From: a phage
Assembly: GCA_033696785.1 (NCBI GenBank)
Contig: GCA_033696785.1_4550.1
Strand: one strand, 5' to 3'
DNA: 39,327 bases
Shown: one piece after another, positions 1 to 39,327 of the stretch
Position numbering within the stretch: the first letter of the stretch is position 1
How the letters are laid out: the number at the start of each line of letters is the position of its first letter
Made by a program: the position numbers and the translations under genes
Notes under the pieces: model-generated
Seen by the model: the letters and a program-made list of their open reading frames with translations, nothing else
Databases searched by the model: none
Told to the model about the DNA's origin: nothing

Positions 1-40
1 AAAAAAACCCCTCAAGCACCCGAAGGCACCCAAGGGGTTT
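1..40 (-). terminator. T-phi-like late terminator downstream of the capsid gene
   Basis: Minus-strand RNA CCCCUUGGGUGC-CUUCGG-GUGCUUGAGGGG followed by U7; the stem closes only with G-U wobbles on the minus strand. Closely resembles T7 T-phi as recalled. Confidence 0.8.
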
Positions 41-43
41 CAA

Positions 44-198
44 TTAGTTGTTGGACTCAGCCAGTTTAGCGGCCCTGTTCGCAGCACGAGTACGCGCAGC
101 TTTCTGTTGAGGAGTTAGAGTATCCTCTTCAGGTGCAGCCGCTACTGTAGCGACGTTAGGTTGGCTAAAGGTGCTTACGCCGCTGGACTGAAAACCAG
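44..198 (-). CDS. Minor capsid protein 10B C-terminal extension, reached by -1 ribosomal frameshift from 10A
   Basis: Slippery G GTT TTC (plus 190-196) lies 4 codons before the 10A stop. The -1 frame then stays open about 52 codons to a TAA at 44-46, just before the terminator hairpin; the other frame hits TAG almost immediately. Confidence 0.55.
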
Positions 199-1218
199 TG
201 CGCCAGCTGCTTCAGGACGCAGACCACCGTGACCCATAGCGTACTTACCAACAATCAGGTCGCCCTGAGCATCGACGTCACGGTCACGTTCCAGCGCCAA
301 GTCACGCAGTTTAACGGTACCCACAGCAGAACGGTGAGAGAACAGGCCCACAACGTTGTCAAGAGCAACTTTAACATCACCACCAGCGGTAGCTGGGAAG
401 GCGTGCTTCTGACCAGTCGCAATAGTGATACCATCAGCACCACGAGTTTCACCAGCACCGCCCTGAGTCAGGTGTGGAACTTCAACAACCACAAAGCCCA
501 TTACGTTACGGATGTTACCAGTTTCAGGATCAATTAGCGCAGCGTAGTTAGCAGCGTTAGGCATCAGAGCCGCCAGAATAGCGGAGTAGTTGTCCGGAGT
601 GGTGTAGAAGTAACGGTCGCCAGCAGGCACGTAGTTTGAAGTCAGCTTAGCACGTGCGATAGTCAGTTGACCGATGATTGCTTCACCCAGCTTAGCGGGA
701 GTGTCTAGGTCAGCTTTCTTACCAACTTCCAGTACGGAGGCAGTGCCTAGACCAGCAATGTTCTCGTTGGATGCAGCCGGAAGGTTGCACAGGATAGCCG
801 TTTCAGCTAATACCGCACCATCGGCAGCGATAGCCAGAGCTTCACCTAGCTGGTTGGAATACTCGCCAGCCACGTCATAGTGGTTCATAGCGTCTTCAAT
901 ATCGAAAATCATCACATCGGCAGTCAGCAGACCATCAATGGTAATCACTTTCTCGGTATGTTTGATGCCTTTGCGCTTATCGGACAGTCGCTCACCTGGA
1001 GCAAGATACACACCAGAGGTGCGACCCATTACCGGGAACTGAGCAGACTTACCGTTCTGAATGGTACGGACAATATGCTTGTCAGCCGTTACAGAGCGGC
1101 GAGTGAATGCGGTCAGGACTTCACCAGCAAAGACCTTCAGGAACAACGCCAGAGCGTCGGAACTAGATTTGCCTTTACCTTGGTCTGTACCAATTTTCTG
1201 ACCCGGAACGTTTGCCAT
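175..1218 (-). CDS. Major capsid protein (T7 gp10A homolog)
   Basis: 347 aa colinear with T7 10A (FLKVF..GEVLTAF, KVITIDGLLTADV, NVMGF.VVEVPHLT, KYAMGHGGLRPEAAG). Promoter at 1321-1343. Confidence 0.96.
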   Translation of the reverse strand: MANVPGQKIGTDQGKGKSSSDALALFLKVFAGEVLTAFTRRSVTADKHIVRTIQNGKSAQFPVMGRTSGVYLAPGERLSDKRKGIKHTEKVITIDGLLTADVMIFDIEDAMNHYDVAGEYSNQLGEALAIAADGAVLAETAILCNLPAASNENIAGLGTASVLEVGKKADLDTPAKLGEAIIGQLTIARAKLTSNYVPAGDRYFYTTPDNYSAILAALMPNAANYAALIDPETGNIRNVMGFVVVEVPHLTQGGAGETRGADGITIATGQKHAFPATAGGDVKVALDNVVGLFSHRSAVGTVKLRDLALERDRDVDAQGDLIVGKYAMGHGGLRPEAAGALVFSPAA

Positions 1219-1320
1219 ATGATAATTCTCCTATTCAATTGAAAGATAAAGTTTATTACTTACTGTACGCCCAATCCGTATGGACTGAAGTAATAGGGAA
1301 ACCTTGAGTCTGTCTCTTGG

Positions 1321-1343
1321 TCTCCCTATAGTGATAGTTTAGT
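1321..1343 (-). promoter_or_regulatory. Phage RNAP promoter (phi10 equivalent)
   Basis: Plus strand tctccctatagtgatagtttagt, i.e. minus strand ACTAAACTATCACTATA-GGGAGA (-17 to +6). Confidence 0.85.
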
Positions 1344-1344
1344 C

Positions 1345-2229
1345 CTACAGGCTAGATGCAGCTACCTTAGCGCGAACTTCCATCGTGTACTTAGCGTCAC
1401 GCAGGTATCGCGGGTCACTCATAGCCTTAATCATGTCAGCCTTGGAGCTGAATGCTTCGGTCTTAGGAGCCTTAGGGGCTACCACAGGTTTAGCCTGAGT
1501 GGTGATGGTACGCTGAGGTTTAACGCCCACAGCTTTACCCAGAGTCTTGCCAGCCAGATTCAACAGAGCTTTGGTAGTCGCAATGTCCTTACGAACGATA
1601 GCAGCTTCCAGTGCTTCACGAGTTGACGGGTCGGTTGACTCAAGGTGGGACAGGATGCGATTAAACTGTTCAGCTCCACCAGCGTAGCGAACCACACCAG
1701 CAGCATACTGTTCAGCCAGAGCTTCCTGACCACGGACAAACGAATCTACGAAACGCTTGGTGTAACCTGCTTCCTGTAACTTAGCGTAGGATGCGTCAGA
1801 CAGCTTACCGTCCTTGGCGTATTCAGCCTTGATAGCGGTAATTTCATCAGCAGTGACCTTGCCAGCTTCTACAGCAGAAGACACCATGTCGTCAAATGCA
1901 GCTTCGTTTTCATCCAGAGCGGTGACACTTTCGGTCAGCTCTCTAGGTGCATCACCCAGTTCGACGAACTCATGTTGTTCATCATCGGTCTCAGACTCTT
2001 CGTCATCTGACTCGTGGTCTTCACCACCCTCAGTCTCTTCGACGTTTTCGTCTTCTTCGGAAGCCTCTTCGTTTTCGTCTTCCAGTTGCTTGAAGGTAAT
2101 AGCGTCGTCGCCATCACGAACAGCTACGTCCTGTTCAAGCATAGACTTTTGGTGTTCGTTCAGGTCCTCAACGGAACCAGTGATTGCATTAGAGCTAACG
2201 CCGAACTCGGCATAAACTGATTGAGACAT
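1345..2229 (-). CDS. Capsid assembly (scaffolding) protein (T7 gp9 homolog)
   Basis: 294 aa, very acidic, with T7 gp9-like N terminus (VYAEFGV) and C terminus (KAMSDPRYLRDAKY). Confidence 0.92.
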   Translation of the reverse strand: MSQSVYAEFGVSSNAITGSVEDLNEHQKSMLEQDVAVRDGDDAITFKQLEDENEEASEEDENVEETEGGEDHESDDEESETDDEQHEFVELGDAPRELTESVTALDENEAAFDDMVSSAVEAGKVTADEITAIKAEYAKDGKLSDASYAKLQEAGYTKRFVDSFVRGQEALAEQYAAGVVRYAGGAEQFNRILSHLESTDPSTREALEAAIVRKDIATTKALLNLAGKTLGKAVGVKPQRTITTQAKPVVAPKAPKTEAFSSKADMIKAMSDPRYLRDAKYTMEVRAKVAASSL

Positions 2230-2326
2230 TGAGTCGTTCTCCTTTAAGTCGTTAATAGGTAAACACCTACTTGCAGTTTGGGACTAACGGCTACCATATG
2301 GTCGGCTTAGTCGCTCTTACTTTCGG

Positions 2327-2349
2327 TGTTCCTATAGTGATAGTTTAGG
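2327..2349 (-). promoter_or_regulatory. Phage RNAP promoter (phi9 equivalent)
   Basis: Plus strand cctatagtgatagtttagg immediately upstream of the scaffold gene. Confidence 0.85.
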
Positions 2350-3913
2350 CTTGAGCCATGTCCTCACCAGCTCCTTGACCTACAGCAGCGCCCATGTTAG
2401 CACCAGCAGCAGACGCACCGTTGACCACAGCTCCTTGAGCGGATTGTTCAGCCATACGTTGCAACTTCTCGTCCTGGGTCAGCAGCAAGCCAGCAGTATC
2501 AATACCTAAGGCATTCAGCAGTCGCAGCTTCAGGGTCGGCAAGTTAATGTCTGGGTCCTGTTGCAGAGGCTGTAGCCCGGTCATCATGTTGACTGCCTGA
2601 GTTAGCTTCTCTAAGTCTTGACCACGACCTAACGCTTCAAGACCAGTGGAGACCGTAGGCTCTACCGCTTCTTTCGGAAGGTCAGGAATCATGCCAGCAG
2701 ACTGAAGCTGGTTCATCAGCACACGGACGATAGGTAACTGAAGCTCTTGTGACTGCACTGAGTACACGCCACCTAAGGTCGCCTCCAGTTCGCCAGCAAC
2801 ATAACGAATCTCTTCAGCAGTGACCCGCTCGGCATTACGCTGAACAGCACTATTAAGAAGGAAGGCCCAGCCTAAACGTTGCTCTATAGCGTCAGCCACA
2901 GACTTAGCAATCGTAAAGTCCTGACCTTTCGTCAGTTGCAGGAAGTTGATGTCCTCAACGCGACCAGCCACGAACTCACCTGTAGCCGCCTTGTTCAGAC
3001 GTCGAGGTTGCGTGATGCCGTTCGGGTTAACGAGGCCAACCACCTTGGAGGCTACCTTAGCCATTTTTGTGATAGCTTCTGTAATTGTCTCTAGCGAGTT
3101 CAGGTCCCCAAGATACTCCTCGCAGTAAGAACGGCCATAGTCTTCGCCATCCAGTCGAACCATTCGTACCGGGATGTATGGACATGCAGTCAGCGGGTAG
3201 GAACCATCGGTCCCTGTAACCTCAATGCCTTCCACTTCCTCGTAGCGAAGATACTCGTCGTCCTGACGGTAGATGTGCGTATACACTTCAAGCTCGGTGT
3301 CAGGCTCATAGTCGTCTGCGTTGAGTTGAGACTTCACGTCTTCCGGTAGAGCACTAAACGCTACCTTGTCGAGAGTTACAATCTGCAAGATGTTACCGAA
3401 CGCATCACGTTGAACAACGTAAGACACTAAGCGATACATCCGCATCGGACTGTAGGTTCCTTGTTCTGGAGGAGGGATGTAGAGAAGGCAGTTACCTGAG
3501 ACGATAAGCTGCTTCAGCGCCTCGAATAATGGAACACGGAAACTGTTAGTCTCCATGTAGGCCATCAACACACGCTCTACCATAGCCAGCCCTTCGTCAA
3601 CACGAGCAGCCGCCTCTGAGTCCTGACTCAAGGTCTTTGCCTCATATTCGGAGACTGTAAGTCTCATCCACGGTGACTGAGGGAATAATGCCAACATCAG
3701 CTTTGCAGCCAAGTTGTTCAAGCAGCGAGCACCCACAGCTTGCCACGGAGTGGTGTACTCAGTAGACGAGTTGTCGGACTCCTTAGGAAACAGTGACGGG
3801 ATAGTGACAGCAGCACAGTTCTGAGCGCGTGTCTCATATGGCTGTCTACCGTTCTTCAGTCGGTCATAGACCGCTTTGGCCCCTTCAGCAGCGAACCCTT
3901 CACGTTCAGCCAT
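2345..3913 (-). CDS. Head-to-tail connector / portal protein (T7 gp8 homolog)
   Basis: 522 aa in the T7 gp8 position between gp7.3 and the scaffold gene. Confidence 0.93.
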   Translation of the reverse strand: MAEREGFAAEGAKAVYDRLKNGRQPYETRAQNCAAVTIPSLFPKESDNSSTEYTTPWQAVGARCLNNLAAKLMLALFPQSPWMRLTVSEYEAKTLSQDSEAAARVDEGLAMVERVLMAYMETNSFRVPLFEALKQLIVSGNCLLYIPPPEQGTYSPMRMYRLVSYVVQRDAFGNILQIVTLDKVAFSALPEDVKSQLNADDYEPDTELEVYTHIYRQDDEYLRYEEVEGIEVTGTDGSYPLTACPYIPVRMVRLDGEDYGRSYCEEYLGDLNSLETITEAITKMAKVASKVVGLVNPNGITQPRRLNKAATGEFVAGRVEDINFLQLTKGQDFTIAKSVADAIEQRLGWAFLLNSAVQRNAERVTAEEIRYVAGELEATLGGVYSVQSQELQLPIVRVLMNQLQSAGMIPDLPKEAVEPTVSTGLEALGRGQDLEKLTQAVNMMTGLQPLQQDPDINLPTLKLRLLNALGIDTAGLLLTQDEKLQRMAEQSAQGAVVNGASAAGANMGAAVGQGAGEDMAQA

Positions 3914-3924
3914 TCGTCACCTCC

Positions 3925-4173
3925 TTAAATAGAAATACCGCCACCAGAGGTGCGAGAGACCTGAAGGCTACGCTTACCGGAGCGCTTCACTTTCTTCTCG
4001 TCAGATGCGGTTGCTTCAGTATCCACATCCTCCACTTTGTCGTTCGGTACTTCCACTGGTGCTGCTGGGGTCTGAGCCTCAACAACCTTAGGTGCATCGT
4101 CAGAGCCAAGACCAACGGTCCCTAGCGTACTTTTCACCACTTTCTTGAAGGCCTTACTGATTGATTTACCCAC
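3925..4173 (-). CDS. gp7.3-like virion protein
   Basis: 82 aa starting MGKSISKAFKK and ending SLQVSRTSGGGISI, like T7 gp7.3 as recalled. Confidence 0.7.
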   Translation of the reverse strand: MGKSISKAFKKVVKSTLGTVGLGSDDAPKVVEAQTPAAPVEVPNDKVEDVDTEATASDEKKVKRSGKRSLQVSRTSGGGISI

Positions 4174-4570
4174 GATTAATCTCCTTAGTTGTTACGATGT
4201 CTACCGACCCGGAAACATGCTTGACACGAGAATACCAGCCAAGACCCCAACGCTTGCACTCTTCGTCTATGATGTGTCTGACAGTCTCAAGAACCTTGCG
4301 GGAGGACTGCGAGTCACGACGAATAGCGACGATTGAAAGGTCAAGACCGGGAGTCGGTCGGTGCCAAGATGTGGTAGCCAGCATGTAGAGATACGCTACT
4401 GGTTGACCTGAGACATCGTAGATTGTGTACTCTTCACCGTCGAACTCGTCAGCCATACGGTAAGTATGAGCCTTGAAGTCCTCGAATGACTTGAAGTTAG
4501 ACTGCCCGTCTTCCCAGAGGCGACAAGCGCACATGTGGCGACCTTCGCGTGAGTTGAGATATGGTAGCAT
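4166..4570 (-). CDS. gp7-like protein, assigned by position and size
   Basis: 134 aa between the gp6.7-like and gp7.3-like genes. No motif recognised. Confidence 0.5.
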   Translation of the reverse strand: MLPYLNSREGRHMCACRLWEDGQSNFKSFEDFKAHTYRMADEFDGEEYTIYDVSGQPVAYLYMLATTSWHRPTPGLDLSIVAIRRDSQSSRKVLETVRHIIDEECKRWGLGWYSRVKHVSGSVDIVTTKEINRG

Positions 4571-4574
4571 TGTC

Positions 4575-4799
4575 TTACCCCATGTTTACGCCAGAGGCTC
4601 GCATAGCGCGACTAACTGACGATTTATCTTTTGGTGCAGACTCCTTCTTAACCTTAAGGTCTTTGATACCTTTGGTCTCGTTGGTGTCTACATCCGATTC
4701 GGCCCCGATGTCAACTGACGCAACTTCCTCACTCAGAGGTGCTGGTTCAGGTGCTTGGACCGAAGGCTTCGGAGTGCTAATCTTTGGACTGAAACACAT
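4575..4799 (-). CDS. gp6.7-like virion protein
   Basis: 74 aa beginning MCFSPKISTPK, matching the recalled T7 gp6.7 N terminus. Confidence 0.7.
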   Translation of the reverse strand: MCFSPKISTPKPSVQAPEPAPLSEEVASVDIGAESDVDTNETKGIKDLKVKKESAPKDKSSVSRAMRASGVNMG

Positions 4800-4813
4800 A
4801 GTCCCTCCTACAG

Positions 4814-5086
4814 TTAATCGAACTGAACGGTATCTTTCAGCTCACGACGCATAGCAATCGCAGAGTCGAGAGTGTCAGAACAATACTGGAGACCCTTGAT
4901 GAACCCGGCAATGAACGCATCGCTGTAGCCTTGCTGCTTGAGGAGACTGATAGCTCCCATCTTCTCAGCGTAGCTTGCGTTGAACAGTACGTGCAGGAAC
5001 TGGATGGCAGACTGGGAGATGTTAGGGACATCAAGTCTTTCTTCCTGTAACTGCTTAACAACGTTTTCAATAGCATTAATCGCCAT
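4814..5086 (-). CDS. Hypothetical protein in the gp6.5 position
   Basis: 90 aa with strong RBS (AAAGAGGAGA) and promoter 5148-5170 just upstream. Confidence 0.55.
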   Translation of the reverse strand: MAINAIENVVKQLQEERLDVPNISQSAIQFLHVLFNASYAEKMGAISLLKQQGYSDAFIAGFIKGLQYCSDTLDSAIAMRRELKDTVQFD

Positions 5087-5147
5087 CTTGAATCTCCTCT
5101 TTAAGTTAAGACTAAAGTCTATCTTATAGTCATATCTTAGGTCCTAA

Positions 5148-5170
5148 AGTCCCTATAGTGATAGTTTAGT
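5148..5170 (-). promoter_or_regulatory. Phage RNAP promoter (phi6.5 equivalent)
   Basis: Plus strand ccctatagtgatagtttagtg. Confidence 0.85.
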
Positions 5171-5296
5171 GTTTCACCTATGGAGGACTGTTGGATTGAT
5201 AGGATATGACTATCGGTTAGACTCAGTGTTTAGGGCGGTTGTTCGACCCGAACCACTTATACATGCAGTAAAGGGCCAGAAGTCCGGCCCAGTAAA

Positions 5297-6217
5297 TTAC
5301 ATGGATGGTGTCCACAGGATGACCTCCTTGGACTTAGGGTCATAGTCAGAGGCTCGACAAATACGAGCGACCTGAGCTTGTACCAGAAGTTCCTCCTCGG
5401 TCATCCCCGCTTTAGCAGCCAGAGTCACCATGCAGTCCCACAGCGTCATGTCGTCGCGCTTTGGATACTTCTTCCACTCAGTCTTAATCTGGCCTTTGTT
5501 CTTGCCAGTCTTAAGCTCACGTCTCTCCTGCACGAAGTAGTACGGCTCGTCAAGGAACGCGCGAGTGGTGTCCTCACCCATCCCCGGAATCCCGCCATAG
5601 CCATCTGTAGTGTCACCCTTGATGGTCTGCTCCATGTGCCAGTAGTCTGCCTCAGCAGTCGTATGACTCAGGATTTCACCAGTGGTTAACCAGAAGAACT
5701 CACAGTTCGGTATGGTCTTGAAGTCCTTATCGCAGGACACCAGCACCGCATGGTCACAGCCGACAATCTGAGGTCTGGTCCCGATGATACCCATACAATC
5801 ATCGCCTTCAAGCGTAGGACGCAGGAAGCTGTTGAACCGTGGGTCAGCCATCACTTCGGCTACGAACTTCTTGTAACCTACAGGCTTGCGCGAACCTTTA
5901 CGGTTGGCCTTATAGGTAGGCAGGACGTCCTTACGCCAGTTGTTATCGTCAGTAAAGCACATCACAATCTTAGCGTCTTTCCACGCCTTGCGCTTCTTAA
6001 CGATTTCATCGATGGTGTTATTAAGGATACGACGAGCCTTCTCGTGGTCGCAGATAAGGGTCCAGATGTCATCACCCCAGTCTGTCTCGTCCTCGGCAGC
6101 AGCCATAGAAGAGAACACTAAGTAGTCACCGTCCAGCACCAGAGCTATTTTCTTTTCGCTCACAGGCAGCCTCCGTGTTGGTTCAGGAACTTGGTGCCAG
6201 CAGCGGTAATCTCCCAC
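5297..6217 (-). CDS. 5'-3' exonuclease (T7 gp6 homolog)
   Basis: 306 aa with LVLDGDYLVFSSMAAAE and PVGYKKF motifs. The annotated start overlaps the upstream gene by 58 nt, so the true start may be a downstream non-ATG codon. Confidence 0.9.
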   Translation of the reverse strand: MGDYRCWHQVPEPTRRLPVSEKKIALVLDGDYLVFSSMAAAEDETDWGDDIWTLICDHEKARRILNNTIDEIVKKRKAWKDAKIVMCFTDDNNWRKDVLPTYKANRKGSRKPVGYKKFVAEVMADPRFNSFLRPTLEGDDCMGIIGTRPQIVGCDHAVLVSCDKDFKTIPNCEFFWLTTGEILSHTTAEADYWHMEQTIKGDTTDGYGGIPGMGEDTTRAFLDEPYYFVQERRELKTGKNKGQIKTEWKKYPKRDDMTLWDCMVTLAAKAGMTEEELLVQAQVARICRASDYDPKSKEVILWTPSM

Positions 6218-6369
6218 GCACCGTTGTTACGCCCATCCATAGACAGGCAGCTTAGATGTCCACGACTCGCAGCTTCAGCCACAAGTGCAGCGTTGTTGCG
6301 CACATAGTTGGACTGAAAGGTCTTCGGGCAGGACTTAAGGGCCGCTAGGACCCGTAAGTATTCACTCAT
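6160..6369 (-). CDS. gp5.7-like small protein
   Basis: 69 aa with KSCPKTFQSNYVRNNAALVAEAASRGH..C and GAWEITAAGTKFL, matching T7 gp5.7 as recalled. Confidence 0.6.
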   Translation of the reverse strand: MSEYLRVLAALKSCPKTFQSNYVRNNAALVAEAASRGHLSCLSMDGRNNGAWEITAAGTKFLNQHGGCL

Positions 6370-6674
6370 CGTTTGAACTCCACCCTGAAGTTACCAAAGC
6401 TCGGCTGGTTAGAGTAGTTGCTCAGGTATTCTTTCAGACTGTCGACAATACCTTTCTTAAAGACAAGTTCGACTGCAGCTTCCAGACCTTCAGTCACACC
6501 AACCTCTACCATCTTACGTTCAAAACCAGTTGTCTTCTCTCCGTTGAGGACCTTACGGCTCAGCTCACATAGAGTCTTCTTGTAGTTCTCCACGTCTTCA
6601 GTTGACAACACAGCACCCAGCGAGTACGAAACTCGCATACGTTTGGTCATAGCCATTAGTGACACTCCTTCCAA
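6366..6674 (-). CDS. gp5.5-like protein
   Basis: 102 aa directly downstream of the DNA polymerase gene; internal MAMTKR may be the real start. Confidence 0.5.
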   Translation of the reverse strand: MEGVSLMAMTKRMRVSYSLGAVLSTEDVENYKKTLCELSRKVLNGEKTTGFERKMVEVGVTEGLEAAVELVFKKGIVDSLKEYLSNYSNQPSFGNFRVEFKR

Positions 6675-8824
6675 GTTGGTCCAATCTTACCTTCGGTATC
6701 AAGGACACATTTAAAGTTATAGAACTCACCCACCTTACGCATAGCAAGTTGAGCAATCTTGACGACTTCTTCGGCAATCTCCTGAGTACGACACGCAATC
6801 TGTAGCTCATCGTGAACCCAAGCCATGTACGCGAAGTCTCCTTCCCAGCCGTGGACATACCCGGCCTCTTCAAGCATACGTTCAGTCTCGACAATCCAGT
6901 GCTTACAGACAACCGCACCATCACCTTGAAGCAGAGCGTTAAGTGCTGAGTGTGGCGACCGGATGTGAATTCGCCGACCATCCAGACCTTTCAGCCAGCG
7001 ACGTTTCCACTTCACGATGTTTTCACCATCTACCCACTTCGACTCTGAGATGAGCGTGTTCTGCACAGCCTCTCGCAGGTCCTTGATCGCTGGTGTACCC
7101 TCAATGAATTTCTTCATCAGGGCTGCACCTTCCTTCTTACCACCACCAACTATCAGTCCAATCTTCGCGGCCCCTGCACCATACAGGAACGCATAGATGA
7201 ACGTCTTGGCGTTATTACGGAAAGCATCGTGGTCATGGCTCGACTTGTCGCGTGGGACGTTAGGTGCTAACCCAGCGTTGACTGCGTTGGCCCAGTGGAT
7301 GTCACCTTCGACCACAGTCTTCGCATAGTCGCCACCATCAAACGGAGCCGCTCGGTTCCCCAGACAACGAAGCTCAAGACCTGAAGCATCCACGCCTACT
7401 TGAATCCAAGGGTCTGGCTTACCGTCCTTCTTGTTCCACGCTGCACCGAAAGCACCACGGCAAGTCTCACCATACGGAGCACCGTTAGCCGGGACCTGAG
7501 CCATGTTTGGTGAACTATGGGTAGCACGTCCGGTTACTGCACCACATGGGTTGATTGAACCATGCATACGTCCGTCTGGACCTACAAGCTTCAACCATGC
7601 GTTCTTACCTTCAGCAGCCTGCCCGATGCGCTTCTGGACCACCAGATACTCACGGACCAGCTCTACGCAAGCCTGAGCCTCTGCGTCTGGTAACTTAACG
7701 TGTTCTAACGTCTCGTCATCAACTACAGGTTTCCCAGTGTCAGTGAAGTCCACAGGCTCCCAACCGCGCTCCATCAAGACTTTCGCTAAGTGGTCTCCGC
7801 TTCCCGGATTAAACTCAACGTAAGTGATTGGCGTGAATGGTGCTCCATCCATCGTGTCTCGCGTATCGCGTTCACAAGGTTCAAGACCTAAGCGTTGAGC
7901 TTTGTTCTTAGGTTTCTTAAAGATTCCACCGACCTTAGGATACACGACTCTCGGATACTTCGGAAGGTCCTTACCTGTCCGTGGATGCCTGAAAAACTCC
8001 TTGCCCCCCTTTGGTGCATACCAGCTACCAAAAGTAGAGCGCAGCTTGTCTAGTAACTCCGCACGTTTGACAGTGAGTTCACGATATAAGCCTTCGACCA
8101 TCTCGGTGTTCATCGGATAGCCGTTACGTTCCATCTTCGCACAGGTCCACGCAGCATCATGTTCCAGACGCAACGCATAAATCTGTTCGAAAGCGAACTG
8201 TTCAGACTGGAAGTAATACTTGTCAGTCAGGAACTTCTTGAACAACGCCAGTGTGACCACAACGTCCTGAACGTTATAGTCCAGCATCTCCTGAGACGGG
8301 AACAACCATTCGTCCCCAGACTTATATTCGATACCTTCGGCCTTGCACTTGGCAACGTAATCGTGTTTGTACTCACCCTTCATCTCACCGAGACGATAGC
8401 CCCAAGCCTCAAGAGACTGACGTCCCATCAGCTTAGGCGGCAGACGACCGGCTTTCACCGCGCCCATGTCTGAGAACTTAATGTTGGGATACATCAAGCG
8501 GCCCAGAACCAAGGTATCAATCATCTTGTGTTTCGGGAAGTTAAAGCGTTTCCCAAAGTACAGACGTTTCAGCTTGTCAATAGCCGGGACGTCGTAGTTG
8601 ATACCGTTATGGAAGACCAGCATACCCGTAGGCGTTGCAGCAATTTCTTCCACCTTCTGTACATACTCTTTGAAGCCACCGACGATACCGACCATCGGCG
8701 CTACACCATACTTAAGGGTCTCATTCGACTCGGCATTAATCAGGACCCCACAATGGAACTGGGACACGGTGTCAAGGAGACCGTTGGTCTCGATGTCGGA
8801 GCCATAAACGTTACTTAAATCCAT
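6656..8824 (-). CDS. DNA polymerase, family A (T7 gp5 homolog)
   Basis: 722 aa with an N-terminal 3'-5' exonuclease region (MDLSNVYGSDIETNGLL) and polymerase motifs (DASGLELR, FIYAFLYGAG). Confidence 0.97.
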   Translation of the reverse strand: MDLSNVYGSDIETNGLLDTVSQFHCGVLINAESNETLKYGVAPMVGIVGGFKEYVQKVEEIAATPTGMLVFHNGINYDVPAIDKLKRLYFGKRFNFPKHKMIDTLVLGRLMYPNIKFSDMGAVKAGRLPPKLMGRQSLEAWGYRLGEMKGEYKHDYVAKCKAEGIEYKSGDEWLFPSQEMLDYNVQDVVVTLALFKKFLTDKYYFQSEQFAFEQIYALRLEHDAAWTCAKMERNGYPMNTEMVEGLYRELTVKRAELLDKLRSTFGSWYAPKGGKEFFRHPRTGKDLPKYPRVVYPKVGGIFKKPKNKAQRLGLEPCERDTRDTMDGAPFTPITYVEFNPGSGDHLAKVLMERGWEPVDFTDTGKPVVDDETLEHVKLPDAEAQACVELVREYLVVQKRIGQAAEGKNAWLKLVGPDGRMHGSINPCGAVTGRATHSSPNMAQVPANGAPYGETCRGAFGAAWNKKDGKPDPWIQVGVDASGLELRCLGNRAAPFDGGDYAKTVVEGDIHWANAVNAGLAPNVPRDKSSHDHDAFRNNAKTFIYAFLYGAGAAKIGLIVGGGKKEGAALMKKFIEGTPAIKDLREAVQNTLISESKWVDGENIVKWKRRWLKGLDGRRIHIRSPHSALNALLQGDGAVVCKHWIVETERMLEEAGYVHGWEGDFAYMAWVHDELQIACRTQEIAEEVVKIAQLAMRKVGEFYNFKCVLDTEGKIGPTWKECH

Positions 8825-9216
8825 GTAGCACCTCCAATCGCTCGGGCTATTGTCCTATGCCCTACGCCGTATTTCTCTCCCAGAGAGCGGTGAGTCCATC
8901 CACCAGAAGCGTACAATCTCTTAGCCTCGGCTACAATTTCAGGTGTCAACTTGGCGCATCCCACTTTTACACCCTTTGCTGTACGTCCACGGACATCCCG
9001 GTCCTTAACGTTATCAGCTCGTGTCCCAAGCTCTAGGTGATCAGGGTTATAACATGACGGGTTGTCACACTTATGACGGACAACCAGTCCCTTTGGTATT
9101 GGACCATTAGCTTCCTCATACGCTATGAGATGTAGCCTACGGACTTTCCCATTGACCCTACGCATGCCATAGCCGAACTTATCTCGGCACCCGGTCCACT
9201 CAATACAGTCAATCAT
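8815..9216 (-). CDS. HNH homing endonuclease (paralog 1)
   Basis: 133 aa with CIEW..GYG and LVVRHKCDNPSCYNPDHLELGT core, between the primase/helicase and polymerase genes. Confidence 0.88.
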   Translation of the reverse strand: MIDCIEWTGCRDKFGYGMRRVNGKVRRLHLIAYEEANGPIPKGLVVRHKCDNPSCYNPDHLELGTRADNVKDRDVRGRTAKGVKVGCAKLTPEIVAEAKRLYASGGWTHRSLGEKYGVGHRTIARAIGGATWI

Positions 9217-9240
9217 AATGTCTCCTATAGTCTAATCATA

Positions 9241-9270
9241 AAGGCCACTCGAAGTGAATGACCTTGAGTC
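9241..9270 (-). promoter_or_regulatory. Candidate RNase III processing hairpin
   Basis: Motif AAGGCCAC-N12-ATGACCTTGAGTC (plus strand); minus-strand RNA pairs AAGGUCA with UGGCCUU. Same element at about 17020 and 25211. Confidence 0.4.
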
Positions 9271-9292
9271 TATCCTACAGTGATAGCTTAGT
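9270..9292 (-). promoter_or_regulatory. Phage RNAP promoter, CTGTAGG variant
   Basis: Plus strand cctacagtgatagcttag, i.e. minus strand AGCTATCACTGTAGG. Confidence 0.65.
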
Positions 9293-9452
9293 AGTCTGTA
9301 CGCAAGAAGTGATACATGAACTTCCGGTTAGCTTTCTTCCATGCCTCAGAGTTGAACCGCTGGTCTCCCAGAATGTTGGACAGGCAGGTTGCTTCATCGC
9401 TCCACCATTTGTACATGAACCTGTGGTAGCTGGCTTTAAGTTTCTTTAACAC
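9288..9452 (-). CDS. Small hypothetical protein (GTG start)
   Basis: About 54 aa hand-translated (VLKKLKASYHRFMYKWW...) with GGAGGA RBS, between the primase and HNH genes. Not in the ORF track. Confidence 0.3.
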   Translation of the reverse strand: MLKKLKASYHRFMYKWWSDEATCLSNILGDQRFNSEAWKKANRKFMYHFLRTDY

Positions 9453-9494
9453 TAACGGTCCTCCGTAAAATTCTTATAGTCAGCGATGTCCCGA

Positions 9495-11198
<1,704 letters not shown>

Positions 11199-11249
11199 TC
11201 ACTCCTTAATCACAAATGCGAACAGAGGGACAGGACTCACGGTCCCATC

Positions 11250-11267
11250 CCAAGGTGATAGTTTAGG
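11250..11267 (-). promoter_or_regulatory. Degenerate phage promoter-like element
   Basis: Plus strand ccaaggtgatagtttagg keeps -17 to -6 of the consensus but replaces the -5 to -1 TATAG block. Confidence 0.35.
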
Positions 11268-11478
11268 CTTTGAAGAACTGAGACAACTGGTCGGCTTTGG
11301 TGTCAGCCTGACGTGCCTTCATGCCAGCTTCCAGTGACGCGATGGTCAGCTTGTCAGCCAGAGCAGCAGCATCAGCCGCACCGTCAGCAGTCTTCTCTGC
11401 TACCTTTCGTTCCATAACCGCAGCACGACGATAACCACGCACCACCAGACGACCAAGAAATTCGATAAGTTTAATCAT
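11263..11478 (-). CDS. Hypothetical protein
   Basis: 71 aa, hydrophobic N terminus then Ala/Lys-rich helix, between the lysozyme and primase genes. No motif recognised. Confidence 0.5.
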   Translation of the reverse strand: MIKLIEFLGRLVVRGYRRAAVMERKVAEKTADGAADAAALADKLTIASLEAGMKARQADTKADQLSQFFKA

Positions 11479-11501
11479 TTAGTGTTCTCCTTTGTAGTTT
11501 A

Positions 11502-11969
11502 TTAACCGTGGTCGGAAGTGACCAGTTCATTGGTAGACAGCCAGCGTTGCAAGTCGAAACTTGGACACGCCTTTGGTGCTACGTCATGGTGTGCTTTTAT
11601 TTCTGCCTGAGGATACAGGACCTTCAGGTCAGCCAGCTTGTTGCGCAGGGAGTTCATCTGGGCTGGAGTGAAGCTAGCTTCAAACTTGCCCTTAGCGTCG
11701 ATTCCACCTACAAGGCAGACGCCTACGGACCGGGAGTTCCAATCCTTAACGTGTGACCCTACGACATTGACCGGGCGACCCTCTTCCACAGTACCATCGC
11801 GCTTGATGATAAAGTGGTAGCCTACGTCCAGCCAGCCTTGCTGCTTGTGCCACATACGGATGGTCTCTACCCCGATGTCCATCTCTGGCTTGGTAGCCGA
11901 ACAGTGAACGAAGATAGCGTCAGTCCGGGACCGTGGGTTGAACTGTACCTTACTTACCATTATTTCCAC
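11502..11969 (-). CDS. N-acetylmuramoyl-L-alanine amidase / lysozyme (T7 gp3.5 homolog)
   Basis: 155 aa with IFVHCSATKP, QGWLDVGYHFIIKRDGTVEEGR and HHDVAPKACPSFD, near-identical to T7 lysozyme. Confidence 0.95.
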   Translation of the reverse strand: MEIMVSKVQFNPRSRTDAIFVHCSATKPEMDIGVETIRMWHKQQGWLDVGYHFIIKRDGTVEEGRPVNVVGSHVKDWNSRSVGVCLVGGIDAKGKFEASFTPAQMNSLRNKLADLKVLYPQAEIKAHHDVAPKACPSFDLQRWLSTNELVTSDHG

Positions 11970-12329
11970 CTCTTGTGGTTCCTGATTCGGCTTATGGTCG
12001 CCTCACTCACTGAGTATTTTGCAGCCATAAACTTAAGGGTCTCGCTTGAGGTGCGAATCTCCTTAACGTCCTCTTCAGTTAGTTTTGAATTAAATGTCCT
12101 GCGCACTGAGCAGTCCATCATGTTTTCCGCTTGAGTCCCAAGCTCAAGGTGCTTGATGTTTACGCACGAGCGGTTATCACACTTGTGTCTTACGACAAGA
12201 CCTTCTGGTATGACACCATTGCCTCTAGCCAAGCGGCTCTATGAGCACCCATAGATTGACCACGGAATTTACGTCTTCCGTAGCCGCCCTTGTTGAGACT
12301 CTTAGTCCATTCTATGCAATCACTTTCCA
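11960..12329 (-). pseudogene. HNH endonuclease (paralog 4) disrupted by a 1-nt frameshift
   Basis: N-terminal 46 codons (MESDCIEWTKSLNKGGYGRRKFRGQSMGAHRAAWLEA) are in one frame; the C-terminal part (GNGVIPEGLVVRHKCDNRSC...) is the track ORF 11960..12232 in another, starting at TTG just after an in-frame TAG. Confidence 0.65.
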
Positions 12330-12778
12330 TTGTAAACAACGAGTTCTACGACCACTAGATTCAGGTGCTGGGTGAAGCGTTGTGCGTCCGTGGTGTGCAT
12401 CTGGAGGCGCTTATGGTTGAAGACGTGTGAGTTGCTGATCTTCACGTAAACTTCTTCAGGCTTTCCGTGGACGATGAACGTCTGGCCTACACCAATCTTG
12501 TCGATGGTCAGGACTTCACGCTTCACGGTCACAGGCGGTACGCTCGAAGCTGGTAGGACTTGAGGCTGGTCAACAACTTCTACACTGTATGTCTCGTGGC
12601 CATTCCAGCCGAAAGTCTCACCGATGTAATCCTCAGGATGCCACCCCTTCTCCACAATTACGCTATGGTCTTCTCGCTTTTCGAAAACAGCATCAGTGAA
12701 TCTGGGGTTATTCAGCAGGGTGTTCTTTGAGAATCTGTAACGTGTTCCAACTTCAAGGTCTTTACAGGTAGTCATCAC
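12320..12778 (-). CDS. Hypothetical protein, 152 aa, no T7 counterpart at this position
   Basis: Sits between the endonuclease I and lysozyme genes, which are adjacent in T7. No motif recognised. Confidence 0.7.
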   Translation of the reverse strand: MMTTCKDLEVGTRYRFSKNTLLNNPRFTDAVFEKREDHSVIVEKGWHPEDYIGETFGWNGHETYSVEVVDQPQVLPASSVPPVTVKREVLTIDKIGVGQTFIVHGKPEEVYVKISNSHVFNHKRLQMHTTDAQRFTQHLNLVVVELVVYNGK

Positions 12779-13224
12779 TTAACTCCTTTCTTCTTTGGGA
12801 TGAGTATACCTGAAGGCAGACGTACAGTCGCCTCTCGAAGCCACTCAACCGGGATAAACTTATCGGCATACTTATAGCCGTTCTTTTCGCACCATGCGCC
12901 ATACGTGGTCGGAGACCCTTTGTATAGCTTGGAGCGGGAACTTGAGAACACGAACCGTATGTCTAACTCTGGGTGCTGTTCTCGTACCAGAAGGTGCTTC
13001 TTACGGTCATCACTATCGAAGATACCTTTGGTCTCAACGATGATACCGTTAGGAAGGATAAAGTCGGGCGTGTAAAAATGATCGCTAGCAGGTACTACAT
13101 ACATAATTTTATATGCCTCATACTCAGCCCGTACCCCGTTCTTCTCCAGCCACTCTTGGTTCTTTGCTTCAAGCCCAGAGCGATACGCTCCCACTTTATG
13201 TCCTCGACTAATTGTTCTTGTCAC
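12775..13224 (-). CDS. Endonuclease I, Holliday-junction resolvase (T7 gp3 homolog)
   Basis: 149 aa with YTPDFILPNGIIVETKG and DRKKHLLVREQHPELDIRFVFSS. Confidence 0.95.
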   Translation of the reverse strand: MTRTISRGHKVGAYRSGLEAKNQEWLEKNGVRAEYEAYKIMYVVPASDHFYTPDFILPNGIIVETKGIFDSDDRKKHLLVREQHPELDIRFVFSSSRSKLYKGSPTTYGAWCEKNGYKYADKFIPVEWLREATVRLPSGILIPKKKGVK

Positions 13225-13657
13225 GCTTACGCCTCCAGTTAATAGCCTGTGGAGTAACTCCGAACATCTTAGCTAGCTCACTATTGGGCCGCGAGGACTT
13301 CAGGATGAACTCTACGTCTTCCTCGGTCAGCTTAGTCTTATTGTTAGCTTCTCCTATGAACACTGGAGGTTTCGACTTTCGCCCCCTCTCCATGCAGTCC
13401 CTCATGTTGTCCTTCTGCGTACCTAGTTCAAGGTGCTCAGGGTTACAGCAGCAGGGGTTGTCGCATTTATGTCTAACCAACATTCCATCAGGAATAGGAC
13501 CTATGAACTCCATGTATGACACACGATGTGCATAGTCCTGTTTCTGTCTTCCTATTGATATTCGACCGTATCCAGTAGGGAACCGGGAGCGTTGCCACTC
13601 CCAGCACCCGGAGGGAGAAACCTCAGAGTAATCCTCCAGTTTCTCTTTTAGATTCAT
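13208..13657 (-). CDS. HNH homing endonuclease (paralog 2)
   Basis: 149 aa with GCWEW..GYG and LVRHKCDNPCCCNPEHLELGT, plus C-terminal KLTEEDV helix. Confidence 0.88.
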   Translation of the reverse strand: MNLKEKLEDYSEVSPSGCWEWQRSRFPTGYGRISIGRQKQDYAHRVSYMEFIGPIPDGMLVRHKCDNPCCCNPEHLELGTQKDNMRDCMERGRKSKPPVFIGEANNKTKLTEEDVEFILKSSRPNSELAKMFGVTPQAINWRRKRDKNN

Positions 13658-14355
13658 TAGAAGTCGTAATCGCCACCAGAGTTGGAGTCGTCACCACCTT
13701 CGGAACCATCGTCACCAAAGTCATCAGACCCGAAGTCACCATCGGTTGACGCTTTGTAGCCGGTACCGAGGTCTTCATCATCGCCCCAGCCACCATCTCC
13801 ACCAGCACCATCACCTTTCCACTCCTTCAGTTCTACCAGAAGGCAGGACTCAAGCTGGAGCTTAACGCTTGCACCAGTCGCAGCGTTCCACTTGAACGGC
13901 AGGACTTTAAACTTGACCTTCAGCTTTGAGCCAGCGCCAATATTCGGGACGTCACGGATTAACTTAGCATCGGTGTCGTAGAACCGTAATACGATAGGCT
14001 CTGACTTACCATCCTTCAGGTAAGACGCGAAGCATTTAAACTTCAGGGTAACAGTACCGTCACCATTCTCAATCCAAGGCATGTCGCCTTCTCGTGGTTC
14101 AATAGGCTTCTTGCCACGCTGAACCTGAGGTGGGTTCTTCTCGTGGTCTGCGAGTGCTTTCGCATACGCATCGTCGTGAATCTTCTGTAAGACATCAATC
14201 ATCTTACGGACCTTCGGGTTGCTCAGGTCGAATGTCAGGTTAACCTTATGCTCACCACGCTCGTTAAACTTGGTGTCTGCTTTGTTCAGCCATGCGTAAG
14301 GCTCAACGATGCCAGCTACCGGAGTGGTGAAAGTCTTCAGTTGCTCTTTAGCCAT
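13657..14355 (-). CDS. Single-stranded DNA-binding protein (T7 gp2.5 homolog)
   Basis: 232 aa with GASVKLQLESCLLVEL and an acidic C-terminal tail ending DYDF (T7 ends DGDF). Confidence 0.95.
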   Translation of the reverse strand: MAKEQLKTFTTPVAGIVEPYAWLNKADTKFNERGEHKVNLTFDLSNPKVRKMIDVLQKIHDDAYAKALADHEKNPPQVQRGKKPIEPREGDMPWIENGDGTVTLKFKCFASYLKDGKSEPIVLRFYDTDAKLIRDVPNIGAGSKLKVKFKVLPFKWNAATGASVKLQLESCLLVELKEWKGDGAGGDGGWGDDEDLGTGYKASTDGDFGSDDFGDDGSEGGDDSNSGGDYDF

Positions 14356-14395
14356 TGGTGTAAATCTCCTAATTTAAAAGTTACGAACTGGACGT

Positions 14396-14418
14396 CTGTC
14401 CTACAGTGATAGTTTAGG
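14396..14418 (-). promoter_or_regulatory. Phage RNAP promoter (phi2.5 equivalent), CTGTAGG variant
   Basis: Plus strand tgtcctacagtgatagtttagg, overlapping the gp2 stop and upstream of the SSB gene. Confidence 0.75.
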
Positions 14419-14572
14419 TCTCAGGACGAATCCGTCCGACCACAAACCCAGCGTCCTCATACTCTTGTGACTTCAGGGTAGCCTCTTCAAGAGACTTTGC
14501 GTACAACGGAACCTCGAAGGACTGAACGCGACCCTCAAGCTCCACGATGTATTTCTTCTCAACCTCAGTCAT
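14414..14572 (-). CDS. Host RNA polymerase inhibitor (T7 gp2 homolog)
   Basis: 52 aa hand-translated: [52 protein letters not shown], with T7 gp2-like HSFEVP..AGFEV..R.RP. Not in the ORF track. Confidence 0.75.
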
Positions 14573-14688
14573 AGAATCTCCTTGTCGAGAATCTCTTCCA
14601 GCTTAACAAGTTCCTCTTCGGATAAATCAGTGAAGTCCACGAACTCCTTAATAAGCTGACACACAAAGTTAATCTGGTCTTGGTTCAT
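14569..14688 (-). CDS. Small hypothetical protein (39 aa)
   Basis: Hand-translated [39 protein letters not shown]; its stop overlaps the gp2 start (ATGA). Confidence 0.4.
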
Positions 14689-14766
14689 AAACCGCGCTCC
14701 TTCCATTGGTTGTATAACGTAATGTAGTCCGGGTTGAGAGTCTTCTCATACATCTCCCGGCACCAC

Positions 14767-15102
14767 TCACTCGGCAGCATAGCACTTACCTTTATGCAGG
14801 TCGAACAGCTCCTGATAGAAGGCTGCTTTGTTCAGGTCCTTCTCCATAGTCGCCAGCTCTGACTTCTTACCAGCCCGGAGTCGATACTTCAGGACGTTCC
14901 CCATGCAGAACCCACGGAACTCACTCACAGTCATTGACCGTGCGATAATCTCAATGGATTCCACGCCGTCAAAGACCTGATAGTGGGACGGCTTGCGGAC
15001 AGCGTCATCTTTAATATACTCGGCGTGGACTCCAAGAACAGCACCGCAGTCGCACGGACCTGAGCTGAGGACTGATCGGCACAACTCATGGTGCTTAGTC
15101 AT
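14767..15102 (-). CDS. Hypothetical protein, possibly DUF3310-like
   Basis: 111 aa with PSHY, GFCMGNVLKYRLRAGKK; family name is from memory and unverified. Confidence 0.55.
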   Translation of the reverse strand: MTKHHELCRSVLSSGPCDCGAVLGVHAEYIKDDAVRKPSHYQVFDGVESIEIIARSMTVSEFRGFCMGNVLKYRLRAGKKSELATMEKDLNKAAFYQELFDLHKGKCYAAE

Positions 15103-15355
15103 TGATCACCTCCTTCATGAATTCAACGAACAGACGAACTCGGGGCCACTTAGTGTATACCACAGGCACATTGGTCTCACGCTTCTGGCTAGCCTCTTCA
15201 GCTTTACCCGGAGTAATCAGAGCGAAGACTGTAGGTGACAGCTTAACGGCCTTCCCGAAGTAGCCCAGCTTCTCGTTGCACTTAATGCAAGCGAACGGGT
15301 TGTTGGACAGGTGGAATGTATTGGAATAACGGTTGAACATTAAGTTCTTAAACAT
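15095..15355 (-). CDS. Hypothetical protein
   Basis: 86 aa, cysteine pair (C..C), directly after promoter 15384-15406. Confidence 0.55.
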   Translation of the reverse strand: MFKNLMFNRYSNTFHLSNNPFACIKCNEKLGYFGKAVKLSPTVFALITPGKAEEASQKRETNVPVVYTKWPRVRLFVEFMKEVIND

Positions 15356-15383
15356 GGTCGGCCTCCTTAGGTCGAAGTTATTG

Positions 15384-15406
15384 TTGTCCTACAGTGATAG
15401 TTTAGG
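15384..15406 (-). promoter_or_regulatory. Phage RNAP promoter, CTGTAGG variant
   Basis: Plus strand gtcctacagtgatagtttaggg. Confidence 0.75.
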
Positions 15407-15442
15407 GTCAGGCTGGTGGCCCAGACGGTAGCTTGCTAGCAT

Positions 15443-15477
15443 AAGCAAAGAAACCCAGCAGTCCGAAGACCACTGGG
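15443..15477 (-). terminator. Intrinsic terminator after the ligase gene (TE-like early terminator)
   Basis: Minus-strand RNA CCCAGUGGUC-UUCG-GACUGCUGGG (10-bp stem, UUCG tetraloop) followed by UUUCUUUGCUU; same position as T7 TE. Confidence 0.7.
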
Positions 15478-15488
15478 TTGACGTTTAG

Positions 15489-16547
15489 TTAGCTCTTAAC
15501 GGTTGGATTGTCCTCAGTCCCTCGCCAGCACTTGAAGCTTGGATGGCGAAGGGAACCATCAGGGAACCGCTCCATGAAGAGGACTTCACACTGCCAGCCT
15601 TCGTATGGATTGATTCCACCGAGAATATATGTATCAGTGTTACAGGCTTCCGTAAACTCGTCCTTCTGTTCCTCAGTCAGACCGCAAGCATTAACCACCA
15701 TGCCATCCTCAAGCAGCACCTCAAAGCCAATCACCTTACCTTCGTTAGCCTTACCCGGAGTCCCCCACACGAGGCCACACACGGTCCCGTCGATGGTCTC
15801 CTCAGGCTTCATCTTCCACATGCCTGACTTCTTGCCACGCTTGTATTTACCAAGCGGGTCCTTGACTACCAGACCCTCGTGTCCTTCCAGACGCTTCTGT
15901 TCGTACAGGGAGTTGAGCGACTCAAGGTCATAGACCGTGTTTGACTCAGACAGAACCCAGTCGATTTCCGGGAAGTATTTCTGGAGGAGAGGGACGATAG
16001 CTTCGGCCTTCAGGCGGGTGACGCTATGGATTGGACCTTCGGCTTTCGGGTCAGCAATGGTTGTCATGTCGATAACACCGTAAACCACAACCTGAAGTCG
16101 TGACCGGGCGACCCAGAACGGGACCTTCTTGCCACGGCCAGGATAGCATTCAGCGAACTCCTCGTTGTTAGGCTTGAGCCACTTCGTTCGGATGAGACCT
16201 GAAGACGTATTGAAGTCAACGCCTTTGACCATGACCTCGCCATCAATCATTAGGCCGATACCTTCATAGCCAGCTTGACGAAGGAACCACCGCCAGTCAG
16301 CCTGAGTCCACGCATTGCCTAACTCAGAGTTCATCCATTCAAGTGCTGGCAGCGGTTTAGACTCACGGCTTAACCAGTAGGTCTCACCCTCTCGCAGCAC
16401 CGGAAGATTCAACCGGACACCATCATACTTCACTTCAGCTTCCAGCGACCCGGCAGCTTCCAGAGCCTTCTTAACGCCAGACTCAGAGTAATCTACAGCG
16501 CGGTGTGGGTTAGTTTTAATAGTCGTAGTCATTATGGTTTTCTCCAT
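15489..16547 (-). CDS. ATP-dependent DNA ligase (T7 gp1.3 homolog)
   Basis: 352 aa with the adenylation motif EVKYDGVRL. Confidence 0.95.
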   Translation of the reverse strand: MEKTIMTTTIKTNPHRAVDYSESGVKKALEAAGSLEAEVKYDGVRLNLPVLREGETYWLSRESKPLPALEWMNSELGNAWTQADWRWFLRQAGYEGIGLMIDGEVMVKGVDFNTSSGLIRTKWLKPNNEEFAECYPGRGKKVPFWVARSRLQVVVYGVIDMTTIADPKAEGPIHSVTRLKAEAIVPLLQKYFPEIDWVLSESNTVYDLESLNSLYEQKRLEGHEGLVVKDPLGKYKRGKKSGMWKMKPEETIDGTVCGLVWGTPGKANEGKVIGFEVLLEDGMVVNACGLTEEQKDEFTEACNTDTYILGGINPYEGWQCEVLFMERFPDGSLRHPSFKCWRGTEDNPTVKS

Positions 16548-16795
16548 GTGTCGAGTTGGTCAGCGAGACCGTTAAGGAAGTCTGTTGCAGTGTTGTACAG
16601 TACGTCTTCATCGTAGTGTGCGAAGGACTCAAGAGCGAATATGTTACCCGCGCGGTCCTCGACTTGAAGTCTCATGCACTCTTTCCGGAGATGCGCCTCG
16701 TACCAATCATGCTGTATCACGCAGAAGTCTAACTGATAGAGCCTGTTACACGCTGCTTTGAAAGCGTTTAGGTTGCCACTATAAAGTCGTCCCAT
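16532..16795 (-). CDS. gp1.2-like protein (host dGTPase inhibitor in T7)
   Basis: 87 aa beginning MGRLYSGNLNAFKAA, matching the recalled T7 gp1.2 N terminus. Confidence 0.7.
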   Translation of the reverse strand: MGRLYSGNLNAFKAACNRLYQLDFCVIQHDWYEAHLRKECMRLQVEDRAGNIFALESFAHYDEDVLYNTATDFLNGLADQLDTWRKP

Positions 16796-16799
16796 AGCG

Positions 16800-17027
16800 T
16801 TATGCTCCTACGAAATACTTCTCTTGGTTTACCAGAGAGTCTTTGCCTTCAGCGTTACGGAAAGCACCCTTGACACCACCGCCACGCTTGGTCTTGTTCA
16901 GCTTGCGGCCCTTCGGAATGTAATCTTCAGTCTGCTGACGTTCACGGATGCGCTCGAAGTTGATAGTGTTCTGATACATGTGGTTAAATCTCCAGTAGTT
17001 TACGTTAGGGTTAATCATGAAGGCCAC
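16800..17027 (-). CDS. gp1.1-like small basic protein
   Basis: Contains KGRKLNKTKR as in T7 gp1.1; the real start is probably an internal Met. Confidence 0.5.
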   Translation of the reverse strand: MAFMINPNVNYWRFNHMYQNTINFERIRERQQTEDYIPKGRKLNKTKRGGGVKGAFRNAEGKDSLVNQEKYFVGA

Positions 17028-17051
17028 GACTTTGAGTCATGACCTTGAGTC
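17020..17051 (-). promoter_or_regulatory. Candidate RNase III processing hairpin (R1.1 equivalent)
   Basis: AAGGCCACGACTTTGAGTCATGACCTTGAGTC just downstream of promoter 17052-17074. Confidence 0.4.
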
Positions 17052-17074
17052 TAATCCTATAGTGATAGTTTAGG
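17052..17074 (-). promoter_or_regulatory. Phage RNAP promoter (phi1.1 equivalent)
   Basis: Plus strand aatcctatagtgatagtttagg. Confidence 0.85.
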
Positions 17075-17148
17075 TTAACCTCTTCTTCGTTGGGTTAAAG
17101 TGAATACTGCGAGTGCTCCTAGCCACAAGGCCAGTAACTGTAAGTCTG

Positions 17149-17364
17149 TCATTTGGTCTGCTCCAGCTTGGACACTGCGTCTTTCAGGTATTTCTCGTGG
17201 CTGGATTCCACAAGATAGACGAGGGTCTTGAATGGTACGTTAAGCTGCTTTGACATTTCGGTAGGAATGACCGTGGTCTTCACCAGACCCTTGCCGTTGT
17301 GTTCTGTTACGGTCACGATTTGAGTCCCGCCCTTAACGCCAGCCTGCTTGTGTGCAAATTTCAT
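17149..17364 (-). CDS. Hypothetical protein, 71 aa
   Basis: Immediately after the RNAP gene. A 25-codon hydrophobic ORF (MTDLQLLALWLGALAVFTLTQRRRG) follows with an ATGA overlap. Confidence 0.5.
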   Translation of the reverse strand: MKFAHKQAGVKGGTQIVTVTEHNGKGLVKTTVIPTEMSKQLNVPFKTLVYLVESSHEKYLKDAVSKLEQTK

Positions 17365-17378
17365 AACTCTCTCTCCTG

Positions 17379-20060
17379 TTAAGCGAATGCAAAGTCTGAA
17401 GACAAGATGTCTTCGATATTCAGTTTACCTTTCTTCGGAAGCTCAGGCAACTTGTCGCGCTGGCTCTCGTGAAGCTGGTATTCAAACTGCTCGTAGAAGT
17501 CAAGCAGCACATCGTTGTCGCGGTAGGTCTCGACCATCGTCTCACGGACACCACGGAACAGATACTCAGCGTCAGCCGGGATGGTCCCGAAGCTATCGTG
17601 AATCACTGCGAACGACATCACGCCATACTTGCGGTGAGTGTGGACTACAGTCTTGCGGAGGTGGCTACCATCTTGTGAGTGGACGAAGTTCGGGCTAATG
17701 CCTGACTCCTGCTTGTGCTTGTCAAGCTCTTTCTTCGTTCCTTTGTTGACTGTAGGCTGAAGGTTGAATGACCCTAAGAACATCAGGTTCAGACGAGTGG
17801 TATCCTTCTTGCGGTATTCCTGCCATACCGGGAAGCCATCAGGTGTTACCCAGTGAACCGGAAGGCATGGCTTAAGGATTTCTCCAGTCTTCTTGTCCTT
17901 CACTTCAGCAGCCAGCAGCTTGGCGGCACCTTGAAGCCACTTCATAGCGTCTACCGCAGCAACTACGGTCACACTCACAGCTTCCCAAATCATCTTAGCC
18001 ATGAAGCGAGACGCTTGGCTTGGCTCGGTGAACATAGCGCCAGACCCTGAGTCAATCGCTGGCATCACGATGTCCTCATAAACTTGGTCTGCGAAGCCAT
18101 ACTCTTTCGACCCATAGGCCAGAGTCATGACTGAACGCTTAGTGACCTTGCGTGACATACCGTAAGTCAGCCACTGCCGGGCCAGCTCTCGTGTCCCCAG
18201 CTTGAGACGTTCGGTAATCTCACCAGTTTTCTTGTCCTCGTGAGTTACCATCTCGTTGTCCGTGCCGTTAACCAGCAGGACTTTAAGCTCTTCCTCAATG
18301 CGGTCTGACACGATTCGGTAGATGTCTTGGACCTTACCGGAAGGCGTCAGGTTTACTGCATGTCCACCGATGTGATCACGAAGCATTGCGCTAAAGTGCT
18401 GAATCCCAGAGCAGGACCCATCGAATGCTATCGGCAGCGAGCAGGAGTAAGACAATCCGTGATGCATTACGCCAGCATACTCGAAGCAGAACGCTAGGAA
18501 GCAGAACGGAGAGTCTAACTTTCCCCACCACTCAATGCTGTCCATCGGTGCCTTAGCGGTAGCCATGATGTTGTCGTGGTTATCTTCCACCCACTTGATT
18601 CGCTCCTCGAAGGTTACTTTATCAATGCCCGCACAGTTTGCACCGTGGACCTTCAGCCATTTGAAACCATCAGCACCAATAGGCTTACCGACTGCCAGAG
18701 TCAGAAGACCCTTTTGCATGTCGTTACCCTGAGGGTTGAACATCGGCACAGCGTAGACGCGACCGCGCCAGTCCATGTTGTACGGAAACCAGATAGCCTT
18801 GAACTGAGAGAACTTGTTCGCTTGGTTAACGATAAAGCTCAGTGACAATCTACGTGACTGCCGGGCCTTCTCTCGGCGGTAGATACCAGCAGCAGCCTTC
18901 TTCCATGCCTTGAGTTCCTCTTCAGTCTCACCCGCATAGTCTTCAGGCTTCAGTGGCTCCATCTGAGGGATGTCGTCAATAGGCGTGTTGTTCAACTTCT
19001 CGACCATGTTCACCACGTCCAGAACCTTCTTGTTCACTTTCCAAGGTGTATTCTGGATGATGTTGACAGCGTCATAGACTTCAGGCATGTACACGTCTTC
19101 GTAACGTGCCACCGCAGACTTAGACCCTAAGCGAATCAATGGTAACGGTCTGCGACCTTTGGCCCAGTACCCACCGCCTACGACACCCGTCCACGGCTTA
19201 GGTGGAACGACGCAAGGCTGATAGACTGGTGCGATACCCGCAAGGCTGAATCCACGTTGTGCCATCTTCTTGACCCAGAAGCCTGACAGGTGGACCATCT
19301 CAACATCAGCCGCTGCATTGCCAGCACCATAACGCTTAAGCTCGACAAGTTGTGTTGACTGGATGACAATCTCAAGCATCTTGATGCCAACATGGACCGC
19401 CTCGGTCGGACTCCAAGTTCCCCACGCATCTTCCAGTTGACCCTGCTCCAGCATGGAGGCCTCAACCGCTTGCATGTAGGCTTTCTTGTAGGATGACCCA
19501 GCTCGCTTGTTCAGGTTCTCAGCTATCGCCTTCTTGAAGTGCTCCTTCTCCTTGTCACGGATGCGACCGAAGCGGATTTCGTCCTCAAGTGTGCGACCTA
19601 TCGCTGAGGCCATCGGTGTAATCGGTATCCCTTCAGGCTTGACCAGCTTGGAGAGGATGACCTTCAGTATAATAACTGCAGCAGACTCGCAAGAGATACG
19701 CAGAGAGCGGTCCTTGACGGCCTTCTCTTCAGTGCTCAACATGGTGAACGCTACGCTAGGACGAGAGGTTGACAGCTTCCCGTCTGGACCTTCATGCCAC
19801 TCCCTGACGGCTTGCGCAATCTTAGGGACCAGAGTCTGCATCAAAGGCTTGGCTACCTGATTGTCTGCCAGTTCCCCGCGCTCAGTCTGTCGCTCAAGGT
19901 TTTTGATGAAACGTCGCTCGCCTTCAGTGTATGCCTCATGCTCAAGCTGAAGCTGTTTGACTGCAAGATCTTGCCCGTAGTGGTCAGCCAGCAGGTTAAA
20001 CGGCTCAATGGCGTTCGACACATCAGAGAAGTCGTGTTTGTCAATAGAGATGACGCTCAT
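17379..20060 (-). CDS. Single-subunit DNA-dependent RNA polymerase (T7 gp1 homolog)
   Basis: 893 aa colinear with T7 RNAP, including catalytic motifs and C-terminal FAFA. Specificity-loop region reads FNLQPTVNKGTKKELDKHKQ (T7: FRLQPTINTNKDSEIDAHKQ). Confidence 0.98.
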   Translation of the reverse strand: MSVISIDKHDFSDVSNAIEPFNLLADHYGQDLAVKQLQLEHEAYTEGERRFIKNLERQTERGELADNQVAKPLMQTLVPKIAQAVREWHEGPDGKLSTSRPSVAFTMLSTEEKAVKDRSLRISCESAAVIILKVILSKLVKPEGIPITPMASAIGRTLEDEIRFGRIRDKEKEHFKKAIAENLNKRAGSSYKKAYMQAVEASMLEQGQLEDAWGTWSPTEAVHVGIKMLEIVIQSTQLVELKRYGAGNAAADVEMVHLSGFWVKKMAQRGFSLAGIAPVYQPCVVPPKPWTGVVGGGYWAKGRRPLPLIRLGSKSAVARYEDVYMPEVYDAVNIIQNTPWKVNKKVLDVVNMVEKLNNTPIDDIPQMEPLKPEDYAGETEEELKAWKKAAAGIYRREKARQSRRLSLSFIVNQANKFSQFKAIWFPYNMDWRGRVYAVPMFNPQGNDMQKGLLTLAVGKPIGADGFKWLKVHGANCAGIDKVTFEERIKWVEDNHDNIMATAKAPMDSIEWWGKLDSPFCFLAFCFEYAGVMHHGLSYSCSLPIAFDGSCSGIQHFSAMLRDHIGGHAVNLTPSGKVQDIYRIVSDRIEEELKVLLVNGTDNEMVTHEDKKTGEITERLKLGTRELARQWLTYGMSRKVTKRSVMTLAYGSKEYGFADQVYEDIVMPAIDSGSGAMFTEPSQASRFMAKMIWEAVSVTVVAAVDAMKWLQGAAKLLAAEVKDKKTGEILKPCLPVHWVTPDGFPVWQEYRKKDTTRLNLMFLGSFNLQPTVNKGTKKELDKHKQESGISPNFVHSQDGSHLRKTVVHTHRKYGVMSFAVIHDSFGTIPADAEYLFRGVRETMVETYRDNDVLLDFYEQFEYQLHESQRDKLPELPKKGKLNIEDILSSDFAFA

Positions 20061-20129
20061 ACTTAAAGTCCTTGTTATTAGTCTTTCACTTAAAGTCTCT
20101 TTGGTCTTTCACTTGGAGTCTTAGACCTT

Positions 20130-20152
20130 GAGTCCTATAGTGATAGTTAAGT
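20130..20152 (-). promoter_or_regulatory. Phage RNAP promoter directly upstream of the RNAP gene
   Basis: Plus strand agtcctatagtgatagttaagt; +1 about 70 nt upstream of the RNAP start codon. Confidence 0.7.
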
Positions 20153-20157
20153 CAGAA

Positions 20158-20484
20158 TCACTTGCATATCAGTGGGTTAGCGTGAAGACGACTGAAGTCA
20201 CCATGAGTCGTGTGCTTGATGGATGACCGTTGGTCTATCGCCTTCCAGCCTGAGACCAGAAGTTTACCATCGTCAGTGATTGGTCGTCCACCATACGCCA
20301 GACACATCAGCTCGGACTTATGGCCCTCAGCCCGGAGTCTTGCTTGCAGTACCCGGTCCCTCTCCTGCTGTTGACGTGCGGAGTGACTTGACGTTCCGTG
20401 ACGATACCCGGTAGCCAGTAGGCTTAACATTTGCATGTCTGCGTCCATAGAGTGTACCAGATTAATCCCGTATGACTTGTTCAT
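20158..20484 (-). CDS. Hypothetical early protein, 108 aa
   Basis: Occupies the T7 gp0.4-0.7 region but has no kinase motifs. Confidence 0.55.
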   Translation of the reverse strand: MNKSYGINLVHSMDADMQMLSLLATGYRHGTSSHSARQQQERDRVLQARLRAEGHKSELMCLAYGGRPITDDGKLLVSGWKAIDQRSSIKHTTHGDFSRLHANPLICK

Positions 20485-20681
20485 TACAGTTTGCTCCCAA
20501 GAGTTGCTATATCCCAGACGTTCGCTAAGTTGCGCATGAATCGTCCGTTAGGTTGACGTACAGTCCAGCGGCCCAGACGTACATAGTTGAATTTGTAGAC
20601 TTTACGTGCCTTGTTGATGTCTCTCACTAGCACGTAGGCGATAAGTCCATAGCCTATGACTATCAATAGTGCAAGACTCAT
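20484..20681 (-). CDS. Small early membrane protein, 65 aa
   Basis: N-terminal hydrophobic helix (LALLIVIGYGLIAYVLV) then a basic tail. Confidence 0.5.
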   Translation of the reverse strand: MSLALLIVIGYGLIAYVLVRDINKARKVYKFNYVRLGRWTVRQPNGRFMRNLANVWDIATLGSKL

Positions 20682-20771
20682 AGTGATTTCCGTTTAATAC
20701 AGTCGTATATCCCATAGCCTATCATCCAGATAACTGGCGCTAAGCATACCCAATGTCCCACACTCATAGTT
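20682..20771 (-). CDS. Small early hydrophobic peptide, about 29 aa
   Basis: Hand-translated MSVGHWVCLAPVIWMIGYGIYDCIKRKSL with AGGAG RBS; stop overlaps the next start. Not in the ORF track. Confidence 0.3.
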
Positions 20772-20957
20772 AACTCCTATTAATGCAAGTGGTAATCTTT
20801 GAGGCCACCTATCAGTCGATGACCTCTAGTTTATCACTCGCGCAATTAGTAACCACCCGTCAGCGTTATGGTCAGGCTCTGGTGATTAGCCACGTAGCAA
20901 GCCCCGCGCCTCATCATCTCGTAGCACCCCCTCGTAAAACGCCTGCTCACTGCTATA

Positions 20958-21130
20958 AGTTATCTGGTACATGTGTACTTGTCCTCATCGTGTAAACTGT
21001 CGTGAATACGTTTGCGGCCCTCATAGACCGCCTTCAGGTGACGCATAGTCGCATCATGTTTTAACTGCCCGGTCTTGACCATAATCCGGGCGTTAGTGAC
21101 GTGGTGCTGGCAGAGACCATAAGTTACCAT
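20958..21130 (-). CDS. Small early protein, about 57 aa
   Basis: Hand-translated [22 protein letters not shown]...; start overlaps the Ocr stop (TGATGG). Not in the ORF track. Confidence 0.3.
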
Positions 21131-21462
21131 CACTCGCAGCCCTCTTCAGCCTCAAACCAGACCACATGAGAGCTATTAGACACATCGTTATACAGTGCCT
21201 CATAAATGCGAGCTTGCAGTATATGCGTCACGTCCTTGGTCTCAGGCATCATCCCAGAGTCCTCAAACTCGTGGTCAATACCATCAGCAGCCATTACCGT
21301 GAAAATCTCGTGGTAGTAGTGCGGAACCATATCGTCTACGACTTCATGCAGCGCATCTTGGTAGTCATCGCCTTCAGCTATTTCGTCGTACTGAATGCGC
21401 TCGTTAAATGCTTCAACAGTTGCAGCCAGCAGCTCATAGTATGCGTTAGCGTTACGTTTCAT
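21130..21462 (-). CDS. ocr: Ocr, DNA-mimic anti-restriction protein (T7 gp0.3 homolog)
   Basis: 110 aa, acidic, with [43 protein letters not shown] matching T7 Ocr. Confidence 0.88.
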
Positions 21463-21663
21463 TTGTATATCCTCTCAAAGTTGTTTGTGTATGTTAGTGA
21501 CTATCAGTCAGAGCCTTCAGATGTAGACTCAAAGACTCTGTAGTTAGTCGCTATCGGCGCACATTAAGAGTTTATCCAGATTGTTAAAGAGCATTCCCTT
21601 CAGTCAGAGGACTTCAGGTAGACCATTTCAGTGTTGGTCGTCACCGTTGTTTCGATGTGGTAC

Positions 21664-21693
21664 AGCTTACATCTTATAGTTACTGCTTGTCAA
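21664..21693 (-). promoter_or_regulatory. Candidate host sigma70 early promoter (T7 A2/A3-like)
   Basis: Minus strand TTGACA-N18-TAAGCT followed by GTACCACATCGAAAC, resembling the region after T7 A3. Confidence 0.45.
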
Positions 21694-21805
21694 CTACTTT
21701 CTGTCATCTGCCTGTTGTTCGTATGACTTATCAGGCTGTCTACTTAACCGGGATGACCCGGCGTCTTCACTATCCGGTTGTTGCCGTGTCGTGTTGACGG
21801 AAGCT

Positions 21806-21834
21806 ATTAAGCCATAGTCTAGACCTATAGTCAA
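21806..21834 (-). promoter_or_regulatory. Candidate host sigma70 early promoter (T7 A1-like)
   Basis: Minus strand TTGACT-N17-CTTAAT; the downstream AAGTAGACAGCCTGATAAGTC block is near-identical to T7 as recalled. Confidence 0.45.
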
Positions 21835-21944
21835 TAGGCAATCTTAAATAATATTGATTAAGCTATCGTCGGCCCCATGGTGTAAGAGGATATAGTCTTT
21901 GACTAACATGTCTTAGACCTTAAGTCTATAGCCTTGTGTCTATT

Positions 21945-22032
21945 AACTGTAGGTCTCTGACTGTAGGTAGCGGCATTACCGATGGTCGATGACTGTAGGT
22001 AGTTAGACTGTAGGTAGTTAGACTGTAGGTAG
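21945..22032. repeat. Short direct repeats (ACTGTAGGT core) in the terminal, non-coding region
   Basis: gactgtaggtag at about 21959, 21991, 22006, 22021 (last three tandem, 15-bp period), related copies at 21945, 22289, 22304, 22347. Analogous to the T7 ACCTAAAG arrays near the genome ends. Confidence 0.7.
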
Positions 22033-22487
22033 TGACTCAAGGTCTGATACAGATAGAGACTCAGAGAAGACCAATAGTCCCTACCTATCGTCCTGACCTC
22101 CAGCCATAGCCTAGACCTATCGTTTACCTAACGTCTTGACCATCGGTCCAACCTTATGATAGACTGGGGGTAGGGCCTTTGTCTGGACTGAAAGAGGGCC
22201 TATGGGGGGAGACTTGAGGTTCTTGAACTGTGAGATGTGGTCTCAAACTTTTGGTCCAAACTCATCGTCCCTGCCTTAAGGAACCAGCTACTGTAGGTCA
22301 AGGACCGTAGGTCTAAGACCATCGGATGACGACCAGTGAACCAATCAGTAGGTAGACCAGAAGTGAGAGCCTGAATGGTGTTACCTAAAGTCCTTGACTA
22401 CAGTAGCTAAGGTCAGTACGTGGATAAAGACTCACTCTACTGACCTTAGGTCTTCCGCTCATGAATCGTTACCATGATTGCGTTAAT

Positions 22488-22643
22488 TACACTGAGAGAC
22501 CAGAGAACATACGAGAGTCTCGACCCACCCGACCCACTTACTTCCAGCAGTAACGCCAGCAGCAAGTAGAACAGCAGCAAGAAACCTGTATGTAGCTCGA
22601 TTGGTCGCCAGAGCTTTAAGTACAGCTTTGGTCTTTGCCATAT
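22488..22643 (-). CDS. Small protein downstream of phiOR (gp19.5 position)
   Basis: About 51 aa hand-translated (MAKTKAVLKALATNRATYRFLAAVLLAAGV...) with GGAGGT RBS. Not in the ORF track. Confidence 0.35.
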
Positions 22644-22820
22644 GCTACATACCTCCTGTATCTATGGTCTTTACTATCTGTATTGGAGGGATTATGATTA
22701 ATATCACCCTCCTTCCATCGGTGCAAGCCTTAGGTAAGAACTCGGAGTCTACCTCCTAAGGTCTTGCATAAAGTCTGCATATGTATATTCACTACAGTAA
22801 TACTATAAGTAACCGGGGGT

Positions 22821-22843
22821 CTTCCCTATAGTGATAGTTAAGT
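22821..22843 (-). promoter_or_regulatory. Phage RNAP promoter (phiOR equivalent)
   Basis: Plus strand cttccctatagtgatagttaagt, about 95 nt past the terminase stop, firing toward the genome end. Confidence 0.8.
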
Positions 22844-22937
22844 CCAAACTCCTTGTAAAACAGTAGGTTAGGCTGGTAGTAACTATAGGTTACTAACTGC
22901 GTATTCATGCAGCTTTCACCTATAGTTATTCATTCAG

Positions 22938-24701
22938 CTAGTGGAACGTAACGTAGGACCCTAGCCCTAGCTCGTCGTCCGTATCATGAGTTACCCGGAC
23001 CCCATTGTCCCAGAACTCAGTGTGGATGGACTCGAAGCCTTTACGTGGGTTCTCCATCTGTTCCTCCAGCCACTCCTCAGTGACTTCACGTTCGCCTTTG
23101 TTGGCATCCTTAGCCATAGACTCAACGAAGAACTGTACACCGATAGCCAGCGCATCAAGTCGGTCATCGTGTGCCAAGGCTCCACGTTCGCGAGAGATAC
23201 GGGTCATCTGATAGAAGAGAGAGTAGATAGGGTTACGCACACCATCCTTGTCAGAGGCTGTCTGGTAGTCTTGGACGATAGCAGCAGCGTTAACGATAAG
23301 TCGGTGAGACCCCATGATAGGCTCCAGAACGTCACAGATGCGGAGTTCTTTCTGACCCTTACTCTTCACTTCAGTTACAGCAGCAGGATGGATACGGGCC
23401 GCTACAGGCTTGAATAGCTCAAGGTACATACCATCACCGAAGTTACCCTCAATGACGTATTCGTTTACCTTCCACTTACGACCAATCTTAGCCAATGCTT
23501 CCAGCGTAGAGTCTTCATAGCCACCTCGCATACCACCAACTTCCATAGCGAAGATGTAGCCGTTGAGCTGATACAGTACCGCATAGCCAGTTTCATCCTT
23601 ACCACGACCACTAGGGTCAATGACCAGAATCTTCTGGGTGTACGAACTGAAGGCAGAACCTACAGTCTGATACGTGTGGTATGAGTCACCCATGAGTCCA
23701 ACGTTAGGAACGTCCTCACGCTTGTTCTGAGGGTTTGGCAACCATTGGTAGACCATTGGGCTGGACGCTGGGTCCAAGTCGGCTACGATAAGGTCGCGGA
23801 GCTTCAGAGGGTACTTCTCAGCATCACTCAGGTTAGGGTTAAGCATGAACTGTAGAGCGAAGCCAGCTTTACCGTATGACAGCTCACGTTCCTTCAGGTC
23901 CGTATCATCGAATCGCACTTCATCGGTCGGACGCCAGTAGAAGGACTCAGGGTCCTCTTCCAGTTCTGCCTGAAGCATAGGCGCCAGACGGCCACCGTAA
24001 GACTGCCAGTCCTTCTTATCACGTGGATAACGAGCAGGCCAGATAGTAGTTGTGTACCCACGGCCTTCCAGCTCACGATACAGGGTCATCTCGTTCTGAG
24101 GAGTACCCAGATAGATGATTGTACCTCCCGGCTTCAGAATAGCGTCGAACTCTTTCACAAGCTCTGACAGACGGTCTCGTGCAGCCTGAGTCGCTGAGTT
24201 GTTTGGAACCTCCACGTCATCGGCAATCAGGATGTCAGCACGACTACCAGTCAACTGACCAGTGATACCAACAGACTTAACCGAAGGTGAGTGGTCTGGT
24301 TTGGCTGGTCCAACATCAAAGCTGATAACCGCATCTCGCTGCCCCTGCTTAGGTTTGAGTTCCTGAAGCTGAGGCATGAGGTCGATGATTCGCTTGATGA
24401 AGATGGAGTTAGCATCGGCTCGTTCCTTTGATGCCGACACAATCATGAACTTCAAGTCTGGGTTGTTCCATAGCTTCCAGACAACGAAGGCACACGTAAT
24501 GAAGGACTTCCCGATACCACGGAACGCCTGTAGGATGAAGCGCCTGTTGTCCCCAGCCGATAGTTTCTTCGCCATGTCAATCTGACAGCGAGTCGGGACT
24601 GGGAGTGACAGAGCTTTCCACAGGACGAACAGGAAGAACACGAAGTCTTCCTTCATACGTGTAGTCATTAGCGCCTGACGCGCCACTAAGTCTTTACTCA
24701 A
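22938..24701 (-). CDS. Terminase large subunit (T7 gp19 homolog)
   Basis: 587 aa with ATPase Walker A region (GIGKSF), DEAD-like ILIADDVE and a C-terminal nuclease domain. Confidence 0.97.
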
Positions 24702-25147
24702 TGCTTCACCTCCTTATCTTGCTGCAAGGCTCTCACAGTGTCCTGAAGGGCCGTAATCCACTTATCTCCTTTCAGTCCGATGGCGATAAGACGTTTAGCA
24801 TCTCGTTCGTCAAGTTCGGCGTAACCATCAATGACGCATCGACCGTCACTTTGCGTGGTTCCACTCGTAGGTTTGACTCGGATGCGCAACCGCTTATTGT
24901 CAGACTGAAGATCAGCAATAATCCTGTCAGTGCTGCCTTCCAGCGAGGACATCTCGTCCTGAAACCGTTTGGACACCTTGTTGACTTCAGCTTGGACAGC
25001 AAGCCTTGTATCCTCCGATGCCTTAAGATTCGAGGTGTATTCTGCATTGACCTTAGCCTCCCATTTATTGTTAGCGGTGTGGTAGCCACCAGCAAACATC
25101 AATGCTGCAAGTAACCACGGAGCCGCTCTCTTTAAAAATTCGAGCAT
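24698..25147 (-). CDS. i-spanin (T7 gp18.5 / Rz-like)
   Basis: 149 aa with N-terminal TM helix and [24 protein letters not shown] matching T7 gp18.5. Confidence 0.88.
24772..25095 (-). CDS. o-spanin lipoprotein (T7 gp18.7 / Rz1-like), embedded in the i-spanin gene
   Basis: Contains [25 protein letters not shown] (signal peptide plus lipobox Cys) and [14 protein letters not shown], as in T7 gp18.7. Real start is probably internal to the track ORF. Confidence 0.7.
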   Translation of the reverse strand: MLVATTPLTINGRLRSMQNTPRILRHRRIQGLLSKLKSTRCPNGFRTRCPRWKAALTGLLLIFSLTISGCASESNLRVEPRKVTVDASLMVTPNLTNEMLNVLSPSD

Positions 25148-25210
25148 AGTTGCCCTCCCGGTTTATCAGATTTAACGTAGAGTCTCCTCCACTAGTTAGT
25201 GTTAGACATA

Positions 25211-25242
25211 AAGGCCACTACATATAGTAATGACCTTGAGTC
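25211..25242 (-). promoter_or_regulatory. Candidate RNase III processing hairpin (R18.5 equivalent)
   Basis: AAGGCCACTACATATAGTAATGACCTTGAGTC between the small terminase and spanin genes; no promoter core here. Confidence 0.4.
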
Positions 25243-25257
25243 TAACACTTAAGAGAT

Positions 25258-25521
25258 TTACTGCACTCCATATCCAGTGTCATTATCCTCCGTAGCGGAG
25301 AGCACCTTATCGTACTCTGCGTTCAGGGCCTCCATATCAGCGAGCGTCTTCTCGTCAACAGACACCTTGCTTAGCACGAAGTTGTGACGAGCCAGTAGCT
25401 TCTCAATGGCGTTGTAAAGCTGAGGTGAACGCTTAGAGTCATCCCGCAGGTCTTGCAGCATGAGTCGAGCACGTTCAGTATCTAGCATTAAGAGGAACTT
25501 CTCTAAGTCCATCTGCGTCAT
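25258..25521 (-). CDS. Terminase small subunit (T7 gp18 homolog)
   Basis: 87 aa with FLLMLDT and RSPQLYNAIEKLLARHNF matching T7 gp18. Confidence 0.88.
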   Translation of the reverse strand: MTQMDLEKFLLMLDTERARLMLQDLRDDSKRSPQLYNAIEKLLARHNFVLSKVSVDEKTLADMEALNAEYDKVLSATEDNDTGYGVQ

Positions 25522-25712
25522 GTTTTACCACCTCCTTTAATCGTTTTGTAGACTAGCACACCAATCTGGACAACGGTGTACGCGATAGCTGCAACGTAGA
25601 ACCATTCGTTCAGTGTGAGTCCGAAGAAGAACCTACTGGCACCATCAGCCGCAGCGGTCCCGACGATAGGAGAGGCTTTAAGGACTTCATTCTTGAAGTC
25701 TAACTCAATCAT
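25518..25712 (-). CDS. Class II holin (T7 gp17.5 homolog)
   Basis: 64 aa with IELDFKNEVLKASPIVGT and NEWFYVAAIAYTVVQIG, near-identical to T7 gp17.5. Confidence 0.88.
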   Translation of the reverse strand: MIELDFKNEVLKASPIVGTAAADGASRFFFGLTLNEWFYVAAIAYTVVQIGVLVYKTIKGGGKT

Positions 25713-25754
25713 AAAACCTCCAGTTTAAAGCGGGTCGTCCGTGACCCAAGGTTA

Positions 25755-28337
25755 TTACCTAAGCGCAATCCGCACACGCTTAATCACCACATCTCCCCCA
25801 AATGTACTAGGAGATGAATACCCGAACTTAATCTTAGACAGGAGCTCAGATAATAGGCTGGTAATCGCGTGGGTGTTGGTGTTCCCAATCTTGAAGCCAT
25901 CCACAGTACGGAGAGCTGCAACCTTGGCCTTTAAGTCCACATCATGGATTAACGTGTAGTCTCGACCAGCAGTCATAGGGAAAGACGCTGAGGACGTTAA
26001 GTCCGTTGCTTGACCTGAGCTGGAAGTCGTGGCTCGAAGCTGTAGACCTGCCGTCACCTGATACATAGAGCGGTCCCCTGTAGTGGCCTCACCGAGGGAT
26101 AAGACGTGCGCAGCTCCAGACGGTGCATACATCTCAATCTCTACAGTCAGACGCTTGAAGGACAGCCCCGGTTCCATGTAGTCTGCCATGTCGATATACG
26201 CCCGGTTGTTTGACCCGAAGCGCGCCCCTATAACCACGTTCTCAGAGTCCCGCACATATTCTATTGCACCGTTGATGAAGGTCAGCTTGGTGAACAGGTT
26301 GTATACGCCTCCAGATTTTGGACTCAACTTGTTGGACACCGCAAGTGTGCCAGACCTGAAGTCGGCCTCGATGTCGAACTTGAGGGGCTCTGGACCTGCT
26401 GAGTTGAACCAGTAGTCCAATGGCGGTGGATAGATTCTGGAGCTGGCCTTAGCAGTAGGGTGATTAAGACCGTTACCGCCGTCTATACTCGTACTGTAGA
26501 TGTCGTAATCCGTGAGAGACGCAGCTACCGGAACCTCTAATCCAGCCATGATGTCCACCCTAATCTGGCCTGTGCCTCCAATCCTCGGAGTGAACTTACC
26601 ACCGAAACGGATAATGTTTCCAGAAAATATAGGCTTTGTGTTCTTCCCAATGAACACCGTCAGTACATCACCATTAAGGGACATATGAATCTCTTGGTCG
26701 ACCACTGGCGCTGGTCCATCTCCTAACACGTTAAGCGTCATCCCCAGAGATGTCCCAGTGTAGTGCTGTAAACGCCACTTCCCTAACGCGCTTTTATATG
26801 AAAGGGTGACGAAGTTGTTCGTTAAAGACGATAGGTACATCTGGATGCCATTAACAAGGACAGCAGGGTCCACTACAGTGAGTCGTACCGAGTAGCACGG
26901 AACTTTCGACGTATAGGTATACGGGAGGTCTACCAGAGTCGATATTGTGGAGCGACGGAAGCTAAATACGCAGGGGTCTACCCCATCACGCAGAGACTTA
27001 AAGTGGCGATGGATGTCTATGAAGCTATACCCCGCAAACTTAGCATACGAACGGGTCCATCCAGCAATAGCGTCGCGTCCAGACTGTTGTTCCTCTGTGG
27101 CAGTGGCCGGGTTAACGGTAGACGGTAAGATGTTCGTGCAGAACACCAGCTCAGGTTCACTAGAGATAGACCGAAGTTCTTCGACCATCTTGTAGAACAC
27201 TGGCTGCTGGAAGTTACCTACGTCCCATCCCGGACCATCGTTCATGCCGAACGCGATGAAGATTACATCAGGCTTGGCCTCTTCGATATACGACATCCAG
27301 CGACGTGATCTATCAGTGAACCACGGGTATCCATCGCCAAGTCTTGCAGGCGGCTCATCACGGCCTAAGTCATAATATCGCATCCCGCCGATGGCTCGGT
27401 TGATAAACTCTGCCGACGGATTAGTCTCGTGGACCTTGCGTCGAAGATATGACTCAAATAGGGACGTGATGTTTGCGGTGTCGATGTTGTAGAAGCTGCT
27501 CAGTGAGTCCCCAACCAGAAGGACACGACAACCATGAGTCGCTAATCTGGCCTTAGCCTTAGCTGTAGCCGTACCGAAGGACATCGGAGAGTCTTCTGCG
27601 TGAAGTGACTCAGCTAGGGTCTGACCAGTGGCTGTTCCAATTCGCCCAGCACCAGAGGTCTGACCGAGGTCACTACGGAGACTAGCGTCGGCAACATTAA
27701 CCCACTTACCAGCGCCGACCCCACCAGCGGTTGCTGGAGTCGAACCGGGAGCAACTACCTTAGGTACAGCCCCATCCCAGCGGTAATAACTGAGGTCGGC
27801 ATCATTCCAGAGAACCTCGTTCCACTCTTTGATTGTGTACCCTAATGTGAAGGATCCAACGGGCGGACGAACCGTTACATAACCACCCACGCCCATGTTT
27901 CGAATCTTCTCAGCGAGACGTGCGGCCTCATTCTCAGAAGCCTTGGCTTGGTTAGCAGACGTCAGGGCTGAGTCAGCATATTCCTTCGCAAGGTCTGCTG
28001 TCTGGTCGCGGCCCTCTTCAGCGATGTGGATTGCCTGAAGTTCTGCGTTGGTCAGGTCACTTGCGGTCAGTACCGAACCATCACGAAAAGCAACCACTAA
28101 GTCTGTTGCCGTCTGCCTACGAACCTGAACAACGTCAAATCCAGTCTGAGACACTAAGACCTCTATGGTCGTCGGGTTCAGGAACCTATAGTCTTTATTT
28201 GGAGTCAGAACCTTATTAAGGGCCTGATTACTAGTACGTACTAGGGTGACTACCACAAAGGACCGAGACAAGTAGTCAAACGGTATCTTGAACTGAGTTG
28301 GCCCTGACGGGTAGTTATTAATCGTAATCTTAGCCAT
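25755..28337 (-). CDS. Tail fiber protein (T7 gp17 N-terminal adaptor fused to an SGNH/GDSL hydrolase-like domain and C-terminal beta-rich region)
   Basis: 860 aa; first ~150 aa match the T7 gp17 attachment domain (KIPFDYLSRSFVVVTL, YRF, LTASDL, IHIAEEGRD). Residues about 270-450 carry RVLLVGDSLSS, IFIAFGMNDGP and FIDIHRHF. Confidence 0.9.
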   Translation of the reverse strand: MAKITINNYPSGPTQFKIPFDYLSRSFVVVTLVRTSNQALNKVLTPNKDYRFLNPTTIEVLVSQTGFDVVQVRRQTATDLVVAFRDGSVLTASDLTNAELQAIHIAEEGRDQTADLAKEYADSALTSANQAKASENEAARLAEKIRNMGVGGYVTVRPPVGSFTLGYTIKEWNEVLWNDADLSYYRWDGAVPKVVAPGSTPATAGGVGAGKWVNVADASLRSDLGQTSGAGRIGTATGQTLAESLHAEDSPMSFGTATAKAKARLATHGCRVLLVGDSLSSFYNIDTANITSLFESYLRRKVHETNPSAEFINRAIGGMRYYDLGRDEPPARLGDGYPWFTDRSRRWMSYIEEAKPDVIFIAFGMNDGPGWDVGNFQQPVFYKMVEELRSISSEPELVFCTNILPSTVNPATATEEQQSGRDAIAGWTRSYAKFAGYSFIDIHRHFKSLRDGVDPCVFSFRRSTISTLVDLPYTYTSKVPCYSVRLTVVDPAVLVNGIQMYLSSLTNNFVTLSYKSALGKWRLQHYTGTSLGMTLNVLGDGPAPVVDQEIHMSLNGDVLTVFIGKNTKPIFSGNIIRFGGKFTPRIGGTGQIRVDIMAGLEVPVAASLTDYDIYSTSIDGGNGLNHPTAKASSRIYPPPLDYWFNSAGPEPLKFDIEADFRSGTLAVSNKLSPKSGGVYNLFTKLTFINGAIEYVRDSENVVIGARFGSNNRAYIDMADYMEPGLSFKRLTVEIEMYAPSGAAHVLSLGEATTGDRSMYQVTAGLQLRATTSSSGQATDLTSSASFPMTAGRDYTLIHDVDLKAKVAALRTVDGFKIGNTNTHAITSLLSELLSKIKFGYSSPSTFGGDVVIKRVRIALR

Positions 28338-28386
28338 TAGGCCTCCTTAAGTGTTTTAATTAAAGGGAGACCTCTGTAGCGCCTCC

Positions 28387-28409
28387 CGTTTCCTATAGTG
28401 ATAGTTTAG
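28387..28409 (-). promoter_or_regulatory. Phage RNAP promoter (phi17 equivalent)
   Basis: Plus strand tttcctatagtgatagtttagtc, overlapping the gp16 stop. Confidence 0.85.
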
Positions 28410-31400
28410 TCCTTGATGTGGATACCTTGCTCCTCAAACGTTCCAAGAAGCAGCTTCTGGGTAATCGGGTCGTTCGGGACAAGTTCGCGGAACGTGTTAT
28501 ACATCCCAGTCATGTAGTCTCGCTCATTGACACGAGTATCTGCCTTGAGGTAGCCAGCCAAGTTGTAAGCCGAAGCGCCAACGTTAGCAGCATATCCGAA
28601 AGCTGGAACCTGCTCAAGGAAGTTACCGACCACGTTCATCACCGGGTCACTTTTCGCAGCGCCATAGGGAATAGCACGTTCAGGCTTCTCTGTAGGCGAA
28701 CGAGGTAGAATAGACGAACGGAGCATCTTAGTGTCCTCATACCCAGCGATGCCCCCCAGAATGTTAGCTACCCCAAGTGGTCCACCAAGGTGTGAACTAC
28801 GTGATAGAGCTGCATATCCAATCATAGTCGGGTCCAGAGCTTGCTTGAGGTATTCACGGTCTCTACCATCCTGCATAGCGTAAGCCTTGACGTGAGCCTG
28901 AGCCATGTAGTAGATACCAGCCAGACCCATAGACATCACGGTAGATAGAGCAGCATCCATCGCTCGGTTGTTCTTCGTGGCGTTATAGAAGGTACGCATG
29001 GTTCGCCCATTGATGGACTTGATGACGAAGTTCTTAAACTGAAGGACAGTCTTAGCTAGAGGGCCATAAGCCTTGGCATCCATGTTAGACAGCTTATGAG
29101 GTCGTAGTAACGTTTCATCAGCGATGGTGTCACCCATACGCCACAGGTCCATAGCCCTTGGGTCCTGACTGAACGACTTCTTATCCTTGATGGTGTACTT
29201 CCCGTCTGGGCCACGAGTCACTGACTCACGGATTAGGGACTTAATGCCCTTCCACTGCTCGTCAGAGATACCAGCGGTCTTCAGCCATCGGTCATCGAAC
29301 TTACGCTTACTACCAGTCAGGCTATGCTCCACGATGTCAGACAGGAAGCCTTGACGTCCAGCATCTAACAGGTAGTTGGTCGTACCGTTGAGGAGTTTAG
29401 TGAACGGAGAGCGTACTGCAAGTTCACCAGTGTAATACTTGGCAGTCCCCAGAGCTGTAGCTGTACCACGACCGAGGTCACTGTAAGACCGCAGACGGTC
29501 AATGACATCCTGTTTAGACGGACGGATTGAGTCATCAAGTTCCTTACCGAAGAGAACATTGTGAAGGTCCTTAATCTCTGAGGCTCCGACCTTCTTGTTA
29601 CGGAAGGCTAGGTCACGGAACATCGGGACTCCATGTAGCAGCGCCCGAACGTTACCACGAGCCAGCATACCACCAATCTCCGTTAAGTTCTGAACACCCA
29701 TGTAGGCATTCTTAGCGAAGAACGATAGGTCTGTCATTGTGCGCATCACGGTAGCGAAGGCCGCATCATCAGCACCATCACGTCGAGCACGACCAGTTAG
29801 AATCTTCAGAGTGTCACGTAAGGTAGATACTTCACCTTTCAACTTACCGTCATCCCCAGCCTTGTTCATCATGGTCTCAACCAAGTCCTTCATGTCCTTC
29901 GTGGTTTTGCCTGTACCAGCCATGATAGCAATATCTCCATTAACTCGACGGTTGTAGGCAGGGACAATCTTGTCCATGTCCCACTCACGAAGGTTGTTGA
30001 CACTGAAGGTCTGACCGTTAGGTAGGACGATTGACATATCGCTATCGAACAGGTTACGAGCCTCAAGGAAGCTGTTGTTCTCCAGACCAACCAGACCGTT
30101 GATGTTCTCTTCCATTACGGATGAACGTTCGAACTGCTCGGTGTGAGAGATACCGTAAGCCTTATCGTTGGCGTACTTATCGACCGCAGCAGCAAGTCCC
30201 TCTGGAGTCAACGTAGGGTCAGCCTCTAAGAGTGCCTCGTCCACGCGTTTCTTGACTTCAGGTCGAGACGCATAGCTGGTAAGCCATGACTTCTTGATGG
30301 CCTCCTGCAACGCCTCTGGACTCCCAAGCTCCTTGATGTACAGCTCCTTCATCTGTTTGCTATACACATGAGGGACGTATGTTCCCTTGAAGTGGCTACC
30401 CGGAAAGATAGACTGAGCGTCTGGGCGACCAAACATAGCTGGGTTCTCCATCATCTCACGCTTGGCGTCGAACTGGTTCTTCAGCAGGTCATAGACTTTC
30501 AGTTCTCCCGGAGTCAGTTCAGCCTTCAGGTTTCCGCTGCCATCTTCGATAGCCATAGACACGCGCTGGTAGATGTCCTGACGGAATGCTCCAGAGTCTC
30601 GCCAGAATGCTGTCTGGAAGTACGGGTCCTTTAGTGCCTCAGTAACCGCATTGTCGATGTCGTTGTAGAACCGATGGTCCACAGCACGAAGTCTCTCGAA
30701 CACGTCTGACGCAGTGGTCCCGATTTTACCTGAGGCCCCAGACTGCATACCAGTCGGTGAACGCACTAAGTCAGCAGCTACTCCACGAATCTCAGGGTTC
30801 TCAGACCGAAGCAGCTTCAGACCAATCTCGGTAAGTCCACCAAGGTTCACACCAGCAGCGGCACGTTCCGGCTCAATCACTTCGTCAAAGACTTGACGTG
30901 TCTTAGGGTTCAGAGGGTTCTCACCAATCAGGATTGAACCATCTTCTAATCGTACACTTCCCGGCTCATTCGGCACGTCAGCGAACTTAACGCCTTGGTG
31001 ACTAAAGGTCTCCTCTCCTTCACGGATTGGCATACGCGACAGGTCTTGACCATCAACATTACGTGCAGTCTCGCGAGCTTCCAGACGTATAGCTGGACCA
31101 GCGAACTCGTTAGTGTTGCGACCTAAGGCTCTGCCTAGTCCATCAGCTATAGCAGTCATACCACCACCGAAGAGAGCACCGCCAATAATGGCCTCAGCAA
31201 CATGAGCGTCCCCACCAGCAACTGAGGTTCTAGCAATCTCGGATGCCCCAGCCAGAGCACCAGACTGAGCAGCCACAGTGAACATCTTGTTGATTAGCTT
31301 CCCACCTTTACCTACCTGCCCAGCAATAGGAACGTAGGTCAGAGGGTCCACGCCAGCACCAATCACACCAGCCGCCAGTTGAGCGCCAGTCCCAGCCTTT

Positions 31401-32293
31401 GCCTTCTCTTGGTCCAACTTCTGGTTCTCAAGCGCCAAGTTAATCAGCTCTGTCAGATTCTGAGGAGAACCGCCAGTAATGACTCCGTAATACTGAGGCA
31501 GAACCCCAGCGTTACGAATCTGGTCCAGCTCCTCACGAGACCACTTATGGTTGTTCCATCGGGTTGGGTTGAACACATCGCCAATGACATCCAGTGAGTC
31601 CTCAGTCTGACCAGCTCGTATAGCCACGCCGACCATAGAGTTCTTCACTTCAGCTTCTGTAGCCGCACCGAAACCGAACCACGTAGAGCGGTCCTCTCGT
31701 TCCTGCATGGTCTCTCCAGTAGCCTTATAGAACATCTCACCGAACGATTCGTTGGGAGCTTCAGGTGCTTGACCCTCAATGTTCAGACCAGCAGCGGTCG
31801 GAAGGTTCTCACCCAGAGCCACTTTAGGTTTAGCCTTGAGTCCTTCCGTGAGTGCGTCAAATACGGTAGCGCTTACTGGTGGAGTCTTTGGGCTGATACC
31901 GTTGAGTGCTCTTGCTACCCCCTGTTGGTAGACTTCAGGGTCGTACCGGGAGCCTGTCTCGTGGTAGCCTATAGCCTCAGACAGAGAGGCGAGGACGTCA
32001 GGGTTCGTCAGGTCGAGACTTTGTGTTGCTGGAATGCCGGTCGCAGCCACAACAGAGTTGATGTAGGACTGAGTGTCATTCTCATTAGGCGGCGCCCAGC
32101 GGTTGATAATCTTCTCGATGGAGTCATAACCTTGGCGACCGTAGCTTTGAAGGTTTTTAGCTAAAGCTCGTACCCCAGATTCAGGACTATCGAATATAAC
32201 GAATGCACCATCATCCCCTACTGCACCTTCCCATTGGTCTTTGGACTTACGGATATTTCCCGGATTTGAATTTCTTACTCCACGTGTTGCCAT
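28406..32293 (-). CDS. Internal virion protein D (T7 gp16 homolog) with a divergent N-terminal domain
   Basis: 1295 aa; body colinear with T7 gp16 (SPTGMQSGASGK, KGTYVPHVY, NNSFLEARNLFDSD, AYNRRVNGDIAIM). The first ~130 aa (NSNPGNIRKS...WEG) lack the T7 transglycosylase motif I recall. Confidence 0.93.
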   Translation of the reverse strand: MATRGVRNSNPGNIRKSKDQWEGAVGDDGAFVIFDSPESGVRALAKNLQSYGRQGYDSIEKIINRWAPPNENDTQSYINSVVAATGIPATQSLDLTNPDVLASLSEAIGYHETGSRYDPEVYQQGVARALNGISPKTPPVSATVFDALTEGLKAKPKVALGENLPTAAGLNIEGQAPEAPNESFGEMFYKATGETMQEREDRSTWFGFGAATEAEVKNSMVGVAIRAGQTEDSLDVIGDVFNPTRWNNHKWSREELDQIRNAGVLPQYYGVITGGSPQNLTELINLALENQKLDQEKAKAGTGAQLAAGVIGAGVDPLTYVPIAGQVGKGGKLINKMFTVAAQSGALAGASEIARTSVAGGDAHVAEAIIGGALFGGGMTAIADGLGRALGRNTNEFAGPAIRLEARETARNVDGQDLSRMPIREGEETFSHQGVKFADVPNEPGSVRLEDGSILIGENPLNPKTRQVFDEVIEPERAAAGVNLGGLTEIGLKLLRSENPEIRGVAADLVRSPTGMQSGASGKIGTTASDVFERLRAVDHRFYNDIDNAVTEALKDPYFQTAFWRDSGAFRQDIYQRVSMAIEDGSGNLKAELTPGELKVYDLLKNQFDAKREMMENPAMFGRPDAQSIFPGSHFKGTYVPHVYSKQMKELYIKELGSPEALQEAIKKSWLTSYASRPEVKKRVDEALLEADPTLTPEGLAAAVDKYANDKAYGISHTEQFERSSVMEENINGLVGLENNSFLEARNLFDSDMSIVLPNGQTFSVNNLREWDMDKIVPAYNRRVNGDIAIMAGTGKTTKDMKDLVETMMNKAGDDGKLKGEVSTLRDTLKILTGRARRDGADDAAFATVMRTMTDLSFFAKNAYMGVQNLTEIGGMLARGNVRALLHGVPMFRDLAFRNKKVGASEIKDLHNVLFGKELDDSIRPSKQDVIDRLRSYSDLGRGTATALGTAKYYTGELAVRSPFTKLLNGTTNYLLDAGRQGFLSDIVEHSLTGSKRKFDDRWLKTAGISDEQWKGIKSLIRESVTRGPDGKYTIKDKKSFSQDPRAMDLWRMGDTIADETLLRPHKLSNMDAKAYGPLAKTVLQFKNFVIKSINGRTMRTFYNATKNNRAMDAALSTVMSMGLAGIYYMAQAHVKAYAMQDGRDREYLKQALDPTMIGYAALSRSSHLGGPLGVANILGGIAGYEDTKMLRSSILPRSPTEKPERAIPYGAAKSDPVMNVVGNFLEQVPAFGYAANVGASAYNLAGYLKADTRVNERDYMTGMYNTFRELVPNDPITQKLLLGTFEEQGIHIKD

Positions 32294-32724
32294 GTCTTTC
32301 TCCTCAAGATATTTCTAATAGAAACCGTACTCACTCCATATCGTTCCGCTAAGAGTGAAACCTTTAGGCCGCTGGACCTTATGTCTCTCACGATTTCTTC
32401 AGTGAGCTTAGATACTCCTATGGAGCATCCTGACGCTTGGCGACCTCTAGTCACCTTATCCTTTATGTTGTCAGCTTGGGTGCCGACTTCAAGGTGGCTT
32501 GGGTTTATACAGGACGGGTTGTCGCATTTATGACGAACAACGTATCCATCGGGTATAGGACCATTAGCAAGCTCGTAGGCAAGTCTATGTGCTCCATATT
32601 TCACCCTATTAATCATTATCCTTCCATAGCCGGATTTATCAATGCTTCCGGTGAATCGGATACAGCCAGACTCTTCGGCTACTGACAGTTCTGCCAGTCT
32701 CTCACTGGCTGTCCCGTTCTTCAT
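32275..32724 (-). CDS. HNH homing endonuclease (paralog 3) in the structural module
   Basis: 149 aa with GCIRF..GYG and YVVRHKCDNPSCINPSHLEVGT, between the gp15 and gp16 genes. Confidence 0.88.
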   Translation of the reverse strand: MKNGTASERLAELSVAEESGCIRFTGSIDKSGYGRIMINRVKYGAHRLAYELANGPIPDGYVVRHKCDNPSCINPSHLEVGTQADNIKDKVTRGRQASGCSIGVSKLTEEIVRDIRSSGLKVSLLAERYGVSTVSIRNILRRKTWQHVE

Positions 32725-32726
32725 GT

Positions 32727-35009
32727 TTACTCCTTACCGATTAAGGTGTTTGCGATACCCTCCAGTGAGACGTCATTATACATCCCACCGCGCTTCTCGA
32801 TGTTGGACTCTCGGTCAGCTCGACGTTTGTCACCAGCAGCTTTAGTCACGACGATACGCGCTCGCTTGTTAGCGTCACGTTCTGCCTGAGCGTATGCGGC
32901 ATCTTGTGCCTTCTGCTGTTGTTCGCGGTAGAGTTTACCTACAAGTTCTTTATCGTATCGAATACGAATAGTCCCCGTAGCGTCTTGGAGGAAGATAGAG
33001 CCGTTCTGTTCAACAACGGACAACTGAGAGTTCACTACCCAAGGGTTGGCCTTAATGAGCTGCTGACGAGCGGTGTCGATAATATCTCGACCCACCTGCC
33101 ACGACTCTGGGTTGTCCCCAACCATAAGCTGGTGCTTGGACACCATGCCGATTGACTTACCGTCAGAACCTTCAGACTGGAACGTTACTGTGTTCTCATT
33201 CAGCCAGCGTTGAGTCTGCTGAGTTGCAGCGTCAGCGTTACCTGTACGATAGTACCATGAGTCCCAGACCTTACGAGCACTTGAGTCCAGAGACGTTGGG
33301 AGACGAGACAACTGTGTGTTCTTGGAGTCGTTCTTCAACTCCTGCCACGCCTTGTCTGACTCCATGCGCATCTCACGGCTTTGACTTGCAGCTTGCTTAT
33401 CAGCTTCAATCATCGTCTGAGGGCCCAGACCCATCTTGTCCATCTGGTCGAACGTAGAGAACAACTGAGCTTGGTCAGGATACAGAGCTGCAAAACTTGA
33501 AGGGTCCTGAGTGTAGGCACGACGAAGAGACTCGAAGCGTTGCATCTTGTCTGGGTCGTACTGCCCACGGATGACCGCAGCTTGCCACTCACCAGCAGCG
33601 TCCTGAGTCAGCGTCTGGAAGGCATTACGGAACGGACCATTGTTAGTGTCAGCCCTTAACAATGCCACCTTCTGCGCGTCTTTAGCAGCCTCAGGGATGT
33701 CCATCTGGTCAATCTGCTGTAGCTTGGCAGCCGCATAGTTGTTCATGTCCGAACGTTTGAACTCGCCTGTAGCATCTGAGACCGGAAGGTCCTCATAATT
33801 GGTGGACACGTTGTCCCCAGCCAGACGTCGCTGATACACTTGGTCTATGACCAGTTGCTTGTTCTTGGTCTGGATTAACTTAGTGTTCTCCTTCGCCTGT
33901 TCAGCAGACTTACGCTTTACCGCTTCAAGCAAGCTGGCTTCGGCATTAATAAGCATCTGACGCTGAGGCGTGAGTTCTTCACCCGGTTGAAGCAGGTTGT
34001 TCTGCTCCTTGAGTTTCTGAATCTGGGCCAGACCGATGGTCGGGTCATCCTGAAGAATCGCAGACTGAACGCCTAAAGCCAAGTCTTCCTGATACTTAGC
34101 AACCAGCTTGTACTCAGTGCCTTGTGCCTCAACAATAGCAGCGTTGAAGACATCAGGTCCTACAATCTCTTCGACTGTAGCATCCACATCGTTAAGGGTG
34201 ATTCGCTCACCTCGTACTTGTTGTAAGAAGTTTGAGCCGCCCGACTTCTGGATTGCATCACGGACCGTCTGGGTAATGATCTCCCGTGCTCGCTGGTCCG
34301 AAGGGATAGCAGCAGTAGTCAGTCCATCACGGAGGTATGCCATGAAGGTCTTGCCGGACTCAGGTGAACGCATCAGGTCGCCATCGTTCAGGAATGAGTT
34401 CATCTCAATACGAGTGTTCAACATTGCTGTCTCTTCAGCCTGCTTGCTGAAATACTTATTGAAAGACCCGTAGATAGCGATGTTACGGTCTGTGATGTTA
34501 TCGTTGAACCCGCGCTGGAAGAACTCGTCTGTAGGGTTAATACCCGCCTCTTCAGCATAGGACTTAGCGGCGTCCTGAAGGCGCTGGTGACGATACTCTT
34601 CCATGTCCTGACGTGTACGGAACTCACCGTTCTGAATCTTAACGTTAATCTCGTCATCCACAGCAAAGGCAGCGTTACGACCTGTCTTGACTCGAAGTGC
34701 TTCCATAGCGTAAGGGTCATCCTGATACAGCAATGTTCCGTTCTGGATAGCCTCACGTCTTTGCTGAGGTGTCAGCTTACGGATAATCTCGTTAGACCGC
34801 TCGTCAGCTCTGGTCTTATCCTCTTCCTTGAACTGCTTGTACAATCCAGTCCCAGACTCAACGAAGTTGGTTAACGCACGAGCCAGACCGGAGTCGCCAG
34901 TCGGAGCCTGAACGCTGGCTGCTTGATAGTTGACGGCGATAGTTTTACCCGGCGCTCTGCCGCGACCCATAGTCCGATTAGTCAGAGCTGATTCAATATT
35001 ACTAGCCAT
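32727..35009 (-). CDS. Internal virion protein C (T7 gp15 homolog)
   Basis: 760 aa, alpha-helical and Gln-rich, in the gp15 position. Confidence 0.88.
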   Translation of the reverse strand: MASNIESALTNRTMGRGRAPGKTIAVNYQAASVQAPTGDSGLARALTNFVESGTGLYKQFKEEDKTRADERSNEIIRKLTPQQRREAIQNGTLLYQDDPYAMEALRVKTGRNAAFAVDDEINVKIQNGEFRTRQDMEEYRHQRLQDAAKSYAEEAGINPTDEFFQRGFNDNITDRNIAIYGSFNKYFSKQAEETAMLNTRIEMNSFLNDGDLMRSPESGKTFMAYLRDGLTTAAIPSDQRAREIITQTVRDAIQKSGGSNFLQQVRGERITLNDVDATVEEIVGPDVFNAAIVEAQGTEYKLVAKYQEDLALGVQSAILQDDPTIGLAQIQKLKEQNNLLQPGEELTPQRQMLINAEASLLEAVKRKSAEQAKENTKLIQTKNKQLVIDQVYQRRLAGDNVSTNYEDLPVSDATGEFKRSDMNNYAAAKLQQIDQMDIPEAAKDAQKVALLRADTNNGPFRNAFQTLTQDAAGEWQAAVIRGQYDPDKMQRFESLRRAYTQDPSSFAALYPDQAQLFSTFDQMDKMGLGPQTMIEADKQAASQSREMRMESDKAWQELKNDSKNTQLSRLPTSLDSSARKVWDSWYYRTGNADAATQQTQRWLNENTVTFQSEGSDGKSIGMVSKHQLMVGDNPESWQVGRDIIDTARQQLIKANPWVVNSQLSVVEQNGSIFLQDATGTIRIRYDKELVGKLYREQQQKAQDAAYAQAERDANKRARIVVTKAAGDKRRADRESNIEKRGGMYNDVSLEGIANTLIGKE

Positions 35010-35020
35010 TAGTCCTCCTC

Positions 35021-35608
35021 TTAGCTATGACCTGTAGGTGTACCTTTAGCAGTACTAATAGGTGCAGCACCACCAGAGCTTGAAGTCCCGGCGATAGACT
35101 TACCAGCAGCGTATCCCTGCATCCCTGCGTTAGCAACATTAAGTGCATGAGCCAGTGGGCTGGTCTTGATTATTTTACCTTGACCACGGATAGCAGACTT
35201 GGTGTTCTCAATGTTGGCGATACGGTTCCCGAAGATAGCCGCATAGTCGCGGTTGTAACTTTCGGTAATACCGGCTCTCTCCTTGACTGTGTCTCCCTCG
35301 ACCTGACGTTCAATCCTGTCCATAGAGTTACCTTCCAGACCAGACTCAGCTACCGCAGCTCTGACCATACCCTGATTGCGGATACCGTTTAACGTGGTCT
35401 CTGTCAGTTCAGCCATCTGCTGCTCCTTCAGGTCTCGCTCCTGCATATTCAGGTTGGCGTCAGAGTAGTTCATCTGCTTAACCATCTCCTGAGCCTGACG
35501 GTTCTGAGCGTCGATAGCAGCACCCTCAGCTTTGGCCTGACTAGAAGCGGACATAGCGGCACCAGCTACAGCCATAATACCCATGCCGATACTTACTGGC
35601 TCGCACAT
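35021..35608 (-). CDS. Internal virion protein B (T7 gp14 homolog)
   Basis: 195 aa beginning MCEP with a Gly/Ala-rich hydrophobic N terminus and an LEGNSMDRIER block like T7 gp14. Confidence 0.85.
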   Translation of the reverse strand: MCEPVSIGMGIMAVAGAAMSASSQAKAEGAAIDAQNRQAQEMVKQMNYSDANLNMQERDLKEQQMAELTETTLNGIRNQGMVRAAVAESGLEGNSMDRIERQVEGDTVKERAGITESYNRDYAAIFGNRIANIENTKSAIRGQGKIIKTSPLAHALNVANAGMQGYAAGKSIAGTSSSGGAAPISTAKGTPTGHS

Positions 35609-36063
35609 ACGTCCTCCTTAGAGATAGTGAATAGTTGAAAACGCTCACCAGTTACCGGGCTTACAGTCCAATCATCATGGAATTTAGCGCCAAGCAACTT
35701 CAAGAATTTAATGTGAGACTTATTGCCTGACCACACGTAGTTCCAGATGGTCCCGTATTGGTCTAACATTAAGTCCCTGTACTCAGAGATACGCTTTATG
35801 AACTCTCGCTTCTCTTTAGGTCTCAGCTTGTTGACCAGACCTGAAGTCAAGAACCATACGTTATCCCCTTGGTTTCCACCATAGGCAAACACTTCACCTA
35901 CACCGTTCGTTAAAACCACAGATGATGGAGATAGGTGCTTAAGCAGTCTCTCAGAGAGACCCACTGTTGACCCGTAGTTTGCTTTGCACTCATTAACGTC
36001 ATCTGCTGAAAGATGCCACAGAAAGTAGTGGACATCTGGTTCCGTAGCCTTGCGAATATACAT
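35593..36063 (-). CDS. Internal virion protein A (gp13 position)
   Basis: 156 aa, assigned by position between promoter 36102-36124 and gp14. Confidence 0.6.
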   Translation of the reverse strand: MYIRKATEPDVHYFLWHLSADDVNECKANYGSTVGLSERLLKHLSPSSVVLTNGVGEVFAYGGNQGDNVWFLTSGLVNKLRPKEKREFIKRISEYRDLMLDQYGTIWNYVWSGNKSHIKFLKLLGAKFHDDWTVSPVTGERFQLFTISKEDVCASQ

Positions 36064-36101
36064 AAAGTCTCCTATTAAAGTATTATAACTTAAAGGGCCT
36101 A

Positions 36102-36124
36102 TAGTCCCTATAGTGATAGTTAAG
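36102..36124 (-). promoter_or_regulatory. Phage RNAP promoter (phi13 equivalent) inside a 12-bp inverted repeat
   Basis: Plus strand gtccctatagtgatagttaagg, flanked by AAGGGCCTATAG (36092-36103) and CTATAGGCCCTT (36132-36143). Confidence 0.8.
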
Positions 36125-36150
36125 GTAAAATCTATAGGCCCTTCAATAAG

Positions 36151-38517
36151 TTAAACGGAACGAGCTTTCTTAGCTTTCTTAGCGTATGATGCCTCCCAGC
36201 CACACCCAACGATTGACACTGGGGTAGGATAGTTGGACTCTAAGGTTAGACTTGTGGTTAATGCGTTACCATTCATAGCGAAGCGATACTGCCCGTCACC
36301 AATGTTAGTAGTCCCTATAGTGTTCTGACCAAGGGTGTACCCGTTAAAGGTGTTCACGAACTCCCGCTCACCGTTTCTGACAATTAGCCTCAGAGCGCCA
36401 GTGTCTTTGTAGTTTACCCAAGCCCGACGAAGCTGTAGACGACCAGTGTCTTCAGACTGAGTACCACTACCGTCTTCAATCTTAATCAGGAACCGTGAGA
36501 ACTTGTAGGACATCAGATAAGCCCTTCCGATGAACACTGTGCGTCCTGACCAATCGCCGTTGAGGATAACCACAGTAGATATACTGGTTAATTCCCCGAG
36601 GTCCAAATAAGCACCCTGACTGTCAATCAGATAGTACCGACCGGGAGACGGAGCGTTACCGTCATAAGCAGTACCGATGTCAACCGTAGTCTTATTGGTG
36701 TCAGCATTAAACGAGCCAATTGGAATGACCATAGAAACCTTGGAGTCAACGTGCAGTCTATATGGCTCTGACGGTAAGTCAGTTGCCTCCTTGATGAACT
36801 TAAGGTGCTCAATGTCTACCCCTCCTTGGTGCTGACGAACTATGAACATGGTGGAGCCAATAGAAGCAGACGCCAGAATCCTATCATCTTTAGGGAACTC
36901 CCAGTGTGACCAAGAGGCTTGAAGCTGTACTCCGTCCTTAAACAAGAACTTGTAGATGTAGATTCGGTTGTATGCACCTGTAGAGTTAACGCAGATGTAG
37001 TTCTCAGTACCTGTACCTTGAATATCAAACACCCCGTTAGGGATGTAGGACAGTACGTGACCAGTTGTATCATCAGCATCCTTCACATCAGACACATCAT
37101 CTACAGCGAAGTATCGCTTAATGCTGGTGAATGACCCACGAGGGGCTGAGAAGAAGACTGAGCGTCCTACAGCGAACGGTCTGGCATTATCACCTAAGGC
37201 AAACTCTGAGCCTACATCAAGCTGGATAGACTTCGAGGTAAGGACTCCAGAGCTTGTCATCACGAACTGAACCTCATCCGACCAAAGTAGTAGCTGCTCG
37301 CTAAACGGAACGGCATACTTAAGGATTGAGATTCGAGGGTGACTTACAGCTACATCAATAGGGTCATCATCACTCAGTGTCGCCACACTCTTAGGGAAGA
37401 ACGCAAAGTAGCTGGCTGAACGGCTCATGATTACGTTCTCACCCGACAAGAACCCAAGTCTGTTCCTGTAGAAGAACACATCATTAATCGCAGCATCCAC
37501 GAAGCTAGGCATAGGGTTTGTGTCATCGTTGCCAGCACCACGCTTGGACCAATCCAGAGTCTTGAACTCAAAGGAGCCATCAGACTGTCTGACCAGAGCA
37601 TGTGGCATTGTGGTGACATCGAACCCAGTGACAACTCCCGGCTCCACTGTCTCCTTCCACGTCTTAGTGTTGGAGTCATACATCACGTAGTATTCATCGG
37701 CGCTACTGTTTGTCTCACCTTGAATCTTAATGATATACCCATTAGGAGCTGCAAGAGGTAGTTTAGAGATTGTCTGCACAGTGTCTAGGACTGGGCTTAT
37801 TAGCTGGTTAGCGTAGCCATCCTCAGTCTCCACTGAGTTAATGTCGGTCCCTGAAGGAGCTGTGATTAGCAGGAAGCCAGACCCAAGGTCAAACGTGAAG
37901 GTAGGATAGGCAGCAACAAGAAGGTCTCTCAGAGCTGCACCAATGGCTTGAGCGTCTACCTTAGGTGGGTCATTCTCGGCATCATTACCTGCTGGTAGCT
38001 TATGCGAGACCTTAACTCCACCGTTGATTCCCACCTTAAGGGTTCGACCATACTGTCCACCACGCAGGTTAATTAAAGCTCGTGCTTTGCGGTTATAACC
38101 AGAGTGTGACTTCTCGCTTCCACCTTTGACGACAACCTTACGGTTAACGACGAACGTATAGTCTGCCACGGTAACGACACGGATGTCATCTCGTGGGTTG
38201 GAGGACTTAACGTAATCTACCACACCGGAAACTGAGTATTGATTACCACTCAAGTCAACTACCTGAATGTTGGACCCGTTGAACACGATGTAATACTGCT
38301 CCTGCTCATCACGGTTAATCAGGTGGAACTTAGGGTTGCTCCCAACGTCTATGTTAAGACGTCGCTTGAAGACTGTAGGTGGACGCTTCTGGAGGCCATC
38401 ACTCTCTGATGACCAGCAGTTAACCTGTGCCTCGCCTTGGTCTGAGAACCTCAGTATATCAGGCTGTTGGCTAATGCCACCCTTAAGATTTTTTATGCTT
38501 TGCGTGATAAGCGGCAT
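36151..38517 (-). CDS. Tail tubular protein B (T7 gp12 homolog)
   Basis: 788 aa beginning MPLITQSIKNLKGGISQQPDILR, colinear with T7 gp12. Confidence 0.95.
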   Translation of the reverse strand: MPLITQSIKNLKGGISQQPDILRFSDQGEAQVNCWSSESDGLQKRPPTVFKRRLNIDVGSNPKFHLINRDEQEQYYIVFNGSNIQVVDLSGNQYSVSGVVDYVKSSNPRDDIRVVTVADYTFVVNRKVVVKGGSEKSHSGYNRKARALINLRGGQYGRTLKVGINGGVKVSHKLPAGNDAENDPPKVDAQAIGAALRDLLVAAYPTFTFDLGSGFLLITAPSGTDINSVETEDGYANQLISPVLDTVQTISKLPLAAPNGYIIKIQGETNSSADEYYVMYDSNTKTWKETVEPGVVTGFDVTTMPHALVRQSDGSFEFKTLDWSKRGAGNDDTNPMPSFVDAAINDVFFYRNRLGFLSGENVIMSRSASYFAFFPKSVATLSDDDPIDVAVSHPRISILKYAVPFSEQLLLWSDEVQFVMTSSGVLTSKSIQLDVGSEFALGDNARPFAVGRSVFFSAPRGSFTSIKRYFAVDDVSDVKDADDTTGHVLSYIPNGVFDIQGTGTENYICVNSTGAYNRIYIYKFLFKDGVQLQASWSHWEFPKDDRILASASIGSTMFIVRQHQGGVDIEHLKFIKEATDLPSEPYRLHVDSKVSMVIPIGSFNADTNKTTVDIGTAYDGNAPSPGRYYLIDSQGAYLDLGELTSISTVVILNGDWSGRTVFIGRAYLMSYKFSRFLIKIEDGSGTQSEDTGRLQLRRAWVNYKDTGALRLIVRNGEREFVNTFNGYTLGQNTIGTTNIGDGQYRFAMNGNALTTSLTLESNYPTPVSIVGCGWEASYAKKAKKARSV

Positions 38518-38645
38518 GTGCCCTCCAGATACTTAGCAGCGTTTAGTAGAATCTCACGGGAGTCCTTGAAGCCTCCTAGAGACTTATTGCAGTGCCTGCA
38601 GAGAAGACCTCTAACCTCGCCAGTTGCGTGGTTGTGACTAGCCAT
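38493..38645 (-). CDS. Endonuclease VII-like (HNH superfamily) mini-ORF
   Basis: About 50 aa hand-translated: MASHNHATGEVRGLLCRHCNKSLGGFKDSREILLNAAKYLEGTCRLSRKA. The H.H.TG.VRGLLC..CN..LG block is the Endonuclease_7 signature as I recall it. Not in the ORF track. Confidence 0.45.
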   Translation of the reverse strand: MASHNHATGEVRGLLCRHCNKSLGGFKDSREILLNAAKYLEGTCRLSRKA

Positions 38646-39211
38646 TAGTCCCTCCCGATGTCAGACATCATGTTGTAGCGACCAGTGTCCATCTCATACT
38701 CCATAACCTGCTGATAGAGTTCTGCTTCCTGCTCACGAAGGTATAGCTCTGACTCTGGGCTACCGAAGAACTTAGCGTTGAACTCACGGCTGGCTTTAGT
38801 GACGATGTAGTCCCTGAAGACCACAGGCATCTCAGAGAATGGTTTCATCTCCACAAGCTCTACCGTGATCGGGTCGGTGAAAGTGGTTGACTGAGTGGAT
38901 AGGTCGTACAGGTATCCACCCATGTTGCTGTAGTAGCTGGTGGCCCCAGCGGTCATTACACGGAGGTATGACGGCAGGAATCGAATCCTATTGTCTTGGA
39001 CATCAGGTGTCAGGACAGCAGCTTCGTTAATGTTAAAGTTCCATCCTTTAGCTTGGACCTGACGATTGACACGATGCAGGATACGTTGAGCATTCGAGAC
39101 GTCAGCGTTACCTTCGTCAAGCTGTAGTACTGCTGGTTCACCGATAGCAGCTAACATATCGTTGATGGCATCTAAGTCATCGTTAGCATTCAGTGGAATG
39201 TATTGAGACAT
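38645..39211 (-). CDS. Tail tubular protein A (T7 gp11 homolog)
   Basis: 188 aa with LAAIGEP, ANA.RIL, GYLYDL.TQST and FRDYIVTKASREFN matching T7 gp11. Confidence 0.95.
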   Translation of the reverse strand: MSQYIPLNANDDLDAINDMLAAIGEPAVLQLDEGNADVSNAQRILHRVNRQVQAKGWNFNINEAAVLTPDVQDNRIRFLPSYLRVMTAGATSYYSNMGGYLYDLSTQSTTFTDPITVELVEMKPFSEMPVVFRDYIVTKASREFNAKFFGSPESELYLREQEAELYQQVMEYEMDTGRYNMMSDIGRD

Positions 39212-39222
39212 AGGTTTACTCC

Positions 39223-39312
39223 TTAACGGTCATATGGGCTAGACGGTGAGCTGGGCAGCAGGTACGCCCAGAATAAGACGAATAGTGCTAACCCTGTGTA
39301 AATAAGGACCAT
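39223..39312 (-). CDS. Small hydrophobic peptide between T-phi and gene 11
   Basis: About 29 aa hand-translated (MVLIYTGLALFVLFWAYLLPSSPSSPYDR) behind a strong RBS (AAGGAGGGACT); its stop sits in the gene 11 RBS. Not in the ORF track. Confidence 0.35.
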   Translation of the reverse strand: MVLIYTGLALFVLFWAYLLPSSPSSPYDR

Positions 39313-39327
39313 AGTCCCTCCTTAAGC

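What the first reader, a model, noticed from the sequence alone, without database searches (positions are those of the whole stretch)
44..198. Conserved -1 frameshift site for a 10B-type minor capsid protein
The heptamer G GTT TTC sits four codons before the 10A stop, as at the T7 10A/10B shift site I recall. Only the -1 frame stays open (about 52 codons) and it ends at a TAA directly before the terminator hairpin. The geometry fits a programmed shift yielding a longer minor capsid protein.
Basis: partly seen in the sequence, partly recalled or inferred. Interest (0 to 1): 0.45.

Follow-up and report, generated by a model that had tools for sequence, protein, structure and literature searches.

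The report
Known T7-type capsid gene frameshift site

Summary
The window is a permuted, reverse-complemented Kayfunavirus (K1F-like) genome. Gene 10A lies on the minus strand (1218..175). The heptamer G_GTT_TTC (196..190) covers Val342-Phe343, four codons before the TAA stop. Only the -1 frame stays open, for 50 sense codons from the heptamer, and it ends at TAA 46..44 at the foot of a strong terminator.

T7 has the same heptamer at the homologous codons. The 48-residue tail is homologous to the T7 10B tail (E=4e-11) and 94-96% identical to the K1F tail. The -1 ORF has no start codon. Substitutions against T7 fall mainly on third codon positions. Among 76 related loci, 42 of 45 with a slip motif have a -1 ORF filling a long spacer up to the terminator, against 0 of 31 without a motif.

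On their own, the heptamer and the open frame are not beyond chance (open in about 8% of shuffles). K1F g10b (-1 shift, 44 extra triplets) is published and used for capsid display, and a few relatives annotate it. Expression in this phage was not tested. Verdict: already known, low interest.

The parts
175..1218 (-). Gene 10A, major capsid protein (347 aa; stop TAA 177..175)
   Evidence: ORF list. Pfam Gp10A-like PF21703, E=6.6e-105, residues 60-342. PDB relatives include T7 10A, 2xvr/3j7v.
190..196 (-). Slippery heptamer G_GTT_TTC (Val342-Phe343 of 10A), the -1 shift site
   Evidence: Sequence. Identical to the T7 heptamer at the homologous codons. It is the only copy on the coding strand. 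Atkins 2016 lists G_GU as the X_XX part of the T7 gene 10 site.
44..190 (-). 10B-specific segment read in the -1 frame: C190 is re-read, then 48 codons (QSSGV...AESNN) and TAA 46..44. The 10B coding sequence is therefore join(1218..190,190..44) on the minus strand.
   Evidence: No ATG/GTG/TTG in this frame. BLASTP against the T7 10B tail gives E=4e-11. tblastn finds the same tail in 81 phage records.
65..121 (-). Most conserved block of the tail (TLTPQQKAARTRAANRAAK), predicted helix
   Evidence: Peptide alignment of 36 unique tails. Window versus T7 differences by codon position are 4/3/13, and 0/0/6 within AARTRAAN. A single-sequence AlphaFold model gives a helix at tail-peptide residues 29-49, pLDDT 86-90.
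149..184 (-). Candidate proximal stem starting 5 nt 3' of the heptamer and spanning the 10A stop (5' arm AGCGGCGU 184..177, 3' arm ACGUCGCU 156..149). Status unproven.
   Evidence: It appears in the 200-nt fold but is not the local MFE structure in 50 nt. In 8 K1F-type sequences 98% of cells pair, with one-sided changes only, and K1F has one mismatch.
1..41 (-). T-phi-type intrinsic terminator: hairpin 41..4 (G+C core 37..8), U-run 7..1. It contains CCCC at 37..34, the element reported to influence T7 gene 10 frameshifting.
   Evidence: Fold -25.2 kcal/mol, z=-5.6. Terminator scan. Both arms are shared with T7 T-phi. Review statement on the CCCC element.

Best explanation
This is a programmed -1 ribosomal frameshift site of the T7 gene 10A/10B type.

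Most ribosomes translating the capsid mRNA read G_GUU_UUC in frame and stop four codons later, which gives the 347-aa major capsid protein 10A. A minority slip back one base on the U-run: tRNA-Phe re-pairs from UUC to UUU, and the upstream tRNA-Val re-pairs only partly on GGU. These ribosomes then read 48 codons in the -1 frame to the TAA at the foot of the late terminator, which gives a 391-aa (40.8 kDa) minor capsid protein 10B. 10B co-assembles with 10A and carries a flexible linker plus a short basic helix at its C-terminus.

Shown here: the site, the frames, homology of the tail, absence of a start codon, a coding-type substitution pattern, and the association between slip motif and extension across relatives.

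Inferred from T7, K1F and Kvp1: that the shift actually happens, its efficiency (about 10% in T7), and incorporation into virions.

Unknown: the stimulatory elements and the function of the tail.
For: - Identical heptamer at homologous codons in T7, K1F, EcoDS1 and Penshu1.
- Tail homologous to the T7 10B tail: 63% identity over 35 residues, E=4e-11.
- No ATG/GTG/TTG anywhere in the -1 ORF, so it cannot be translated on its own.
- Window versus T7 in the 19-codon conserved block: 4/3/13 differences at codon positions 1/2/3. In AARTRAAN all 6 differences are at third positions (P=2e-4).
- Pairwise dN/dS is 0.2-0.5 against the divergent tails where dS was computable, with dS above about 0.9; one close pair (L034) gave about 1.5 from only 2 synonymous differences.
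- In 76 unique related loci, 42 of 45 with a slip motif have a spacer of at least 130 nt that is open in -1 and closes 30-50 nt before the terminator T-run. None of 31 without a motif do; there the terminator follows the 10A stop at a median of 45 nt (Fisher 3e-18, not corrected for relatedness).
- Several unrelated extension modules and two slip-site chemistries (U_UUC and A_AAG) show the same architecture. One locus (L109) has the T7-type tail behind G_GUA_AAG.
- Flanking synonymous sites are well diversified.
- Literature: the K1F -1 shift adds 44 triplets, and g10b::gfp and g10b display phages work (PMC6277420, PMC10367136, PMC13370021). Kvp1 virion mass spectrometry shows a -1 shift at TTTTCA (PMC2579914). 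T7 10B is about 10% of product (PMC1635266).
- EcoDS1, Penshu1 and CR44b annotate the shift.
Against: - There are no expression data for this phage.
- The heptamer is not a canonical X_XXY_YYZ (G_GUU) and is not enriched in the genome.
- The open frame alone occurs in about 8% of shuffles.
- No proven stimulatory structure: the proximal stem shows only one-sided changes, mean z of downstream folds is only -1.5, and there is no Rfam element.
- One close relative (vB_EcoP_F, L011) has the tail knocked out of the -1 frame by a 1-nt deletion, so the tail may be dispensable, or that record may hold an error.
- The comparative statistics are not phylogenetically corrected. Part of the tail set was retrieved through the AARTRAAN motif, so that motif's conservation in those loci holds by construction.
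Confidence: 0.9

Rival explanations
1. Decaying or neutral relic. The site and tail are inherited from a T7-like ancestor, but 10B no longer matters in this lineage, so the frameshift is incidental low-level slippage without selected function.
For: A close relative (vB_EcoP_F, L011/L097) carries a 1-nt deletion that puts the tail out of the -1 frame. L015 has a disrupted module. Many Studiervirinae lack any extension. From my own recollection of Condron 1991, which was not available here, T7 10B is dispensable in the laboratory.
Against: The tail is 90-96% identical in 79 of 81 deposited genomes holding it. Substitutions have a coding-type pattern, and dN/dS is below 1 against the divergent tails. 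The -1 ORF is intact in 42 of 45 slip-site loci. The slip site was replaced by another slippery motif rather than lost in L109.
Confidence: 0.05
2. Transcriptional slippage. The phage RNA polymerase adds one extra U at the T4 run, producing a subpopulation of mRNAs whose normal translation gives 10B.
For: The site contains a homopolymeric T run, and the product would be indistinguishable at the protein level.
Against: The run is only four T. By general knowledge, not tested here, productive transcriptional slippage needs runs of about 6-9 or more. Relatives achieve the same architecture with A_AAG sites that have only three A (T3 and the L039-L067 set, L109), which is the classical ribosomal tRNA-Lys slip. 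The T7 site is treated as ribosomal in the specialist review (PMC5009743).
Confidence: 0.03
3. Chance open frame in a non-coding spacer, or a separately initiated small gene downstream of 10A.
For: An open frame of this length occurs in about 8% of shuffled spacers, and the heptamer count is at chance level.
Against: There is no start codon in the -1 ORF. The tail is homologous to T7 10B. Substitutions have codon-position bias. Relatives without a slip motif have no spacer at all, against 42 of 45 with a motif. K1F fusions to the end of this frame decorate virions.
Confidence: 0.02

Closest known systems
Bacteriophage K1F gene 10 / g10b (Kayfunavirus type species)
   Same: Same genus. Same heptamer GGTTTTC with four codons before the stop. 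Same 44-codon net extension and same terminator geometry. The tail is 45-46 of 48 residues identical. The -1 frameshift is described, and g10b C-terminal fusions (GFP, EGF, Ig-like adhesins) are displayed on virions (PMC6277420, PMC10367136, PMC13370021).
   Different: Two or three tail substitutions: P2S (caused by AGC to AGT, synonymous in 10A), E23D, and D41A relative to NC_007456. The window also has a ~100-nt insertion with a small ORF after the terminator. There is no functional difference in the frameshift cassette that I can see.
Bacteriophage T7 gene 10A/10B -1 frameshift (Condron, Atkins and Gesteland 1991; Dunn and Studier 1983)
   Same: Identical heptamer G_GUU_UUC at the homologous Val-Phe. 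A -1 ORF ending just before T-phi. A homologous tail core, TLTP.Q.AARTRAAN.A.K. A terminator with the same CCCCUUGGG / CUUGAGGGG arms.
   Different: T7 has 3 rather than 4 codons between heptamer and stop. Its tail is 53 rather than 48 residues, with a different linker. The shift site lies about 200 nt from the terminator, against about 155 nt here. 10A is about 78% identical at most. The T7 G-run just 3' of its stop (GCUGGGGGUGG) is absent here.
Bacteriophage T3 / phiYeO3-12 gene 10B (Lys-type slip, Ig-like extension)
   Same: A -1 shift a few codons before the 10A stop, giving a C-terminally extended minor capsid protein.
   Different: The slip site is C_CCA_AAG (tRNA-Lys). The extension is an ~86-aa Big_2 Ig-like domain, and the terminator is 196 nt beyond the -1 stop. 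The window's tail has no Pfam domain.
Kluyvera phage Kvp1 gp10B
   Same: A -1 shift at the Phe U-run (TTTTCA), proven by MS/MS of a virion band (PMC2579914).
   Different: Different genus and a different tail. I did not examine its sequence here.

Membership tests
T7-type gene 10A/10B programmed -1 ribosomal frameshift | Upstream gene is a T7-like major capsid protein (gp10A) | tested here: met
   Pfam PF21703 Gp10A-like, E=6.6e-105. PDB T7 10A, E=1.6e-147.
T7-type gene 10A/10B programmed -1 ribosomal frameshift | Shift heptamer G_GUU_UUC, in phase, at the conserved C-terminal Val-Phe a few codons before the 10A stop | tested here: met
   Window 196..190, phase confirmed, four codons before the stop. 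T7 is identical with three codons.
T7-type gene 10A/10B programmed -1 ribosomal frameshift | -1 frame open from the site to a stop just 5' of the late terminator, with no initiation codon of its own | tested here: met
   50 sense codons to TAA 46..44. No ATG/GTG/TTG. Terminator directly after. Same geometry in 42 of 45 slip-site loci.
T7-type gene 10A/10B programmed -1 ribosomal frameshift | Extension homologous to the T7 10B tail and evolving as coding sequence in the -1 frame | tested here: met
   BLASTP E=4e-11. Codon-position differences 4/3/13, and 0/0/6 in the core motif. dN/dS 0.2-0.5 against the divergent tails.
T7-type gene 10A/10B programmed -1 ribosomal frameshift | Distal 3' stimulator: CCCC in the 5' arm of the terminator | tested here: inconclusive
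   CCCC is present at 37..34 in a T-phi-like hairpin. The T7 role is known only from the review. Its function here cannot be tested in silico, and it is part of the terminator stem anyway.
T7-type gene 10A/10B programmed -1 ribosomal frameshift | A longer gp10 species is actually made (about 10% in T7) and is present in virions | not testable with these tools
   Shown for K1F by g10b fusions, for Kvp1 by MS and for T7, but not for this genome.
Canonical tandem-slippage -1 PRF cassette (X_XXY_YYZ plus 3' hairpin or pseudoknot, dnaX/retroviral type) | Heptamer of the form X_XXY_YYZ allowing both tRNAs to re-pair | tested here: not met
   G_GUU_UUC: only the A-site Phe codon re-pairs fully. X_XX is G_GU, listed as an 'intermediate' case in PMC5009743. 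Relatives also have A_GUU_UUC and C_GUU_UUC.
Canonical tandem-slippage -1 PRF cassette (X_XXY_YYZ plus 3' hairpin or pseudoknot, dnaX/retroviral type) | Conserved stimulatory stem-loop or pseudoknot 5-9 nt 3' of the heptamer | tested here: inconclusive
   There is a candidate 8-bp stem 5 nt downstream (184..177 with 156..149). 98% of cells pair in 8 K1F-type sequences, but with one-sided changes only and an invariant 3' arm. It is not the local MFE structure, and mean z is -1.5 across 36 loci. No equivalent was evident in the folds of loci carrying other modules.
Canonical tandem-slippage -1 PRF cassette (X_XXY_YYZ plus 3' hairpin or pseudoknot, dnaX/retroviral type) | Shine-Dalgarno-like stimulator 6-17 nt 5' of the site (dnaX type) | tested here: not met
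   The upstream sequence GAAGCAGCUGGCGCACU has no GGAGG/AGGAG-like element (direct reading).
T3-type 10B (Lys slip plus Ig-like domain) | C_CCA_AAG or xxA_AAG slip site and a Big_2 Ig-like extension | tested here: not met
   The heptamer is the Phe type. The tail has no Big_2 or any other Pfam hit.

The most novel reading that the evidence does not exclude
The most novel reading not excluded has two parts. First, in the K1F lineage the shift may be tuned by a local stem that starts 5 nt after the heptamer and spans the 10A stop codon (184..177 with 156..149), rather than, or in addition to, the distal terminator CCCC element reported for T7. Second, the strongly conserved basic helix of the tail (LTPxQKAARTRAANxAxK), shared by Teseptimavirus and Kayfunavirus despite saturated synonymous divergence, may have a specific and still unknown function on the capsid surface, rather than being a dispensable appendage.
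Probability: 0.2. Interest if true: 0.35.

Novelty: already known. Interest (0 to 1): 0.1.

Why it matters
It matters mainly for annotation and engineering. Most of the listed deposited genomes with this tail annotate only the 347-aa 10A, and several mislabel 10A as 'minor capsid protein'. The correct feature here is join(1218..190,190..44) on the minus strand. The 10B C-terminus is the established display point in T7 and K1F, so the site marks where fusions can be placed in this phage. It does not open a new biological question. The open points are old ones: what the T7-type tail does, and how the T7 distal element stimulates the shift.

Tried and rejected
- The primary T7 papers (PMC209055, PMC328964, PMC5952207) are not held. 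T7 mechanism details therefore rest on the Atkins 2016 review and on Slootweg 2006.
- The Rfam scan of 1..400 found only two sub-threshold sRNA matches over the terminator and no frameshift element.
- Heptamer enrichment: none, 2 copies against 3.7 expected.
- Open frame as stand-alone evidence: rejected, because about 8% of shuffles stay open.
- Proximal stem covariation: no two-sided changes, and the shuffle control is uninformative because the 3' arm is invariant. Folding the 50 nt downstream in 36 Phe-slip loci gave a mean z of only -1.5 and no common structure.
- My tabulation of GTT/TTC invariance is circular, because the loci were selected by the heptamer. I use that call only for the diversity of flanking synonymous sites. 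The non-circular test is extension against motif in the loci selected by 10A homology.
- Conservation of AARTRAAN in loci L086-L158 holds by construction of the search pattern. Those columns were excluded, or only the unbiased window-versus-T7 pair was used.
- Independent initiation and chance ORF were considered and rejected.

Full report
**What the window is.** The window is a complete, circularly permuted and reverse-complemented genome of a K1F-like phage (genus Kayfunavirus, Studiervirinae). The first 1300 bases match Kayfunavirus BDX03P1 at 99.5% and about 170 other T7-like phages at 90-95%. All large ORFs are on the minus strand. The two window ends are contiguous in a relative: phage Pipis aligns at 96.6% straight across the junction. 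The window was cut immediately after the T-run of the late terminator.

**Observation.**
- The major capsid gene 10A is on the minus strand at 1218..175 (347 aa). It is a Gp10A-like protein (Pfam PF21703, E=6.6e-105) and matches the solved T7 capsid protein.
- Read on the minus strand, the gene ends ...GCA CTG GTT TTC AGT CCA GCG GCG TAA.
- After the stop, the +1 frame closes in 3 codons and the 0 frame in 10. The -1 frame runs 44 further codons to TAA 46..44.
- From the GGT of the heptamer there are 50 sense codons.
- A -1 shift after Phe343 would give a 391-aa, 40.8 kDa protein, 4.6 kDa larger than 10A.
- The -1 stop lies a few bases before a 17-bp hairpin followed by seven U (-25.2 kcal/mol, z=-5.6).
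- All parts of the observation are therefore confirmed.

**Is it more than chance?** Taken alone, no. The heptamer occurs once per strand against 3.7 expected. A given frame stays open over the spacer in about 8% of dinucleotide shuffles. The case rests on homology and comparison.

**Homology.**
- T7 (NC_001604) has the identical heptamer at the homologous Val-Phe, three codons before its stop. Its annotated 10B is a joined CDS.
- The window tail aligns with the T7 10B tail at 63% identity over 35 residues, E=4e-11. The shared core is TLTP.Q.AARTRAAN.A.K.
- K1F, EcoDS1 and Penshu1 have the same heptamer, the same four codons and the same 44-codon net extension.
- The tail occurs in 81 deposited phage genomes, 79 of them at 90% identity or more.
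- T3 uses a different site (C_CCA_AAG) and an Ig-like extension.

**Coding evidence for the -1 frame.**
- There is no ATG, GTG or TTG in the -1 ORF, so it can only be reached from 10A.
- Between the window and T7 (a pair not selected on the tail), the 19-codon conserved block differs at 4/3/13 sites in codon positions 1/2/3. In AARTRAAN all six differences are at third positions (P=2e-4).
- Against the divergent tails where dS was computable, dS is above about 0.9 while dN is 0.4-0.7, giving dN/dS of 0.2-0.5. One close pair (L034) gave about 1.5 from only two synonymous differences, too few to weigh.
- Caveats: the alignment was peptide-guided, and the loci were retrieved through the AARTRAAN pattern. 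Those columns were therefore excluded or ignored for that set.

**Comparative architecture.**
- I took 78 IMG/VR loci found through 10A homology alone, plus the reference phages.
- I recorded three things for each: slip motifs in phase in the last codons, the -1 ORF, and the first strong terminator.
- Of 45 unique loci with a slip motif (N_GTT_TTY or xxA_AAG), 42 have a spacer of at least 130 nt between the 10A stop and the terminator. In these the spacer is open in -1 throughout and closes 30-50 nt before the T-run.
- Of 31 loci without a motif, none does. Their terminator follows the 10A stop directly (median 45 nt) (Fisher 3e-18, not corrected for relatedness).
- The three exceptions are T3 (long 3' UTR), L011 (a 1-nt deletion) and L015 (a disrupted module).
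- In this family the terminator thus sits right after the last coding base, and in slip-site genomes that base is the end of the -1 ORF.
- The pattern recurs with several unrelated extension modules and with two slip chemistries. One locus (L109) carries the T7-type tail behind G_GUA_AAG instead of G_GUU_UUC. This argues for selection on slipperiness and for a ribosomal rather than transcriptional mechanism.
- Flanking synonymous sites are well diversified, so divergence is sufficient for such comparisons.

**Mechanism.**
- The specialist review lists the T7 gene 10 site as an intermediate heptamer in which X_XX is G_GU. It states that a CCCC sequence in the terminator, more than 200 nt 3' of the site, is involved in T7 (PMC5009743).
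- The window has the same terminator arms, with CCCC at 37..34. That element is part of the stem in any case, and its role cannot be tested here.
- A candidate local stem starts 5 nt after the heptamer and spans the 10A stop (184..177 with 156..149). It pairs in 98% of cells across eight K1F-type sequences.
- The evidence for that stem is weak: only one-sided changes occur, the 3' arm is invariant, K1F itself has a mismatch, and it is not the local minimum-energy fold. I treat it as unproven.
- No Shine-Dalgarno-like element lies upstream, and no Rfam family matches.
- A single-sequence structure prediction of the tail gives an unstructured 28-residue linker followed by a helix over the conserved block (pLDDT 86-90). 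No solved structure covers the tail.

**What is already known.**
- For K1F, Moller-Olsen et al. 2018 state that gene 10 undergoes a -1 frameshift adding 44 triplets to give the minor capsid protein g10b. They obtained stable fluorescent phage by fusing gfp to the end of g10b (PMC6277420).
- Later work displays EGF and Ig-like adhesins at the same point (PMC10367136, PMC13370021).
- For Kvp1, virion MS/MS proved a -1 shift at TTTTCA (PMC2579914).
- T7 10B is about 10% of gene 10 product (PMC1635266).
- EcoDS1, Penshu1 and CR44b already annotate the feature.

**Verdict.** The residual doubt is that nothing was measured for this phage. The finding is an ordinary, already described feature. Its practical value is correct annotation, join(1218..190,190..44) on the minus strand, and knowing where capsid display fusions can go. 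Interest 0.1; novelty: already known.

Noticed in passing
Related loci L007-L085 (region between the 10A slip site and the terminator): The -1 extension is modular across Studiervirinae. Four module types appear: T7-type tails (42-53 codons); an ~88-aa module with no Pfam hit ('..TDWSLL..RRTNSLYFKA..GYDGSPVRSF..', L013, L016-L025, L028/29, L072, L076/77); Big_2 Ig-like domains (T3, L030, the L039-L067 set); and an extension of more than 333 codons that starts with Big_2 and runs off the locus (L044/L056). All sit between a slip site and the terminator.
   Followed up: partly
L011 / L097 (Escherichia phage vB_EcoP_F, KY295894; same in vB_EcoP_FFK3): A 1-nt deletion at the 10A stop (TAAG to TAG) puts the otherwise intact T7-type tail into the +1 frame, so a -1 shift would add only 11 codons. 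This is either a natural 10B knockout or a sequencing error.
   Followed up: partly
L109 (IMGVR_UViG_3300013307_000032): The same T7-type tail (..ELTPAQKAARTRAANKAAKLAAE..) is reached from a Lys-type slip site, G_GTA_AAG (10A ends ..ALVKAAAE), instead of G_GTT_TTC. One slippery motif has been swapped for another. L128, L131 and L156 have A_GTT_TTC or C_GTT_TTC.
   Followed up: partly
window 39223..39312, minus strand: There is a small ORF (MVLIYTGLALFVLFWAYLLPSSPSSPYDR, 29 aa, hydrophobic) with an AAGGAGG ribosome-binding site between the terminator and gene 11 (ATG at 39211). An ORF is annotated at this position in Pipis (noted there as a single transmembrane domain) and Penshu1. It is absent from K1F and EcoDS1, which lack about 100 nt here.
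   Followed up: partly
window 1 / 39327 junction: The window ends are adjacent in relatives (Pipis aligns at 96.6% across the junction). The sequence is therefore a circularly permuted whole genome, reverse-complemented relative to T7 convention and cut right after the terminator T-run.
   Followed up: yes
GenBank records PV714130 (Pipis) and OM867676 (PRF-SP2; same label on the other PRF/STP/CRW-SP records); PDB 9vvq: The 347-aa 10A form is labelled 'minor capsid protein' in these records, while the real -1 extension is left unannotated.
   Followed up: no
L015 (IMGVR_UViG_2974604219_000001): The ~88-aa extension module is broken midway. The -1 frame then reads into the small hydrophobic ORF that follows the terminator in other phages, and the terminator call lies inside the -1 ORF. 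This suggests a deletion or an assembly error.
   Followed up: no
L054, L057 (IMG/VR loci without a slip motif): Two loci lack any slip motif and any long -1 ORF, yet have 83-134 nt between the 10A stop and the first strong terminator, unlike the ~45 nt of the other motif-less loci. Unexplained.
   Followed up: no

Follow-up and report, generated by a model that had tools for sequence, protein, structure and literature searches.

Four related HNH endonuclease genes lie at separate junctions of a T7-like phage genome, which raises the question of whether they are mobile homing endonucleases, nucleases retained for the benefit of the phage, or relics of an old invasion. The 39,327-nt sequence analyzed, termed the window and taken at its whole length, is the complete genome of a Kayfunavirus (a K1F-like, T7-family coliphage) in reverse orientation. 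The earlier note's claim of four related HNH ORFs is confirmed, as the minus strand carries four full-length HNH_3 paralogues, termed A to D, with A, C, and D intact and B frameshifted by a 1-nt deletion. A plus-strand reading of the same positions was rejected, with stops occurring throughout and the minus-strand translations being clean. In a six-frame scan of the genome the motif H[KR]C[DN]N occurs in exactly four places, corresponding to A, B, C, and D. Taken together with the relatives described below, A-D are likely to be free-standing rather than intron-borne homing endonuclease genes of the gp7.7/gp2.8 subfamily, three of them functional and B recently inactivated.

Arrangement of the HNH genes

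The four genes are positioned as follows.

8815..9216, minus strand: HNH-A, intact, 133 aa, HNH_3 and helix-turn-helix (HTH); Pfam HNH_3 E=7.5e-17
11960..12330, minus strand: HNH-B, pseudogene of a 123-aa HNH_3 and HTH endonuclease
13208..13657, minus strand: HNH-C, intact, 149 aa, HNH_3 and HTH
32275..32724, minus strand: HNH-D, intact, 149 aa, HNH_3 and HTH

HNH-A separates the primase/helicase region and a small ORF from the DNA polymerase gene, and the polymerase ATG (8824) lies within its last 10 nt. HNH-B lies between an ORF of unknown function (152 aa, 12320..12778) and the lysozyme/amidase gene; the frameshift is as described previously, but the ATG is at 12330 and not at 12329. HNH-C follows SSB (gp2.5) and precedes endonuclease I (gp3), where T7 has gene 2.8, with its ATG and the SSB stop sharing TAATG and its last 17 nt overlapping the endonuclease I start. 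HNH-D is found between the internal virion proteins gp15 and gp16, with its ATG 2 nt past the gp15 stop and its last 19 nt overlapping the gp16 ATG (32293). The junctions assigned in the earlier note to A (DNA polymerase/primase), C (SSB/endonuclease I), and D (gp15/gp16) are correct. All four ORFs are separate intergenic genes overlapping their neighbors by 1-19 nt, except for the 2-nt gap before D, and each adjoins a conserved or essential gene, namely DNA polymerase (A), lysozyme (B), endonuclease I (C), and gp16 (D).

The DNA polymerase is encoded by one uninterrupted 722-aa ORF, and searches of the genome identify no group I intron (Rfam) and no tRNA. The intron-encoded HNH class (I-HmuI and the K1F polymerase intron type) was rejected because all four genes are intergenic and no group I intron is present. 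Terminase-associated HNH proteins (HK97 gp74-like packaging factors) were also rejected, as none of the four is near gp18/gp19 and each is absent from most relatives.

Protein family and predicted fold

All four products match Pfam HNH_3 (PF13392) with 60.6-63.0 bits (E = 2e-17 to 1e-16; curated cut-off 24.8 bits) and the phrog_59 family 'HNH endonuclease' with E values of 1e-29 to 1e-38. Beyond the HNH motif, where the earlier note had allowed that the resemblance might end, A-D align over their full length with 40-52% pairwise identity and 34 invariant columns, a similarity that, judged from the alignment, cannot be chance. The invariant columns span the C..GYG N terminus, the RHKCDN..C.N..HLE.GT...N core, and the KLT.E.V helix; the shared motifs reported earlier are present in the N terminus, the core, and the C-terminal KLT helix, with the exception that A has KLTPEIV in place of KLTEEDV. 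The catalytic His of RHKCDN and the metal-binding Asn of (A/K)(D/E)N are invariant in A-D and correspond in the alignment to HK and IN of the I-HmuI core. In 40 homologues His-65, Asn-86, and the set Cys-21/Cys-67/Cys-72/His-77 (D numbering) are invariant, and this Cys3-His set probably holds a structural zinc. In B all catalytic and zinc-ligand residues are retained apart from the frameshift, with the catalytic His and the metal-binding Asn located downstream of it.

The AlphaFold model of D (pLDDT 88) has predicted strands at residues 61-65 and 78-82 followed by a helix at residues 83-92, an arrangement that in this prediction corresponds to the beta-beta-alpha-metal fold, and helices within residues 103-140 form a predicted HTH; some homologues also carry C-terminal Pfam HTH domains. 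A Foldseek search with the D model gives I-HmuI from Bacillus phage SPO1 (PDB code 1U3E; an HNH enzyme that nicks one strand) as the top match (E=9e-4, 144 columns) followed by I-PpoI, and the sequence-profile search likewise finds 1U3E, making I-HmuI the best match among solved structures by both structure and sequence. Profile matches of A-D to the I-PpoI zinc-loop family are weak. The domain order of an N-terminal sheet, an HNH core, and a C-terminal helix-turn-helix is shared with I-HmuI. This closest characterized enzyme is nevertheless not close, with ~21% identity, a TM-score of 0.43, and no Cys3-His set at the aligned core positions, and its gene resides in a group I intron within a DNA polymerase gene, in contrast to the intergenic A-D. 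Each protein would be a small monomer with an N-terminal beta-sheet region, a His-Me (beta-beta-alpha-metal) nuclease core, and a C-terminal three-helix HTH that would read the DNA sequence, and A-D may work like I-HmuI outside the intron-borne class.

By sequence, A-D belong to the T7 gp7.7/gp2.8-like subfamily (HNH_3 and C-terminal HTH, ~120-150 aa), with gp7.7 42-50% and gp2.8 36-41% identical to A-D over the full length (BLASTP, 122-140 aligned residues, E 1e-17 to 1e-40). T7 has three HNH genes (2.8, 3.8, and 7.7), of which gp3.8 shares the HNH core only; T7 gp5.3 is unrelated. Genes 2.8 and 7.7 are annotated as HNH endonucleases and are non-essential. Gene 2.8 occupies the same SSB/endonuclease I junction as HNH-C with a similar 3' overlap into gene 3. 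The T7 copies are located at 2.5/3 and 7.3/8, whereas the window has none at 7.3/8 and instead has copies at 4/5, 3.2/3.5, and 15/16. A literature search on the function of T7 gp7.7, gp2.8, and gp3.8 returned dispensability data and no biochemical characterization; genes 3.8, 5.3, and 7.7 are deletable (PMC12153263, PMC9825161).

Distribution, flanking alleles, and the inactivation of copy B

Site A is occupied in 13 of ~220 Kayfunavirus records, site B in 3 of ~220, site C in 8 of 221, and site D in 17 of 217. HNH-A has same-site counterparts in Bas105 ('endonuclease', 98.5% amino acid identity) and CR44b (gene 7.7B, 86%), HNH-C is 85% identical to the same-site TM1 'HNH homing endonuclease' and 41% to T7 gp2.8, and HNH-D is 98% identical to the EFA-1 'HNH endonuclease' and 91% to CR44b 7.7C. 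The exact HNH-C protein is present on 11 public contigs. The closest relative, BDX03P1 (94.9% identity), has only A, and none of the 20 genomes compared in detail has A, B, C, and D together; across these 20 genomes HNH genes occur at no fewer than 11 different junctions. The earlier note had also considered that relatives might carry the genes at identical positions with no sign of mobility. Occupancy is instead sporadic, the empty sites are precise when HNH-less junctions are aligned base by base, and diverged flanks are linked to the genes, so that the homing-endonuclease reading appears well supported by comparison with relatives.

Same-site orthologues show 85-98% protein identity and 73-97% DNA identity, their DNA often being more diverged than the backbones, which are at 91-95%. 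Their dS reaches saturation and their dN/dS is 0.04-0.2 (0.04-0.09 for A, 0.20 for C, and 0.07-0.19 for D). The combination of DNA divergence at the same site, saturated dS, and low dN/dS suggests lineages that are old and functional and that move from one backbone to another. A recent duplication inside this genome was rejected, as the paralogues are 40-52% identical compared with 85-98% for same-site orthologues elsewhere, and on these divergences the four copies are old site-specific lineages with no recent expansion in this genome. A long co-transferred tract (≥98.5% identity) is found only for A with BDX03P1, extending ~600 nt upstream; none is present around B, C, or D in the sampled records, and recent transfers involving this genome are therefore not visible there.

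The load of copies had been called unusually high. This holds in that four subfamily copies place the window in the top ~2% of carrier records; among 60 evenly spaced carrier records one copy is found in 42, two in 15, three in 2, and four in 1, and across all 1376 carrier records the copy number averages 1.3 (tblastn, E<=1e-10). It does not hold for HNH genes as a whole, as relatives reach four to five (five in CR44b, T147P5, and one T7-like phage; four in EFA-1 and PH1061). One of the window's four copies is the pseudogene B.

The regions adjoining the HNH genes that differ between genomes with and without them are listed below together with the lysozyme start and a promoter-like element.

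8801..8824, minus strand: first eight codons of DNA polymerase, HNH-A-linked allele MDLSNVYG (HNH-less phages: MFDLK[DS]IWG)
9270..9292, minus strand: promoter-like 23-mer ACTAAGCTATCACTGTAGGATAG, phage-RNA-polymerase type, ~55 nt upstream of the HNH-A ATG
11916..11960, minus strand: first 15 codons of lysozyme, MVSKVQFNPRSRT..., same as the allele of HNH-B-less phages
13050..13224, minus strand: 5' ~175 nt of the endonuclease I gene (Pfam Phage_endo_I E=1.6e-75), diverged allele linked to HNH-C
32094..32293, minus strand: first ~200 nt of gp16, diverged allele linked to HNH-D

A diverged allele of the downstream flank (20-200 nt) is associated with HNH presence at A, C, and D with Mann-Whitney p values of 0.003, 0.0009, and 0.013 among the three sites (p=0.0009 for the endonuclease I flank of C and p=0.003 for the gp16 flank of D), in a sample of 18 non-independent genomes partly picked for HNH carriage, and the association is weak at A. 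At A the MDLSNVY form of the polymerase is present in all six genomes with HNH-A and MFDLK.IW in 11 of the 12 without it, the exception being TM1, where the site is empty yet the A-linked allele is present. At C the first 200 nt of endonuclease I are 72-83% identical to those of all 15 HNH-C-less genomes and the next 200 nt are 94-98% identical, giving a sharp boundary. At D the first 100 nt of gp16 have 80-84% identity in all 10 genomes lacking HNH-D and 87-97% in seven of the eight carrying it, with SD6 as the exception, and the end of gp15 upstream has 91-99% identity in nearly all genomes. The linkage is suggestive of co-conversion or target-site polymorphism. T7-like phages recombine freely, and sporadic distribution and mosaic flanks could also result from ordinary recombination with no help from an endonuclease. 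Polymerase codons 1-8 (8801..8824) are a candidate target and immunity region for HNH-A, and the first ~200 nt of gp16 are a candidate target/immunity region or co-conversion tract for HNH-D.

These observations bear on a reading in which the genes are fossil elements of an ancient entry into the T7 supergroup, passed on today by vertical descent only, reassorted through general recombination, and removed by deletions, in which case the present distribution would say nothing of current endonuclease-driven mobility. In favor of this reading, T7-like phages show high mosaicism, each of the 18 relatives has 91-95% identity to the window regardless of HNH content, no sampled carrier has a long near-identical tract around C or D, and B is a pseudogene. 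However, a dN/dS of 0.04-0.2 together with catalytic residues that remain intact would not be seen in neutral genes, losses would have had to restore the exact empty junction, complete with its native ribosome-binding site and start, time and again in >200 genomes, and the restriction of diverged alleles to 20-200 nt beside the HNH gene with sharp boundaries is the signature expected of co-conversion or immunity. We regard this reading as improbable.

A somewhat less improbable but still unlikely alternative is that the genes are domesticated, beneficial nucleases that damage co-infecting competitors (marker exclusion), degrade host DNA, or process replication intermediates, and that spread through phage fitness rather than gene conversion. 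The strong purifying selection (dN/dS 0.04-0.2) fits such a role, the long occupation of the same junctions across genera (T7 genes 2.8 and 7.7) is compatible with domestication as well, and in Hafnia phage Ca large plaques are dominated by the HNH-bearing genome (PMC8861465). One allele of A has a dedicated promoter-like element. This element, ACTAAGCTATCACTGTAGGATAG, scores 27.3 compared with 29.6-35.4 for the annotated CR44b promoters, using a weight matrix derived from the 11 promoters annotated in CR44b; within the gp4-gp5 interval the window, Bas105, and BDX03P1 alone have it, with 15 other genomes lacking it, and it goes only with this allele of A; HNH-less genomes are 12 nt shorter at this place. 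Against domestication, each gene is missing in most close relatives, the T7 homologues are deletable, B decays repeatedly, and an HTH is usually sequence-specific and a poor fit with bulk degradation of host DNA. Exclusion of competitors and homing are mechanistically one event, and the difference there is one of emphasis.

HNH-B is 371 nt long compared with 372 nt in intact orthologues and has lost one base at ~12221-12223 (GAGACCAAT to GAGG-CAAT, also written GAGGCAAT). Once the frame is repaired, the product has 89% identity to those of the intact 123-aa genes in SD6 and PH1061. An assembly error or programmed -1 ribosomal frameshifting, either of which would leave four active enzymes, might be considered since there is a single lesion, dN/dS against intact orthologues is 0.14, and a -1 slip after GCA would put the frame right. 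Both were rejected and this alternative is very improbable: the deletion is outside a homopolymer, three public assemblies of different samples (GCA_013181095.1, SRR24462312, and GCA_033696685.1) carry the same frameshift, a slippery heptamer of the X XXY YYZ type is absent, and there are orthologues with an intact frame, for which no frameshift is needed. An exact-sequence look-up of the 46-aa N-terminal HNH-B fragment returned no record. In SD6 and PH1061 the gene is intact, in the window and in ZH4 it is frameshifted at differing positions, and in ZG49 only remnants are left, the decay in ZH4 and ZG49 being independent. From these comparisons HNH-B appears recently inactivated and the frameshift is real.

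The lysozyme start of the window (MVSKVQFNPRSRT...) has 99-100% identity to many HNH-less records and differs at ~11 of 45 nt from the variant allele (MGSKVQFMPRKST...), which adjoins B in SD6, PH1061, and ZH4. The four genomes thus combine an intact B with the variant allele (SD6 and PH1061), a broken B with the HNH-less-type allele (the window), and a broken B with the variant allele (ZH4). A broken B beside an HNH-less-type lysozyme allele is what would be expected if B, when active, were incompatible with a cleavable site; the link involves these four genomes only, of which ZH4, also frameshifted, has the variant allele.

Proposed homing mechanism and related systems

The mechanism preferred here, homing by free-standing endonucleases, is modeled by analogy on I-HmuI and the T4 free-standing endonucleases. 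In a co-infection with an HNH-less relative, the enzyme would nick or cut the rival genome in or close to the initial codons of the neighboring essential gene, the presumed targets being the genes for DNA polymerase (A), lysozyme (B), endonuclease I (C), and gp16 (D), and recombinational repair off the HNH-carrying genome would copy the HNH gene with a short flank. At all four sites an HNH gene begins where HNH-less phages have the start codon of the downstream gene, the two positions being the same or within ~5 nt of each other, and it uses the translation-initiation context of that downstream gene. The displaced gene receives a new ribosome-binding site from the 3' end of the HNH gene, and its start overlaps that end. 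This is illustrated by endonuclease I, which has a GTG start preceded by GGAGG inside the 3' end of HNH-C. The displaced genes at A, C, and D begin with a diverged allele that is inherited together with the HNH gene, from which we infer that the allele may protect the carrier against its own enzyme.

A tentative and rather doubtful extension is that the enzymes of this subfamily are generally directed at the region where translation of an essential gene starts, with the cassette inserting at or beside the start codon, taking over the initiation context and bringing a replacement ribosome-binding site and start. If so, the essential gene would be translationally dependent on a selfish element whose loss would be tolerated only via exact excision, and the four site-B genomes would reveal the target of B within the first ~45 nt of the lysozyme gene.

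Free-standing homing endonucleases of the Seg and Mob types in T4-like phages are intergenic by essential genes, sporadic, at times frameshifted, and co-convert flanking markers. A-D resemble these and the ICP1 nucleases in their intergenic location beside essential genes, sporadic presence among relatives, frameshifted copies, apparent flank co-conversion, and location at recombination boundaries, but those proteins belong to different enzyme families with GIY-YIG, HNH plus zinc finger, or AP2 architectures. The ICP1 'nuclease genes at boundaries of genetic exchange' are located at recombination boundaries (PMC10055350). Compared with both, every insertion in the window is at or a few nt from a start codon and rebuilds downstream translational coupling.

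Closer relatives are the CR44b 7.7B/7.7C, Bas105, EFA-1, TM1, SD6, and PH1061 genes, which are positional orthologues in annotated Kayfunavirus genomes; the CR44b annotation also gives an HTH motif, and CR44b differs in having further copies at 7.3/8, at 18.5/19, and after 19. In the same genus, Hafnia phage Ca has a 397-bp HNH gene that overlaps both neighbors and is present or absent within a single stock (PMC8861465), a direct sign of precise cassette gain or loss, and K1F has an HNH gene inside the polymerase gene (an intron endonuclease). These belong to more distant HNH lineages at different sites (Rz/terminase and inside gene 5).

Near-identical genes are already annotated, several sporadic HNH genes are a recognized feature of the group, and the arrangement is ordinary, leaving the general knowledge of phages unchanged. 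The main practical value is in the annotation and engineering of T7-like/K1F-like therapeutic phages, for which the four genes are dispensable cargo sites. As each HNH gene carries the ribosome-binding site and start overlap of the downstream essential gene, DNA polymerase, lysozyme, endonuclease I, or gp16 would be affected by a deletion made without care. For the gp7.7/gp2.8-like subfamily, the four empty-site sequences together with the presumed resistant alleles provide concrete target predictions.

HNH genes at four gene junctions

Four related HNH genes lie on the minus strand of the window, each between two phage genes.

8815-9216, minus strand: copy A, intact, 133 aa, between the primase region and DNA polymerase
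11960-12330, minus strand: copy B, frameshifted by a 1-nt deletion, between a 152-aa open reading frame and lysozyme
13208-13657, minus strand: copy C, intact, 149 aa, between SSB and endonuclease I
32275-32724, minus strand: copy D, intact, 149 aa, between gp15 and gp16

The reading frames are real on minus-strand translation, the plus-strand reading giving nonsense, and a six-frame motif scan finds the shared motif at these four places only. The earlier note had described the same four genes, and its observation holds with small corrections concerning the strand, the start and neighbours of B and a motif of A, where the C-terminal KLTEEDV ascribed to the family reads KLTPEIV. B is split over two frames as had been claimed, but the start codon (ATG) lies at 12330, a single base past the boundary given, and the gene measures 371 nt, one base short of the intact 372-nt orthologues. 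The four copies align end-to-end beyond the HNH motif with 40-52% identity and 34 invariant columns. All four match Pfam HNH_3 at ~1e-17, PHROG 59 is also matched, and they are members of the T7 gp7.7/gp2.8 subfamily with full-length identities of 42-50% to gp7.7 and 36-41% to gp2.8. The likeness of T7 gp3.8 is confined to the HNH core, and T7 gp5.3 is unrelated. T7 gene 2.8 occupies the SSB/endonuclease I junction, the same place as copy C.

For D, an AlphaFold model using 40 homologues (pLDDT 88) predicts an N-terminal part rich in beta structure, a beta-beta-alpha element and, at the C-terminal end, three helices. The closest solved structures are the nicking homing endonuclease I-HmuI and then I-PpoI, and I-HmuI is the only structure found with the sequence profile. 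Across 40/40 sequences there is no variation at H65, at N86 or in the set C21/C67/C72/H77, which may be read as general base, metal ligand and structural zinc site, respectively. In some distant homologues the C terminus contains an HTH domain known to Pfam. By analogy with I-HmuI, the four proteins probably work as monomeric HNH enzymes, likely nicking, with an HTH reading the sequence. The intron-encoded and terminase-helper HNH classes were rejected for all four.

All long open reading frames of the window are on the minus strand, and the gene order is that of T7 in circularly permuted form, with coordinates descending along it (RNA polymerase, ligase, SSB, endonuclease I, lysozyme, primase/helicase, DNA polymerase, exonuclease, portal, capsid, tail, gp13-16, tail spike, terminase). 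The window is a complete phage genome, circularly permuted and reverse-oriented. About 80 Kayfunavirus (K1F-like, Autographiviridae) genomes match its first 25 kb over at least 80% of the length at 92-95% identity, the top match being BDX03P1. The phage is already in public data, since 6450 nt are 100% identical to the 39.4-kb contig SNPO01000027.1 (NCBI assembly GCA_013181095.1), and its lineage recurs in sequencing data, as 11 public contigs, of which ten measure 20-50 kb, encode exactly the copy C protein. Three records labelled with Gram-positive or Acinetobacter hosts have 85-95% DNA identity to this coliphage (MT350292, Enterococcus phage EFA-1; PV615262, Acinetobacter phage vB_Aba_01KA; OR786095, Staphylococcus phage MBBL139). 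The EFA-1 record is classified as Kayfunavirus and flagged UNVERIFIED_ORG, and the three are probably contaminants or mislabelled hosts.

Four copies had been considered an unusually high load of one HNH family for a 39-kb genome. Searching with D by tblastn (E<=1e-10) gives 1808 subfamily copies in 1376 phage records (mean 1.3), and single copies are present in 42, two copies in 15, three in 2 and four in 1 of 60 carriers sampled at even spacing, placing four copies at the top of the range. Total HNH genes, however, reach four to five in relatives: five in T147P5, in one T7-like phage and in CR44b (annotated 7.7, 7.7B, 7.7C, 3.8A and 3.8B, with HTH motifs), four in EFA-1 and PH1061, and three in T7. 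The load is fairly summarised as high, not exceptional, and the claim as overstated. HNH genes have been described as variable mobile elements in this phage group (PMC4925675; PMC8861465; a 2026 preprint), and T7 HNH copies are deletable (PMC12153263; PMC9825161). The finding is already known, because near-identical genes are annotated as HNH or homing endonuclease at the same positions in public genomes.

Start codons and predicted target sites

In genomes with no HNH copy at the junction concerned (HNH-less genomes) all four junctions are tight. A ribosome-binding site precedes the polymerase ATG at A, the 152-aa reading frame overlaps the lysozyme ATG at B, SSB and endonuclease I are joined by TAATG at C, and the gp15 stop is followed by 4 nt and the gp16 ATG at D. 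Each HNH ATG of the window is placed at, or up to ~5 nt from, the position of the downstream ATG in these phages. The resident ribosome-binding site is used by the HNH gene at B, C and D, and the first 9-11 nt of A and B resemble the first codons of the displaced gene. The 3' end of each HNH gene contains a new Shine-Dalgarno sequence and the downstream start, with overlaps into the downstream gene of 10 nt (A), 1 nt (B), 17 nt (C) and 19 nt (D).

Empty junctions as predicted substrates, the slash marking the start codon
Site A: GCGGAGGATTAACC / ATGTTTGACCTTAAGAGTATCTGGGGTTCTGAC
Site B: GAATTGGTGGTGTACA / ATGGTAAGTAAGGTACAGTTCAACCCACGGTCCCGG
Site C: GATTACGACTTCTA / ATGGCCCAATGGTCTGCAAAACGGGGGCACTCTGTGGG
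Site D: CTAATTGGTAAGGAGTAACATA / ATGGCGACTCGTGGTATTCGCAATAACAATCC

The endonuclease I start in the window is apparently a GTG at 13222-13224 (minus strand) with GGAGG before it, inside the 3' end of copy C, and is ATG in HNH-less relatives and in phage TM1. About 55 nt upstream of copy A is a promoter-like 23-mer of the phage RNA polymerase type, ACTAAGCTATCACTGTAGGATAG (9270-9292, minus strand). It is limited to genomes with the near-identical A allele (the window, Bas105 and BDX03P1), and is missing from the corresponding interval of 15 further Kayfunavirus genomes, of which three have a divergent A allele. A possible effect is additional expression of HNH-A and DNA polymerase. The 152-aa reading frame (12320-12778, minus strand), between endonuclease I and copy B, is without a Pfam match. 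The gene 3/3.5 slot is hypervariable among relatives (74 aa, ~150 aa of different sequence, or ~163 aa) and looks like a second variable cargo site.

Occupancy and linked downstream alleles

Each HNH gene with 600-nt flanks was searched against 50,697 phage records, about 220 Kayfunavirus records matching the flanks, and the same gene occupies the site in 13 (A), 3 (B), 8 (C) and 17 (D) records. BDX03P1, the closest relative, carries A alone. Across 20 genomes searched with a profile, HNH genes are located at 11 or more junctions, in combinations varying by genome (after ligase; 2.5/3; 3.2/3.5; 3.5/4; 4/5; in or after 5; 7.3/8; 15/16; 18/18.5; 18.5/19; after 19). All 18 Kayfunavirus relatives compared are 91-95% identical to the window whatever their HNH genes, and among them HNH content has no link to overall relatedness. 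Same-site orthologues have protein identities of 85-98% and DNA identities of 73-97%, often under that of the backbone, with synonymous divergence up to saturation and dN/dS of 0.04-0.2, indicating old functional lineages moving between backbones and excluding recent duplicates or decaying relics. In their spread these genes are comparable to the free-standing Seg and Mob genes of T4 and to the ICP1 "nucleases at boundaries of exchange". Homing is well supported by this sequence comparison and is, in our judgement, the probable interpretation.

HNH genes only 39-59% identical to the window's copy are present at gp15/gp16 in GA2A, Ro45lw, Ro103C3lw, OM908436 TM1 and Pipis, and at SSB/endonuclease I in UFJF_EcSW4 and T7, indicating that a junction was invaded by, or long kept, several distinct lineages of the family. 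Protein matches reveal D orthologues shortened to 90-130 aa on several ~39-40-kb contigs, which suggests gene decay at gp15/gp16 too.

In binned identities, each intact HNH gene is followed directly downstream by a diverged patch. At C, endonuclease I has 72-83% identity to 15/15 genomes lacking HNH-C over its first ~175-200 nt and 94-98% over the following 200 nt, with a sharp boundary. At D, identity over the first 100 nt of gp16 is 80-84% in 10/10 genomes lacking HNH-D and 87-97% in 7/8 carriers, and the upstream gp15 end is 91-99% identical in nearly all. At A the polymerase N terminus is MDLSNVYG in 6/6 carriers and MFDLK.IWG in 11/12 non-carriers. The association of HNH presence with flank allele (one-sided Mann-Whitney p=0.003 for D, 0.0009 for C and 0.013 for A) is descriptive, since these related genomes were selected in part as HNH carriers. 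TM1 (MT808983, around 13480-13540) has an empty A site and the carrier-type MDLSNVY allele, which looks like precise loss of HNH-A or a resistant allele that spread. The linked-allele pattern is that expected from co-conversion and/or target-site immunity of free-standing homing endonucleases, and the diverged 5' patches suggest that the targets likely lie in the first codons of the downstream genes, four essential genes.

Decay of copy B

The lesion in B is one base lost in GAGACCAAT, giving GAGGCAAT, with neither a homopolymer at the deletion nor a slippery heptamer. The gene is otherwise intact with a dN/dS of 0.14 versus SD6 and PH1061, in which B is intact, and the low ratio with a single lesion indicates recent inactivation. 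Three assemblies of separate samples (GCA_013181095.1, SRR24462312 and GCA_033696685.1) have this sequence as well, and in one of them the 90-aa C-terminal fragment is called as a gene, indicating a real allele of a circulating lineage. In ZH4 (OM355495.1, 1514-1886) HNH-B is frameshifted at another place by one additional G within a run of Gs, and ZG49 (KX669227.5, 1400-2010) retains only two C-terminal remnants in a duplicated arrangement, the end of endonuclease I being repeated too. These are independent decay states of the gene.

A variant lysozyme 5' end, differing at ~11 of 45 nt, accompanies the intact B of SD6 and PH1061 and the broken B of ZH4. The broken B of the window adjoins the HNH-less-type lysozyme allele MVSKVQFNPRSRT, 99-100% identical to many HNH-less phages. 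On the four genomes compared, this pairing fits the idea that an active B would not coexist with a cleavable lysozyme site.

The analysis adds explicit target-site predictions for the four sites, the start of every copy at or beside its neighbour's start codon, rebuilding translational coupling, and the pairing of a broken B with a lysozyme allele of HNH-less type. Across phages, the states of B represent the degeneration stage of the usual homing cycle.

What the first reader, a model, noticed from the sequence alone, without database searches (positions are those of the whole stretch)
11960..12778. Orphan 152-aa gene plus a decayed HNH endonuclease inserted between endonuclease I and lysozyme
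In T7 genes 3 and 3.5 are adjacent. Here about 820 bp is inserted, holding a 152-aa ORF with no recognisable motifs (12320..12778) and an HNH endonuclease split by a frameshift (11960..12329). A homing-endonuclease remnant beside an unrelated cargo gene is typical of mobile-element hitchhiking. The cargo could be an anti-defence or host-takeover function.
Basis: inference. Interest (0 to 1): 0.65.

Follow-up and report, generated by a model that had tools for sequence, protein, structure and literature searches.

The report
Conserved gp3.2 gene plus broken homing endonuclease
The extra DNA between the endonuclease I and lysozyme genes of this K1F-like phage is two unrelated things: gp3.2, a gene of unknown function that nearly all relatives carry at this spot, and a rare selfish HNH homing-endonuclease gene recently disabled by a one-base deletion, so the pair is not a mobile element carrying cargo.

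Summary
The window is a Kayfunavirus (phage K1F group) read on the minus strand. About 814 bp separate gene 3 (endonuclease I) from gene 3.5 (amidase), holding a 151/152-aa ORF and an HNH gene split by a frameshift.

The ORF is not an orphan. It is gp3.2. It occurs in 221 phage records, always between genes 3 and 3.5, including relatives only 47-62% identical. It has a strong ribosome-binding site, core-like codon usage and strong purifying selection on its C-terminal half.

The HNH gene (T7 gp2.8-like, HNH_3 plus a helix-turn-helix tail) is a separate, sporadic insertion at the gp3.2/gp3.5 junction. I found it in only 3 other phages, against 219 uninterrupted junctions. Flanking co-conversion is short, about 24 nt. 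A 1-nt deletion cuts its catalytic motif. The same deletion appears in assemblies from at least three separate accessions, so it is real and probably recent.

The one mildly new point is the architecture of gp3.2. A constant basic C-terminal core stands alone (74-75 aa) in some phages. It carries an exchangeable N-terminal cassette with at least four unrelated classes. The window's cassette is predicted to be an SH3-like barrel. The function of gp3.2 is unknown.

The parts
14400..14426 (-). Phage RNA-polymerase promoter-like repeat (reverse complement of CCTACAGTGATAGTTTAGG). It is the nearest one upstream of genes 2.5 to 3.7.
   Evidence: Repeat families D2 and D5 have copies across the window. 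The next copy downstream is at 11242-11267 and none lies between, so gp2.5, HNH, gp3, gp3.2, the broken HNH, gp3.5 and gp3.7 would be co-transcribed. This is inferred from the repeats.
13208..13657 (-). Intact 149-aa HNH_3 endonuclease between genes 2.5 and 3, a T7 gp2.8 homologue. It is context for the finding, not part of it.
   Evidence: Pfam HNH_3, E 1.1e-16. 41% identical to T7 gp2.8, which sits at the same position. Present in phage TM1 and absent from K1F and Pipis.
12775..13224 (-). Gene 3, endonuclease I (Holliday-junction resolvase).
   Evidence: Pfam Phage_endo_I, E 1.6e-75.
12783..12787 (-). Shine-Dalgarno sequence AGGAG of gp3.2, 7 nt upstream of the ATG at 12775. The gene 3 stop codon overlaps that ATG (TGATG).
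   Evidence: Read directly from the sequence. Homologues start with MTTCKDL.
12569..12775 (-). gp3.2 N-terminal cassette, 'TCKDL' class (residues 1-69, pI 5.0), predicted to be an SH3-like beta-barrel.
12320..12568 (-). gp3.2 proline-rich linker plus the constant C-terminal core (residues 70-151, pI 9.5).
   Evidence: 91-100% identical across relatives with unrelated N-termini. dN/dS 0.03-0.11. phrog_16385 E 3e-51 and phrog_15211 E 5e-40. It stands alone as a 74-75-aa protein in Dev2/SH4-type phages (PMC4925675; P0127). The structure model is of low confidence.
12320..12343 (-). Left co-conversion tract. The last 24 nt of gp3.2 carry six synonymous changes of the HNH-donor type.
   Evidence: The window equals phage Pipis from -88 to -25, then differs at -24, -22, -19, -16, -7 and -2, where it largely follows PH1061/SD6.
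11960..12330 (-). Free-standing HNH_3 homing-endonuclease gene with a C-terminal helix-turn-helix, inactivated (pseudogene).
   Evidence: 90% identical in DNA to the intact 123-aa genes of PH1061 and SD6. Pfam HNH_3 matches only profile positions 12-46, on the downstream fragment. CAI-like value 0.59, against 0.65-0.74 for core genes.
12221..12222 (-). Site of the 1-nt deletion (frameshift) inside the beta-beta-alpha-metal motif, between the 'AHR' histidine and 'RHKCDN'.
   Evidence: Alignments A1 and A4. The upstream frame ends at 12190 after 46 codons. There is no slippery heptamer at the site (read from the sequence).
11966..11972 (-). Shine-Dalgarno sequence GAGGTGG within the last codons of the HNH gene. 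It re-supplies translation initiation for the displaced amidase gene; the HNH stop overlaps the amidase ATG (TAATG, ATG at 11960).
   Evidence: Read directly from the sequence. At empty sites the amidase ATG lies inside the end of gp3.2, and the HNH gene now uses that ATG.
11502..11960 (-). Gene 3.5, N-acetylmuramoyl-L-alanine amidase (lysozyme), 152 aa starting MVSKVQFN.
   Evidence: Pfam Amidase_2. Its first 190 nt are identical to the HNH-free phage Pipis.

Best explanation
Two independent features lie side by side.

(1) gp3.2 (12320..12775, minus strand) is a resident middle-class gene of Kayfunavirus phages. It is transcribed with the DNA-metabolism genes and translationally coupled to gene 3. 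Its protein has a constant, basic, beta-rich C-terminal core of about 75 aa, which is the ancestral and autonomous unit. An optional N-terminal module is attached and is exchanged among phages like a cassette. The window's module is predicted to be an acidic SH3-like barrel. My inference, held at low confidence, is that the core docks onto a conserved partner (a nucleic acid, or a conserved phage or host protein) and the cassette adds or tunes binding to a variable partner. That would make gp3.2 a non-essential accessory or host-interaction protein.

(2) A free-standing HNH_3 homing-endonuclease gene of the T7 gp2.8 type entered the gp3.2/gp3.5 junction by homing from a PH1061/SD6-like donor. 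Inferred steps: the enzyme cleaves the endonuclease-free allele, and recombinational repair copies the gene together with about 24 nt of the left flank. The insertion took over the start codon that served the amidase and supplies a new Shine-Dalgarno sequence and ATG for it. In this lineage a 1-nt deletion then split the catalytic motif, leaving a recent pseudogene. This fits the usual cycle of invasion, inactivation and loss for such genes.

Shown: the distribution, synteny, selection, frameshift and co-conversion tract. Inferred: cleavage activity and specificity, and any function of gp3.2.

The confidence given (0.85) is for the two-part anatomy. The adaptor role proposed for gp3.2 deserves only about 0.2-0.3.
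For: gp3.2 is resident:
- tblastn finds it in 221 phage records, and 219 records have an uninterrupted gp3.2/gp3.5 junction.
- K1F annotates it as gp3.2.
- Relatives only 47-62% identical keep the order endonuclease I, gp3.2, amidase, with the same 11-nt overlap.
- Its CAI-like value is 0.70, against 0.65-0.74 for core genes. The Shine-Dalgarno AGGAG and the TGATG coupling are visible in the sequence.
- dN/dS of the C-domain is 0.03-0.11.

Cassette architecture:
- The sampled family members fall into four main N-terminal classes, rare singleton forms and one form with no N-domain. Tandem forms also exist (P0118, P0124).
- Profile-profile comparison finds no similarity between classes (hhalign probability below 6%).
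- Against PH1061 and SD6, dS is 0.06-0.09 in the N-domain and 0.57-0.65 in the C-domain, which points to recent horizontal spread of the cassette.

The HNH gene is a separate mobile gene:
- It occurs in only PH1061, SD6 and ZH4 besides the window.
- It occurs with different gp3.2 classes.
- Insertion boundaries are precise and flanked by the AATGGNAAGTNA motif. The co-conversion tract is described.
- Its codon adaptation is low.
- It is 42% identical to the gp2.8-like HNH gene in the same window.

The frameshift is real and recent:
- The same deletion is present in independent assemblies.
- It is the only lesion, and dN/dS is 0.15.
- ZH4 carries a different, independent frameshift.
Against: - No biochemical or genetic data exist for gp3.2; the only paper found that mentions it lists it in a genome table.
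- The C-domain structure model is poor (pLDDT 40-60), so its fold and binding role are guesses.
- Neither the cleavage site nor the activity of the HNH enzyme was tested.
- All assemblies that show the deletion are the same phage genotype, 100% identical. They confirm the base call but say nothing about selection since the frameshift.
- The N-terminal mosaicism could be a passive by-product of recombination near two homing sites rather than an adaptation.
Confidence: 0.85

Rival explanations
1. One reading: the roughly 820 bp is one mobile unit in which a homing endonuclease carried the 152-aa gene in as cargo, possibly an anti-defence gene.
For: The two genes are adjacent and overlap by 11 nt. 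Both are absent from T7. gp3.2 has no recognisable family.
Against: 219 genomes have gp3.2 without the HNH gene, against 3 with it. Distant relatives keep gp3.2 in synteny without the HNH gene. The HNH gene pairs with different gp3.2 classes. Co-conversion reaches only about 24 nt into gp3.2. gp3.2 has core-like codon usage and the HNH gene does not.
Confidence: 0.03
2. The frameshift is a sequencing or assembly artefact, and the phage actually encodes an active 123-aa HNH endonuclease.
For: It is the only lesion. The repaired ORF is fully open and has dN/dS 0.15 against PH1061. ZH4's lesion lies in a run of G, a typical error context.
Against: The same deletion appears in contigs from GCA_013181095.1, GCA_033696685.1 and SRR24462312. 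The site is not a homopolymer run; it is a lost C from a CC pair next to an A-to-G change.
Confidence: 0.08
3. The split HNH gene is still used. Either a programmed frameshift restores the full enzyme, or the 90-aa downstream fragment (partial HNH plus helix-turn-helix) is made as a domesticated DNA-binding protein.
For: The downstream frame has stayed open for 87 codons, and a gene caller predicts a 90-aa product from a TTG start. The helix-turn-helix tail is intact.
Against: There is no X XXY YYZ slippery site at the shift, and no Shine-Dalgarno sequence or ATG for the fragment (sequence). The catalytic histidine is on the other fragment. The open frame is equally well explained by a recent lesion.
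Confidence: 0.05
4. gp3.2 is a counter-defence or host-takeover adaptor whose exchangeable N-terminal cassette determines which variable host factor or immune protein it engages. This is compatible with the best explanation and is its strongest version.
For: A constant core with at least four unrelated, recently exchanged N-terminal cassettes and tandem stacking. Raised dN/dS in the cassette. The family is restricted to one genus. Apparent loss in phage ZG49 suggests gp3.2 is dispensable.
Against: There is no similarity to any characterised protein. Cassette classes show no obvious link to host genus in the records listed. Mosaicism may simply reflect recombination driven by the flanking homing endonucleases.
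Confidence: 0.2

Closest known systems
Phage K1F gp3.2 (CAJ29361.1) / PHROG families phrog_16385 and phrog_15211. Kayfunavirus hypothetical protein between genes 3 and 3.5.
   Same: Same position, same 11-nt overlap with gene 3.5, and a C-terminal core 94-96% identical.
   Different: The N-terminal 70 residues are unrelated (15% identity; 'GWP' class in K1F, 'TCKDL' class here). Dev2/SH4-type phages have only the 74-75-aa core.
Intact HNH endonucleases of Escherichia phages PH1061 (WKV16791.1) and SD6 (XNY80034.1).
   Same: Same insertion site, 90% DNA identity, same length (372 nt) and the same HNH_3 plus helix-turn-helix architecture.
   Different: The window copy has a 1-nt deletion that truncates the first frame after 46 codons. 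The window's amidase flank is of the endonuclease-free type, whereas in PH1061 and SD6 the first 36 nt of the amidase gene are also diverged.
T7 gp2.8, an HNH_3 protein annotated simply as 'endonuclease', and free-standing phage homing endonucleases in general (for example T4 Seg/Mob and T3/phiYeO3-12 gp5.3; the latter group is cited from general knowledge).
   Same: A small HNH_3 catalytic domain followed by a helix-turn-helix tail; intergenic insertion between conserved genes; patchy distribution; flanking co-conversion. The window's other HNH gene at 13208..13657 is 41% identical to T7 gp2.8 and sits at the same site.
   Different: The insertion site differs (gp3.2/gp3.5 junction). The copy is inactivated, and no cleavage data exist for this lineage.
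SH3-like small beta-barrel domains (FeoA, the C-terminal domain of DtxR/IdeR, KapB, Tudor, KOW).
   Different: No sequence similarity (7-15% identity), sub-threshold Foldseek scores, and no shared functional residues identified. The resemblance is at fold level only.

Membership tests
HNH_3 / His-Me finger homing endonuclease (T7 gp2.8-like) | Sequence match to the HNH_3 profile above Pfam's gathering score | tested here: met
   46.2 bits against a cut-off of 24.8, E 3.5e-12, on the downstream fragment, but covering only profile positions 12-46. phrog_59 HNH endonuclease, E 3e-21.
HNH_3 / His-Me finger homing endonuclease (T7 gp2.8-like) | A single intact reading frame carrying the whole beta-beta-alpha-metal motif (first His, then Asn/His) | tested here: not met
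   A 1-nt deletion at 12221/12222 separates 'GAHRAAW' from 'VVRHKCDN...ENMMD'. The first frame stops at 12190. It is therefore a pseudogene of the family, not a functional member.
HNH_3 / His-Me finger homing endonuclease (T7 gp2.8-like) | Sporadic presence at a precise site between conserved genes in otherwise collinear relatives | tested here: met
   3 other occupied sites against 219 empty junctions. Identical insertion boundaries.
HNH_3 / His-Me finger homing endonuclease (T7 gp2.8-like) | Co-conversion of flanking sequence with the endonuclease gene | tested here: met
   The last 24 nt of gp3.2 switch from the Pipis type to the donor type (six synonymous changes). The right flank has no tract.
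HNH_3 / His-Me finger homing endonuclease (T7 gp2.8-like) | Site-specific cleavage of the endonuclease-free allele and super-Mendelian inheritance | not testable with these tools
   Needs an enzyme assay or mixed infections with the intact PH1061/SD6 gene.
Kayfunavirus gp3.2 (phrog_16385 / phrog_15211) | Match to the family profile over the C-terminal core | tested here: met
   phrog_16385 E 3.1e-51 (residues 68-152) and phrog_15211 E 4.9e-40 (residues 83-152). 94-100% identity of the core to K1F, TM1, Pipis and ZH4, and 91-95% to SD6 and PH1061.
Kayfunavirus gp3.2 (phrog_16385 / phrog_15211) | Location between gene 3 and gene 3.5 on the same strand | tested here: met
Composite 'homing endonuclease plus cargo' mobile unit | The cargo gene co-occurs with the endonuclease and is absent where the endonuclease is absent | tested here: not met
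   gp3.2 is present in 219 records without the HNH gene. Class A cassettes occur without it (TM1, Pipis), and the HNH gene occurs with class B (ZH4).
SH3-like beta-barrel fold (gp3.2 N-domain) | Significant structural match to SH3-like barrels | tested here: inconclusive
Known anti-defence proteins | Homology to a characterised anti-defence family, or an experimental counter-defence phenotype | not testable with these tools
   No anti-defence library was available. Pfam, NCBIfam, PHROGs, PADLOC, PDB and BFVD give no annotated relative.

The most novel reading that the evidence does not exclude
gp3.2 is a modular counter-defence or host-takeover adaptor. On this reading a constant basic core docks on a conserved target, and interchangeable (and stackable) N-terminal SH3-like cassettes retarget it to different variable host or immune proteins. 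The flanking homing endonucleases would drive exchange of the cassettes between co-infecting kayfunaviruses.
Probability: 0.15. Interest if true: 0.6.

Novelty: new member of a known kind. Interest (0 to 1): 0.22.

Why it matters
For the scan, this is mainly a correction. A seemingly exotic pair, an orphan cargo gene beside a homing-endonuclease remnant, turns out to be a genus-conserved annotated hypothetical gene next to an ordinary decaying selfish gene.

The case is a tidy natural example of the homing-endonuclease life cycle in T7-like phages. Intact copies (PH1061, SD6), two independently frameshifted copies (the window, ZH4) and possibly a deleted remnant (ZG49) all sit at one site. It also shows how such a gene preserves expression of its neighbour by bringing a replacement ribosome-binding site.

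The only lead worth following is gp3.2's constant core with swappable N-terminal cassettes. That pattern often marks proteins at a phage-host interface, and it could be tested cheaply in K1F.

Tried and rejected
- Family searches for gp3.2 in Pfam (single protein and 32 family members), NCBIfam and PADLOC gave nothing.
- A PDB sequence-profile search gave only a chance hit at E 0.046.
- An exhaustive HMMER search of 1.84 billion representatives found only 11 true relatives, all gp3.2 proteins. One spurious repeat protein, P0131, was rejected.
- Foldseek against PDB and BFVD found no significant match other than a family member from phage IMM-002. The afdb50 library was unavailable.
- A second AlphaFold run on the C-domain with the most diverse alignment available still gave pLDDT 59. 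I did not use it for fold search.
- I tested whether the N- and C-domains are an internal duplication, and whether the cassette classes are distant homologues. hhalign probabilities were all below 6%, so I rejected both at the sequence level.
- Literature searches for gp3.2 and for accessory-gene screens found no functional data.
- I considered a programmed frameshift and rejected it for lack of a slippery site.
- I considered an assembly error and rejected it because independent assemblies carry the identical deletion.

Full report
**Context.** The window is a T7-like phage of the genus Kayfunavirus (K1F group), with all genes on the minus strand. The 2.3 kb around the finding matches about 250 phage records at 80-95% identity, best to Escherichia phages TM1, SD6 and PH1061. 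In phage sense the local gene order is as follows:

| Gene | Coordinates |
|---|---|
| gp2.5 single-strand DNA-binding protein | 13657..14355 |
| Intact HNH endonuclease | 13208..13657 |
| gp3 endonuclease I | 12775..13224 |
| The 152-aa ORF | 12320..12778 |
| Split HNH gene | 11960..12330 |
| gp3.5 amidase | 11502..11960 |
| gp3.7-like | 11263..11478 |
| gp4 primase/helicase | 9495..11195 |

Phage-promoter repeats lie at 14400-14426 and 11242-11267, with none between. These genes therefore form one middle-class transcription unit.

**Check of the observation.** In T7, gene 3 and gene 3.5 abut. Here they are about 814 bp apart. The ORF exists as described. Its likely start is the ATG at 12775 (151 aa, MTTCKDL..., as in every homologue). 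An AGGAG Shine-Dalgarno sequence precedes it, and it overlaps the gene 3 stop codon (TGATG). It has no hit in Pfam, NCBIfam or PADLOC, and only a chance-level PDB sequence hit.

The HNH gene starts at the ATG at 12330 and is broken by a 1-nt deletion between 12222 and 12221, relative to the intact 123-aa genes of PH1061 and SD6. The first frame ends after 46 codons at 12190. The remaining 87 codons, which carry Pfam HNH_3 profile positions 12-46 and a helix-turn-helix tail, are in another frame. The break lies inside the catalytic beta-beta-alpha-metal motif. The site has no slippery sequence.

The same deletion is present in contigs from GCA_013181095.1, GCA_033696685.1 and SRR24462312, which are 100% identical to the window over up to 6.4 kb. 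It is therefore a real allele of a phage genotype seen repeatedly. It is also the only lesion. The repaired gene has dN/dS 0.15 against PH1061 (dS 0.33), so inactivation is recent.

**The 152-aa gene is not an orphan and not cargo.**
- tblastn finds it in 221 phage records from Escherichia, Salmonella, Enterobacter, Citrobacter, Shigella, Klebsiella, Cronobacter and other hosts.
- K1F annotates it as gp3.2, and it matches phrog_16385 and phrog_15211.
- A junction probe from the HNH-free phage Pipis finds 219 records with an uninterrupted gp3.2/gp3.5 junction. The HNH insert occurs in full in only PH1061, SD6 and ZH4.
- An exhaustive HMMER search of 1.84 billion representative proteins finds only 11 genuine relatives. 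The two most distant ones, at 47% and 62% identity, still sit between endonuclease I and the amidase with the same 11-nt overlap.
- Codon adaptation of gp3.2 (0.70) matches core genes (0.65-0.74). The four HNH genes of the window score 0.54-0.60.
- The HNH gene occurs with different gp3.2 variants: class B in ZH4, and class A in the window, PH1061 and SD6. Class A also occurs without the HNH gene, in TM1 and Pipis.

**The HNH gene as a homing element.** All four occupied sites share the same boundaries. At empty sites the amidase ATG lies inside the last codons of gp3.2 (..ACAATGGTAAGTAA). In occupied sites the HNH gene uses that ATG, and the HNH 3' end (..AAGAGGTGGAAATAATGG..) supplies a new Shine-Dalgarno sequence and ATG for the amidase. 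This leaves an AATGGNAAGTNA motif on both sides of the insert.

The window's gp3.2 is identical to Pipis from -88 to -25. It then carries six synonymous differences in its last 24 nt, where it largely follows the PH1061/SD6 type. On the other side, the first 190 nt of the window's amidase gene are identical to Pipis, whereas SD6 differs at 12 of its first 36 positions. This is the signature of acquisition by recombinational repair with a short co-conversion tract.

The protein belongs to the T7 gp2.8 type. It is 42% identical to the window's other HNH gene at 13208..13657, which is itself 41% identical to T7 gp2.8 and sits at the same site. It is only weakly similar to T7 gp3.8.

ZH4 carries an independent +1 frameshift. 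ZG49 retains only the last 113 nt of the gene, fused to gene 3. Together with the intact copies, these look like successive stages of the usual cycle of invasion, decay and loss. Cleavage activity itself was not testable here.

**What gp3.2 looks like.** Alignment of 130 family members shows an almost invariant C-terminal region and a highly variable N-terminal region.
- The constant part is a proline-rich linker plus a core of about 75 residues. It is 91-100% identical across the phages compared, has pI 9.5 and dN/dS 0.03-0.11.
- The N-terminal 60-75 residues fall into unrelated classes. Counts of 90%-identity clusters in the sample are: 'GWP', as in K1F, 64; 'TCKDL', as here, 31; 'KAIVV', 16; 'FPVTVTG', 11. 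There are also a few singleton forms.
- Some phages have no N-domain at all (74-75 aa, as in Dev2/SH4-type phages). Two tandem forms stack two cassettes (P0118, P0124).
- Profile-profile comparison finds no relationship between classes, or between any class and the core.
- Between the window and PH1061/SD6, dS is 0.06-0.09 in the cassette and 0.57-0.65 in the core. The cassette has therefore spread more recently than the core diverged.
- The core is modelled poorly, even with the most diverse alignment I could build. Its predicted pattern of strands and a short helix resembles another small barrel, but that is inference only.
- BFVD returns only a family member.
- I found no paper on its function.

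**Most likely mechanism.** With high confidence, the region is a resident accessory gene with an independent, recently inactivated homing-endonuclease gene inserted at its 3' junction. With low confidence, gp3.2 is a binding adaptor. Its basic core would be the functional anchor, since it is autonomous in some phages. The exchangeable N-terminal barrel would modulate or redirect it. That architecture is common in proteins at phage-host interfaces. An equally simple reading is that two homing sites flanking genes 3 and 3.2 create a recombination hot spot that shuffles a tolerant N-terminus. If the ZG49 assembly is correct, gp3.2 is dispensable.

**Verdict.** The sequence observation is confirmed, with corrected start codons. 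The interpretation of an orphan cargo gene hitch-hiking with a homing endonuclease is refuted for the cargo part and upheld for the endonuclease remnant. Both components belong to known kinds and are already annotated in relatives. Interest is low. The modest lead is the cassette architecture of gp3.2.

Noticed in passing
window 8815..9216(-), 11960..12330(-), 13208..13657(-), 32275..32724(-): The genome carries four paralogous HNH_3 endonuclease genes, detected as a 122-nt repeat family at 64-73% identity. One of them lies among the late genes. All have lower codon adaptation (0.54-0.60) than core genes.
   Followed up: partly
window 13208..13657 (-): The intact 149-aa HNH gene between gp2.5 and gp3 is a homologue of T7 gp2.8 (41% identity) at the same position. 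It is itself sporadic: present in TM1 and absent from K1F, Pipis, PH1061 and SD6. Its end overlaps the start of gene 3 by 17 nt.
   Followed up: partly
window 9320..15775 and loci L007-L010: Exactly this phage genotype (100% identity over up to 6.4 kb) recurs as contigs of about 39 kb in two NCBI genome assemblies (GCA_013181095.1, GCA_033696685.1) and two SRA runs (SRR24462312, SRR24462318). Ten contigs carry the identical gp3.2 protein. This could be a widely circulating phage or a laboratory contaminant.
   Followed up: no
L011 (Escherichia phage ZG49, KX669227.5) 600..2100: In ZG49, gene 3 is fused at its end to the last 113 nt of this HNH gene, and gp3.2 is missing. A chimeric ORF (amidase N-terminus plus gene 3 C-terminus) is duplicated, and the N-terminus of gene 3 carries 18 residues of the gp2.8-like HNH protein. 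This is either a heavily rearranged genome or a misassembly. If it is real, gp3.2 is dispensable.
   Followed up: partly
window 1325, 2331, 5152, 9268, 11242, 14400, 15388, 17056, 20134, 22825, 28392, 36107 (minus-strand promoters): There are about twelve copies of the phage RNA-polymerase promoter-like repeat (reverse complement of CCTATAGTGATAGTTTAGG). The copy at 11242-11267, upstream of gene 4, is the most divergent.
   Followed up: no
proteins P0118 (222 aa) and P0124 (226 aa), from metagenomic kayfunavirus contigs: These gp3.2 variants carry two different N-terminal cassettes in tandem ('FPVTVTG' or 'GWP', followed by a 'TCKDL'-like module) ahead of the constant core. P0044 looks like a 'GWP' cassette with an internal frameshift.
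   Followed up: partly
window 12775..13224 (gene 3) compared with neighbouring genes: Endonuclease I is less conserved between the window and close relatives (83-94% amino-acid identity) than gp2.5 (96-99%), and somewhat less than the amidase (83-98%). This fits a recombination-prone segment bounded by the two homing-endonuclease insertion sites.
   Followed up: no

What the first reader, a model, noticed from the sequence alone, without database searches (positions are those of the whole stretch)
12200..12260. HNH paralog 4 is interrupted by a single-base frameshift
The N-terminal 37 residues (MESDCIEWT...AHRAAWLEA) and the C-terminal HNH core (NGVIPEGLVVRHKCDN...) are both intact but in different frames. 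The junction GAGGCAATGGTGTC would read through as ...LEANGV... with one extra A in the CAA run. This is either pseudogenisation, a homopolymer sequencing error, or a programmed shift.
Basis: seen in the sequence. Interest (0 to 1): 0.5.

Follow-up and report, generated by a model that had tools for sequence, protein, structure and literature searches.

The report
Frameshift-killed homing endonuclease gene in phage
A small selfish nuclease gene in this T7-like E. coli phage has really lost one base and is most likely dead, which is the ordinary fate of such genes and not a recoding signal or a sequencing mistake.

Summary
On the minus strand, an HNH_3 endonuclease gene between gp3.2 and the gp3.5 amidase is split. 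Residues 1-37 (ATG at 12330) and the HNH core (to the stop at 11960-11962) lie in different frames. Seven near-identical intact copies (98.9-99.5% nt identity) from other samples read GAG GCA AAT GGT.

A random sequencing or assembly error is effectively excluded. The same phage contig, 100% identical over every stretch fetched, occurs in at least six public assemblies, and all have A2. A programmed shift is not supported: there is no slippery heptamer, no long homopolymer, no downstream structure (z = +0.42), and every orthologue but one is a single ORF.

The gene behaves as a free-standing homing endonuclease gene. Only 3 of 137 related phage records carry it. It is a low-divergence island in roughly 5% diverged flanks, and it evolved under purifying selection (dN/dS 0.14). 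The window has no private substitutions, so the deletion is recent. The N-terminal piece holds invariant C5 and G16 and the near-invariant H30-R31, so the 90-aa remnant, annotated by NCBI as an HNH endonuclease, is probably inactive. This is ordinary and of low interest.

The parts
12190..12330 (-). N-terminal fragment ORF: 37 authentic residues, 9 out-of-frame residues, then a TAA stop
   Evidence: It holds invariant C5 and G16 and near-invariant Y17, H30 and R31 of the family.
12219..12220 (-). Site of the single-base deletion: an A2 run where intact alleles have A3 (GAGGCA[A]ATGG)
   Evidence: Alignment with L005-L011; coordinates.
11960..12232 (-). C-terminal fragment ORF in the -1 frame, with a mechanical TTG start. 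It carries the HNH core (H49, C51, C56, N58, H61, N70 in restored numbering) and a C-terminal helical DNA-binding-like region. True homology starts at about 12219. It is annotated in NCBI as the 90-aa 'HNH endonuclease' WP_171930896.1.
12320..12331 (-). Left copy of the imperfect 12-nt direct repeat AATGGAAAGTGA. It supplies the gp3.2 stop (TGA) and the HNH start (ATG).
11950..11961 (-). Right copy of the direct repeat, AATGGTAAGTAA. It holds the amidase ATG (11960-11958), which overlaps the HNH stop TAA (11962-11960).
11928..12344 (-). Low-divergence island containing the whole HNH gene: 2 substitutions and 1 gap against L008, while the flanks differ by about 5%
   Evidence: Fisher p = 4.9e-5
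11966..11972 (-). Shine-Dalgarno-like GAGGTGG inside the 3' end of the HNH gene, serving the amidase gene. It makes amidase translation plausibly independent of HNH read-through.
   Evidence: Read directly from the sequence; the function is inferred.
12320..12778 (-). Upstream neighbour gp3.2 (context). Its last codons, CTCGTTGTT (12335-12343), differ synonymously from those of HEG-less phages (TTGGTGGTG).
11502..11960 (-). Downstream neighbour gp3.5, N-acetylmuramoyl-L-alanine amidase (context); intact
   Evidence: 98% identity to the Bas105 amidase, single frame; Pfam Amidase_2 on the orthologues

Best explanation
This is a free-standing HNH_3-type homing endonuclease gene (372 nt when intact), inserted between gp3.2 and the gp3.5 amidase of a K1F-like (Kayfunavirus) phage. 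In this clonal lineage it has suffered a genuine, recent one-base deletion (A3 to A2 at 12219-12220). Translation from the ATG at 12330 stops after 46 residues. The HNH catalytic core is left in the -1 frame without a credible start and without the N-terminal hairpin-helix part, which carries an invariant cysteine. The gene is therefore most likely a null allele, a young pseudogene at the degeneration stage of the homing-endonuclease life cycle. What is shown: the deletion, its reproducibility across assemblies, the family membership, the mobility signature, past purifying selection, and the absence of recoding signals. What is inferred: loss of nuclease activity, and amidase expression being unaffected because that gene has its own ribosome-binding site.
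For: (1) Seven intact copies (98.9-99.5% nt identity) from several ENA and Logan samples lie in the same gp3-gp3.2-HNH-amidase context and read GCA AAT, while the window reads GCA AT. (2) The A2 state is present in every assembly of the identical phage: GCA_013181095.1, GCA_013182785.1, GCA_013181085.1, GCA_033696685.1, and Logan SRR8733867 and SRR24462312. Each is 100% identical to the window over the stretch fetched (573 to 20,450 nt). (3) All other genes with a Bas105 counterpart are intact in one frame (RNAP, DNAP, primase, terminase, portal, capsid, tail and others). The only other frame-breaking indel is in another small accessory ORF, as expected if selection filters real mutations. (4) The restored protein matches the full HNH_3 profile; the shift falls at residues 37/38, inside the domain. 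C5 and G16 are invariant and Y17, H30 and R31 nearly invariant, and all lie in the N-fragment. The AlphaFold model of the intact homologue (pLDDT 83) best matches I-HmuI. (5) dN/dS against the SD6 clade is 0.14 overall (N part 0.10, C part 0.17), so both halves evolved as one coding frame. The two window differences from the closest intact copies are both shared with the SD6-clade outgroup, so no mutations have accumulated since the deletion. (6) HEG behaviour: the insert is present in 3 of 137 related phage records; it is a low-divergence island in roughly 5% diverged flanks; 12-nt direct repeats flank it. (7) Phage HEGs are reported to be commonly unstable through frameshifts (PMC10448857), and phage ZH4 has an independent frameshift in the orthologous gene.
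Against: No reads were inspected. Whether the six assemblies come from independent samples is inferred from their distinct accessions and contig lengths, not from metadata; several come from neighbouring WGS prefixes and may share one laboratory source of phage. Loss of activity is inferred, not measured. The C-fragment alone still scores 46 bits on HNH_3, and there is a TTG at 12232 preceded by a weak AGAG.
Confidence: 0.85

Rival explanations
1. Sequencing or assembly artefact: the phage really has A3 and an intact gene, and the consensus dropped one A.
For: The site is a short homopolymer. Near-identical intact alleles exist. A second indel in the same genome also sits in a homopolymer (G5), which could point to a homopolymer-prone platform.
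Against: The same A2 is found in at least six separate assemblies, made by at least three pipelines (submitter WGS, an NCBI TPA record, Logan) from different runs, and each is 100% identical to the window over the stretch fetched. An A3 run is too short to be a usual systematic error site. All large genes, about 36 kb of coding sequence, carry no frameshift.
Confidence: 0.04
2. Programmed or compensated recoding: ribosomes or RNA polymerase shift -1 at GCA-AUG and make the full-length endonuclease at some level.
For: A -1 shift exactly here would restore the conserved ...LEANGV... sequence. T7-like phages do use -1 frameshifting elsewhere, for example capsid 10A/10B (established knowledge).
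Against: There is no X_XXY_YYZ heptamer anywhere in the 15-codon frame-overlap window, and no homopolymer of 4 or more near it. The 126 nt downstream fold no better than shuffles (z = +0.42). There is no Rfam match above chance (one sub-threshold hit elsewhere in the 1.4-kb stretch, E = 0.6). All 9 intact DNA copies aligned and the further near relatives found in the protein search (P0001-P0008) are single ORFs. The only other split copy, ZH4, is broken at a different site.
Confidence: 0.03
3. Functional split gene: the C-terminal 90-aa ORF starts on its own at the TTG at 12232 and works alone, or together with the 46-aa N-peptide, as a nuclease or a DNA-binding protein.
For: The C-fragment keeps H49, C51, C56, H61 and N70 and the C-terminal helical region, and it passes the HNH_3 threshold (46.2 bits). 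NCBI annotates it as a protein.
Against: The TTG has only a weak AGAG upstream and is not a conserved start; its first three residues (MAR) are out-of-frame junk. It lacks invariant C5 and G16 and the H30-R31 motif, which lie in the beta-hairpin and helix packed next to the beta-beta-alpha core in the model. Near-identical intact alleles and the absence of private substitutions show no time for adaptation to a split state.
Confidence: 0.06

Closest known systems
Free-standing HNH homing endonuclease genes of phages (Pfam HNH_3, PF13392; structural archetype I-HmuI, PDB 1U3E)
   Same: The restored reading gives a full HNH_3 match and conserved catalytic His/Asn and Cys/His residues. The predicted fold of the intact homologue is most similar to I-HmuI, with a C-terminal helical DNA-binding-like region. 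The gene sits intergenically next to essential or conserved genes, and its presence among close relatives is sporadic.
   Different: It is much shorter than I-HmuI (123 against 174 aa), and the structural match is modest (TMq 0.47). It is free-standing, not intron-encoded. In this window the ORF is broken. No cleavage site or activity is known.
Orthologous intact genes: Escherichia phage PH1061 WKV16791.1 ('HNH endonuclease'), phage SD6 XNY80034.1, and metagenomic P0001
   Same: Same locus (gp3.2 | HNH | amidase) and same length (123 aa). Identity to the restored window protein is about 89% (amino acids) for SD6 and PH1061 and 99% for P0001.
   Different: They are uninterrupted. The window lacks one A.
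Frameshift-degraded HEGs in other phages (e.g. ICP1 gp115-gp116 and variable HEGs, PMC10448857) and the invasion-fixation-degeneration-loss cycle of homing endonuclease genes (Goddard and Burt model; from own knowledge)
   Same: A selfish nuclease gene that varies between isolates and is inactivated by a frameshift. Independent inactivation occurred in a sister phage (ZH4).
   Different: Nothing substantive; this is another instance.
Programmed -1 ribosomal frameshifting of T7-like phages (capsid 10A/10B)
   Same: Only the direction of the frame change (-1) is shared.
   Different: There is no slippery heptamer, no stimulator, and no conservation of the two-frame layout.

Membership tests
HNH_3 endonuclease (PF13392) | Profile match above the Pfam gathering score | tested here: met
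   The restored 123-aa protein scores 61.1 bits (cut-off 24.8) over profile positions 2-46 of 46. The C-fragment alone scores 46.2 bits over positions 12-46. The N-fragment alone has no hit.
HNH_3 endonuclease (PF13392) | Conserved catalytic and metal-binding residues of the beta-beta-alpha-Me core | tested here: met
   H49, C51, C56, H61 and N70 are invariant, and N58 nearly so, in a 71-sequence family alignment. All are present in the window's C-frame.
HNH_3 endonuclease (PF13392) | The whole domain is encoded in one uninterrupted reading frame | tested here: not met
   The frame changes between residues 37 and 38, inside the domain.
HNH homing endonuclease (I-HmuI-like) | Fold similarity to a solved HNH homing endonuclease | tested here: met
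   The AF2 model of the intact homologue P0001 (pLDDT 83.4) has I-HmuI 1u3e as its top PDB hit (prob 1.00, E = 2.5e-3, TMq 0.47), followed by I-PpoI. The match is modest.
Homing endonuclease gene (mobile selfish element) | Presence/absence polymorphism at one locus among close relatives, with lower divergence than the flanks | tested here: met
   Three of 137 related phage records carry the insert. The HNH tract is 99.2-99.5% identical against 94.7-95.7% for the flanks, Fisher p = 4.9e-5. Direct repeats lie at the insert boundaries.
Homing endonuclease gene (mobile selfish element) | Site-specific cleavage of the HEG-less allele and gene conversion | not testable with these tools
   This needs purified enzyme and co-infection crosses. 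The only indirect hint is the HEG-linked synonymous differences in the last gp3.2 codons.
Programmed -1 ribosomal frameshift | Slippery heptamer X_XXY_YYZ in the zero frame within the frame-overlap window | tested here: not met
   There is none in the first 141 nt.
Programmed -1 ribosomal frameshift | Downstream stimulatory RNA structure | tested here: not met
   MFE is -31.5 kcal/mol against a shuffle mean of -33.1; z = +0.42. No Rfam match reaches significance.
Programmed -1 ribosomal frameshift | Two-frame arrangement conserved in relatives | tested here: not met
   SD6, PH1061 and L005-L011 are single ORFs at the DNA level. The further near relatives P0001-P0006 are full-length 123-aa proteins, and the P0007 locus also has a full-length ORF. 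ZH4 is split elsewhere.
Transcriptional slippage or contingency locus | Long homopolymer (about 8 or more) at the shift site | tested here: not met
   The run is A2 (A3 when intact). The longest runs in the gene are A4, and they lie elsewhere.
Sequencing or assembly artefact | Not reproducible across independent assemblies or runs | tested here: not met
   A2 is found in six separate assemblies of the identical phage. Raw reads were not available.

The most novel reading that the evidence does not exclude
The broken allele is not dead. Either a low level of unconventional -1 slippage at GCA-AUG, or co-expression of the 46-aa N-peptide with an independently initiated 90-aa core, still gives nuclease or DNA-binding activity. 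That would make it a naturally attenuated or two-piece HNH homing endonuclease, kept because full activity is costly to this clone.
Probability: 0.04. Interest if true: 0.45.

Novelty: already known. Interest (0 to 1): 0.1.

Why it matters
It matters mainly for annotation. The 90-aa protein recorded as 'HNH endonuclease [Escherichia coli]' (WP_171930896.1 / HEI0110561.1) is the tail of a frameshifted phage pseudogene and is not a bacterial protein. The case is also a clean, datable example of the degeneration step of a homing endonuclease gene: near-identical intact alleles are still circulating, and no mutations have followed the deletion. The intact and broken alleles form a natural pair for testing homing at the gp3.2/gp3.5 junction of K1F-like phages. 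Nothing here challenges current understanding.

Tried and rejected
(1) An exact junction pattern that allows 2 or 3 bases found nothing in viral contigs, metagenome contigs or genome contigs. The pattern was validated on the window and the fetched loci. The informative relatives came instead from the protein collection.

(2) The megablast query found nothing in E. coli genomes or plasmids.

(3) I considered recurrent N-terminal truncation in other lineages, based on the 97-aa P0007 and P0008. This was rejected: the ORF continues upstream to an ATG, and the gene caller chose an internal Met.

(4) Exact look-ups of the 46-aa and 49-aa N-fragments found nothing on record. Only the C-fragment is annotated.

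(5) A PDB sequence search with the restored protein gave no significant hit. Fold search was needed.

(8) A literature search for the assembly and run accessions found nothing, so sample independence rests on the accessions alone.

(9) The programmed-frameshift, transcriptional-slippage and phase-variation readings were rejected on the sequence criteria listed in the membership table.

Full report
**What is there**

The window is a K1F-like T7-group phage (Kayfunavirus). Its genes lie on the minus strand, and its closest deposited relatives are about 94-95% identical.

Between gp3.2 (12320-12778) and the gp3.5 amidase (11502-11960), the minus strand carries an ATG at 12330. It opens MESDCIEWTKSLNKGGYGRRKFRGQSMGAHRAAWLEA, followed by nine unrelated residues and a TAA at 12192-12190. 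The -1 frame carries NGVIPEGLVVRHKCDNRSCVNIKHLELGTQAEN...HKRWK to a TAA at 11962-11960.

Adding one A after GCA gives a 123-aa protein that matches the complete Pfam HNH_3 profile (61.1 bits against a cut-off of 24.8). The frame change falls at residues 37/38, inside the domain. The window holds three further, intact HNH_3 paralogs (32275-32724, 13208-13657, 8815-9216). They are 43-50% identical to this one, so they are not recent duplicates.

**What the intact gene looks like**

Only 3 of 137 related phage records carry this insert.
- SD6 and PH1061 have one uninterrupted 372-nt ORF.
- ZH4 is also split, but by an extra G in a G-run about 80 nt further on, which is an independent event.

A search of the large protein collection found P0001, an intact 123-aa protein 99% identical to the restored reading. 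It lies on seven contigs from several ENA and Logan samples, always in the order endonuclease I, gp3.2, HNH, amidase. These copies are 98.9-99.5% identical to the window at the DNA level. All read GAGGCAAATGGTGTC where the window reads GAGGCAATGGTGTC.

**Real mutation or error?**

The exact 90-aa C-terminal product is on record as WP_171930896.1 / HEI0110561.1, 'HNH endonuclease [Escherichia coli]'.

Following it and the neighbouring paralog led to six separate assemblies:
- NCBI GCA_013181095.1, GCA_013182785.1 and GCA_013181085.1
- the TPA record GCA_033696685.1
- Logan assemblies of SRR8733867 and SRR24462312

Each is 100% identical to the window over the stretch fetched (573 to 20,450 nt), and all have A2. 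Different runs and at least three assembly pipelines agree, so a one-off consensus error is effectively excluded. Raw reads could not be inspected, and sample independence rests on accessions only (one search found no paper).

Every gene of the window with a Bas105 counterpart is intact in one frame. The one exception is a conserved 41-aa early ORF broken by a +1 G (G5 at 20927-20931; relatives have G3 or G4), and the other assemblies share that change too. Two frameshifts, both in small accessory genes and none in about 36 kb of core genes, is what selection acting on real mutations would leave.

**Programmed shift?**

- The 15-codon window where both frames are open has no X_XXY_YYZ heptamer and no run of four or more bases.
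- The downstream RNA folds no better than shuffled sequence (z = +0.42).
- Rfam gives no match above chance (one sub-threshold hit elsewhere in the stretch, E = 0.6).
- All nine intact DNA copies aligned are single ORFs, as are the further near relatives from the protein search.

This reading is not supported.

**What the gene is and how it behaved**

Between the window clade and the SD6 clade, dN/dS is 0.14 overall (0.10 for codons 1-37 and 0.17 for codons 38-123). Both halves therefore evolved as one protein under purifying selection.

The window differs from the nearest intact copies by only two substitutions. Both are shared with the outgroup clade, so nothing has accumulated since the deletion, and the deletion is young.

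The gene is a low-divergence island. There are 2 differences in 369 nt, against 34 in 688 nt in the adjoining gp3.2 and amidase sequence (Fisher p = 4.9e-5). This is the signature of a recently spreading mobile gene.

HEG-less phages read ...TACAATGGTAAGTAAGGTACAG..., where the gp3.2 stop overlaps the gp3.5 start. HEG-bearing genomes have a 372-nt insert bounded by an imperfect 12-nt direct repeat (AATGGAAAGTGA at 12320-12331, AATGGTAAGTAA at 11950-11961). The repeat preserves both the gp3.2 stop and the amidase start.

The last gp3.2 codons differ synonymously between HEG-bearing genomes (CTCGTTGTT) and HEG-less ones (TTGGTGGTG). This could mark target-site immunity or co-conversion, but it rests on only two HEG-less sequences.

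**Consequence of the shift**

In a 71-sequence family alignment, C5, G16, H49, C51, C56, H61 and N70 are invariant, and Y17, H30 and R31 nearly so.

An AlphaFold model of the intact homologue (pLDDT 83.4) shows:
- a beta-hairpin and a helix (residues 18-38)
- the beta-beta-alpha metal core (45-77)
- a C-terminal helical bundle (86-117)

Its best PDB match is the HNH homing endonuclease I-HmuI, followed by I-PpoI.

The deletion separates the hairpin-helix part, which includes the invariant cysteine (possibly a fourth zinc ligand; this is inference), from the catalytic core. The core's only candidate start is a TTG at 12232 with a weak AGAG upstream. I infer a null allele.

The amidase gene keeps its own GAGGTGG ribosome-binding site at 11966-11972, so its expression probably does not depend on read-through. 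This too is inference.

**Comparison with what is known, and verdict**

Frameshifted, variably present homing endonuclease genes are a documented feature of phage genomes (PMC10448857). They fit the classical invasion-degeneration cycle of such elements (own knowledge). This is another instance, made cleaner by near-identical intact alleles still in circulation.

The practical output is an annotation correction: the 90-aa 'E. coli HNH endonuclease' is the tail of a phage pseudogene.

- Interest: low.
- Confidence that this is a genuine inactivating deletion: about 0.85.
- Residual probability is divided among artefact (0.04), recoding (0.03) and a functional split (0.06).

Noticed in passing
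window 20846-20972 (-), G-run 20927-20931: There is a second frameshift in the same genome. A conserved 41-aa early ORF (MYQITYSSEQEFYDGCYEMMKRGACYVANHHSLTITLTGGY in Bas105; also annotated in Peacock and P762) is broken by a +1 G. The window has G5, while relatives have TGGG or GGGG. The identical assemblies L018 and L020 share the change.
   Followed up: partly
whole window; loci L015-L021: This lytic-type T7-like phage genome occurs in at least four E. coli isolate assemblies at NCBI and in two Logan assemblies of SRA runs. Each copy is 100% identical to the window over the stretch fetched (573 to 20,450 nt), with contig lengths of 39,357-39,687 nt. This suggests a laboratory or culture contaminant, or a phage carried with the isolates.
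   Followed up: partly
window 12335-12343 (-): The last gp3.2 codons read CTCGTTGTT in all HEG-bearing genomes seen, with one variant, but TTGGTGGTG in the HEG-less K1F and Bas105. All the differences are synonymous. They may be target-site immunity or a co-conversion tract of the homing endonuclease. Only two HEG-less sequences were compared.
   Followed up: partly
L003 (phage ZH4, OM355495.1) about 1782-1813: The orthologous HNH gene of ZH4 is independently frameshifted by an extra G (GGGG to GGGGG) and is annotated as two hypothetical proteins.
   Followed up: yes
window 28406-32293 (-) and 32275-32724 (-): The gp16 homologue is 1295 aa against 1462 aa in Bas105; residues of about 690-853 of the Bas105 protein have no counterpart. 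A further HNH_3 paralog sits between gp15 and gp16, where Bas105 has none.
   Followed up: no
L013 1414-1794 (Logan ERR3179230 contig): The related HNH genes called as 97-aa proteins (P0007, P0008) are actually full length. The gene caller picked an internal Met because the true start overlaps gp3.2.
   Followed up: yes
L005 1239-1655: In the contig with the intact HNH allele, a stretch of about 416 nt between the SSB and endonuclease I genes has no called gene. The window has the HNH paralog 13208-13657 at this position. This was not examined.
   Followed up: no

What the first reader, a model, noticed from the sequence alone, without database searches (positions are those of the whole stretch)
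17379..20152. Promoter consensus unlike T7/T3/SP6/K11, with matching changes in the RNAP specificity loop
Eleven intact promoters share minus-strand 5'-ACTAAACTATCACT(A/G)TAGG-3'. The initiation region is T7-like, but -8 to -12 reads ACTAT where T7 has CGACT. The polymerase recognition-loop region reads FNLQPTVNKGTKKELDKHKQ against T7 FRLQPTINTNKDSEIDAHKQ, so the base-contacting residues differ. This looks like a distinct polymerase-promoter pair, possibly orthogonal to the standard ones.
Basis: partly seen in the sequence, partly recalled or inferred. Interest (0 to 1): 0.7.

Follow-up and report, generated by a model that had tools for sequence, protein, structure and literature searches.

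The report
Known K1F-type phage polymerase and promoters

Summary
Eleven minus-strand sites match ACTAAACTATCACTRTAGG (0.02 expected by chance), and a degenerate twelfth lies upstream of gene 4.

The pair is not new. The window is a Kayfunavirus genome. Its polymerase is 884/893 identical to phage K1F gp1, and the specificity loop is 100% identical. K1F itself carries the same eleven-promoter set. In T7 numbering the loop differs from T7 within Q744-I761 by Q754S, R756N and I761V, and the promoter differs by ACTAT for CGACT at -12 to -8. That is exactly the "K1F" graft of Temme et al. 2012, which did not cross-react with T7, T3 or N4 promoters.

Native K1F polymerase is used as an orthogonal expression and mutator system. 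The 94%-identical Ro45lw enzyme was purified and its minimal promoter mapped as ACTTAACTATCACTATAGGGA; its first 19 bases occur verbatim twice in the window.

Only one of the four T7 base-contacting residues changes (R756N), not all of them. Interest is low.

The parts
17379..20060 (-). Gene 1: single-subunit T7-like RNA polymerase, 893 aa
   Evidence: Pfam RNA_pol (1.9e-106) and RPOL_N. 884/893 identical to K1F gp1, 94.4% to Ro45lw, 63.9% to T7. Closest solved structures are T7 RNAP entries 1ARO and 1CEZ.
17721..17816 (-). Codons for the specificity loop, residues 749-780 (T7 739-770): YRKKDTTRLNLMFLGSFNLQPTVNKGTKKELD. Key residues are R756, N758, N766 and Q768, equivalent to T7 R746, N748, R756 and Q758.
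   Evidence: Identical to K1F. An identical 61-aa segment occurs in 136 phage records.
19752..19784 (-). Codons for the counterpart of the T7 AT-rich recognition loop (T7 93-101): DGKLSTSRPSV against T7 KAKRGKRPT. An 11-residue insertion absent from T7 and T3 follows.
20134..20152 (-). Phage promoter ACTTAACTATCACTATAGG. +1 is at 20135, 75 nt upstream of the polymerase gene's own ATG.
   Evidence: Annotated as a promoter at the same place in EcoDS1 and PE3-1.
22825..22843 (-). Phage promoter ACTTAACTATCACTATAGG downstream of gene 19 (phiOR position).
   Evidence: The K1F equivalent is at 38852.
17056..17074 (-). Phage promoter CCTAAACTATCACTATAGG, downstream of gene 1 and the small ORF 17149-17364 (phi1.05/1.1 position).
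   Evidence: The K1F equivalent is at 5552.
15388..15406 (-). Phage promoter CCTAAACTATCACTGTAGG (phi1.6 position, after the ligase gene and the early terminator).
   Evidence: EcoDS1 annotates phi1.6 at the same place.
15452..15479 (-). Terminator-like hairpin (12-pair stem plus T-rich tail) between the ligase gene and phi1.6. This is the position of the early terminator TE for the host polymerase.
   Evidence: EcoDS1 annotates TE at the equivalent place.
14400..14418 (-). Phage promoter CCTAAACTATCACTGTAGG (phi2.5 position, before the SSB gene).
   Evidence: The K1F equivalent is at 8499.
11249..11267 (-). Degenerate twelfth site CCTAAACTATCACCTTGGG upstream of gene 4, with changes at -4, -3 and -1.
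   Evidence: The K1F equivalent at 10866 is also degenerate.
9274..9292 (-). Phage promoter ACTAAGCTATCACTGTAGG before an HNH-like ORF and gene 5 (DNA polymerase).
   Evidence: Ro45lw has one at the equivalent place. K1F has no site at the equivalent place among its 11 matches.
5152..5170 (-). Phage promoter ACTAAACTATCACTATAGG (phi6.5 position).
2331..2349 (-). Phage promoter CCTAAACTATCACTATAGG (phi9 position).
1325..1343 (-). Phage promoter ACTAAACTATCACTATAGG followed by GAGA (phi10 position, before the major capsid gene).
36107..36125 (-). Phage promoter CCTTAACTATCACTATAGG (phi13 position).
   Evidence: One base (-17) from the Ro45lw promoter tested in vitro (PMC12272871).
28392..28410 (-). 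Phage promoter ACTAAACTATCACTATAGG (phi17 position, before the tailspike gene).

Best explanation
This is the late-transcription system of a Kayfunavirus (K1F-like, T7 supergroup) phage, consisting of gene 1 and its promoters. Gene 1 encodes a single-subunit RNA polymerase. Eleven 19-23 bp promoters, all pointing in the direction of the genes, sit at the T7-type positions: before gene 1, 1.05/1.1, 1.6, 2.5, before gene 5, 6.5, 9, 10, 13, 17 and phiOR.

The mechanism is inferred by homology to T7 RNAP (63.9% identity; promoter-complex structure 1CEZ). The host polymerase first transcribes the early region, including gene 1, up to the terminator after the ligase gene. The phage polymerase then binds its promoters. 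Its beta-hairpin specificity loop enters the major groove at about -7 to -11, and an N-terminal loop reads the AT-rich -13 to -17 segment. It melts the conserved TATA at -4 to -1 and starts at GG.

Specificity differs from T7 because T7 R756, which reads the G:C pair at -9, is Asn here. Q754S and I761V accompany this change. The promoter correspondingly carries ACTAT instead of CGACT at -12 to -8.

This is the already-characterised K1F specificity class. It is orthogonal to T7, T3 and N4-type promoters.
For: Identity:
- The RNAP gene DNA is 96.5% identical to Kayfunavirus records. 221 phage records cover at least 80% of the query.
- Nucleotides 1-25000 of the window are about 94-95% identical to Kayfunavirus BDX03P1 over 93% of their length.
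- The protein is 884/893 identical to K1F gp1, with no difference between residues 502 and 893.
- K1F carries 11 sites of the same motif at the syntenic positions. Gene order is collinear with K1F.

Specificity determinants:
- The residues at T7 positions 748/756/758 are N/N/Q, unlike T7, T3, K11 and SP6.
- Within T7 Q744-I761 the only differences from T7 are Q754S, R756N and I761V.
- PMC11880802 Table 2 lists Temme's K1F graft as '632S, 754S, 756N, 761V' with cognate promoter 'ACTAT'.

Function:
- Temme 2012 (PMC3458549) reports 17-fold induction of PK1F by T7(K1F) and calls each of its RNAPs 'highly orthogonal'.
- Native K1F RNAP with PK1F raised on-target mutation frequency 46,470-fold, against 6- to 27-fold on non-cognate promoters (PMC12218169).
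- Purified Ro45lw RNAP is 94.4% identical to the window enzyme. Its loop differs only at M760L and T775S. It initiates at G of ACTTAACTATCACTATA|GGGA, and the 5' end cannot be trimmed (PMC12272871).
- The first 19 nt of that promoter occur at window 20134 and 22825.
- Sparklingdew, another Kayfunavirus, has the published consensus CTWAACTATCACTATAGG (PMC13298934).
Against: No experiment has been done on this exact protein, which has 9 substitutions relative to K1F. None of them lies in the specificity loop, the intercalating hairpin or the AT-rich loop proper.

N748 is conserved although -10 and -11 differ from T7. The simple one-residue/one-base account is therefore incomplete.

PMC11880802 describes the 2012 grafted set as showing 'a limited extent of orthogonality', with non-cognate pairings still relatively active. 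Its Table 2 gives that set an orthogonality score of 8.

In the papers read here, native K1F-class enzymes were not tested against K11 or SP6 promoters.
Confidence: 0.95

Rival explanations
1. A truly new specificity class. The polymerase and promoters form a pair not matched by any characterised single-subunit RNAP.
For: They do differ from T7, T3, K11 and SP6 in both promoter and loop.
Against: The loop is 100% identical to K1F. An identical 61-aa loop segment occurs in 136 phage records, and 205 records are at least 95% identical. The promoter consensus equals that of K1F, EcoDS1, Ro45lw and Sparklingdew. The pair has been characterised experimentally.
Confidence: 0.02
2. The repeated 19-mers are not promoters but another dispersed element, such as packaging, replication or recombination signals, or homing-endonuclease targets.
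For: The motif alone does not prove transcription. One site (9274) sits just upstream of an HNH-like ORF.
Against: All sites are co-oriented with the genes and sit at T7-type promoter positions. They share the TCACTATAGG initiation core of T7 promoters. The same 21-mer drives start-site-mapped transcription by a 94%-identical purified enzyme. They are annotated as promoters in EcoDS1, Ro45lw and PE3-1.
Confidence: 0.02

Closest known systems
Phage K1F gp1 RNA polymerase with K1F promoters (PK1F); genus Kayfunavirus, Autographiviridae, Studiervirinae
   Same: 99% protein identity and an identical specificity loop. Both have eleven promoter sites matching the motif (one search lists K1F's degenerate gene-4 site among its eleven). 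The same consensus (A/C)CT(A/T)AACTATCACT(A/G)TAGG and the same gene order. Both have a phage promoter 75 nt upstream of gene 1.
   Different: Nine conservative or surface-type substitutions in the N-terminal 501 residues. The window has a promoter before gene 5 that K1F lacks, additional HNH ORFs, and a different tailspike C-terminal part.
Escherichia phage Ro45lw RNA polymerase (purified and characterised; Takatsuki et al. 2025, PMC12272871)
   Same: 94.4% identity. The 748/756/758-equivalent residues are the same. The minimal promoter ACTTAACTATCACTATAGGGA matches window sites.
   Different: 50 substitutions, two of them in the loop (M760L, T775S; neither at a base-contacting position). By pattern scan Ro45lw has no phage promoter directly upstream of gene 1.
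T7(K1F) chimeric polymerase of Temme et al. 2012 and the K1FR sigma fragment of Segall-Shapiro et al. 2014
   Same: Carries exactly the window's loop changes within T7 Q744-I761 (Q754S, R756N, I761V). Its promoter has ACTAT at -12..-8.
   Different: It has a T7 scaffold with R632S, and the promoter keeps T7's TAATA at -17..-13. The natural enzyme also has a different AT-rich recognition loop, an 11-residue insertion, and natural promoters with ACTAA or CCTAA at -17..-13.
T7 RNA polymerase and the T7 promoter TAATACGACTCACTATAGGGAGA
   Same: Same fold family (63.9% identity). Identical -8 to +2 initiation region TCACTATAGG. R746, N748 and Q758 are conserved.
   Different: R756N, Q754S, I761V and the hairpin tip. 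The promoter differs at -12 to -9 and at -17 to -14. T7 has no phage promoter directly upstream of gene 1.

Membership tests
T7-like single-subunit RNA polymerase (Pfam RNA_pol PF00940 + RPOL_N PF14700) | Sequence membership above the curated thresholds | tested here: met
   PF00940 scores 357 bits (cut-off 22); PF14700 scores 52.8 bits (cut-off 30.1); full-length match to T7 RNAP structures 1ARO and 1CEZ.
T7-like single-subunit RNA polymerase (Pfam RNA_pol PF00940 + RPOL_N PF14700) | Conserved motifs around the catalytic residues (T7 D537, K631, D812) | tested here: met
   alignment: AFDGSCSGIQHF (T7 D537), TKRSVMTLAYGS (T7 K631) and IHDSFGT (T7 D812) are conserved. The residue roles come from PMC12272871.
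K1F specificity class (K1F cluster of PMC11880802; K1F subfamily of Temme 2012) | Residues at T7 positions 748/756/758 are N/N/Q, and the beta-hairpin is identical to K1F | tested here: met
   N758, N766 and Q768. Residues 740-800 are identical to K1F.
K1F specificity class (K1F cluster of PMC11880802; K1F subfamily of Temme 2012) | Cognate promoters carry ACTAT at -12 to -8 | tested here: met
   10 of 11 sites read ACTAT and one reads GCTAT. PMC11880802 Table 2 gives ACTAT for the K1F graft.
K1F specificity class (K1F cluster of PMC11880802; K1F subfamily of Temme 2012) | The polymerase transcribes from these promoters and not from T7 or T3 promoters | not testable with these tools
   Shown only for relatives: the T7(K1F) graft, native K1F RNAP and Ro45lw RNAP. 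Inferred here from 99% identity and the identical loop.
Genus Kayfunavirus | Genome-wide nucleotide similarity and synteny with K1F and EcoDS1 | tested here: met
   93-95% identity over about 90% of the first 25 kb to many Kayfunavirus records; collinear with K1F genes 0.3 to 19.

The most novel reading that the evidence does not exclude
The most novel reading left open concerns the natural K1F-class enzyme rather than the loop graft. It may have a second, unstudied specificity layer: a rebuilt AT-rich recognition loop (DGKLSTSRPSV against T7 KAKRGKRPT), an 11-residue insertion, and the -17..-13 sequence (A/C)CT(A/T)A in place of TAATA. It may also amplify its own synthesis through the conserved phage promoter 75 nt upstream of gene 1, which T7 and T3 lack. 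Either could make the native pair more tightly orthogonal, or kinetically different, compared with the engineered T7(K1F).
Probability: 0.3. Interest if true: 0.25.

Novelty: already known. Interest (0 to 1): 0.08.

Why it matters
It matters little as a discovery. The K1F polymerase-promoter pair is an established orthogonal part in synthetic biology, and its promoter consensus has been published for several Kayfunavirus genomes. The window adds one more natural variant: 9 substitutions relative to K1F, all outside the DNA-recognition elements. It also adds one more promoter set supporting the same consensus. The useful result is negative. The finding should not be pursued as a new specificity class.

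Tried and rejected
- I looked for a stable RNA structure, such as an RNase III site like T7 R1, in the 75-nt leader between the gene-1-proximal phage promoter and the ATG. The fold is no better than shuffles (z = -0.21).
- The sigma-70 promoter scan of the early region gave no enrichment over shuffles (7 found against 7.1 expected). Host promoters were therefore not mapped.
- I tried to read Chen & Schneider 2005 (PMC1275584). It is not held. A search did not find the K1F genome paper of Scholl & Merril 2005, which I recall from memory, so the original K1F promoter description could not be quoted.
- The supplement to Temme 2012, which holds the part sequences, is not held. The loop and promoter content of the graft was taken from Table 2 of PMC11880802 instead.
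- I considered that the nine substitutions relative to K1F might touch recognition elements. They are at residues 86, 113, 181, 189, 260, 330, 374, 479 and 501, so none falls in the specificity loop (749-780) or the AT-rich loop counterpart (93-103).

Full report
**Observation**

The motif search finds 11 matches to ACTAAACTATCACTRTAGG. All are on the minus strand and carry 0-2 mismatches. Dinucleotide-preserving shuffles give 0.02 expected matches.

A looser scan adds one degenerate site, CCTAAACTATCACCTTG|GGA, with +1 at 11250 upstream of gene 4. No site lies on the plus strand.

Aligned on the initiation core, positions -16, -15, -13, -11 to -4 and -2 to +2 are invariant. Position -12 is A in 10 of 11 sites, -3 is A or G, -17 is A or C, and -14 is A or T.

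Positions -12 to -8 read ACTAT where T7 reads CGACT. The T7 sequence was checked on phi1.1A and phi1.1B in the T7 record.

The ORF at 17379-20060 (-) encodes 893 aa with Pfam RNA_pol and RPOL_N domains. Its closest solved structures are T7 RNAP entries such as 1CEZ.

**What the window is**

The window is a complete, circularly permuted, reverse-complemented genome of a K1F-like phage (genus Kayfunavirus).
- The RNAP region is 96.5% identical in DNA to Kayfunavirus BDX03P1, and 95-96% identical to PhiNW-B1, Vec13, EcoDS1, CLB_P1 and many others.
- The first 25 kb is about 94-95% identical over 93% of its length to the best records.
- Every major ORF maps collinearly onto K1F genes 0.3 to 19.

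**The polymerase**

It is 884/893 identical to K1F gp1. The nine differences are at residues 86, 113, 181, 189, 260, 330, 374, 479 and 501, so the C-terminal 392 residues, including the whole specificity loop, are identical.

A seven-way alignment with T7 numbering shows the following.

| T7 position | Window, K1F, Ro45lw | T7 | T3 | K11 | SP6 |
|---|---|---|---|---|---|
| 746 | R | R | R | R | R |
| 748 | N | N | D | K | R |
| 756 | N | R | R | N | K |
| 758 | Q | Q | Q | K | S |

Only one of the four residues that hydrogen-bond bases in T7 is changed (R746, N748, R756, Q758; as summarised in PMC11880802). That residue is R756, which becomes Asn. Within T7 Q744-I761 the full difference from T7 is Q754S, R756N and I761V.

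**The promoters**

K1F itself has 11 matches to the same motif at the syntenic positions, one of them its degenerate gene-4 site. EcoDS1, Ro45lw and PE3-1 annotate them as promoters. The published consensus for another Kayfunavirus, Sparklingdew, is CTWAACTATCACTATAGG (PMC13298934).

By synteny the window's sites sit as follows:

| +1 position | Location |
|---|---|
| 22826 | phiOR position, after gene 19 |
| 20135 | 75 nt before gene 1 |
| 17057 | after gene 1 |
| 15389 | phi1.6, after ligase and a TE-like terminator at 15479-15452 |
| 14401 | phi2.5 |
| 11250 | degenerate site before gene 4 |
| 9275 | before an HNH ORF and gene 5 |
| 5153 | phi6.5 |
| 2332 | phi9 |
| 1326 | phi10 |
| 36108 | phi13 |
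| 28393 | phi17 |

**Prior characterisation**

- Temme et al. 2012 (PMC3458549) grouped T7-like RNAPs by beta-hairpin. They noted that each hairpin subfamily has its own -12..-7 consensus. They grafted the K1F hairpin (T7 Q744-I761) into T7 RNAP and changed the T7 promoter accordingly. They measured 17-fold induction and described each of the four RNAPs (T7, T3, K1F, N4) as highly orthogonal.
- Table 2 of PMC11880802 states the graft explicitly: "632S, 754S, 756N, 761V" with promoter "ACTAT". These are exactly the window's loop substitutions and promoter pentamer. The same paper defines a K1F cluster in its specificity network. It characterises the 2012 grafted set as showing only "a limited extent of orthogonality" and gives it an orthogonality score of 8.
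- Segall-Shapiro et al. 2014 (PMC4299498) built a K1FR sigma fragment on the same loop.
- Native K1F RNAP with PK1F is used as an expression and mutator system in Halomonas, Pseudomonas and E. coli. On-target mutation frequency rose 46,470-fold, against 6- to 27-fold on the MmP1 and VP4 promoters (PMC12218169).
- Ro45lw RNAP is 94.4% identical to the window enzyme, with loop differences only at M760L and T775S. It was purified, its start site mapped to the first G, and its minimal promoter determined as ACTTAACTATCACTATAGGGA (PMC12272871). The first 19 nt of that sequence occur verbatim at window 20134 and 22825.

**How common the pair is**

The 61-aa loop segment is identical in 136 phage records and at least 95% identical in 205. 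Only 15 further records fall between 80% and 95%, and T7 is at 75%. The class is discrete and large.

**Mechanism**

The mechanism is inferred by homology to T7.
1. The host polymerase transcribes the early genes, including gene 1, up to the TE-like terminator.
2. The phage polymerase then recognises its promoters. The specificity hairpin sits in the major groove at about -7 to -11, and an N-terminal loop reads -13 to -17.
3. It opens the conserved TATA and starts at GG.

The change of R756 to Asn matches the loss of the G:C pair at -9, which is A:T here. N748 is retained although -10 and -11 differ. The code is therefore not a simple one-to-one mapping, and Q754S, I761V or the backbone context presumably contribute. 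That last point is my inference and was not tested.

**Verdict**

Novelty is "already known" and interest is low.

**Residual points of mild interest**

- The native enzyme's counterpart of the AT-rich recognition loop is altered and is followed by an 11-residue insertion. This is paired with a different -17..-13 sequence, which the T7-scaffold grafts do not capture.
- The phage promoter immediately upstream of gene 1 is highly conserved. 184 records hold this 126-nt stretch, 172 of them at 95% identity or more. The T7 and T3 records annotate none there.

Noticed in passing
window 20134-20152 (-), leader 20061-20135: A phage-type promoter sits 75 nt upstream of the polymerase gene's own start codon, so the polymerase may amplify its own synthesis. 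The 126-nt promoter-leader stretch is present in 184 phage records, 172 of them at 95% identity or more. It is annotated as a promoter in EcoDS1 and PE3-1. A pattern scan does not find it in Ro45lw. The T7 and T3 records annotate only an E. coli promoter and, in T3, an RNase III site there. The leader has short direct repeats (AAGTGAAAGAC twice, GACTTTAAGT twice) but no fold better than shuffles.
   Followed up: partly
window 15388-15406, 14400-14418, 9274-9292 (-): The three promoters in the DNA-metabolism (class II) region all carry G at -3 (TCACTGTAGG) and start GGA. All eight others have A at -3, and five of them start GGG. This suggests a systematic strength or regulation difference between classes, as in T7.
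   Followed up: no
window 19719-19784 (-), protein residues 93-114: The counterpart of the T7 AT-rich recognition loop is rebuilt (DGKLSTSRPSV against KAKRGKRPT). An 11-residue insertion absent from T7, T3 and SP6 follows; K11 has a longer insertion at the same place. This parallels the different -17..-13 promoter segment ((A/C)CT(A/T)A against TAATA), which loop-graft experiments did not carry over.
   Followed up: partly
window 8815-9216, 11960-12232, 13208-13657, 32275-32724 (all -): Four ORFs have weak to moderate similarity (33-51% identity) to the K1F HNH homing endonuclease. They are inserted between conserved genes: before gene 5, between genes 3.5 and 3, between genes 3 and 2.5, and between genes 15 and 16. 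Unlike K1F, the DNA polymerase gene is uninterrupted in this window.
   Followed up: no
window 25755-28337 (-): The gene 17 product (860 aa) matches the K1F endosialidase tailspike only over its N-terminal 226 residues (63% identity). The receptor-binding part is different, so the host capsule or O-antigen specificity is probably not K1.
   Followed up: no
window 11249-11267 (-): A degenerate promoter-like site lies upstream of gene 4, with changes at -4, -3 and -1. The equivalent K1F site (10866) is degenerate too, with a slightly different sequence. It may be a conserved weak or inactive promoter.
   Followed up: partly
whole window: The window is a complete genome that is reverse-complemented and circularly permuted relative to the conventional T7-type map. 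Gene 10 is at 175-1218 and gene 11 at 38645-39211. The physical ends and terminal repeat should lie between about 21500 and 22900. The best genome-wide DNA match is about 94-95% identity over 93% of the first 25 kb. That may fall below the usual 95% species threshold (the threshold is from my own knowledge).
   Followed up: partly

What the first reader, a model, noticed from the sequence alone, without database searches (positions are those of the whole stretch)
20130..20152. Phage promoter immediately upstream of the RNAP gene
A near-consensus promoter (ACTTAACTATCACTATAGG) lies about 70 nt upstream of the RNAP start codon, firing into it. As I recall, T7 has no phage promoter directly upstream of gene 1. 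Here the polymerase could transcribe its own gene, giving positive feedback once the first polymerase is made.
Basis: partly seen in the sequence, partly recalled or inferred. Interest (0 to 1): 0.6.

Follow-up and report, generated by a model that had tools for sequence, protein, structure and literature searches.

The report
Phage promoter ahead of its polymerase gene
This T7-like (K1F-type) phage has a genuine phage-polymerase promoter 75 bases ahead of its own RNA polymerase gene, so the enzyme can probably boost its own production, but close relatives already have this annotated and the self-boosting idea is published for other phages.

Summary
The 23-mer ACTTAACTATCACTATAGGACTC lies on the minus strand at 20130..20152. 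Its predicted +1 G is at 20135, 75 nt before the ATG of the RNA polymerase gene (17379..20060). No terminator-like site lies between them. It is one of 11 strong same-strand promoter sites (0.01 expected by chance).

The window is a permuted Kayfunavirus (K1F/EcoDS1-like) genome. All 19 Kayfunavirus/Caroctavirus loci surveyed keep a promoter 75-87 nt before gene 1. The site follows each phage's own polymerase specificity in three classes: K1F type CTATCACT, SFP21B type CCCTCACT and CR8 type GGTACACT. This is strong comparative evidence that it works as a phage promoter.

None of 59 T7-, T3-, Berlin- or K11-like loci has one within 400 nt. The annotated type-phage records of those groups carry phiOL at the left end instead, and phiOL is missing here.

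Self-transcription with positive feedback is the most likely consequence, but it is inferred, not shown.

It is not new. The EcoDS1 record (deposited 2008) annotates this very site as 'phi'. The CR8 and gh-1 records annotate equivalents. Autoregulation was proposed for phiA318, and a mapped start site with proposed feedback exists for LUZ100. Verdict: real, ordinary, already known.

The parts
20130..20152 (-). phi1: phage RNA polymerase promoter, -17..+6 (ACTTAACTATCACTATAGGACTC); predicted +1 G at 20135
   Evidence: 30.9 bits leave-one-out; 11 sites against 0.01 expected. Identical 23-mer annotated 'phi' in EcoDS1.
20061..20135 (-). 75-nt 5' leader of the predicted phi1 transcript. Shine-Dalgarno-like AAGGA at 20073..20069. 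Starts with GACTCAAGGTC, the 5' half of the RNase III-site consensus seen elsewhere in this genome.
   Evidence: Folds no better than shuffles (z +0.49). No terminator-like site.
17379..20060 (-). Gene 1, single-subunit RNA polymerase (893 aa); specificity loop LNLMFLGSFNLQPT
20158..20484 (-). Upstream early ORF (108 aa), at the position of EcoDS1 gene 0.38; its stop codon lies 5 nt before the promoter
   Evidence: phrog_7066, 1.1e-43. Its 3' part aligns to the end of EcoDS1 gene 0.38.
21806..21834 (-). Sigma-70-like early promoter (TTGACT-17-CTTAAT), near-identical (1 mismatch in 37 nt) to EcoDS1 'host RNAP promoter' 469..505; supplies the first gene 1 mRNA
21664..21693 (-). Second sigma-70-like early promoter (TTGACA-16-TGTAAG)
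22821..22843 (-). phiOR-equivalent promoter, identical to phi1 from -17 to +2. No site scoring 12 bits or more lies between it and phi1, so there is no phiOL.
17052..17074 (-). Next phage promoter downstream of gene 1 (at the position of the EcoDS1 'phi' at 6034), followed by a canonical RNase III-type hairpin sequence
15452..15479 (-). Early terminator (TE equivalent) after the ligase-position ORF; end of host-polymerase early transcription
14414..14572 (-). gp2-like inhibitor of host RNA polymerase. Its action would leave phi1 as the only source of new gene 1 mRNA.
   Evidence: PF16857, 1.5e-19.
11502..11969 (-). gp3.5-like amidase/lysozyme, the likely brake on phage polymerase at weaker promoters (by analogy with T7)
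   Evidence: PF01510, 2.8e-16; the regulatory role is inferred from T7.

Best explanation
The site is a working promoter for the phage's own single-subunit RNA polymerase. It is the left-most phage promoter of a Kayfunavirus genome, about 2.1 kb from the left end.

Proposed sequence of events:
1. Host RNA polymerase starts at the sigma-70-like promoters near 21.8 and 21.7 kb. It reads through the early genes and makes the first gene 1 mRNA.
2. The new phage polymerase then recognises phi1 and starts at G 20135. It transcribes gene 1 and runs on into the middle genes.
3. Gene 1 is therefore both an early gene (host polymerase) and a middle gene (phage polymerase).
4. This gives positive autoregulation that can continue after gp2 has silenced the host enzyme.
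5. The start sequence GGACTC is not the class III type GGGAGA. By analogy with T7, the promoter should be of moderate, class II-like strength and be damped late by the gp3.5 lysozyme.

Shown here: the sequence match, orientation, absence of a predicted terminator, conservation, and co-variation with polymerase specificity. Inferred: initiation at 20135, the size of the feedback, and the lysozyme brake.
For: - **Match to the family.** 11 sites on one strand against 0.01 expected. phi1 scores 30.9 bits and equals phiOR from -17 to +2.
- **Path to gene 1.** Same strand as gene 1, and no terminator-like site was found between 20060 and 20135.
- **Conservation in databases.** The 161-nt region is found in 221 phage records.
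- **Conservation in the clade.** 19 of 19 Kayfunavirus/Caroctavirus loci have an own-consensus site with +1 75-87 nt before the ATG.
- **Conservation relative to flanks.** Between subgroups the promoter is 91% identical, against 75% for the leader and about 85% for the flanking coding DNA.
- **Co-variation with the polymerase.**
  - SFP21B has 12 CCCTCACT-type sites, including the one before gene 1. Its polymerase loop has the T3-like D and R residues.
  - CR8 uses AAGGAAGGTACACTATAGG, including before gene 1, and has a different loop.
- **Existing annotation.** The EcoDS1 record marks the same 23-mer as 'phi'.
- **Precedents.** gh-1 has an annotated phi1 identical to its strong consensus. phiA318: autoregulation proposed. 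LUZ100: start site mapped and feedback proposed. T7 with gene 1 moved behind a T7 promoter: auto-amplification predicted.
- **Supporting genes.** gp2-like and lysozyme-like genes are present.
Against: - I found no transcript data for any Kayfunavirus, so initiation at 20135 is untested.
- phi1 has the second-lowest score of the 11 strong sites, and its +3..+6 is non-consensus.
- Subgroup 2 relatives carry A at -2, which may weaken the site.
- In concatemers, or from phiOL in other phages, a phage polymerase can reach gene 1 anyway. The extra contribution of phi1 is therefore unknown.
- Conservation shows the promoter is selected. It does not show that gene 1 amplification is the selected effect rather than transcription of downstream genes.
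Confidence: 0.75

Rival explanations
1. The promoter is functional, but its selected role is not to amplify gene 1. It stands in for the missing phiOL as the left-most phage promoter. Possible roles are priming replication (T7-type origins are a phage promoter plus AT-rich DNA), transcribing genes downstream of gene 1, or helping the phage polymerase take over DNA entry.
For: phiOL is annotated in T7, 13a, T3, BA14, Yepe2 and K11 but not in EcoDS1 or CR8. No such site is found in the window or in SFP21B. The leader is 63% A+T.
Against: The A+T content of the leader is no higher than that of the other promoter leaders in the window (51-64% A+T). The site lies 2.7 kb behind the end of gene 1, so it gives no head start for DNA entry over the promoter at 17052. 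Any transcript it makes must pass through gene 1 first, so gene 1 mRNA is produced whatever else the promoter serves.
Confidence: 0.15
2. It is a host (sigma-70) promoter, as the PE3-1 GenBank record labels the same 23-mer. It would correspond to E. coli promoter C, which sits before gene 1 in T7 and T3.
For: PE3-1 annotation. T7 and T3 have promoter C at this map position.
Against: The consensus scan finds no sigma-70 -35/-10 pair here. By eye, the only -10-like hexamer, TATAGG, lacks the final T, and AGTGAT lies 17 nt upstream of it instead of a -35 box. The sequence is a full match to the phage promoter family and changes with phage polymerase specificity. A host promoter would not do that.
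Confidence: 0.02
3. The promoter-like sequence matters mainly as part of an RNA hairpin in host-made read-through transcripts. This would be an RNase III processing site equivalent to R1 of T7/T3, or a 3' stabiliser of the upstream mRNA.
For: - The leader starts with GACTCAAGGTC, the 5' half of the RNase III-site consensus.
- The read-through RNA can form a 21-bp interrupted hairpin that uses promoter bases -11..+2.
- Subgroup 2 has a perfect 11-nt inverted repeat, TATCACTAAAG / CTTTAGTGATA.
- Stems flank the promoter in CR8 and EcpYZU01.
Against: Predicted structures differ between lineages, and the z-scores are only -1.2 to -2.5. The 3' half of the RNase III consensus is absent. In subgroup 2 the minimum-energy fold does not use the 11-nt repeat. 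This idea cannot explain why the -12..-8 bases follow the polymerase.
Confidence: 0.05
4. A chance or decaying copy of the promoter with no function.
For: Second-lowest score of the 11 strong sites.
Against: Expected chance frequency is 0.01. The site is present in 19 of 19 clade loci and more conserved than its flanks. It has been rewritten to each lineage's own consensus.
Confidence: 0.02

Closest known systems
Promoter 'phi' at 2244..2266 of Escherichia phage EcoDS1 (GenBank EU734172; the same site is present in K1F at 2478..2496)
   Same: Identical 23-mer, same strand, same position about 70 nt before gene 1. The surrounding 161 nt are 98% identical.
   Different: Nothing of substance. The window is another isolate of the same genus (about 95% identical over the gene 1 region).
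phiOL of T7, T3, 13a, BA14, Yepe2 and K11
   Same: The left-most phage promoter, on the same strand as and upstream of gene 1, so it could also let the polymerase reach its own gene.
   Different: phiOL lies about 2.2-2.8 kb before gene 1, ahead of the host promoters. The window has no phiOL and has its left-most promoter directly before gene 1.
phi1 of Pseudomonas phage gh-1 (GenBank AF493143)
   Same: A full-consensus phage promoter about 97 nt before gene 1 in a Studiervirinae phage.
   Different: Different specificity (AAAAACCCTCACTGTGGC). It overlaps an annotated minor terminator and a host promoter. gh-1 has no genes before gene 1.
phi1 of Pseudomonas phage LUZ100 (PMC10134795)
   Same: A phage-specific promoter directly upstream of the polymerase gene. 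Its transcription start was mapped and a positive feedback loop explicitly proposed.
   Different: A distant relative with temperate features, where the loop is thought to be gated by a MarR-like repressor. There is no such gene here.
phi-A8 of Vibrio phage phiA318 (PMC4099482)
   Same: A phage promoter immediately upstream of the kinase and polymerase genes, interpreted as autoregulation.
   Different: An SP6/K1E-like phage, where the promoter precedes two genes.
T7 genomes with gene 1 moved behind a T7 promoter (Endy et al. 2000, as described in PMC3737178); engineered 'T7 autogenes' also appear in the literature (titles)
   Same: Polymerase gene behind its cognate promoter, giving auto-amplification.
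   Different: Artificial constructs. Here the arrangement is natural and conserved across a clade.
E. coli promoter C plus RNase III site R1 before gene 1 in T7/T3
   Same: Same map position. The leader here keeps the 5' half of the RNase III-site motif.
   Different: No sigma-70 promoter and no complete RNase III consensus here.

Membership tests
T7-group phage RNA polymerase promoter (K1F/Kayfunavirus specificity class) | About 23-bp conserved element (-17..+6) matching the genome's own repeated consensus | tested here: met
   30.9 bits leave-one-out; 0 mismatches to phiOR over -17..+2; 11 sites against 0.01 expected.
T7-group phage RNA polymerase promoter (K1F/Kayfunavirus specificity class) | Co-directional with the genes, in an intergenic or gene-end position | tested here: met
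   All 11 sites are on the coding strand. phi1 lies in the 97-nt gap between the upstream ORF and gene 1.
T7-group phage RNA polymerase promoter (K1F/Kayfunavirus specificity class) | Cognate single-subunit polymerase encoded in the same genome | tested here: met
   Pfam RNA_pol 1.9e-106. The specificity loop is identical to that of EcoDS1.
T7-group phage RNA polymerase promoter (K1F/Kayfunavirus specificity class) | Specificity bases (-12..-8) follow the polymerase specificity loop across relatives | tested here: met
   Three classes, each used before gene 1: CTATCACT (asparagines at the T7 748/756-equivalent positions), CCCTCACT (aspartate and arginine there), GGTACACT (CR8 loop).
T7-group phage RNA polymerase promoter (K1F/Kayfunavirus specificity class) | Initiation at +1 G by the phage enzyme (5'-end mapping or in vitro transcription) | not testable with these tools
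   None of the searches run here turned up transcript data for a Kayfunavirus.
Self-transcribed (positive-feedback) phage polymerase gene, as in LUZ100, phiA318 and gh-1 | Cognate promoter upstream of the polymerase gene on the same strand with no terminator between | tested here: met
   +1 lies 75 nt before the ATG; no terminator-like site in the leader.
Self-transcribed (positive-feedback) phage polymerase gene, as in LUZ100, phiA318 and gh-1 | An independent host-polymerase route to the first polymerase molecules | tested here: met
   Sigma-70-like sites at 21806..21834 and 21664..21693. The first is near-identical (1 mismatch in 37 nt) to an EcoDS1 annotated host promoter. No strong same-strand terminator-like hairpin was found before gene 1.
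Self-transcribed (positive-feedback) phage polymerase gene, as in LUZ100, phiA318 and gh-1 | Gene 1 mRNA or protein rises in a phage-polymerase-dependent way | not testable with these tools
   Needs infection time courses with and without the promoter.
Sigma-70 host promoter (T7 promoter C type; PE3-1 annotation) | -35 and -10 hexamers with 16-18 nt spacing | tested here: not met
   Not reported by the scan. The best -10-like hexamer, TATAGG, has no -35 partner (read from the sequence).
T7/T3-type RNase III processing site (R1) | Hairpin with the conserved halves ACTCAAGGTC... and ...GTGGCCTTyATGATT | tested here: not met
   Only the 5' half is present. Fold z-scores are +0.49 (leader only) and -1.4 (with the promoter). 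The structure is not conserved across lineages.
T7-type replication origin (phage promoter plus AT-rich stretch) | Markedly AT-rich DNA just downstream of the promoter | tested here: inconclusive
   G+C of +1..+75 is 0.37, within the range of the other promoter leaders (0.36-0.49).

The most novel reading that the evidence does not exclude
In the Kayfunavirus/Caroctavirus clade the left-most phage promoter has moved from the genome end (phiOL) to directly before gene 1. This would be a clade-defining rewiring that turns the polymerase gene into a natural autogene. In the sample examined here the two placements never occurred together. In addition, host-made and phage-made gene 1 mRNAs would differ at the 5' end, because the promoter bases form part of a hairpin only in the host-made read-through RNA. 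That could give the two mRNA classes different processing or stability.
Probability: 0.25. Interest if true: 0.4.

Novelty: already known. Interest (0 to 1): 0.2.

Why it matters
A polymerase gene behind its own promoter is a simple positive-feedback switch. It affects how fast and how irreversibly a T7-like phage commits to middle and late transcription. It also matters to anyone cloning K1F-type polymerases with their natural upstream DNA, because a construct of that kind should amplify its own expression. For this window the value is mainly correct annotation: one public record (PE3-1) labels the same site a host promoter. The comparative result is a small, tidy addition rather than a discovery. 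The site follows polymerase specificity in three classes and replaces phiOL in this clade.

Tried and rejected
- **Papers not held.** The K1F genome paper (Scholl & Merril 2005) and the Chen & Schneider 2005 promoter survey are not in the library. I could not check whether they discuss this site.
- **Uninformative searches.** Searches on Kayfunavirus transcription starts gave nothing relevant. The IMM-002, Hafnia phage Ca, Citrobacter SH and CR8/CR44b papers mention promoters only in general terms.
- **Sigma-70 reading.** Rejected.
- **Structured leader or RNase III site.**
  - The leader alone folds no better than shuffles.
  - The promoter-containing hairpin is not conserved across lineages.
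  - I did not run a formal covariation count, because there are only about five independent sequence types.
- **AT-rich origin idea.** The leader composition is not distinctive.
- **Class II pause signal.** ATCTGTT occurs once inside gene 1 (17557..17563, minus strand). The motif is at chance frequency (5 found, 5.5 expected). It lies in coding sequence, has no U-run after it, and has no exact match inside gene 1 of the subgroup 2 loci, CR8 or SFP21B.
- **Method fix.** The first de novo promoter search was misled by tandem ACCTACAGTC arrays near the genome end. I replaced it with a core-anchored clustering.
- **SP6.** It has no strong site directly before its polymerase gene; the nearest is a weak match 1271 nt upstream.

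Full report
**What the window is.** All long ORFs lie on the minus strand in T7 gene order. The gene 1 region is about 95% identical to Kayfunavirus genomes such as BDX03P1, Peacock, Vec13 and EcoDS1. Alignment to EcoDS1 puts the left genome end near window position 22235, with a single copy of the terminal repeat. The window is therefore a circularly permuted, reverse-complemented whole genome. ORF 17379..20060(-) is the single-subunit RNA polymerase (Pfam RNA_pol 1.9e-106). The early region holds an ocr-like gene (21130..21462) and small ORFs but no gp0.7 kinase. A gp2-like host polymerase inhibitor and a gp3.5-like amidase are present.

**The observation.**
- The predicted +1 G is at 20135, 75 nt before the ATG at 20060.
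- The element begins 5 nt after the stop codon of the upstream ORF.
- With up to three mismatches the 19-mer occurs 11 times, all on the coding strand, against 0.01 expected.
- A weight matrix separates 11 strong sites from weak ones. The strong sites score 27.5-35.8 bits leave-one-out; the weak ones score 17.8, 16.4 and 11.5 bits on the full matrix. phi1 scores 30.9 bits.
- From -17 to +2 it is identical to the phiOR-equivalent site at 22825..22843.
- The T at -14 is shared by three of the 11 sites, and relatives have either T or A there. It is not a disabling variant.
- The start region GGACTC differs from the GGGAGA of the capsid-gene promoter at 1321..1343 and resembles the other GGA-type sites.

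**Is it functional? Comparative evidence.**
- The 161 nt around the site are found in 221 phage records.
- In 20 IMG/VR Kayfunavirus loci the site is always present.
- Between the two main subgroups the 23-mer is 91% identical, against 75% for the leader (with indels) and about 85% for the flanking coding DNA.

The strongest evidence is co-variation with the polymerase:
- Citrobacter phage CR8 (Caroctavirus, polymerase 79% identical) uses a different consensus, AAGGAAGGTACACTATAGG. It has a perfect copy 87 nt before its gene 1, annotated 'predicted promoter'.
- Shigella phage SFP21B (polymerase 88% identical) uses AAACCCTCACTATAGG at 12 same-strand sites. One lies before gene 1, and its leader is almost the same as in the window.
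- The polymerase specificity loops differ accordingly. The window has LNLMFLGSFNLQPT, SFP21B has LDLMFLGTFRLQPT (the T3-like D and R), and CR8 has IKLMFMG-VQYRPT.

A site that is rewritten each time the polymerase changes its taste is under selection as a promoter for that polymerase.

**Distribution.**
- In a survey of 80 IMG/VR loci, a promoter family could be derived for 78.
- All 19 Kayfunavirus/Caroctavirus loci have an own-consensus site with +1 75-87 nt before the ATG.
- None of 59 T7-, T3-, Berlin- or K11-like loci has one within 400 nt, and only one has one within 1 kb.
- The annotated records of T7, 13a, T3, BA14, Yepe2 and K11 all show phiOL ahead of the host promoters and nothing phage-specific directly before gene 1. 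T7 and T3 have E. coli promoter C there, and T3 also the RNase III site R1.
- EcoDS1 and CR8 have no annotated phiOL. The window and SFP21B have no such site.

**How it most likely works.**
- Two sigma-70-like promoters lie at 21806..21834 and 21664..21693. The first is near-identical (1 mismatch in 37 nt) to an EcoDS1 annotated host promoter. They give the host enzyme a route through the early genes into gene 1. The only strong same-strand terminator-like hairpin is the TE equivalent at 15452..15479.
- Once polymerase is made, phi1 is already inside the cell, 2.1 kb from the left end, and can fire into gene 1. No terminator-like site lies in the 75-nt leader.
- Gene 1 thus becomes a middle gene as well as an early gene. 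Synthesis of its mRNA can continue after gp2 blocks the host enzyme.
- The non-consensus start sequence, together with T7 knowledge of class II promoters and lysozyme inhibition, suggests moderate strength and late damping by gp3.5. This last part is inference.

**Alternatives.**
- A host-promoter reading, as in the PE3-1 record, fails. There is no -35/-10 pair, and the site follows the phage polymerase.
- A replication-origin or phiOL-substitute role cannot be excluded, but the leader is not unusually AT-rich. Any transcript from the site must still cross gene 1.
- An RNA-structure role was explored.
  - The leader begins with the 5' half of the RNase III-site motif that follows the promoters at 17052 and 9270.
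  - Read-through RNA can form a 21-bp interrupted hairpin that includes promoter bases.
  - Subgroup 2 carries a perfect 11-nt inverted repeat between promoter and leader.
  - Against this, the structures differ among lineages, the z-scores are weak (-1.2 to -2.5), and the 3' half of the motif is missing.
  - I leave this as an unexplained side observation.

**Comparison with what is known.**
- The same 23-mer is annotated 'phi' in the EcoDS1 GenBank record and is present in K1F.
- The gh-1 record annotates a full-consensus phi1 about 97 nt before gene 1. The phiIBB-PF7A paper lists a phi1.
- The phiA318 paper interprets a promoter before its kinase and polymerase genes as autoregulation.
- The LUZ100 study mapped a start site at a phage promoter directly before the polymerase gene and proposed a positive feedback loop.
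- Auto-amplification was also predicted for T7 genomes with gene 1 placed just after a T7 promoter.

The feature and its interpretation are therefore already on record.

**Verdict.** Novelty: already known. The modest additions here are two. The site follows polymerase specificity in three classes. In this sample the gene-1-proximal and phiOL placements never occur together.

Noticed in passing
L118 (Shigella phage SFP21B, whole genome); L114, L116, L117: Phages filed under Kayfunavirus use at least two promoter specificities: AAACTATCACTATAGG (K1F type) and AAACCCTCACTATAGG (SFP21B, 04_vB_Eclo_IJM, EcpYZU01). The polymerase loop changes N to D and N to R at the positions matching T7 residues 748 and 756, as in T3. 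This looks like a natural specificity switch within one genus.
   Followed up: partly
L025-L030, L112, L113, L115 (subgroup 2), about -10..+1 and +50..+60 relative to the promoter start: A perfect 11-nt inverted repeat links the promoter (TATCACTAAAG, with A at -2) to the leader (CTTTAGTGATA). The window's subgroup has only an imperfect version. In CR8 (AGGGCTTA/TTAAGCCCT) and EcpYZU01 (GGGTTCTG/TAGGACCC) stems flank the promoter instead. The meaning is unknown.
   Followed up: partly
window 17010..17051 (-) and 9230..9270 (-): Canonical T3/T7-type RNase III site sequences (GACTCAAGGTCA...GTGGCCTTyATGATTA) lie immediately downstream of the promoters at 17052..17074 and 9270..9292.
   Followed up: partly
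window 11245..11267 (-) and 5119..5141 (-): Two weak promoter-like sites (17.8 and 16.4 bits). The first lies before the primase/helicase-position ORF and corresponds to a site annotated 'phi' in EcoDS1. The second sits just downstream of the strong site at 5148..5170.
   Followed up: no
window 13208..13657 (-): An HNH endonuclease ORF (PF13392, 1.1e-16) sits between the ORF at the position of EcoDS1 gene 2.5 and the endonuclease I gene. EcoDS1 has gene 3 directly after gene 2.5, so this looks like a homing-endonuclease insertion.
   Followed up: no
window 21950..22235 (-): The left genome end and a single terminal-repeat copy map here. Tandem ACCTACAGTC-type repeats follow (about 21950..22030), and a concatemer-junction-like TATCTGTA lies near 22050. 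The contig is a circular permutation of a linear genome.
   Followed up: partly
L004 (Escherichia phage PE3-1, KJ748011) 2874..2896: The public record labels this same phage-type promoter as a 'host RNAP promoter', which is very likely a mis-annotation.
   Followed up: yes
window 17557..17563 (-): ATCTGTT, the core of the T7 class II pause/termination signal, occurs inside gene 1 about 180 nt before its stop. The motif is at chance frequency, has no U-run after it, and has no exact match inside gene 1 of the subgroup 2 loci, CR8 or SFP21B.
   Followed up: yes
window 20485..21130 (-): There is no gp0.7 protein kinase gene. Some relatives with the same promoter arrangement (Dev2, P7124, SFP21B, CR8) do have a kinase or gene 0.7-like ORF, so the promoter before gene 1 is not tied to loss of the kinase.
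   Followed up: partly

What the first reader, a model, noticed from the sequence alone, without database searches (positions are those of the whole stretch)
20158..21130. Early region has Ocr but no protein kinase; uncharacterised small early proteins instead
Between Ocr and the RNAP gene, T7 carries 0.4-0.7 including the gp0.7 kinase. Here the same space holds a 108-aa protein, a 65-aa membrane protein, and two tiny ORFs (about 29 and 57 aa), none with kinase motifs. Early-region genes are typically host-takeover or anti-defence factors, so these are the best candidates for new functions in this genome.
Basis: inference. Interest (0 to 1): 0.6.

Follow-up and report, generated by a model that had tools for sequence, protein, structure and literature searches.

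The report
Ordinary kinase-less Kayfunavirus early gene block
This is the standard early-gene block of a K1F-like (T7-family) phage that, like about four in five of its relatives, lacks the optional protein-kinase cassette; two of its small genes belong to known T7/T3 early families, and only the 108-aa protein is a real unknown.

Summary
The window is a complete, circularly permuted Kayfunavirus (K1F-like) genome, and its genes lie on the minus strand. The four ORFs are real, sit where reported and evolve under purifying selection. No kinase or gp0.7 shut-off domain occurs anywhere in the window.

- The "57-aa" ORF (really 56 aa, ATG at 21130) is a homologue of T7 gp0.4, the FtsZ inhibitor.
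- The 65-aa membrane protein is a homologue of T3 gp0.6. That family also occurs in kinase-bearing T3, K11 and Kvp1.
Here it is frameshifted by an extra G, also in two other public assemblies of this phage, and it is intact in 18 of 18 relatives.
- The kinase is an optional 244-aa cassette, present in about 20% of relatives. It inserts at the 78-nt gap upstream of the 29-aa ORF. Hairpin repeats flank it, and the window keeps a single copy.
- The 108-aa protein is K1F gp0.38. It has no homology to any T7 early protein, a confident three-helix core and an invariant C-terminal tail. It is always the last gene before the RNA polymerase gene, in three phage genera.

The function of the 108-aa protein is unknown. 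One weakly supported idea is that it stands in for the gp0.7 shut-off domain. Overall this is ordinary and of low interest.

The parts
21130..21462 (-). ocr (gene 0.3), short 110-aa form
   Evidence: Pfam PF08684 E 1.2e-30. phrog_2568. 51% identity to T7 gp0.3 by BLASTP.
20960..21130 (-). gp0.4-family gene (56 aa; K1F gp0.35); predicted FtsZ inhibitor
   Evidence: BLASTP against T7 gp0.4: 37% identity over 41 aa, E 1e-5. Reciprocal PHROG cross-hits to 5058, 7202 and 25044. The identical gene in L036 and L037 carries a precomputed PF26807 Phage_T7_GP04 hit. 75% identity to K1F gp0.35. Family alignment A4 has invariant Y4, G5, L6, M29, Y36 and K40.
20846..20972 (-).
   Evidence: Intact as a 41-aa ORF in 18 of 18 relatives, with pN/pS 0.19. 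The same G5 run is present in public assemblies L036 and L037. DNA alignment.
20785..20841 (-). Stable RNA hairpin (candidate RNase III site) at the empty kinase-cassette site
   Evidence: Free energy -26.8 kcal/mol, z = -4.29, 0 of 200 shuffles as stable. In kinase-bearing relatives a copy flanks each side of the kinase cassette. No Rfam match.
20678..20767 (-). 29-aa hydrophobic peptide gene (positional analogue of T7 gp0.5)
   Evidence: Conserved length and hydrophobic pattern in 19 relatives, with pN/pS 0.30. Annotated as a transmembrane protein in phage EPr2. Its stop overlaps the next start (ATGA).
20484..20681 (-). 65-aa membrane-anchored basic protein; T3 gp0.6 family (K1F gp0.37)
   Evidence: 40% identity to T3 gp0.6, E 1e-9. 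phrog_2385 E 3e-32. 686 phage records, including K11 gp0.6A and Kvp1 gp0.6. N-terminal transmembrane helix and pI 11.
20158..20484 (-). 108-aa protein, K1F gp0.38 family (phrog_7066); function unknown
   Evidence: phrog_7066 E 1e-43. 222 phage records. Only 14 clusters at 50% identity among 1.84 billion proteins. AlphaFold model of the core has pLDDT 79, with three helices and a low-confidence tail holding the invariant T..GDF.HL motif. Always directly upstream of gene 1. pN/pS 0.21.
20130..20152 (-). Phage-RNAP promoter-like sequence between the 108-aa gene and gene 1
   Evidence: The core ACTATCACTATAG occurs 8 times on the minus strand of the window. The same position is annotated as a predicted promoter in CR8. 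It is conserved in K1F and shows low sequence entropy across relatives.
17379..20060 (-). Gene 1, T7-type single-subunit RNA polymerase (893 aa)
   Evidence: ORF. Annotated as RNA polymerase in all relatives. Pfam RPOL_N and RNA_pol hits on the identical gene in L036.

Best explanation
The interval is the canonical early (class I) gene block of a Kayfunavirus, a K1F-like T7-family podophage. Read on the minus strand, the order is:
1. ocr.
2. A gp0.4-family protein (56 aa).
3. A 41-aa gene, inactivated here by a +1 G insertion.
4. A hairpin that marks an empty cassette site.
5. A 29-aa hydrophobic peptide.
6. A T3-gp0.6-family membrane-anchored basic protein (65 aa).
7. A gp0.38-family protein (108 aa).
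8. A phage promoter.
9. Gene 1.

The kinase is missing because, in this clade, it is an optional 244-aa cassette. That cassette has the kinase domain only, without the shut-off domain. It sits between two copies of the hairpin, and this genome, like most of its genus, has one hairpin and no cassette.

Inferred functions:
- The 56-aa protein blocks Z-ring assembly by binding FtsZ, as T7 gp0.4 does.
- The 29- and 65-aa proteins act at the inner membrane. Their targets are unknown.
- The 108-aa protein is a small three-helix basic protein. It probably uses its invariant C-terminal tail (HT..GDF.HL..NPLI.K) to bind a partner conserved from Enterobacterales to Pseudomonas. That partner is most plausibly part of the transcription or nucleoid machinery.

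What is shown: gene identities, homologies, synteny, purifying selection, kinase absence and the cassette structure. What is inferred: every biochemical activity, and early transcription itself.
For: - Genus identity: 225 phage records match the region at 80-95% nucleotide identity, nearly all Kayfunavirus. K1F itself carries genes 0.3, 0.35, 0.36, 0.37, 0.38 and 1 with no kinase.
- gp0.4 homology. K1F infection mislocalises FtsZ and blocks division (PMC9372555).
- T3 gp0.6 homology.
- Optional kinase: 9 of the 32 relatives' loci examined carry a 244-aa kinase, 8 of the 31 surveyed plus CR8. It lies immediately downstream of the 41-aa gene where that gene is present. Usually the 29-aa ORF follows it. 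In the phage collection, 48 records have this kinase at 60% identity or more, against 222 records with the 108-aa gene.
- Hairpin copies flank the cassette in relatives, and the window has a single copy.
- pN/pS is 0.19-0.32 for all the small genes.
- gp0.38 family: restricted to Kayfunavirus, Caroctavirus and Pifdecavirus, and always the last gene before gene 1. The AlphaFold core is confident (pLDDT 79). T92, G95, D96, F97 and L100 are invariant across members down to 34% identity.
Against: - No experiment or transcript data were available for this phage. Only one sigma-70-like promoter candidate (TTGACA, 18-nt spacer, TAAGCT at about 21693) was found upstream of ocr by pattern, and the stricter scan found none above chance.
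- gp0.4 homology is modest (37% over 41 aa), and the FtsZ-binding residues of T7 gp0.4 are not known to me.
- Synonymous diversity is unusually low across codons 55-108 and the promoter. Part of the conservation of the C-terminal half may therefore be a DNA-level effect or recent recombination.
Confidence: 0.8

Rival explanations
1. One reading: the four small proteins replace the kinase functionally, as new host-takeover or anti-defence factors peculiar to this genome.
For: - The 108-aa gene occupies the slot directly upstream of gene 1, where T7, T3, K11 and Kvp1 have gp0.7.
- T7 kinase is now known to be a broad anti-defence factor (PMC13645617), so a kinase-less phage might need substitutes.
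Against: - The 29-, 65- and 108-aa genes coexist with a kinase in about 20% of relatives.
- The 56- and 65-aa genes have homologues in kinase-bearing T7 and T3.
- The block is genus-wide and has been present in public K1F records for years.
- There is no hit to any PADLOC model.
Confidence: 0.12
2. The 108-aa gp0.38-family protein is a free-standing functional counterpart of the gp0.7 C-terminal shut-off (SO) domain. On this reading it is a basic helical protein that binds DNA or the host transcription machinery and helps shut off host transcription.
For: - Same position: the last coding sequence before gene 1.
- Kayfunavirus and Caroctavirus kinases are SO-less, at 242-244 aa.
- Complementary distribution in the loci examined. 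The SO HMM hits only T7, T3, K11 and Kvp1, and the gp0.38 HMM hits only Kayfunavirus, Caroctavirus and Pifdecavirus loci. None of 60 evenly sampled T3-SO tblastn hits is a recognisable Kayfunavirus, judged by record names.
- The protein is basic (pI 9.6-9.8) and helical.
- It is retained in Pseudomonas phages whose other early genes differ completely, which points to a broadly conserved target.
Against: - No detectable homology: hhalign probability 0.45-0.5%.
- It is much less basic than the SO domain (net charge +5 against +11).
- The loci were selected for having gp0.38, so the apparent exclusivity is partly circular.
- No DNA-binding fold was recognised. A weak HMG-box hit (E 0.54) was not supported by structure search.
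Confidence: 0.18
3. The 108-aa protein is an anti-defence protein. It would neutralise a host immune protein through its conserved C-terminal peptide.
For: - It is an early gene next to ocr-type functions.
- It is a small protein with a variable N-terminal module in three length classes, 83-88, 108 and 127-139 aa. Such variation is typical of arms-race proteins.
- Its conserved short tail is predicted to be unstructured.
Against: - The core is strongly conserved and near-universal across three genera and host orders. Most anti-defence genes are patchy accessory genes.
- It has fixed synteny with gene 1.
- It is absent from the supplements of an accessory-gene screen and from PADLOC.
Confidence: 0.2
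4. The tiny ORFs (29 aa, and 41 or 28 aa) are not genes. Their conservation would reflect overlapping RNA or DNA signals.
For: - They are very short.
- The 41-aa ORF is broken in this phage, apparently without loss of viability.
- A strong hairpin lies between them.
Against: - pN/pS is 0.19 for the 41-aa ORF and 0.30 for the 29-aa ORF, with high synonymous divergence (pS 0.38-0.62).
- Length, start and stop are conserved, each has a Shine-Dalgarno sequence, and the 29-aa ORF overlaps the next start as ATGA.
- The 29-aa peptide keeps its hydrophobic pattern at only 55% identity.
Confidence: 0.05

Closest known systems
Escherichia phage K1F early region (genes 0.3, 0.35, 0.36, 0.37, 0.38, 1; AM084414 / NC_007456)
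   Same: Same gene order and no kinase. Identities to the window are gp0.3 92%, gp0.35 76%, gp0.37 95%, and gp0.38 74% over its 86 aa. K1F has the same phage promoter between 0.38 and gene 1.
   Different: K1F has the long 169-aa Ocr. In place of the 41-aa and 29-aa ORFs it has a 55-aa membrane protein (0.36). Its gp0.38 is the short 86-aa form with a different N-terminus.
T7 gp0.4 (FtsZ inhibitor; Pfam PF26807 Phage_T7_GP04)
   Same: About 50 aa, immediately downstream of gene 0.3. It shares the YGL...M...LK..YE..K pattern at 37% identity.
   Different: The window protein is basic (pI 9.4), whereas T7 gp0.4 is acidic (pI 4.7). It also has a 5-residue C-terminal extension caused by a TAA-to-TAC change. 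FtsZ binding is untested.
T3 gp0.6 / phiYeO3-12 gp0.6A / K11 gp0.6A / Kvp1 gp0.6 (phrog_2385)
   Same: 65 aa, with an N-terminal transmembrane helix and a basic C-terminal part. 40% identity to T3 gp0.6.
   Different: In T3-like phages the gene lies upstream of the kinase. Here it lies upstream of gp0.38. The function of the family is unknown. It is not related to T7 gp0.6, the MreB inhibitor; no BLASTP hit at E up to 10, and the two fall in different PHROGs.
T7 gp0.7 (protein kinase plus shut-off domain)
   Same: The 108-aa gene holds the same map position, the last gene before gene 1.
   Different: No kinase or SO similarity exists anywhere in the window. Relatives that do have a kinase carry it as a 244-aa SO-less cassette further upstream.
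T7/T3 RNase III processing sites (R0.3, R0.5, R1)
   Same: An imperfect hairpin in an intergenic gap of the early operon. T3 has R0.5 at the equivalent place, between 0.3 and 0.6.
   Different: Cleavage was not tested and there is no Rfam model. Here the hairpin copies also bracket exchangeable gene cassettes.

Membership tests
T7 gp0.4 family (PF26807 Phage_T7_GP04) | Significant sequence similarity to T7 gp0.4 | tested here: met
   BLASTP E 1e-5, 37% identity over 41 aa. Both proteins hit phrog_5058, 7202 and 25044 reciprocally. The identical gene in L036 and L037 carries a precomputed PF26807 hit. The local Pfam copy lacks this model.
T7 gp0.4 family (PF26807 Phage_T7_GP04) | About 50-aa protein encoded directly downstream of gene 0.3 | tested here: met
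   56 aa. Its ATG overlaps the ocr stop codon.
T7 gp0.4 family (PF26807 Phage_T7_GP04) | Binds FtsZ and blocks Z-ring assembly | not testable with these tools
   Indirect only: K1F infection mislocalises FtsZ (PMC9372555).
T7 gp0.7 protein kinase | Kinase domain (phrog_2828 / 15752) present in the genome | tested here: not met
   tblastn of T7 gp0.7 against the whole window gives a best E of 0.33. In a 6-kb segment of the window (17000-23000), tblastn with the Kayfunavirus kinase at E up to 1e-3 gave no hit, although it hit 8 other loci.
T7 gp0.7 protein kinase | C-terminal shut-off (SO) domain | tested here: not met
   The SO HMM gives no hit in the window's six-frame translation. hhalign of the 108-aa family against the SO alignment gives probability 0.45%.
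T3 gp0.6 family (phrog_2385) | Sequence similarity to T3 gp0.6 | tested here: met
   40% identity over 63 aa, E 1e-9. phrog_2385 E 3.2e-32. tblastn hits K11 gp0.6A and Kvp1 gp0.6.
T3 gp0.6 family (phrog_2385) | Single N-terminal transmembrane helix followed by a basic tail | tested here: met
   Kyte-Doolittle 2.44 over residues 1-19 and pI 11.0. The CR8 homologue is annotated with a TMHMM helix at residues 4-22.
K1F gp0.38 family (phrog_7066) | Sequence similarity to K1F gp0.38, including the C-terminal HT..GDF.HL motif | tested here: met
   phrog_7066 E 1.1e-43. 74% identity to K1F gp0.38. The invariant columns are present in the window protein.
K1F gp0.38 family (phrog_7066) | Last gene before the phage RNA polymerase gene | tested here: met
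   True in the window and in every locus examined that extends to the RNA polymerase gene. These include CR8 and two Pifdecavirus phages.
Ocr (PF08684) | Pfam ocr domain above the gathering score | tested here: met
   106.3 bits against a cut-off of 25.
HMG-box DNA-binding domain (considered for the 108-aa protein) | Significant profile or fold match to an HMG box | tested here: not met
T7-type RNase III processing site | Stable imperfect hairpin in an early intergenic region, cleaved by RNase III | tested here: inconclusive
   The hairpin is stable (z = -4.29) and positionally analogous to T3 R0.5. Cleavage cannot be tested here.

The most novel reading that the evidence does not exclude
The gp0.38 family, represented here by the 108-aa protein, may be a previously unrecognised core early factor of the Kayfunavirus, Caroctavirus and Pifdecavirus lineages. 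On this reading it does the job of the gp0.7 shut-off domain as a separate polypeptide. Its invariant C-terminal tail would bind the host transcription or nucleoid machinery, or the phage's own RNA polymerase. That would explain why the gene is fixed next to gene 1 while every other early gene turns over.
Probability: 0.15. Interest if true: 0.55.

Novelty: already known. Interest (0 to 1): 0.25.

Why it matters
Mostly it does not matter. The block is the normal early region of a well-sampled phage genus. Identical sequence is already in public assemblies, and two of the 'unknowns' belong to named T7/T3 early families.

Three small points have some value.
- T7 kinase has recently been shown to be a broad anti-defence weapon, and about 80% of Kayfunaviruses do without it. 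Pairs of near-identical phages with and without the hairpin-flanked kinase cassette are natural controls for what the kinase buys a phage.
- gp0.38 is a compact, conserved early protein of unknown function, fixed next to the RNA polymerase gene in phages of Enterobacterales and Pseudomonas. It is a reasonable target for a first functional study.
- The 56-aa gene offers a basic, divergent gp0.4 variant for work on FtsZ inhibition.

Tried and rejected
1. Homology of the 108-aa protein to T7 gp0.7 or its SO domain was rejected. BLASTP E values were at least 0.14, and hhalign gave probabilities of 0.5% and 0.45%.
2. The first AlphaFold run on the full 108 aa with 15 close homologues was unusable (pLDDT 47). 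The core with 22 more diverse sequences gave pLDDT 79.
3. Fold searches of that model were uninformative.
   - Foldseek on PDB: best E 3.8.
   - BFVD: only family members.
4. The HMG-box idea came from a PDB profile hit to SOX-5 (E 0.54). No structure search supported it, so it was dropped.
5. A zinc-binding motif suggested by the His and Cys residues was rejected. The cysteines are not conserved (C61 to R or S, C107 to Y).
6. Pfam, PADLOC and Rfam gave nothing for the unknown ORFs or for the region.
7. The exhaustive profile search of 1.84 billion proteins found only 14 clusters, all in the same family.
8. The supplements of the phage accessory-gene screen (bioRxiv 10.1101/2023.04.06.535777) contain none of these sequences. 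No paper mentions 'gp0.38'. The K1F genome paper (PMC1317022) is not held in the library.
9. Sequencing or assembly error as the cause of the 41-aa frameshift is unlikely. The same G5 run is present in two other public assemblies. Those could still be the same isolate.
10. The word-indexed protein search with the T7 SO domain returned only 9 proteins. The SO profile was therefore built from T7, T3, K11, Kvp1 and two of those hits.
Full report
**What the window is.** All long ORFs lie on the minus strand. They include a T7-type RNA polymerase (17379-20060) and a terminase (22938-24701). The 1.6 kb around the finding matches 225 phage records at 80-95% nucleotide identity, almost all in the genus Kayfunavirus (K1F-like Studiervirinae). 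The window is therefore a complete, circularly permuted Kayfunavirus genome. The identical 1.6-kb region is already in two public assemblies, Logan SRR24462273 and GCA_013181095.1.

Three pairs are linked by overlapping stop and start codons:
- ocr to the 56-aa gene, TGATG.
- The 29-aa to the 65-aa gene, ATGA.
- The 65-aa to the 108-aa gene, TAATG.

The real start of the '57-aa' ORF is the ATG at 21130, as in relatives.

All the ORFs are conserved in relatives and evolve under purifying selection, with pN/pS of 0.19-0.32. For comparison, the RNA polymerase N-terminus gives 0.07. One caveat is that the segments were picked by tblastn, which biases pN downward.

No kinase exists anywhere in the window. 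tblastn with T7 gp0.7 gives a best E of 0.33, and an HMM of the gp0.7 shut-off domain finds nothing.

Relatives annotate a 41-aa ORF (MYQITYSSEQAFYDGCYEMM...TGGY) between the gp0.4-like gene and the 29-aa gene. In the window it lies at 20846-20972 and is frameshifted by an extra G in the run at 20927-20931. The same lesion is in both other public assemblies. The gene is intact in 18 of 18 other loci.

**What the genes are.**
- *The 56-aa protein* is a homologue of T7 gp0.4.
  - BLASTP gives 37% identity over 41 aa, E 1e-5.
  - Both proteins hit the same three PHROGs reciprocally.
  - The identical gene in L036 and L037 carries a precomputed Pfam PF26807 'Phage_T7_GP04' hit. The local Pfam copy lacks that model.
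  - It is K1F gp0.35 (76% identity). The CR44b and CR8 records already label it '0.4'.
  - T7 gp0.4 binds FtsZ and blocks division, and K1F infection mislocalises FtsZ (PMC9372555).
- *The 65-aa protein* is K1F gp0.37 (95%) and a homologue of T3 gp0.6 (40% identity, E 1e-9).
  - The family is found in 686 phage records. They include K11 gp0.6A and Kvp1 gp0.6, where it sits beside the kinase.
  - It has an N-terminal transmembrane helix and a very basic remainder (pI 11).
  - It is unrelated to T7 gp0.6.
- *The 29-aa ORF* is a hydrophobic peptide. It keeps its length and hydrophobic pattern at 55% identity. It is the positional analogue of the small membrane protein T7 gp0.5.
- *The 108-aa protein* is K1F gp0.38 (phrog_7066, E 1e-43).

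**The kinase is an optional cassette.** The surveyed set of 31 loci comprised the window itself and 30 loci from relatives. Eight of these carry a 244-aa kinase-domain-only gene (phrog_15752), and CR8 carries a ninth copy. The kinase lies immediately downstream of the 41-aa gene where that gene is present. It is usually followed by the 29-aa ORF or, failing that, by the 0.36-like or 65-aa gene. The window has a 78-nt gap at that place.

In the phage collection, 48 records have this kinase at 60% identity or more, against 222 records with the 108-aa gene. About four in five relatives are therefore kinase-less, as is K1F itself.

The gap folds into a stable hairpin at 20785-20841 (-26.8 kcal/mol, z = -4.3). 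It resembles T7/T3 RNase III sites, and T3 has R0.5 at the equivalent place. In kinase-bearing relatives a copy of this hairpin lies on each side of the kinase. In L017 a further copy also flanks an extra gene. The window has one copy. Gain or loss of the cassette by recombination between hairpin copies is the simplest reading, but this is an inference.

**The 108-aa protein.**
- *Distribution.* The family is narrow. There are 136 clusters at 90% identity, none carrying a precomputed Pfam domain. Only 14 clusters at 50% identity turned up among 1.84 billion proteins.
- *Host range and synteny.* The family nevertheless spans Kayfunavirus, Caroctavirus CR8 (annotated '0.38') and Pseudomonas Pifdecavirus phages. 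In every locus that extends to the RNA polymerase gene, it is the last gene before it. This holds even where the rest of the early region is entirely different.
- *Sequence pattern.* The N-terminus varies, with forms of 83-88, 108 and 127-139 aa. The C-terminal 80 or so residues are conserved. T92, G95, D96, F97 and L100 are invariant down to 34% identity.
- *Structure.* AlphaFold on the core gave pLDDT 79. The model has three helices (residues 32-52, 56-63 and 71-88) and a low-confidence tail that holds the invariant motif.
- *No informative match.* No solved or predicted structure of known function resembles the model. Pfam, PADLOC and PDB sequence searches were empty.
- *Not related to gp0.7.* hhalign gives probabilities of 0.5% and 0.45%.
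- *Selection.* Third-codon-position diversity drops sharply over codons 55-108 and the adjacent promoter. pN/pS there is still 0.22, and distant homologues keep the motif. Selection at the protein level is therefore real. A DNA-level constraint or recent recombination may add to the conservation.

**A hypothesis for gp0.38.**
- T7, T3, K11 and Kvp1 end their early block with gp0.7, whose C-terminal shut-off domain binds DNA (PMC13645617).
- The kinases of Kayfunavirus and Caroctavirus lack that domain.
- In the loci at hand, shut-off domain and gp0.38 never co-occur. None of 60 evenly sampled T3 shut-off-domain hits is a recognisable Kayfunavirus, judged by record names.
- gp0.38 is basic and helical.

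It may therefore be a separate-polypeptide counterpart of the shut-off domain. I put this at 15-20%. There is no homology, the sampling is partly circular, and an anti-defence role or a role tied to the phage polymerase is equally open.

**Comparison with known systems, and verdict.** The block maps onto the T7/T3 early region gene by gene:

| Window | T7/T3 counterpart |
|---|---|
| ocr | T7 gene 0.3 |
| 56-aa gene | T7 gene 0.4 |
| 29-aa peptide | positional analogue of T7 gene 0.5 |
| 65-aa gene | T3 gene 0.6 |
| 108-aa gene (gp0.38) | occupies the gene 0.7 position |

It is near-identical in layout to K1F, whose records annotate these genes.

The finding is ordinary. The only real unknown of some interest is gp0.38.

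Noticed in passing
window 20846-20972 (-), G run at 20927-20931: A 41-aa early gene is intact in 18 of 18 relatives but frameshifted here by one extra G. The same lesion is in two other public assemblies of this phage (L036, L037). Upstream, the gp0.4-like gene has lost its usual TAA stop (now TAC) and runs 5 codons into this gene.
   Followed up: yes
window 20785-20841 (-); L010, L017, L024, L025, L041: A stable hairpin (z = -4.3) sits at the empty kinase site. In relatives, copies of it bracket the kinase cassette, and in L017 an extra gene as well. It looks like an RNase III-type site that doubles as a recombination junction for early-gene cassettes.
   Followed up: partly
window 20130-20152 (-); also cores at 36120, 28405, 22838, 17069, 5165, 2344, 1338: A phage-polymerase promoter sequence (TTAACTATCACTATAGG) lies directly upstream of the polymerase's own gene, as annotated in CR8 and present in K1F. 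T7 has no phage promoter there. This would allow positive autoregulation of gene 1. The 97-nt leader that follows carries three copies of GACTTTAAGT-like repeats but no unusually stable fold (z = -0.8).
   Followed up: partly
window 20158-20320 (-) and adjacent promoter: Synonymous (third-position) diversity across 28 relatives falls from about 1.0 bit to 0.25-0.4 bit over codons 55-108 of the 108-aa gene and stays low through the promoter. This suggests a DNA- or RNA-level constraint or a recently homogenised segment.
   Followed up: partly
window 21130-21462 (-): Ocr here is the short 110-aa form, as in phage Peacock. K1F, EPr2 and CHX131 have a 168-169-aa form with about 60 extra residues inserted before the shared C-terminal EDCE. 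Several relatives lack ocr altogether, and one (phage B1, from the literature) has a SAM lyase there instead. Some GenBank records mislabel Ocr as 'protein kinase' (MH400309, LT594300).
   Followed up: no
window 21694-21909 (-): The ORF annotated as gp0.1 in K1F (71 aa) is split into 21-aa and 46-aa pieces here. It overlaps the region holding the only strong sigma-70-like promoter candidate (TTGACA, 18-nt spacer, TAAGCT at about 21693). It is probably not a gene.
   Followed up: no
window 21991-22030 (-): About 2.7 tandem copies of a 15-nt unit (ACCTACAGTCTAACT) lie in the non-coding stretch between gene 19.5 and ocr. They resemble the '(acctacagtcaac)3' repeat annotated near the left end of phage CR8. 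This is probably part of the genome-end or concatemer-junction region.
   Followed up: no
L023, L024, L027 (relatives), between the 65-aa and gp0.38 homologues: Some kinase-bearing relatives have about 400 nt between the 65-aa gene and the conserved gp0.38 core. This implies either a further inserted gene or the long N-terminal gp0.38 variants (127-139 aa, with a FTDKNGVEW..GRNYWEKTG insert).
   Followed up: no
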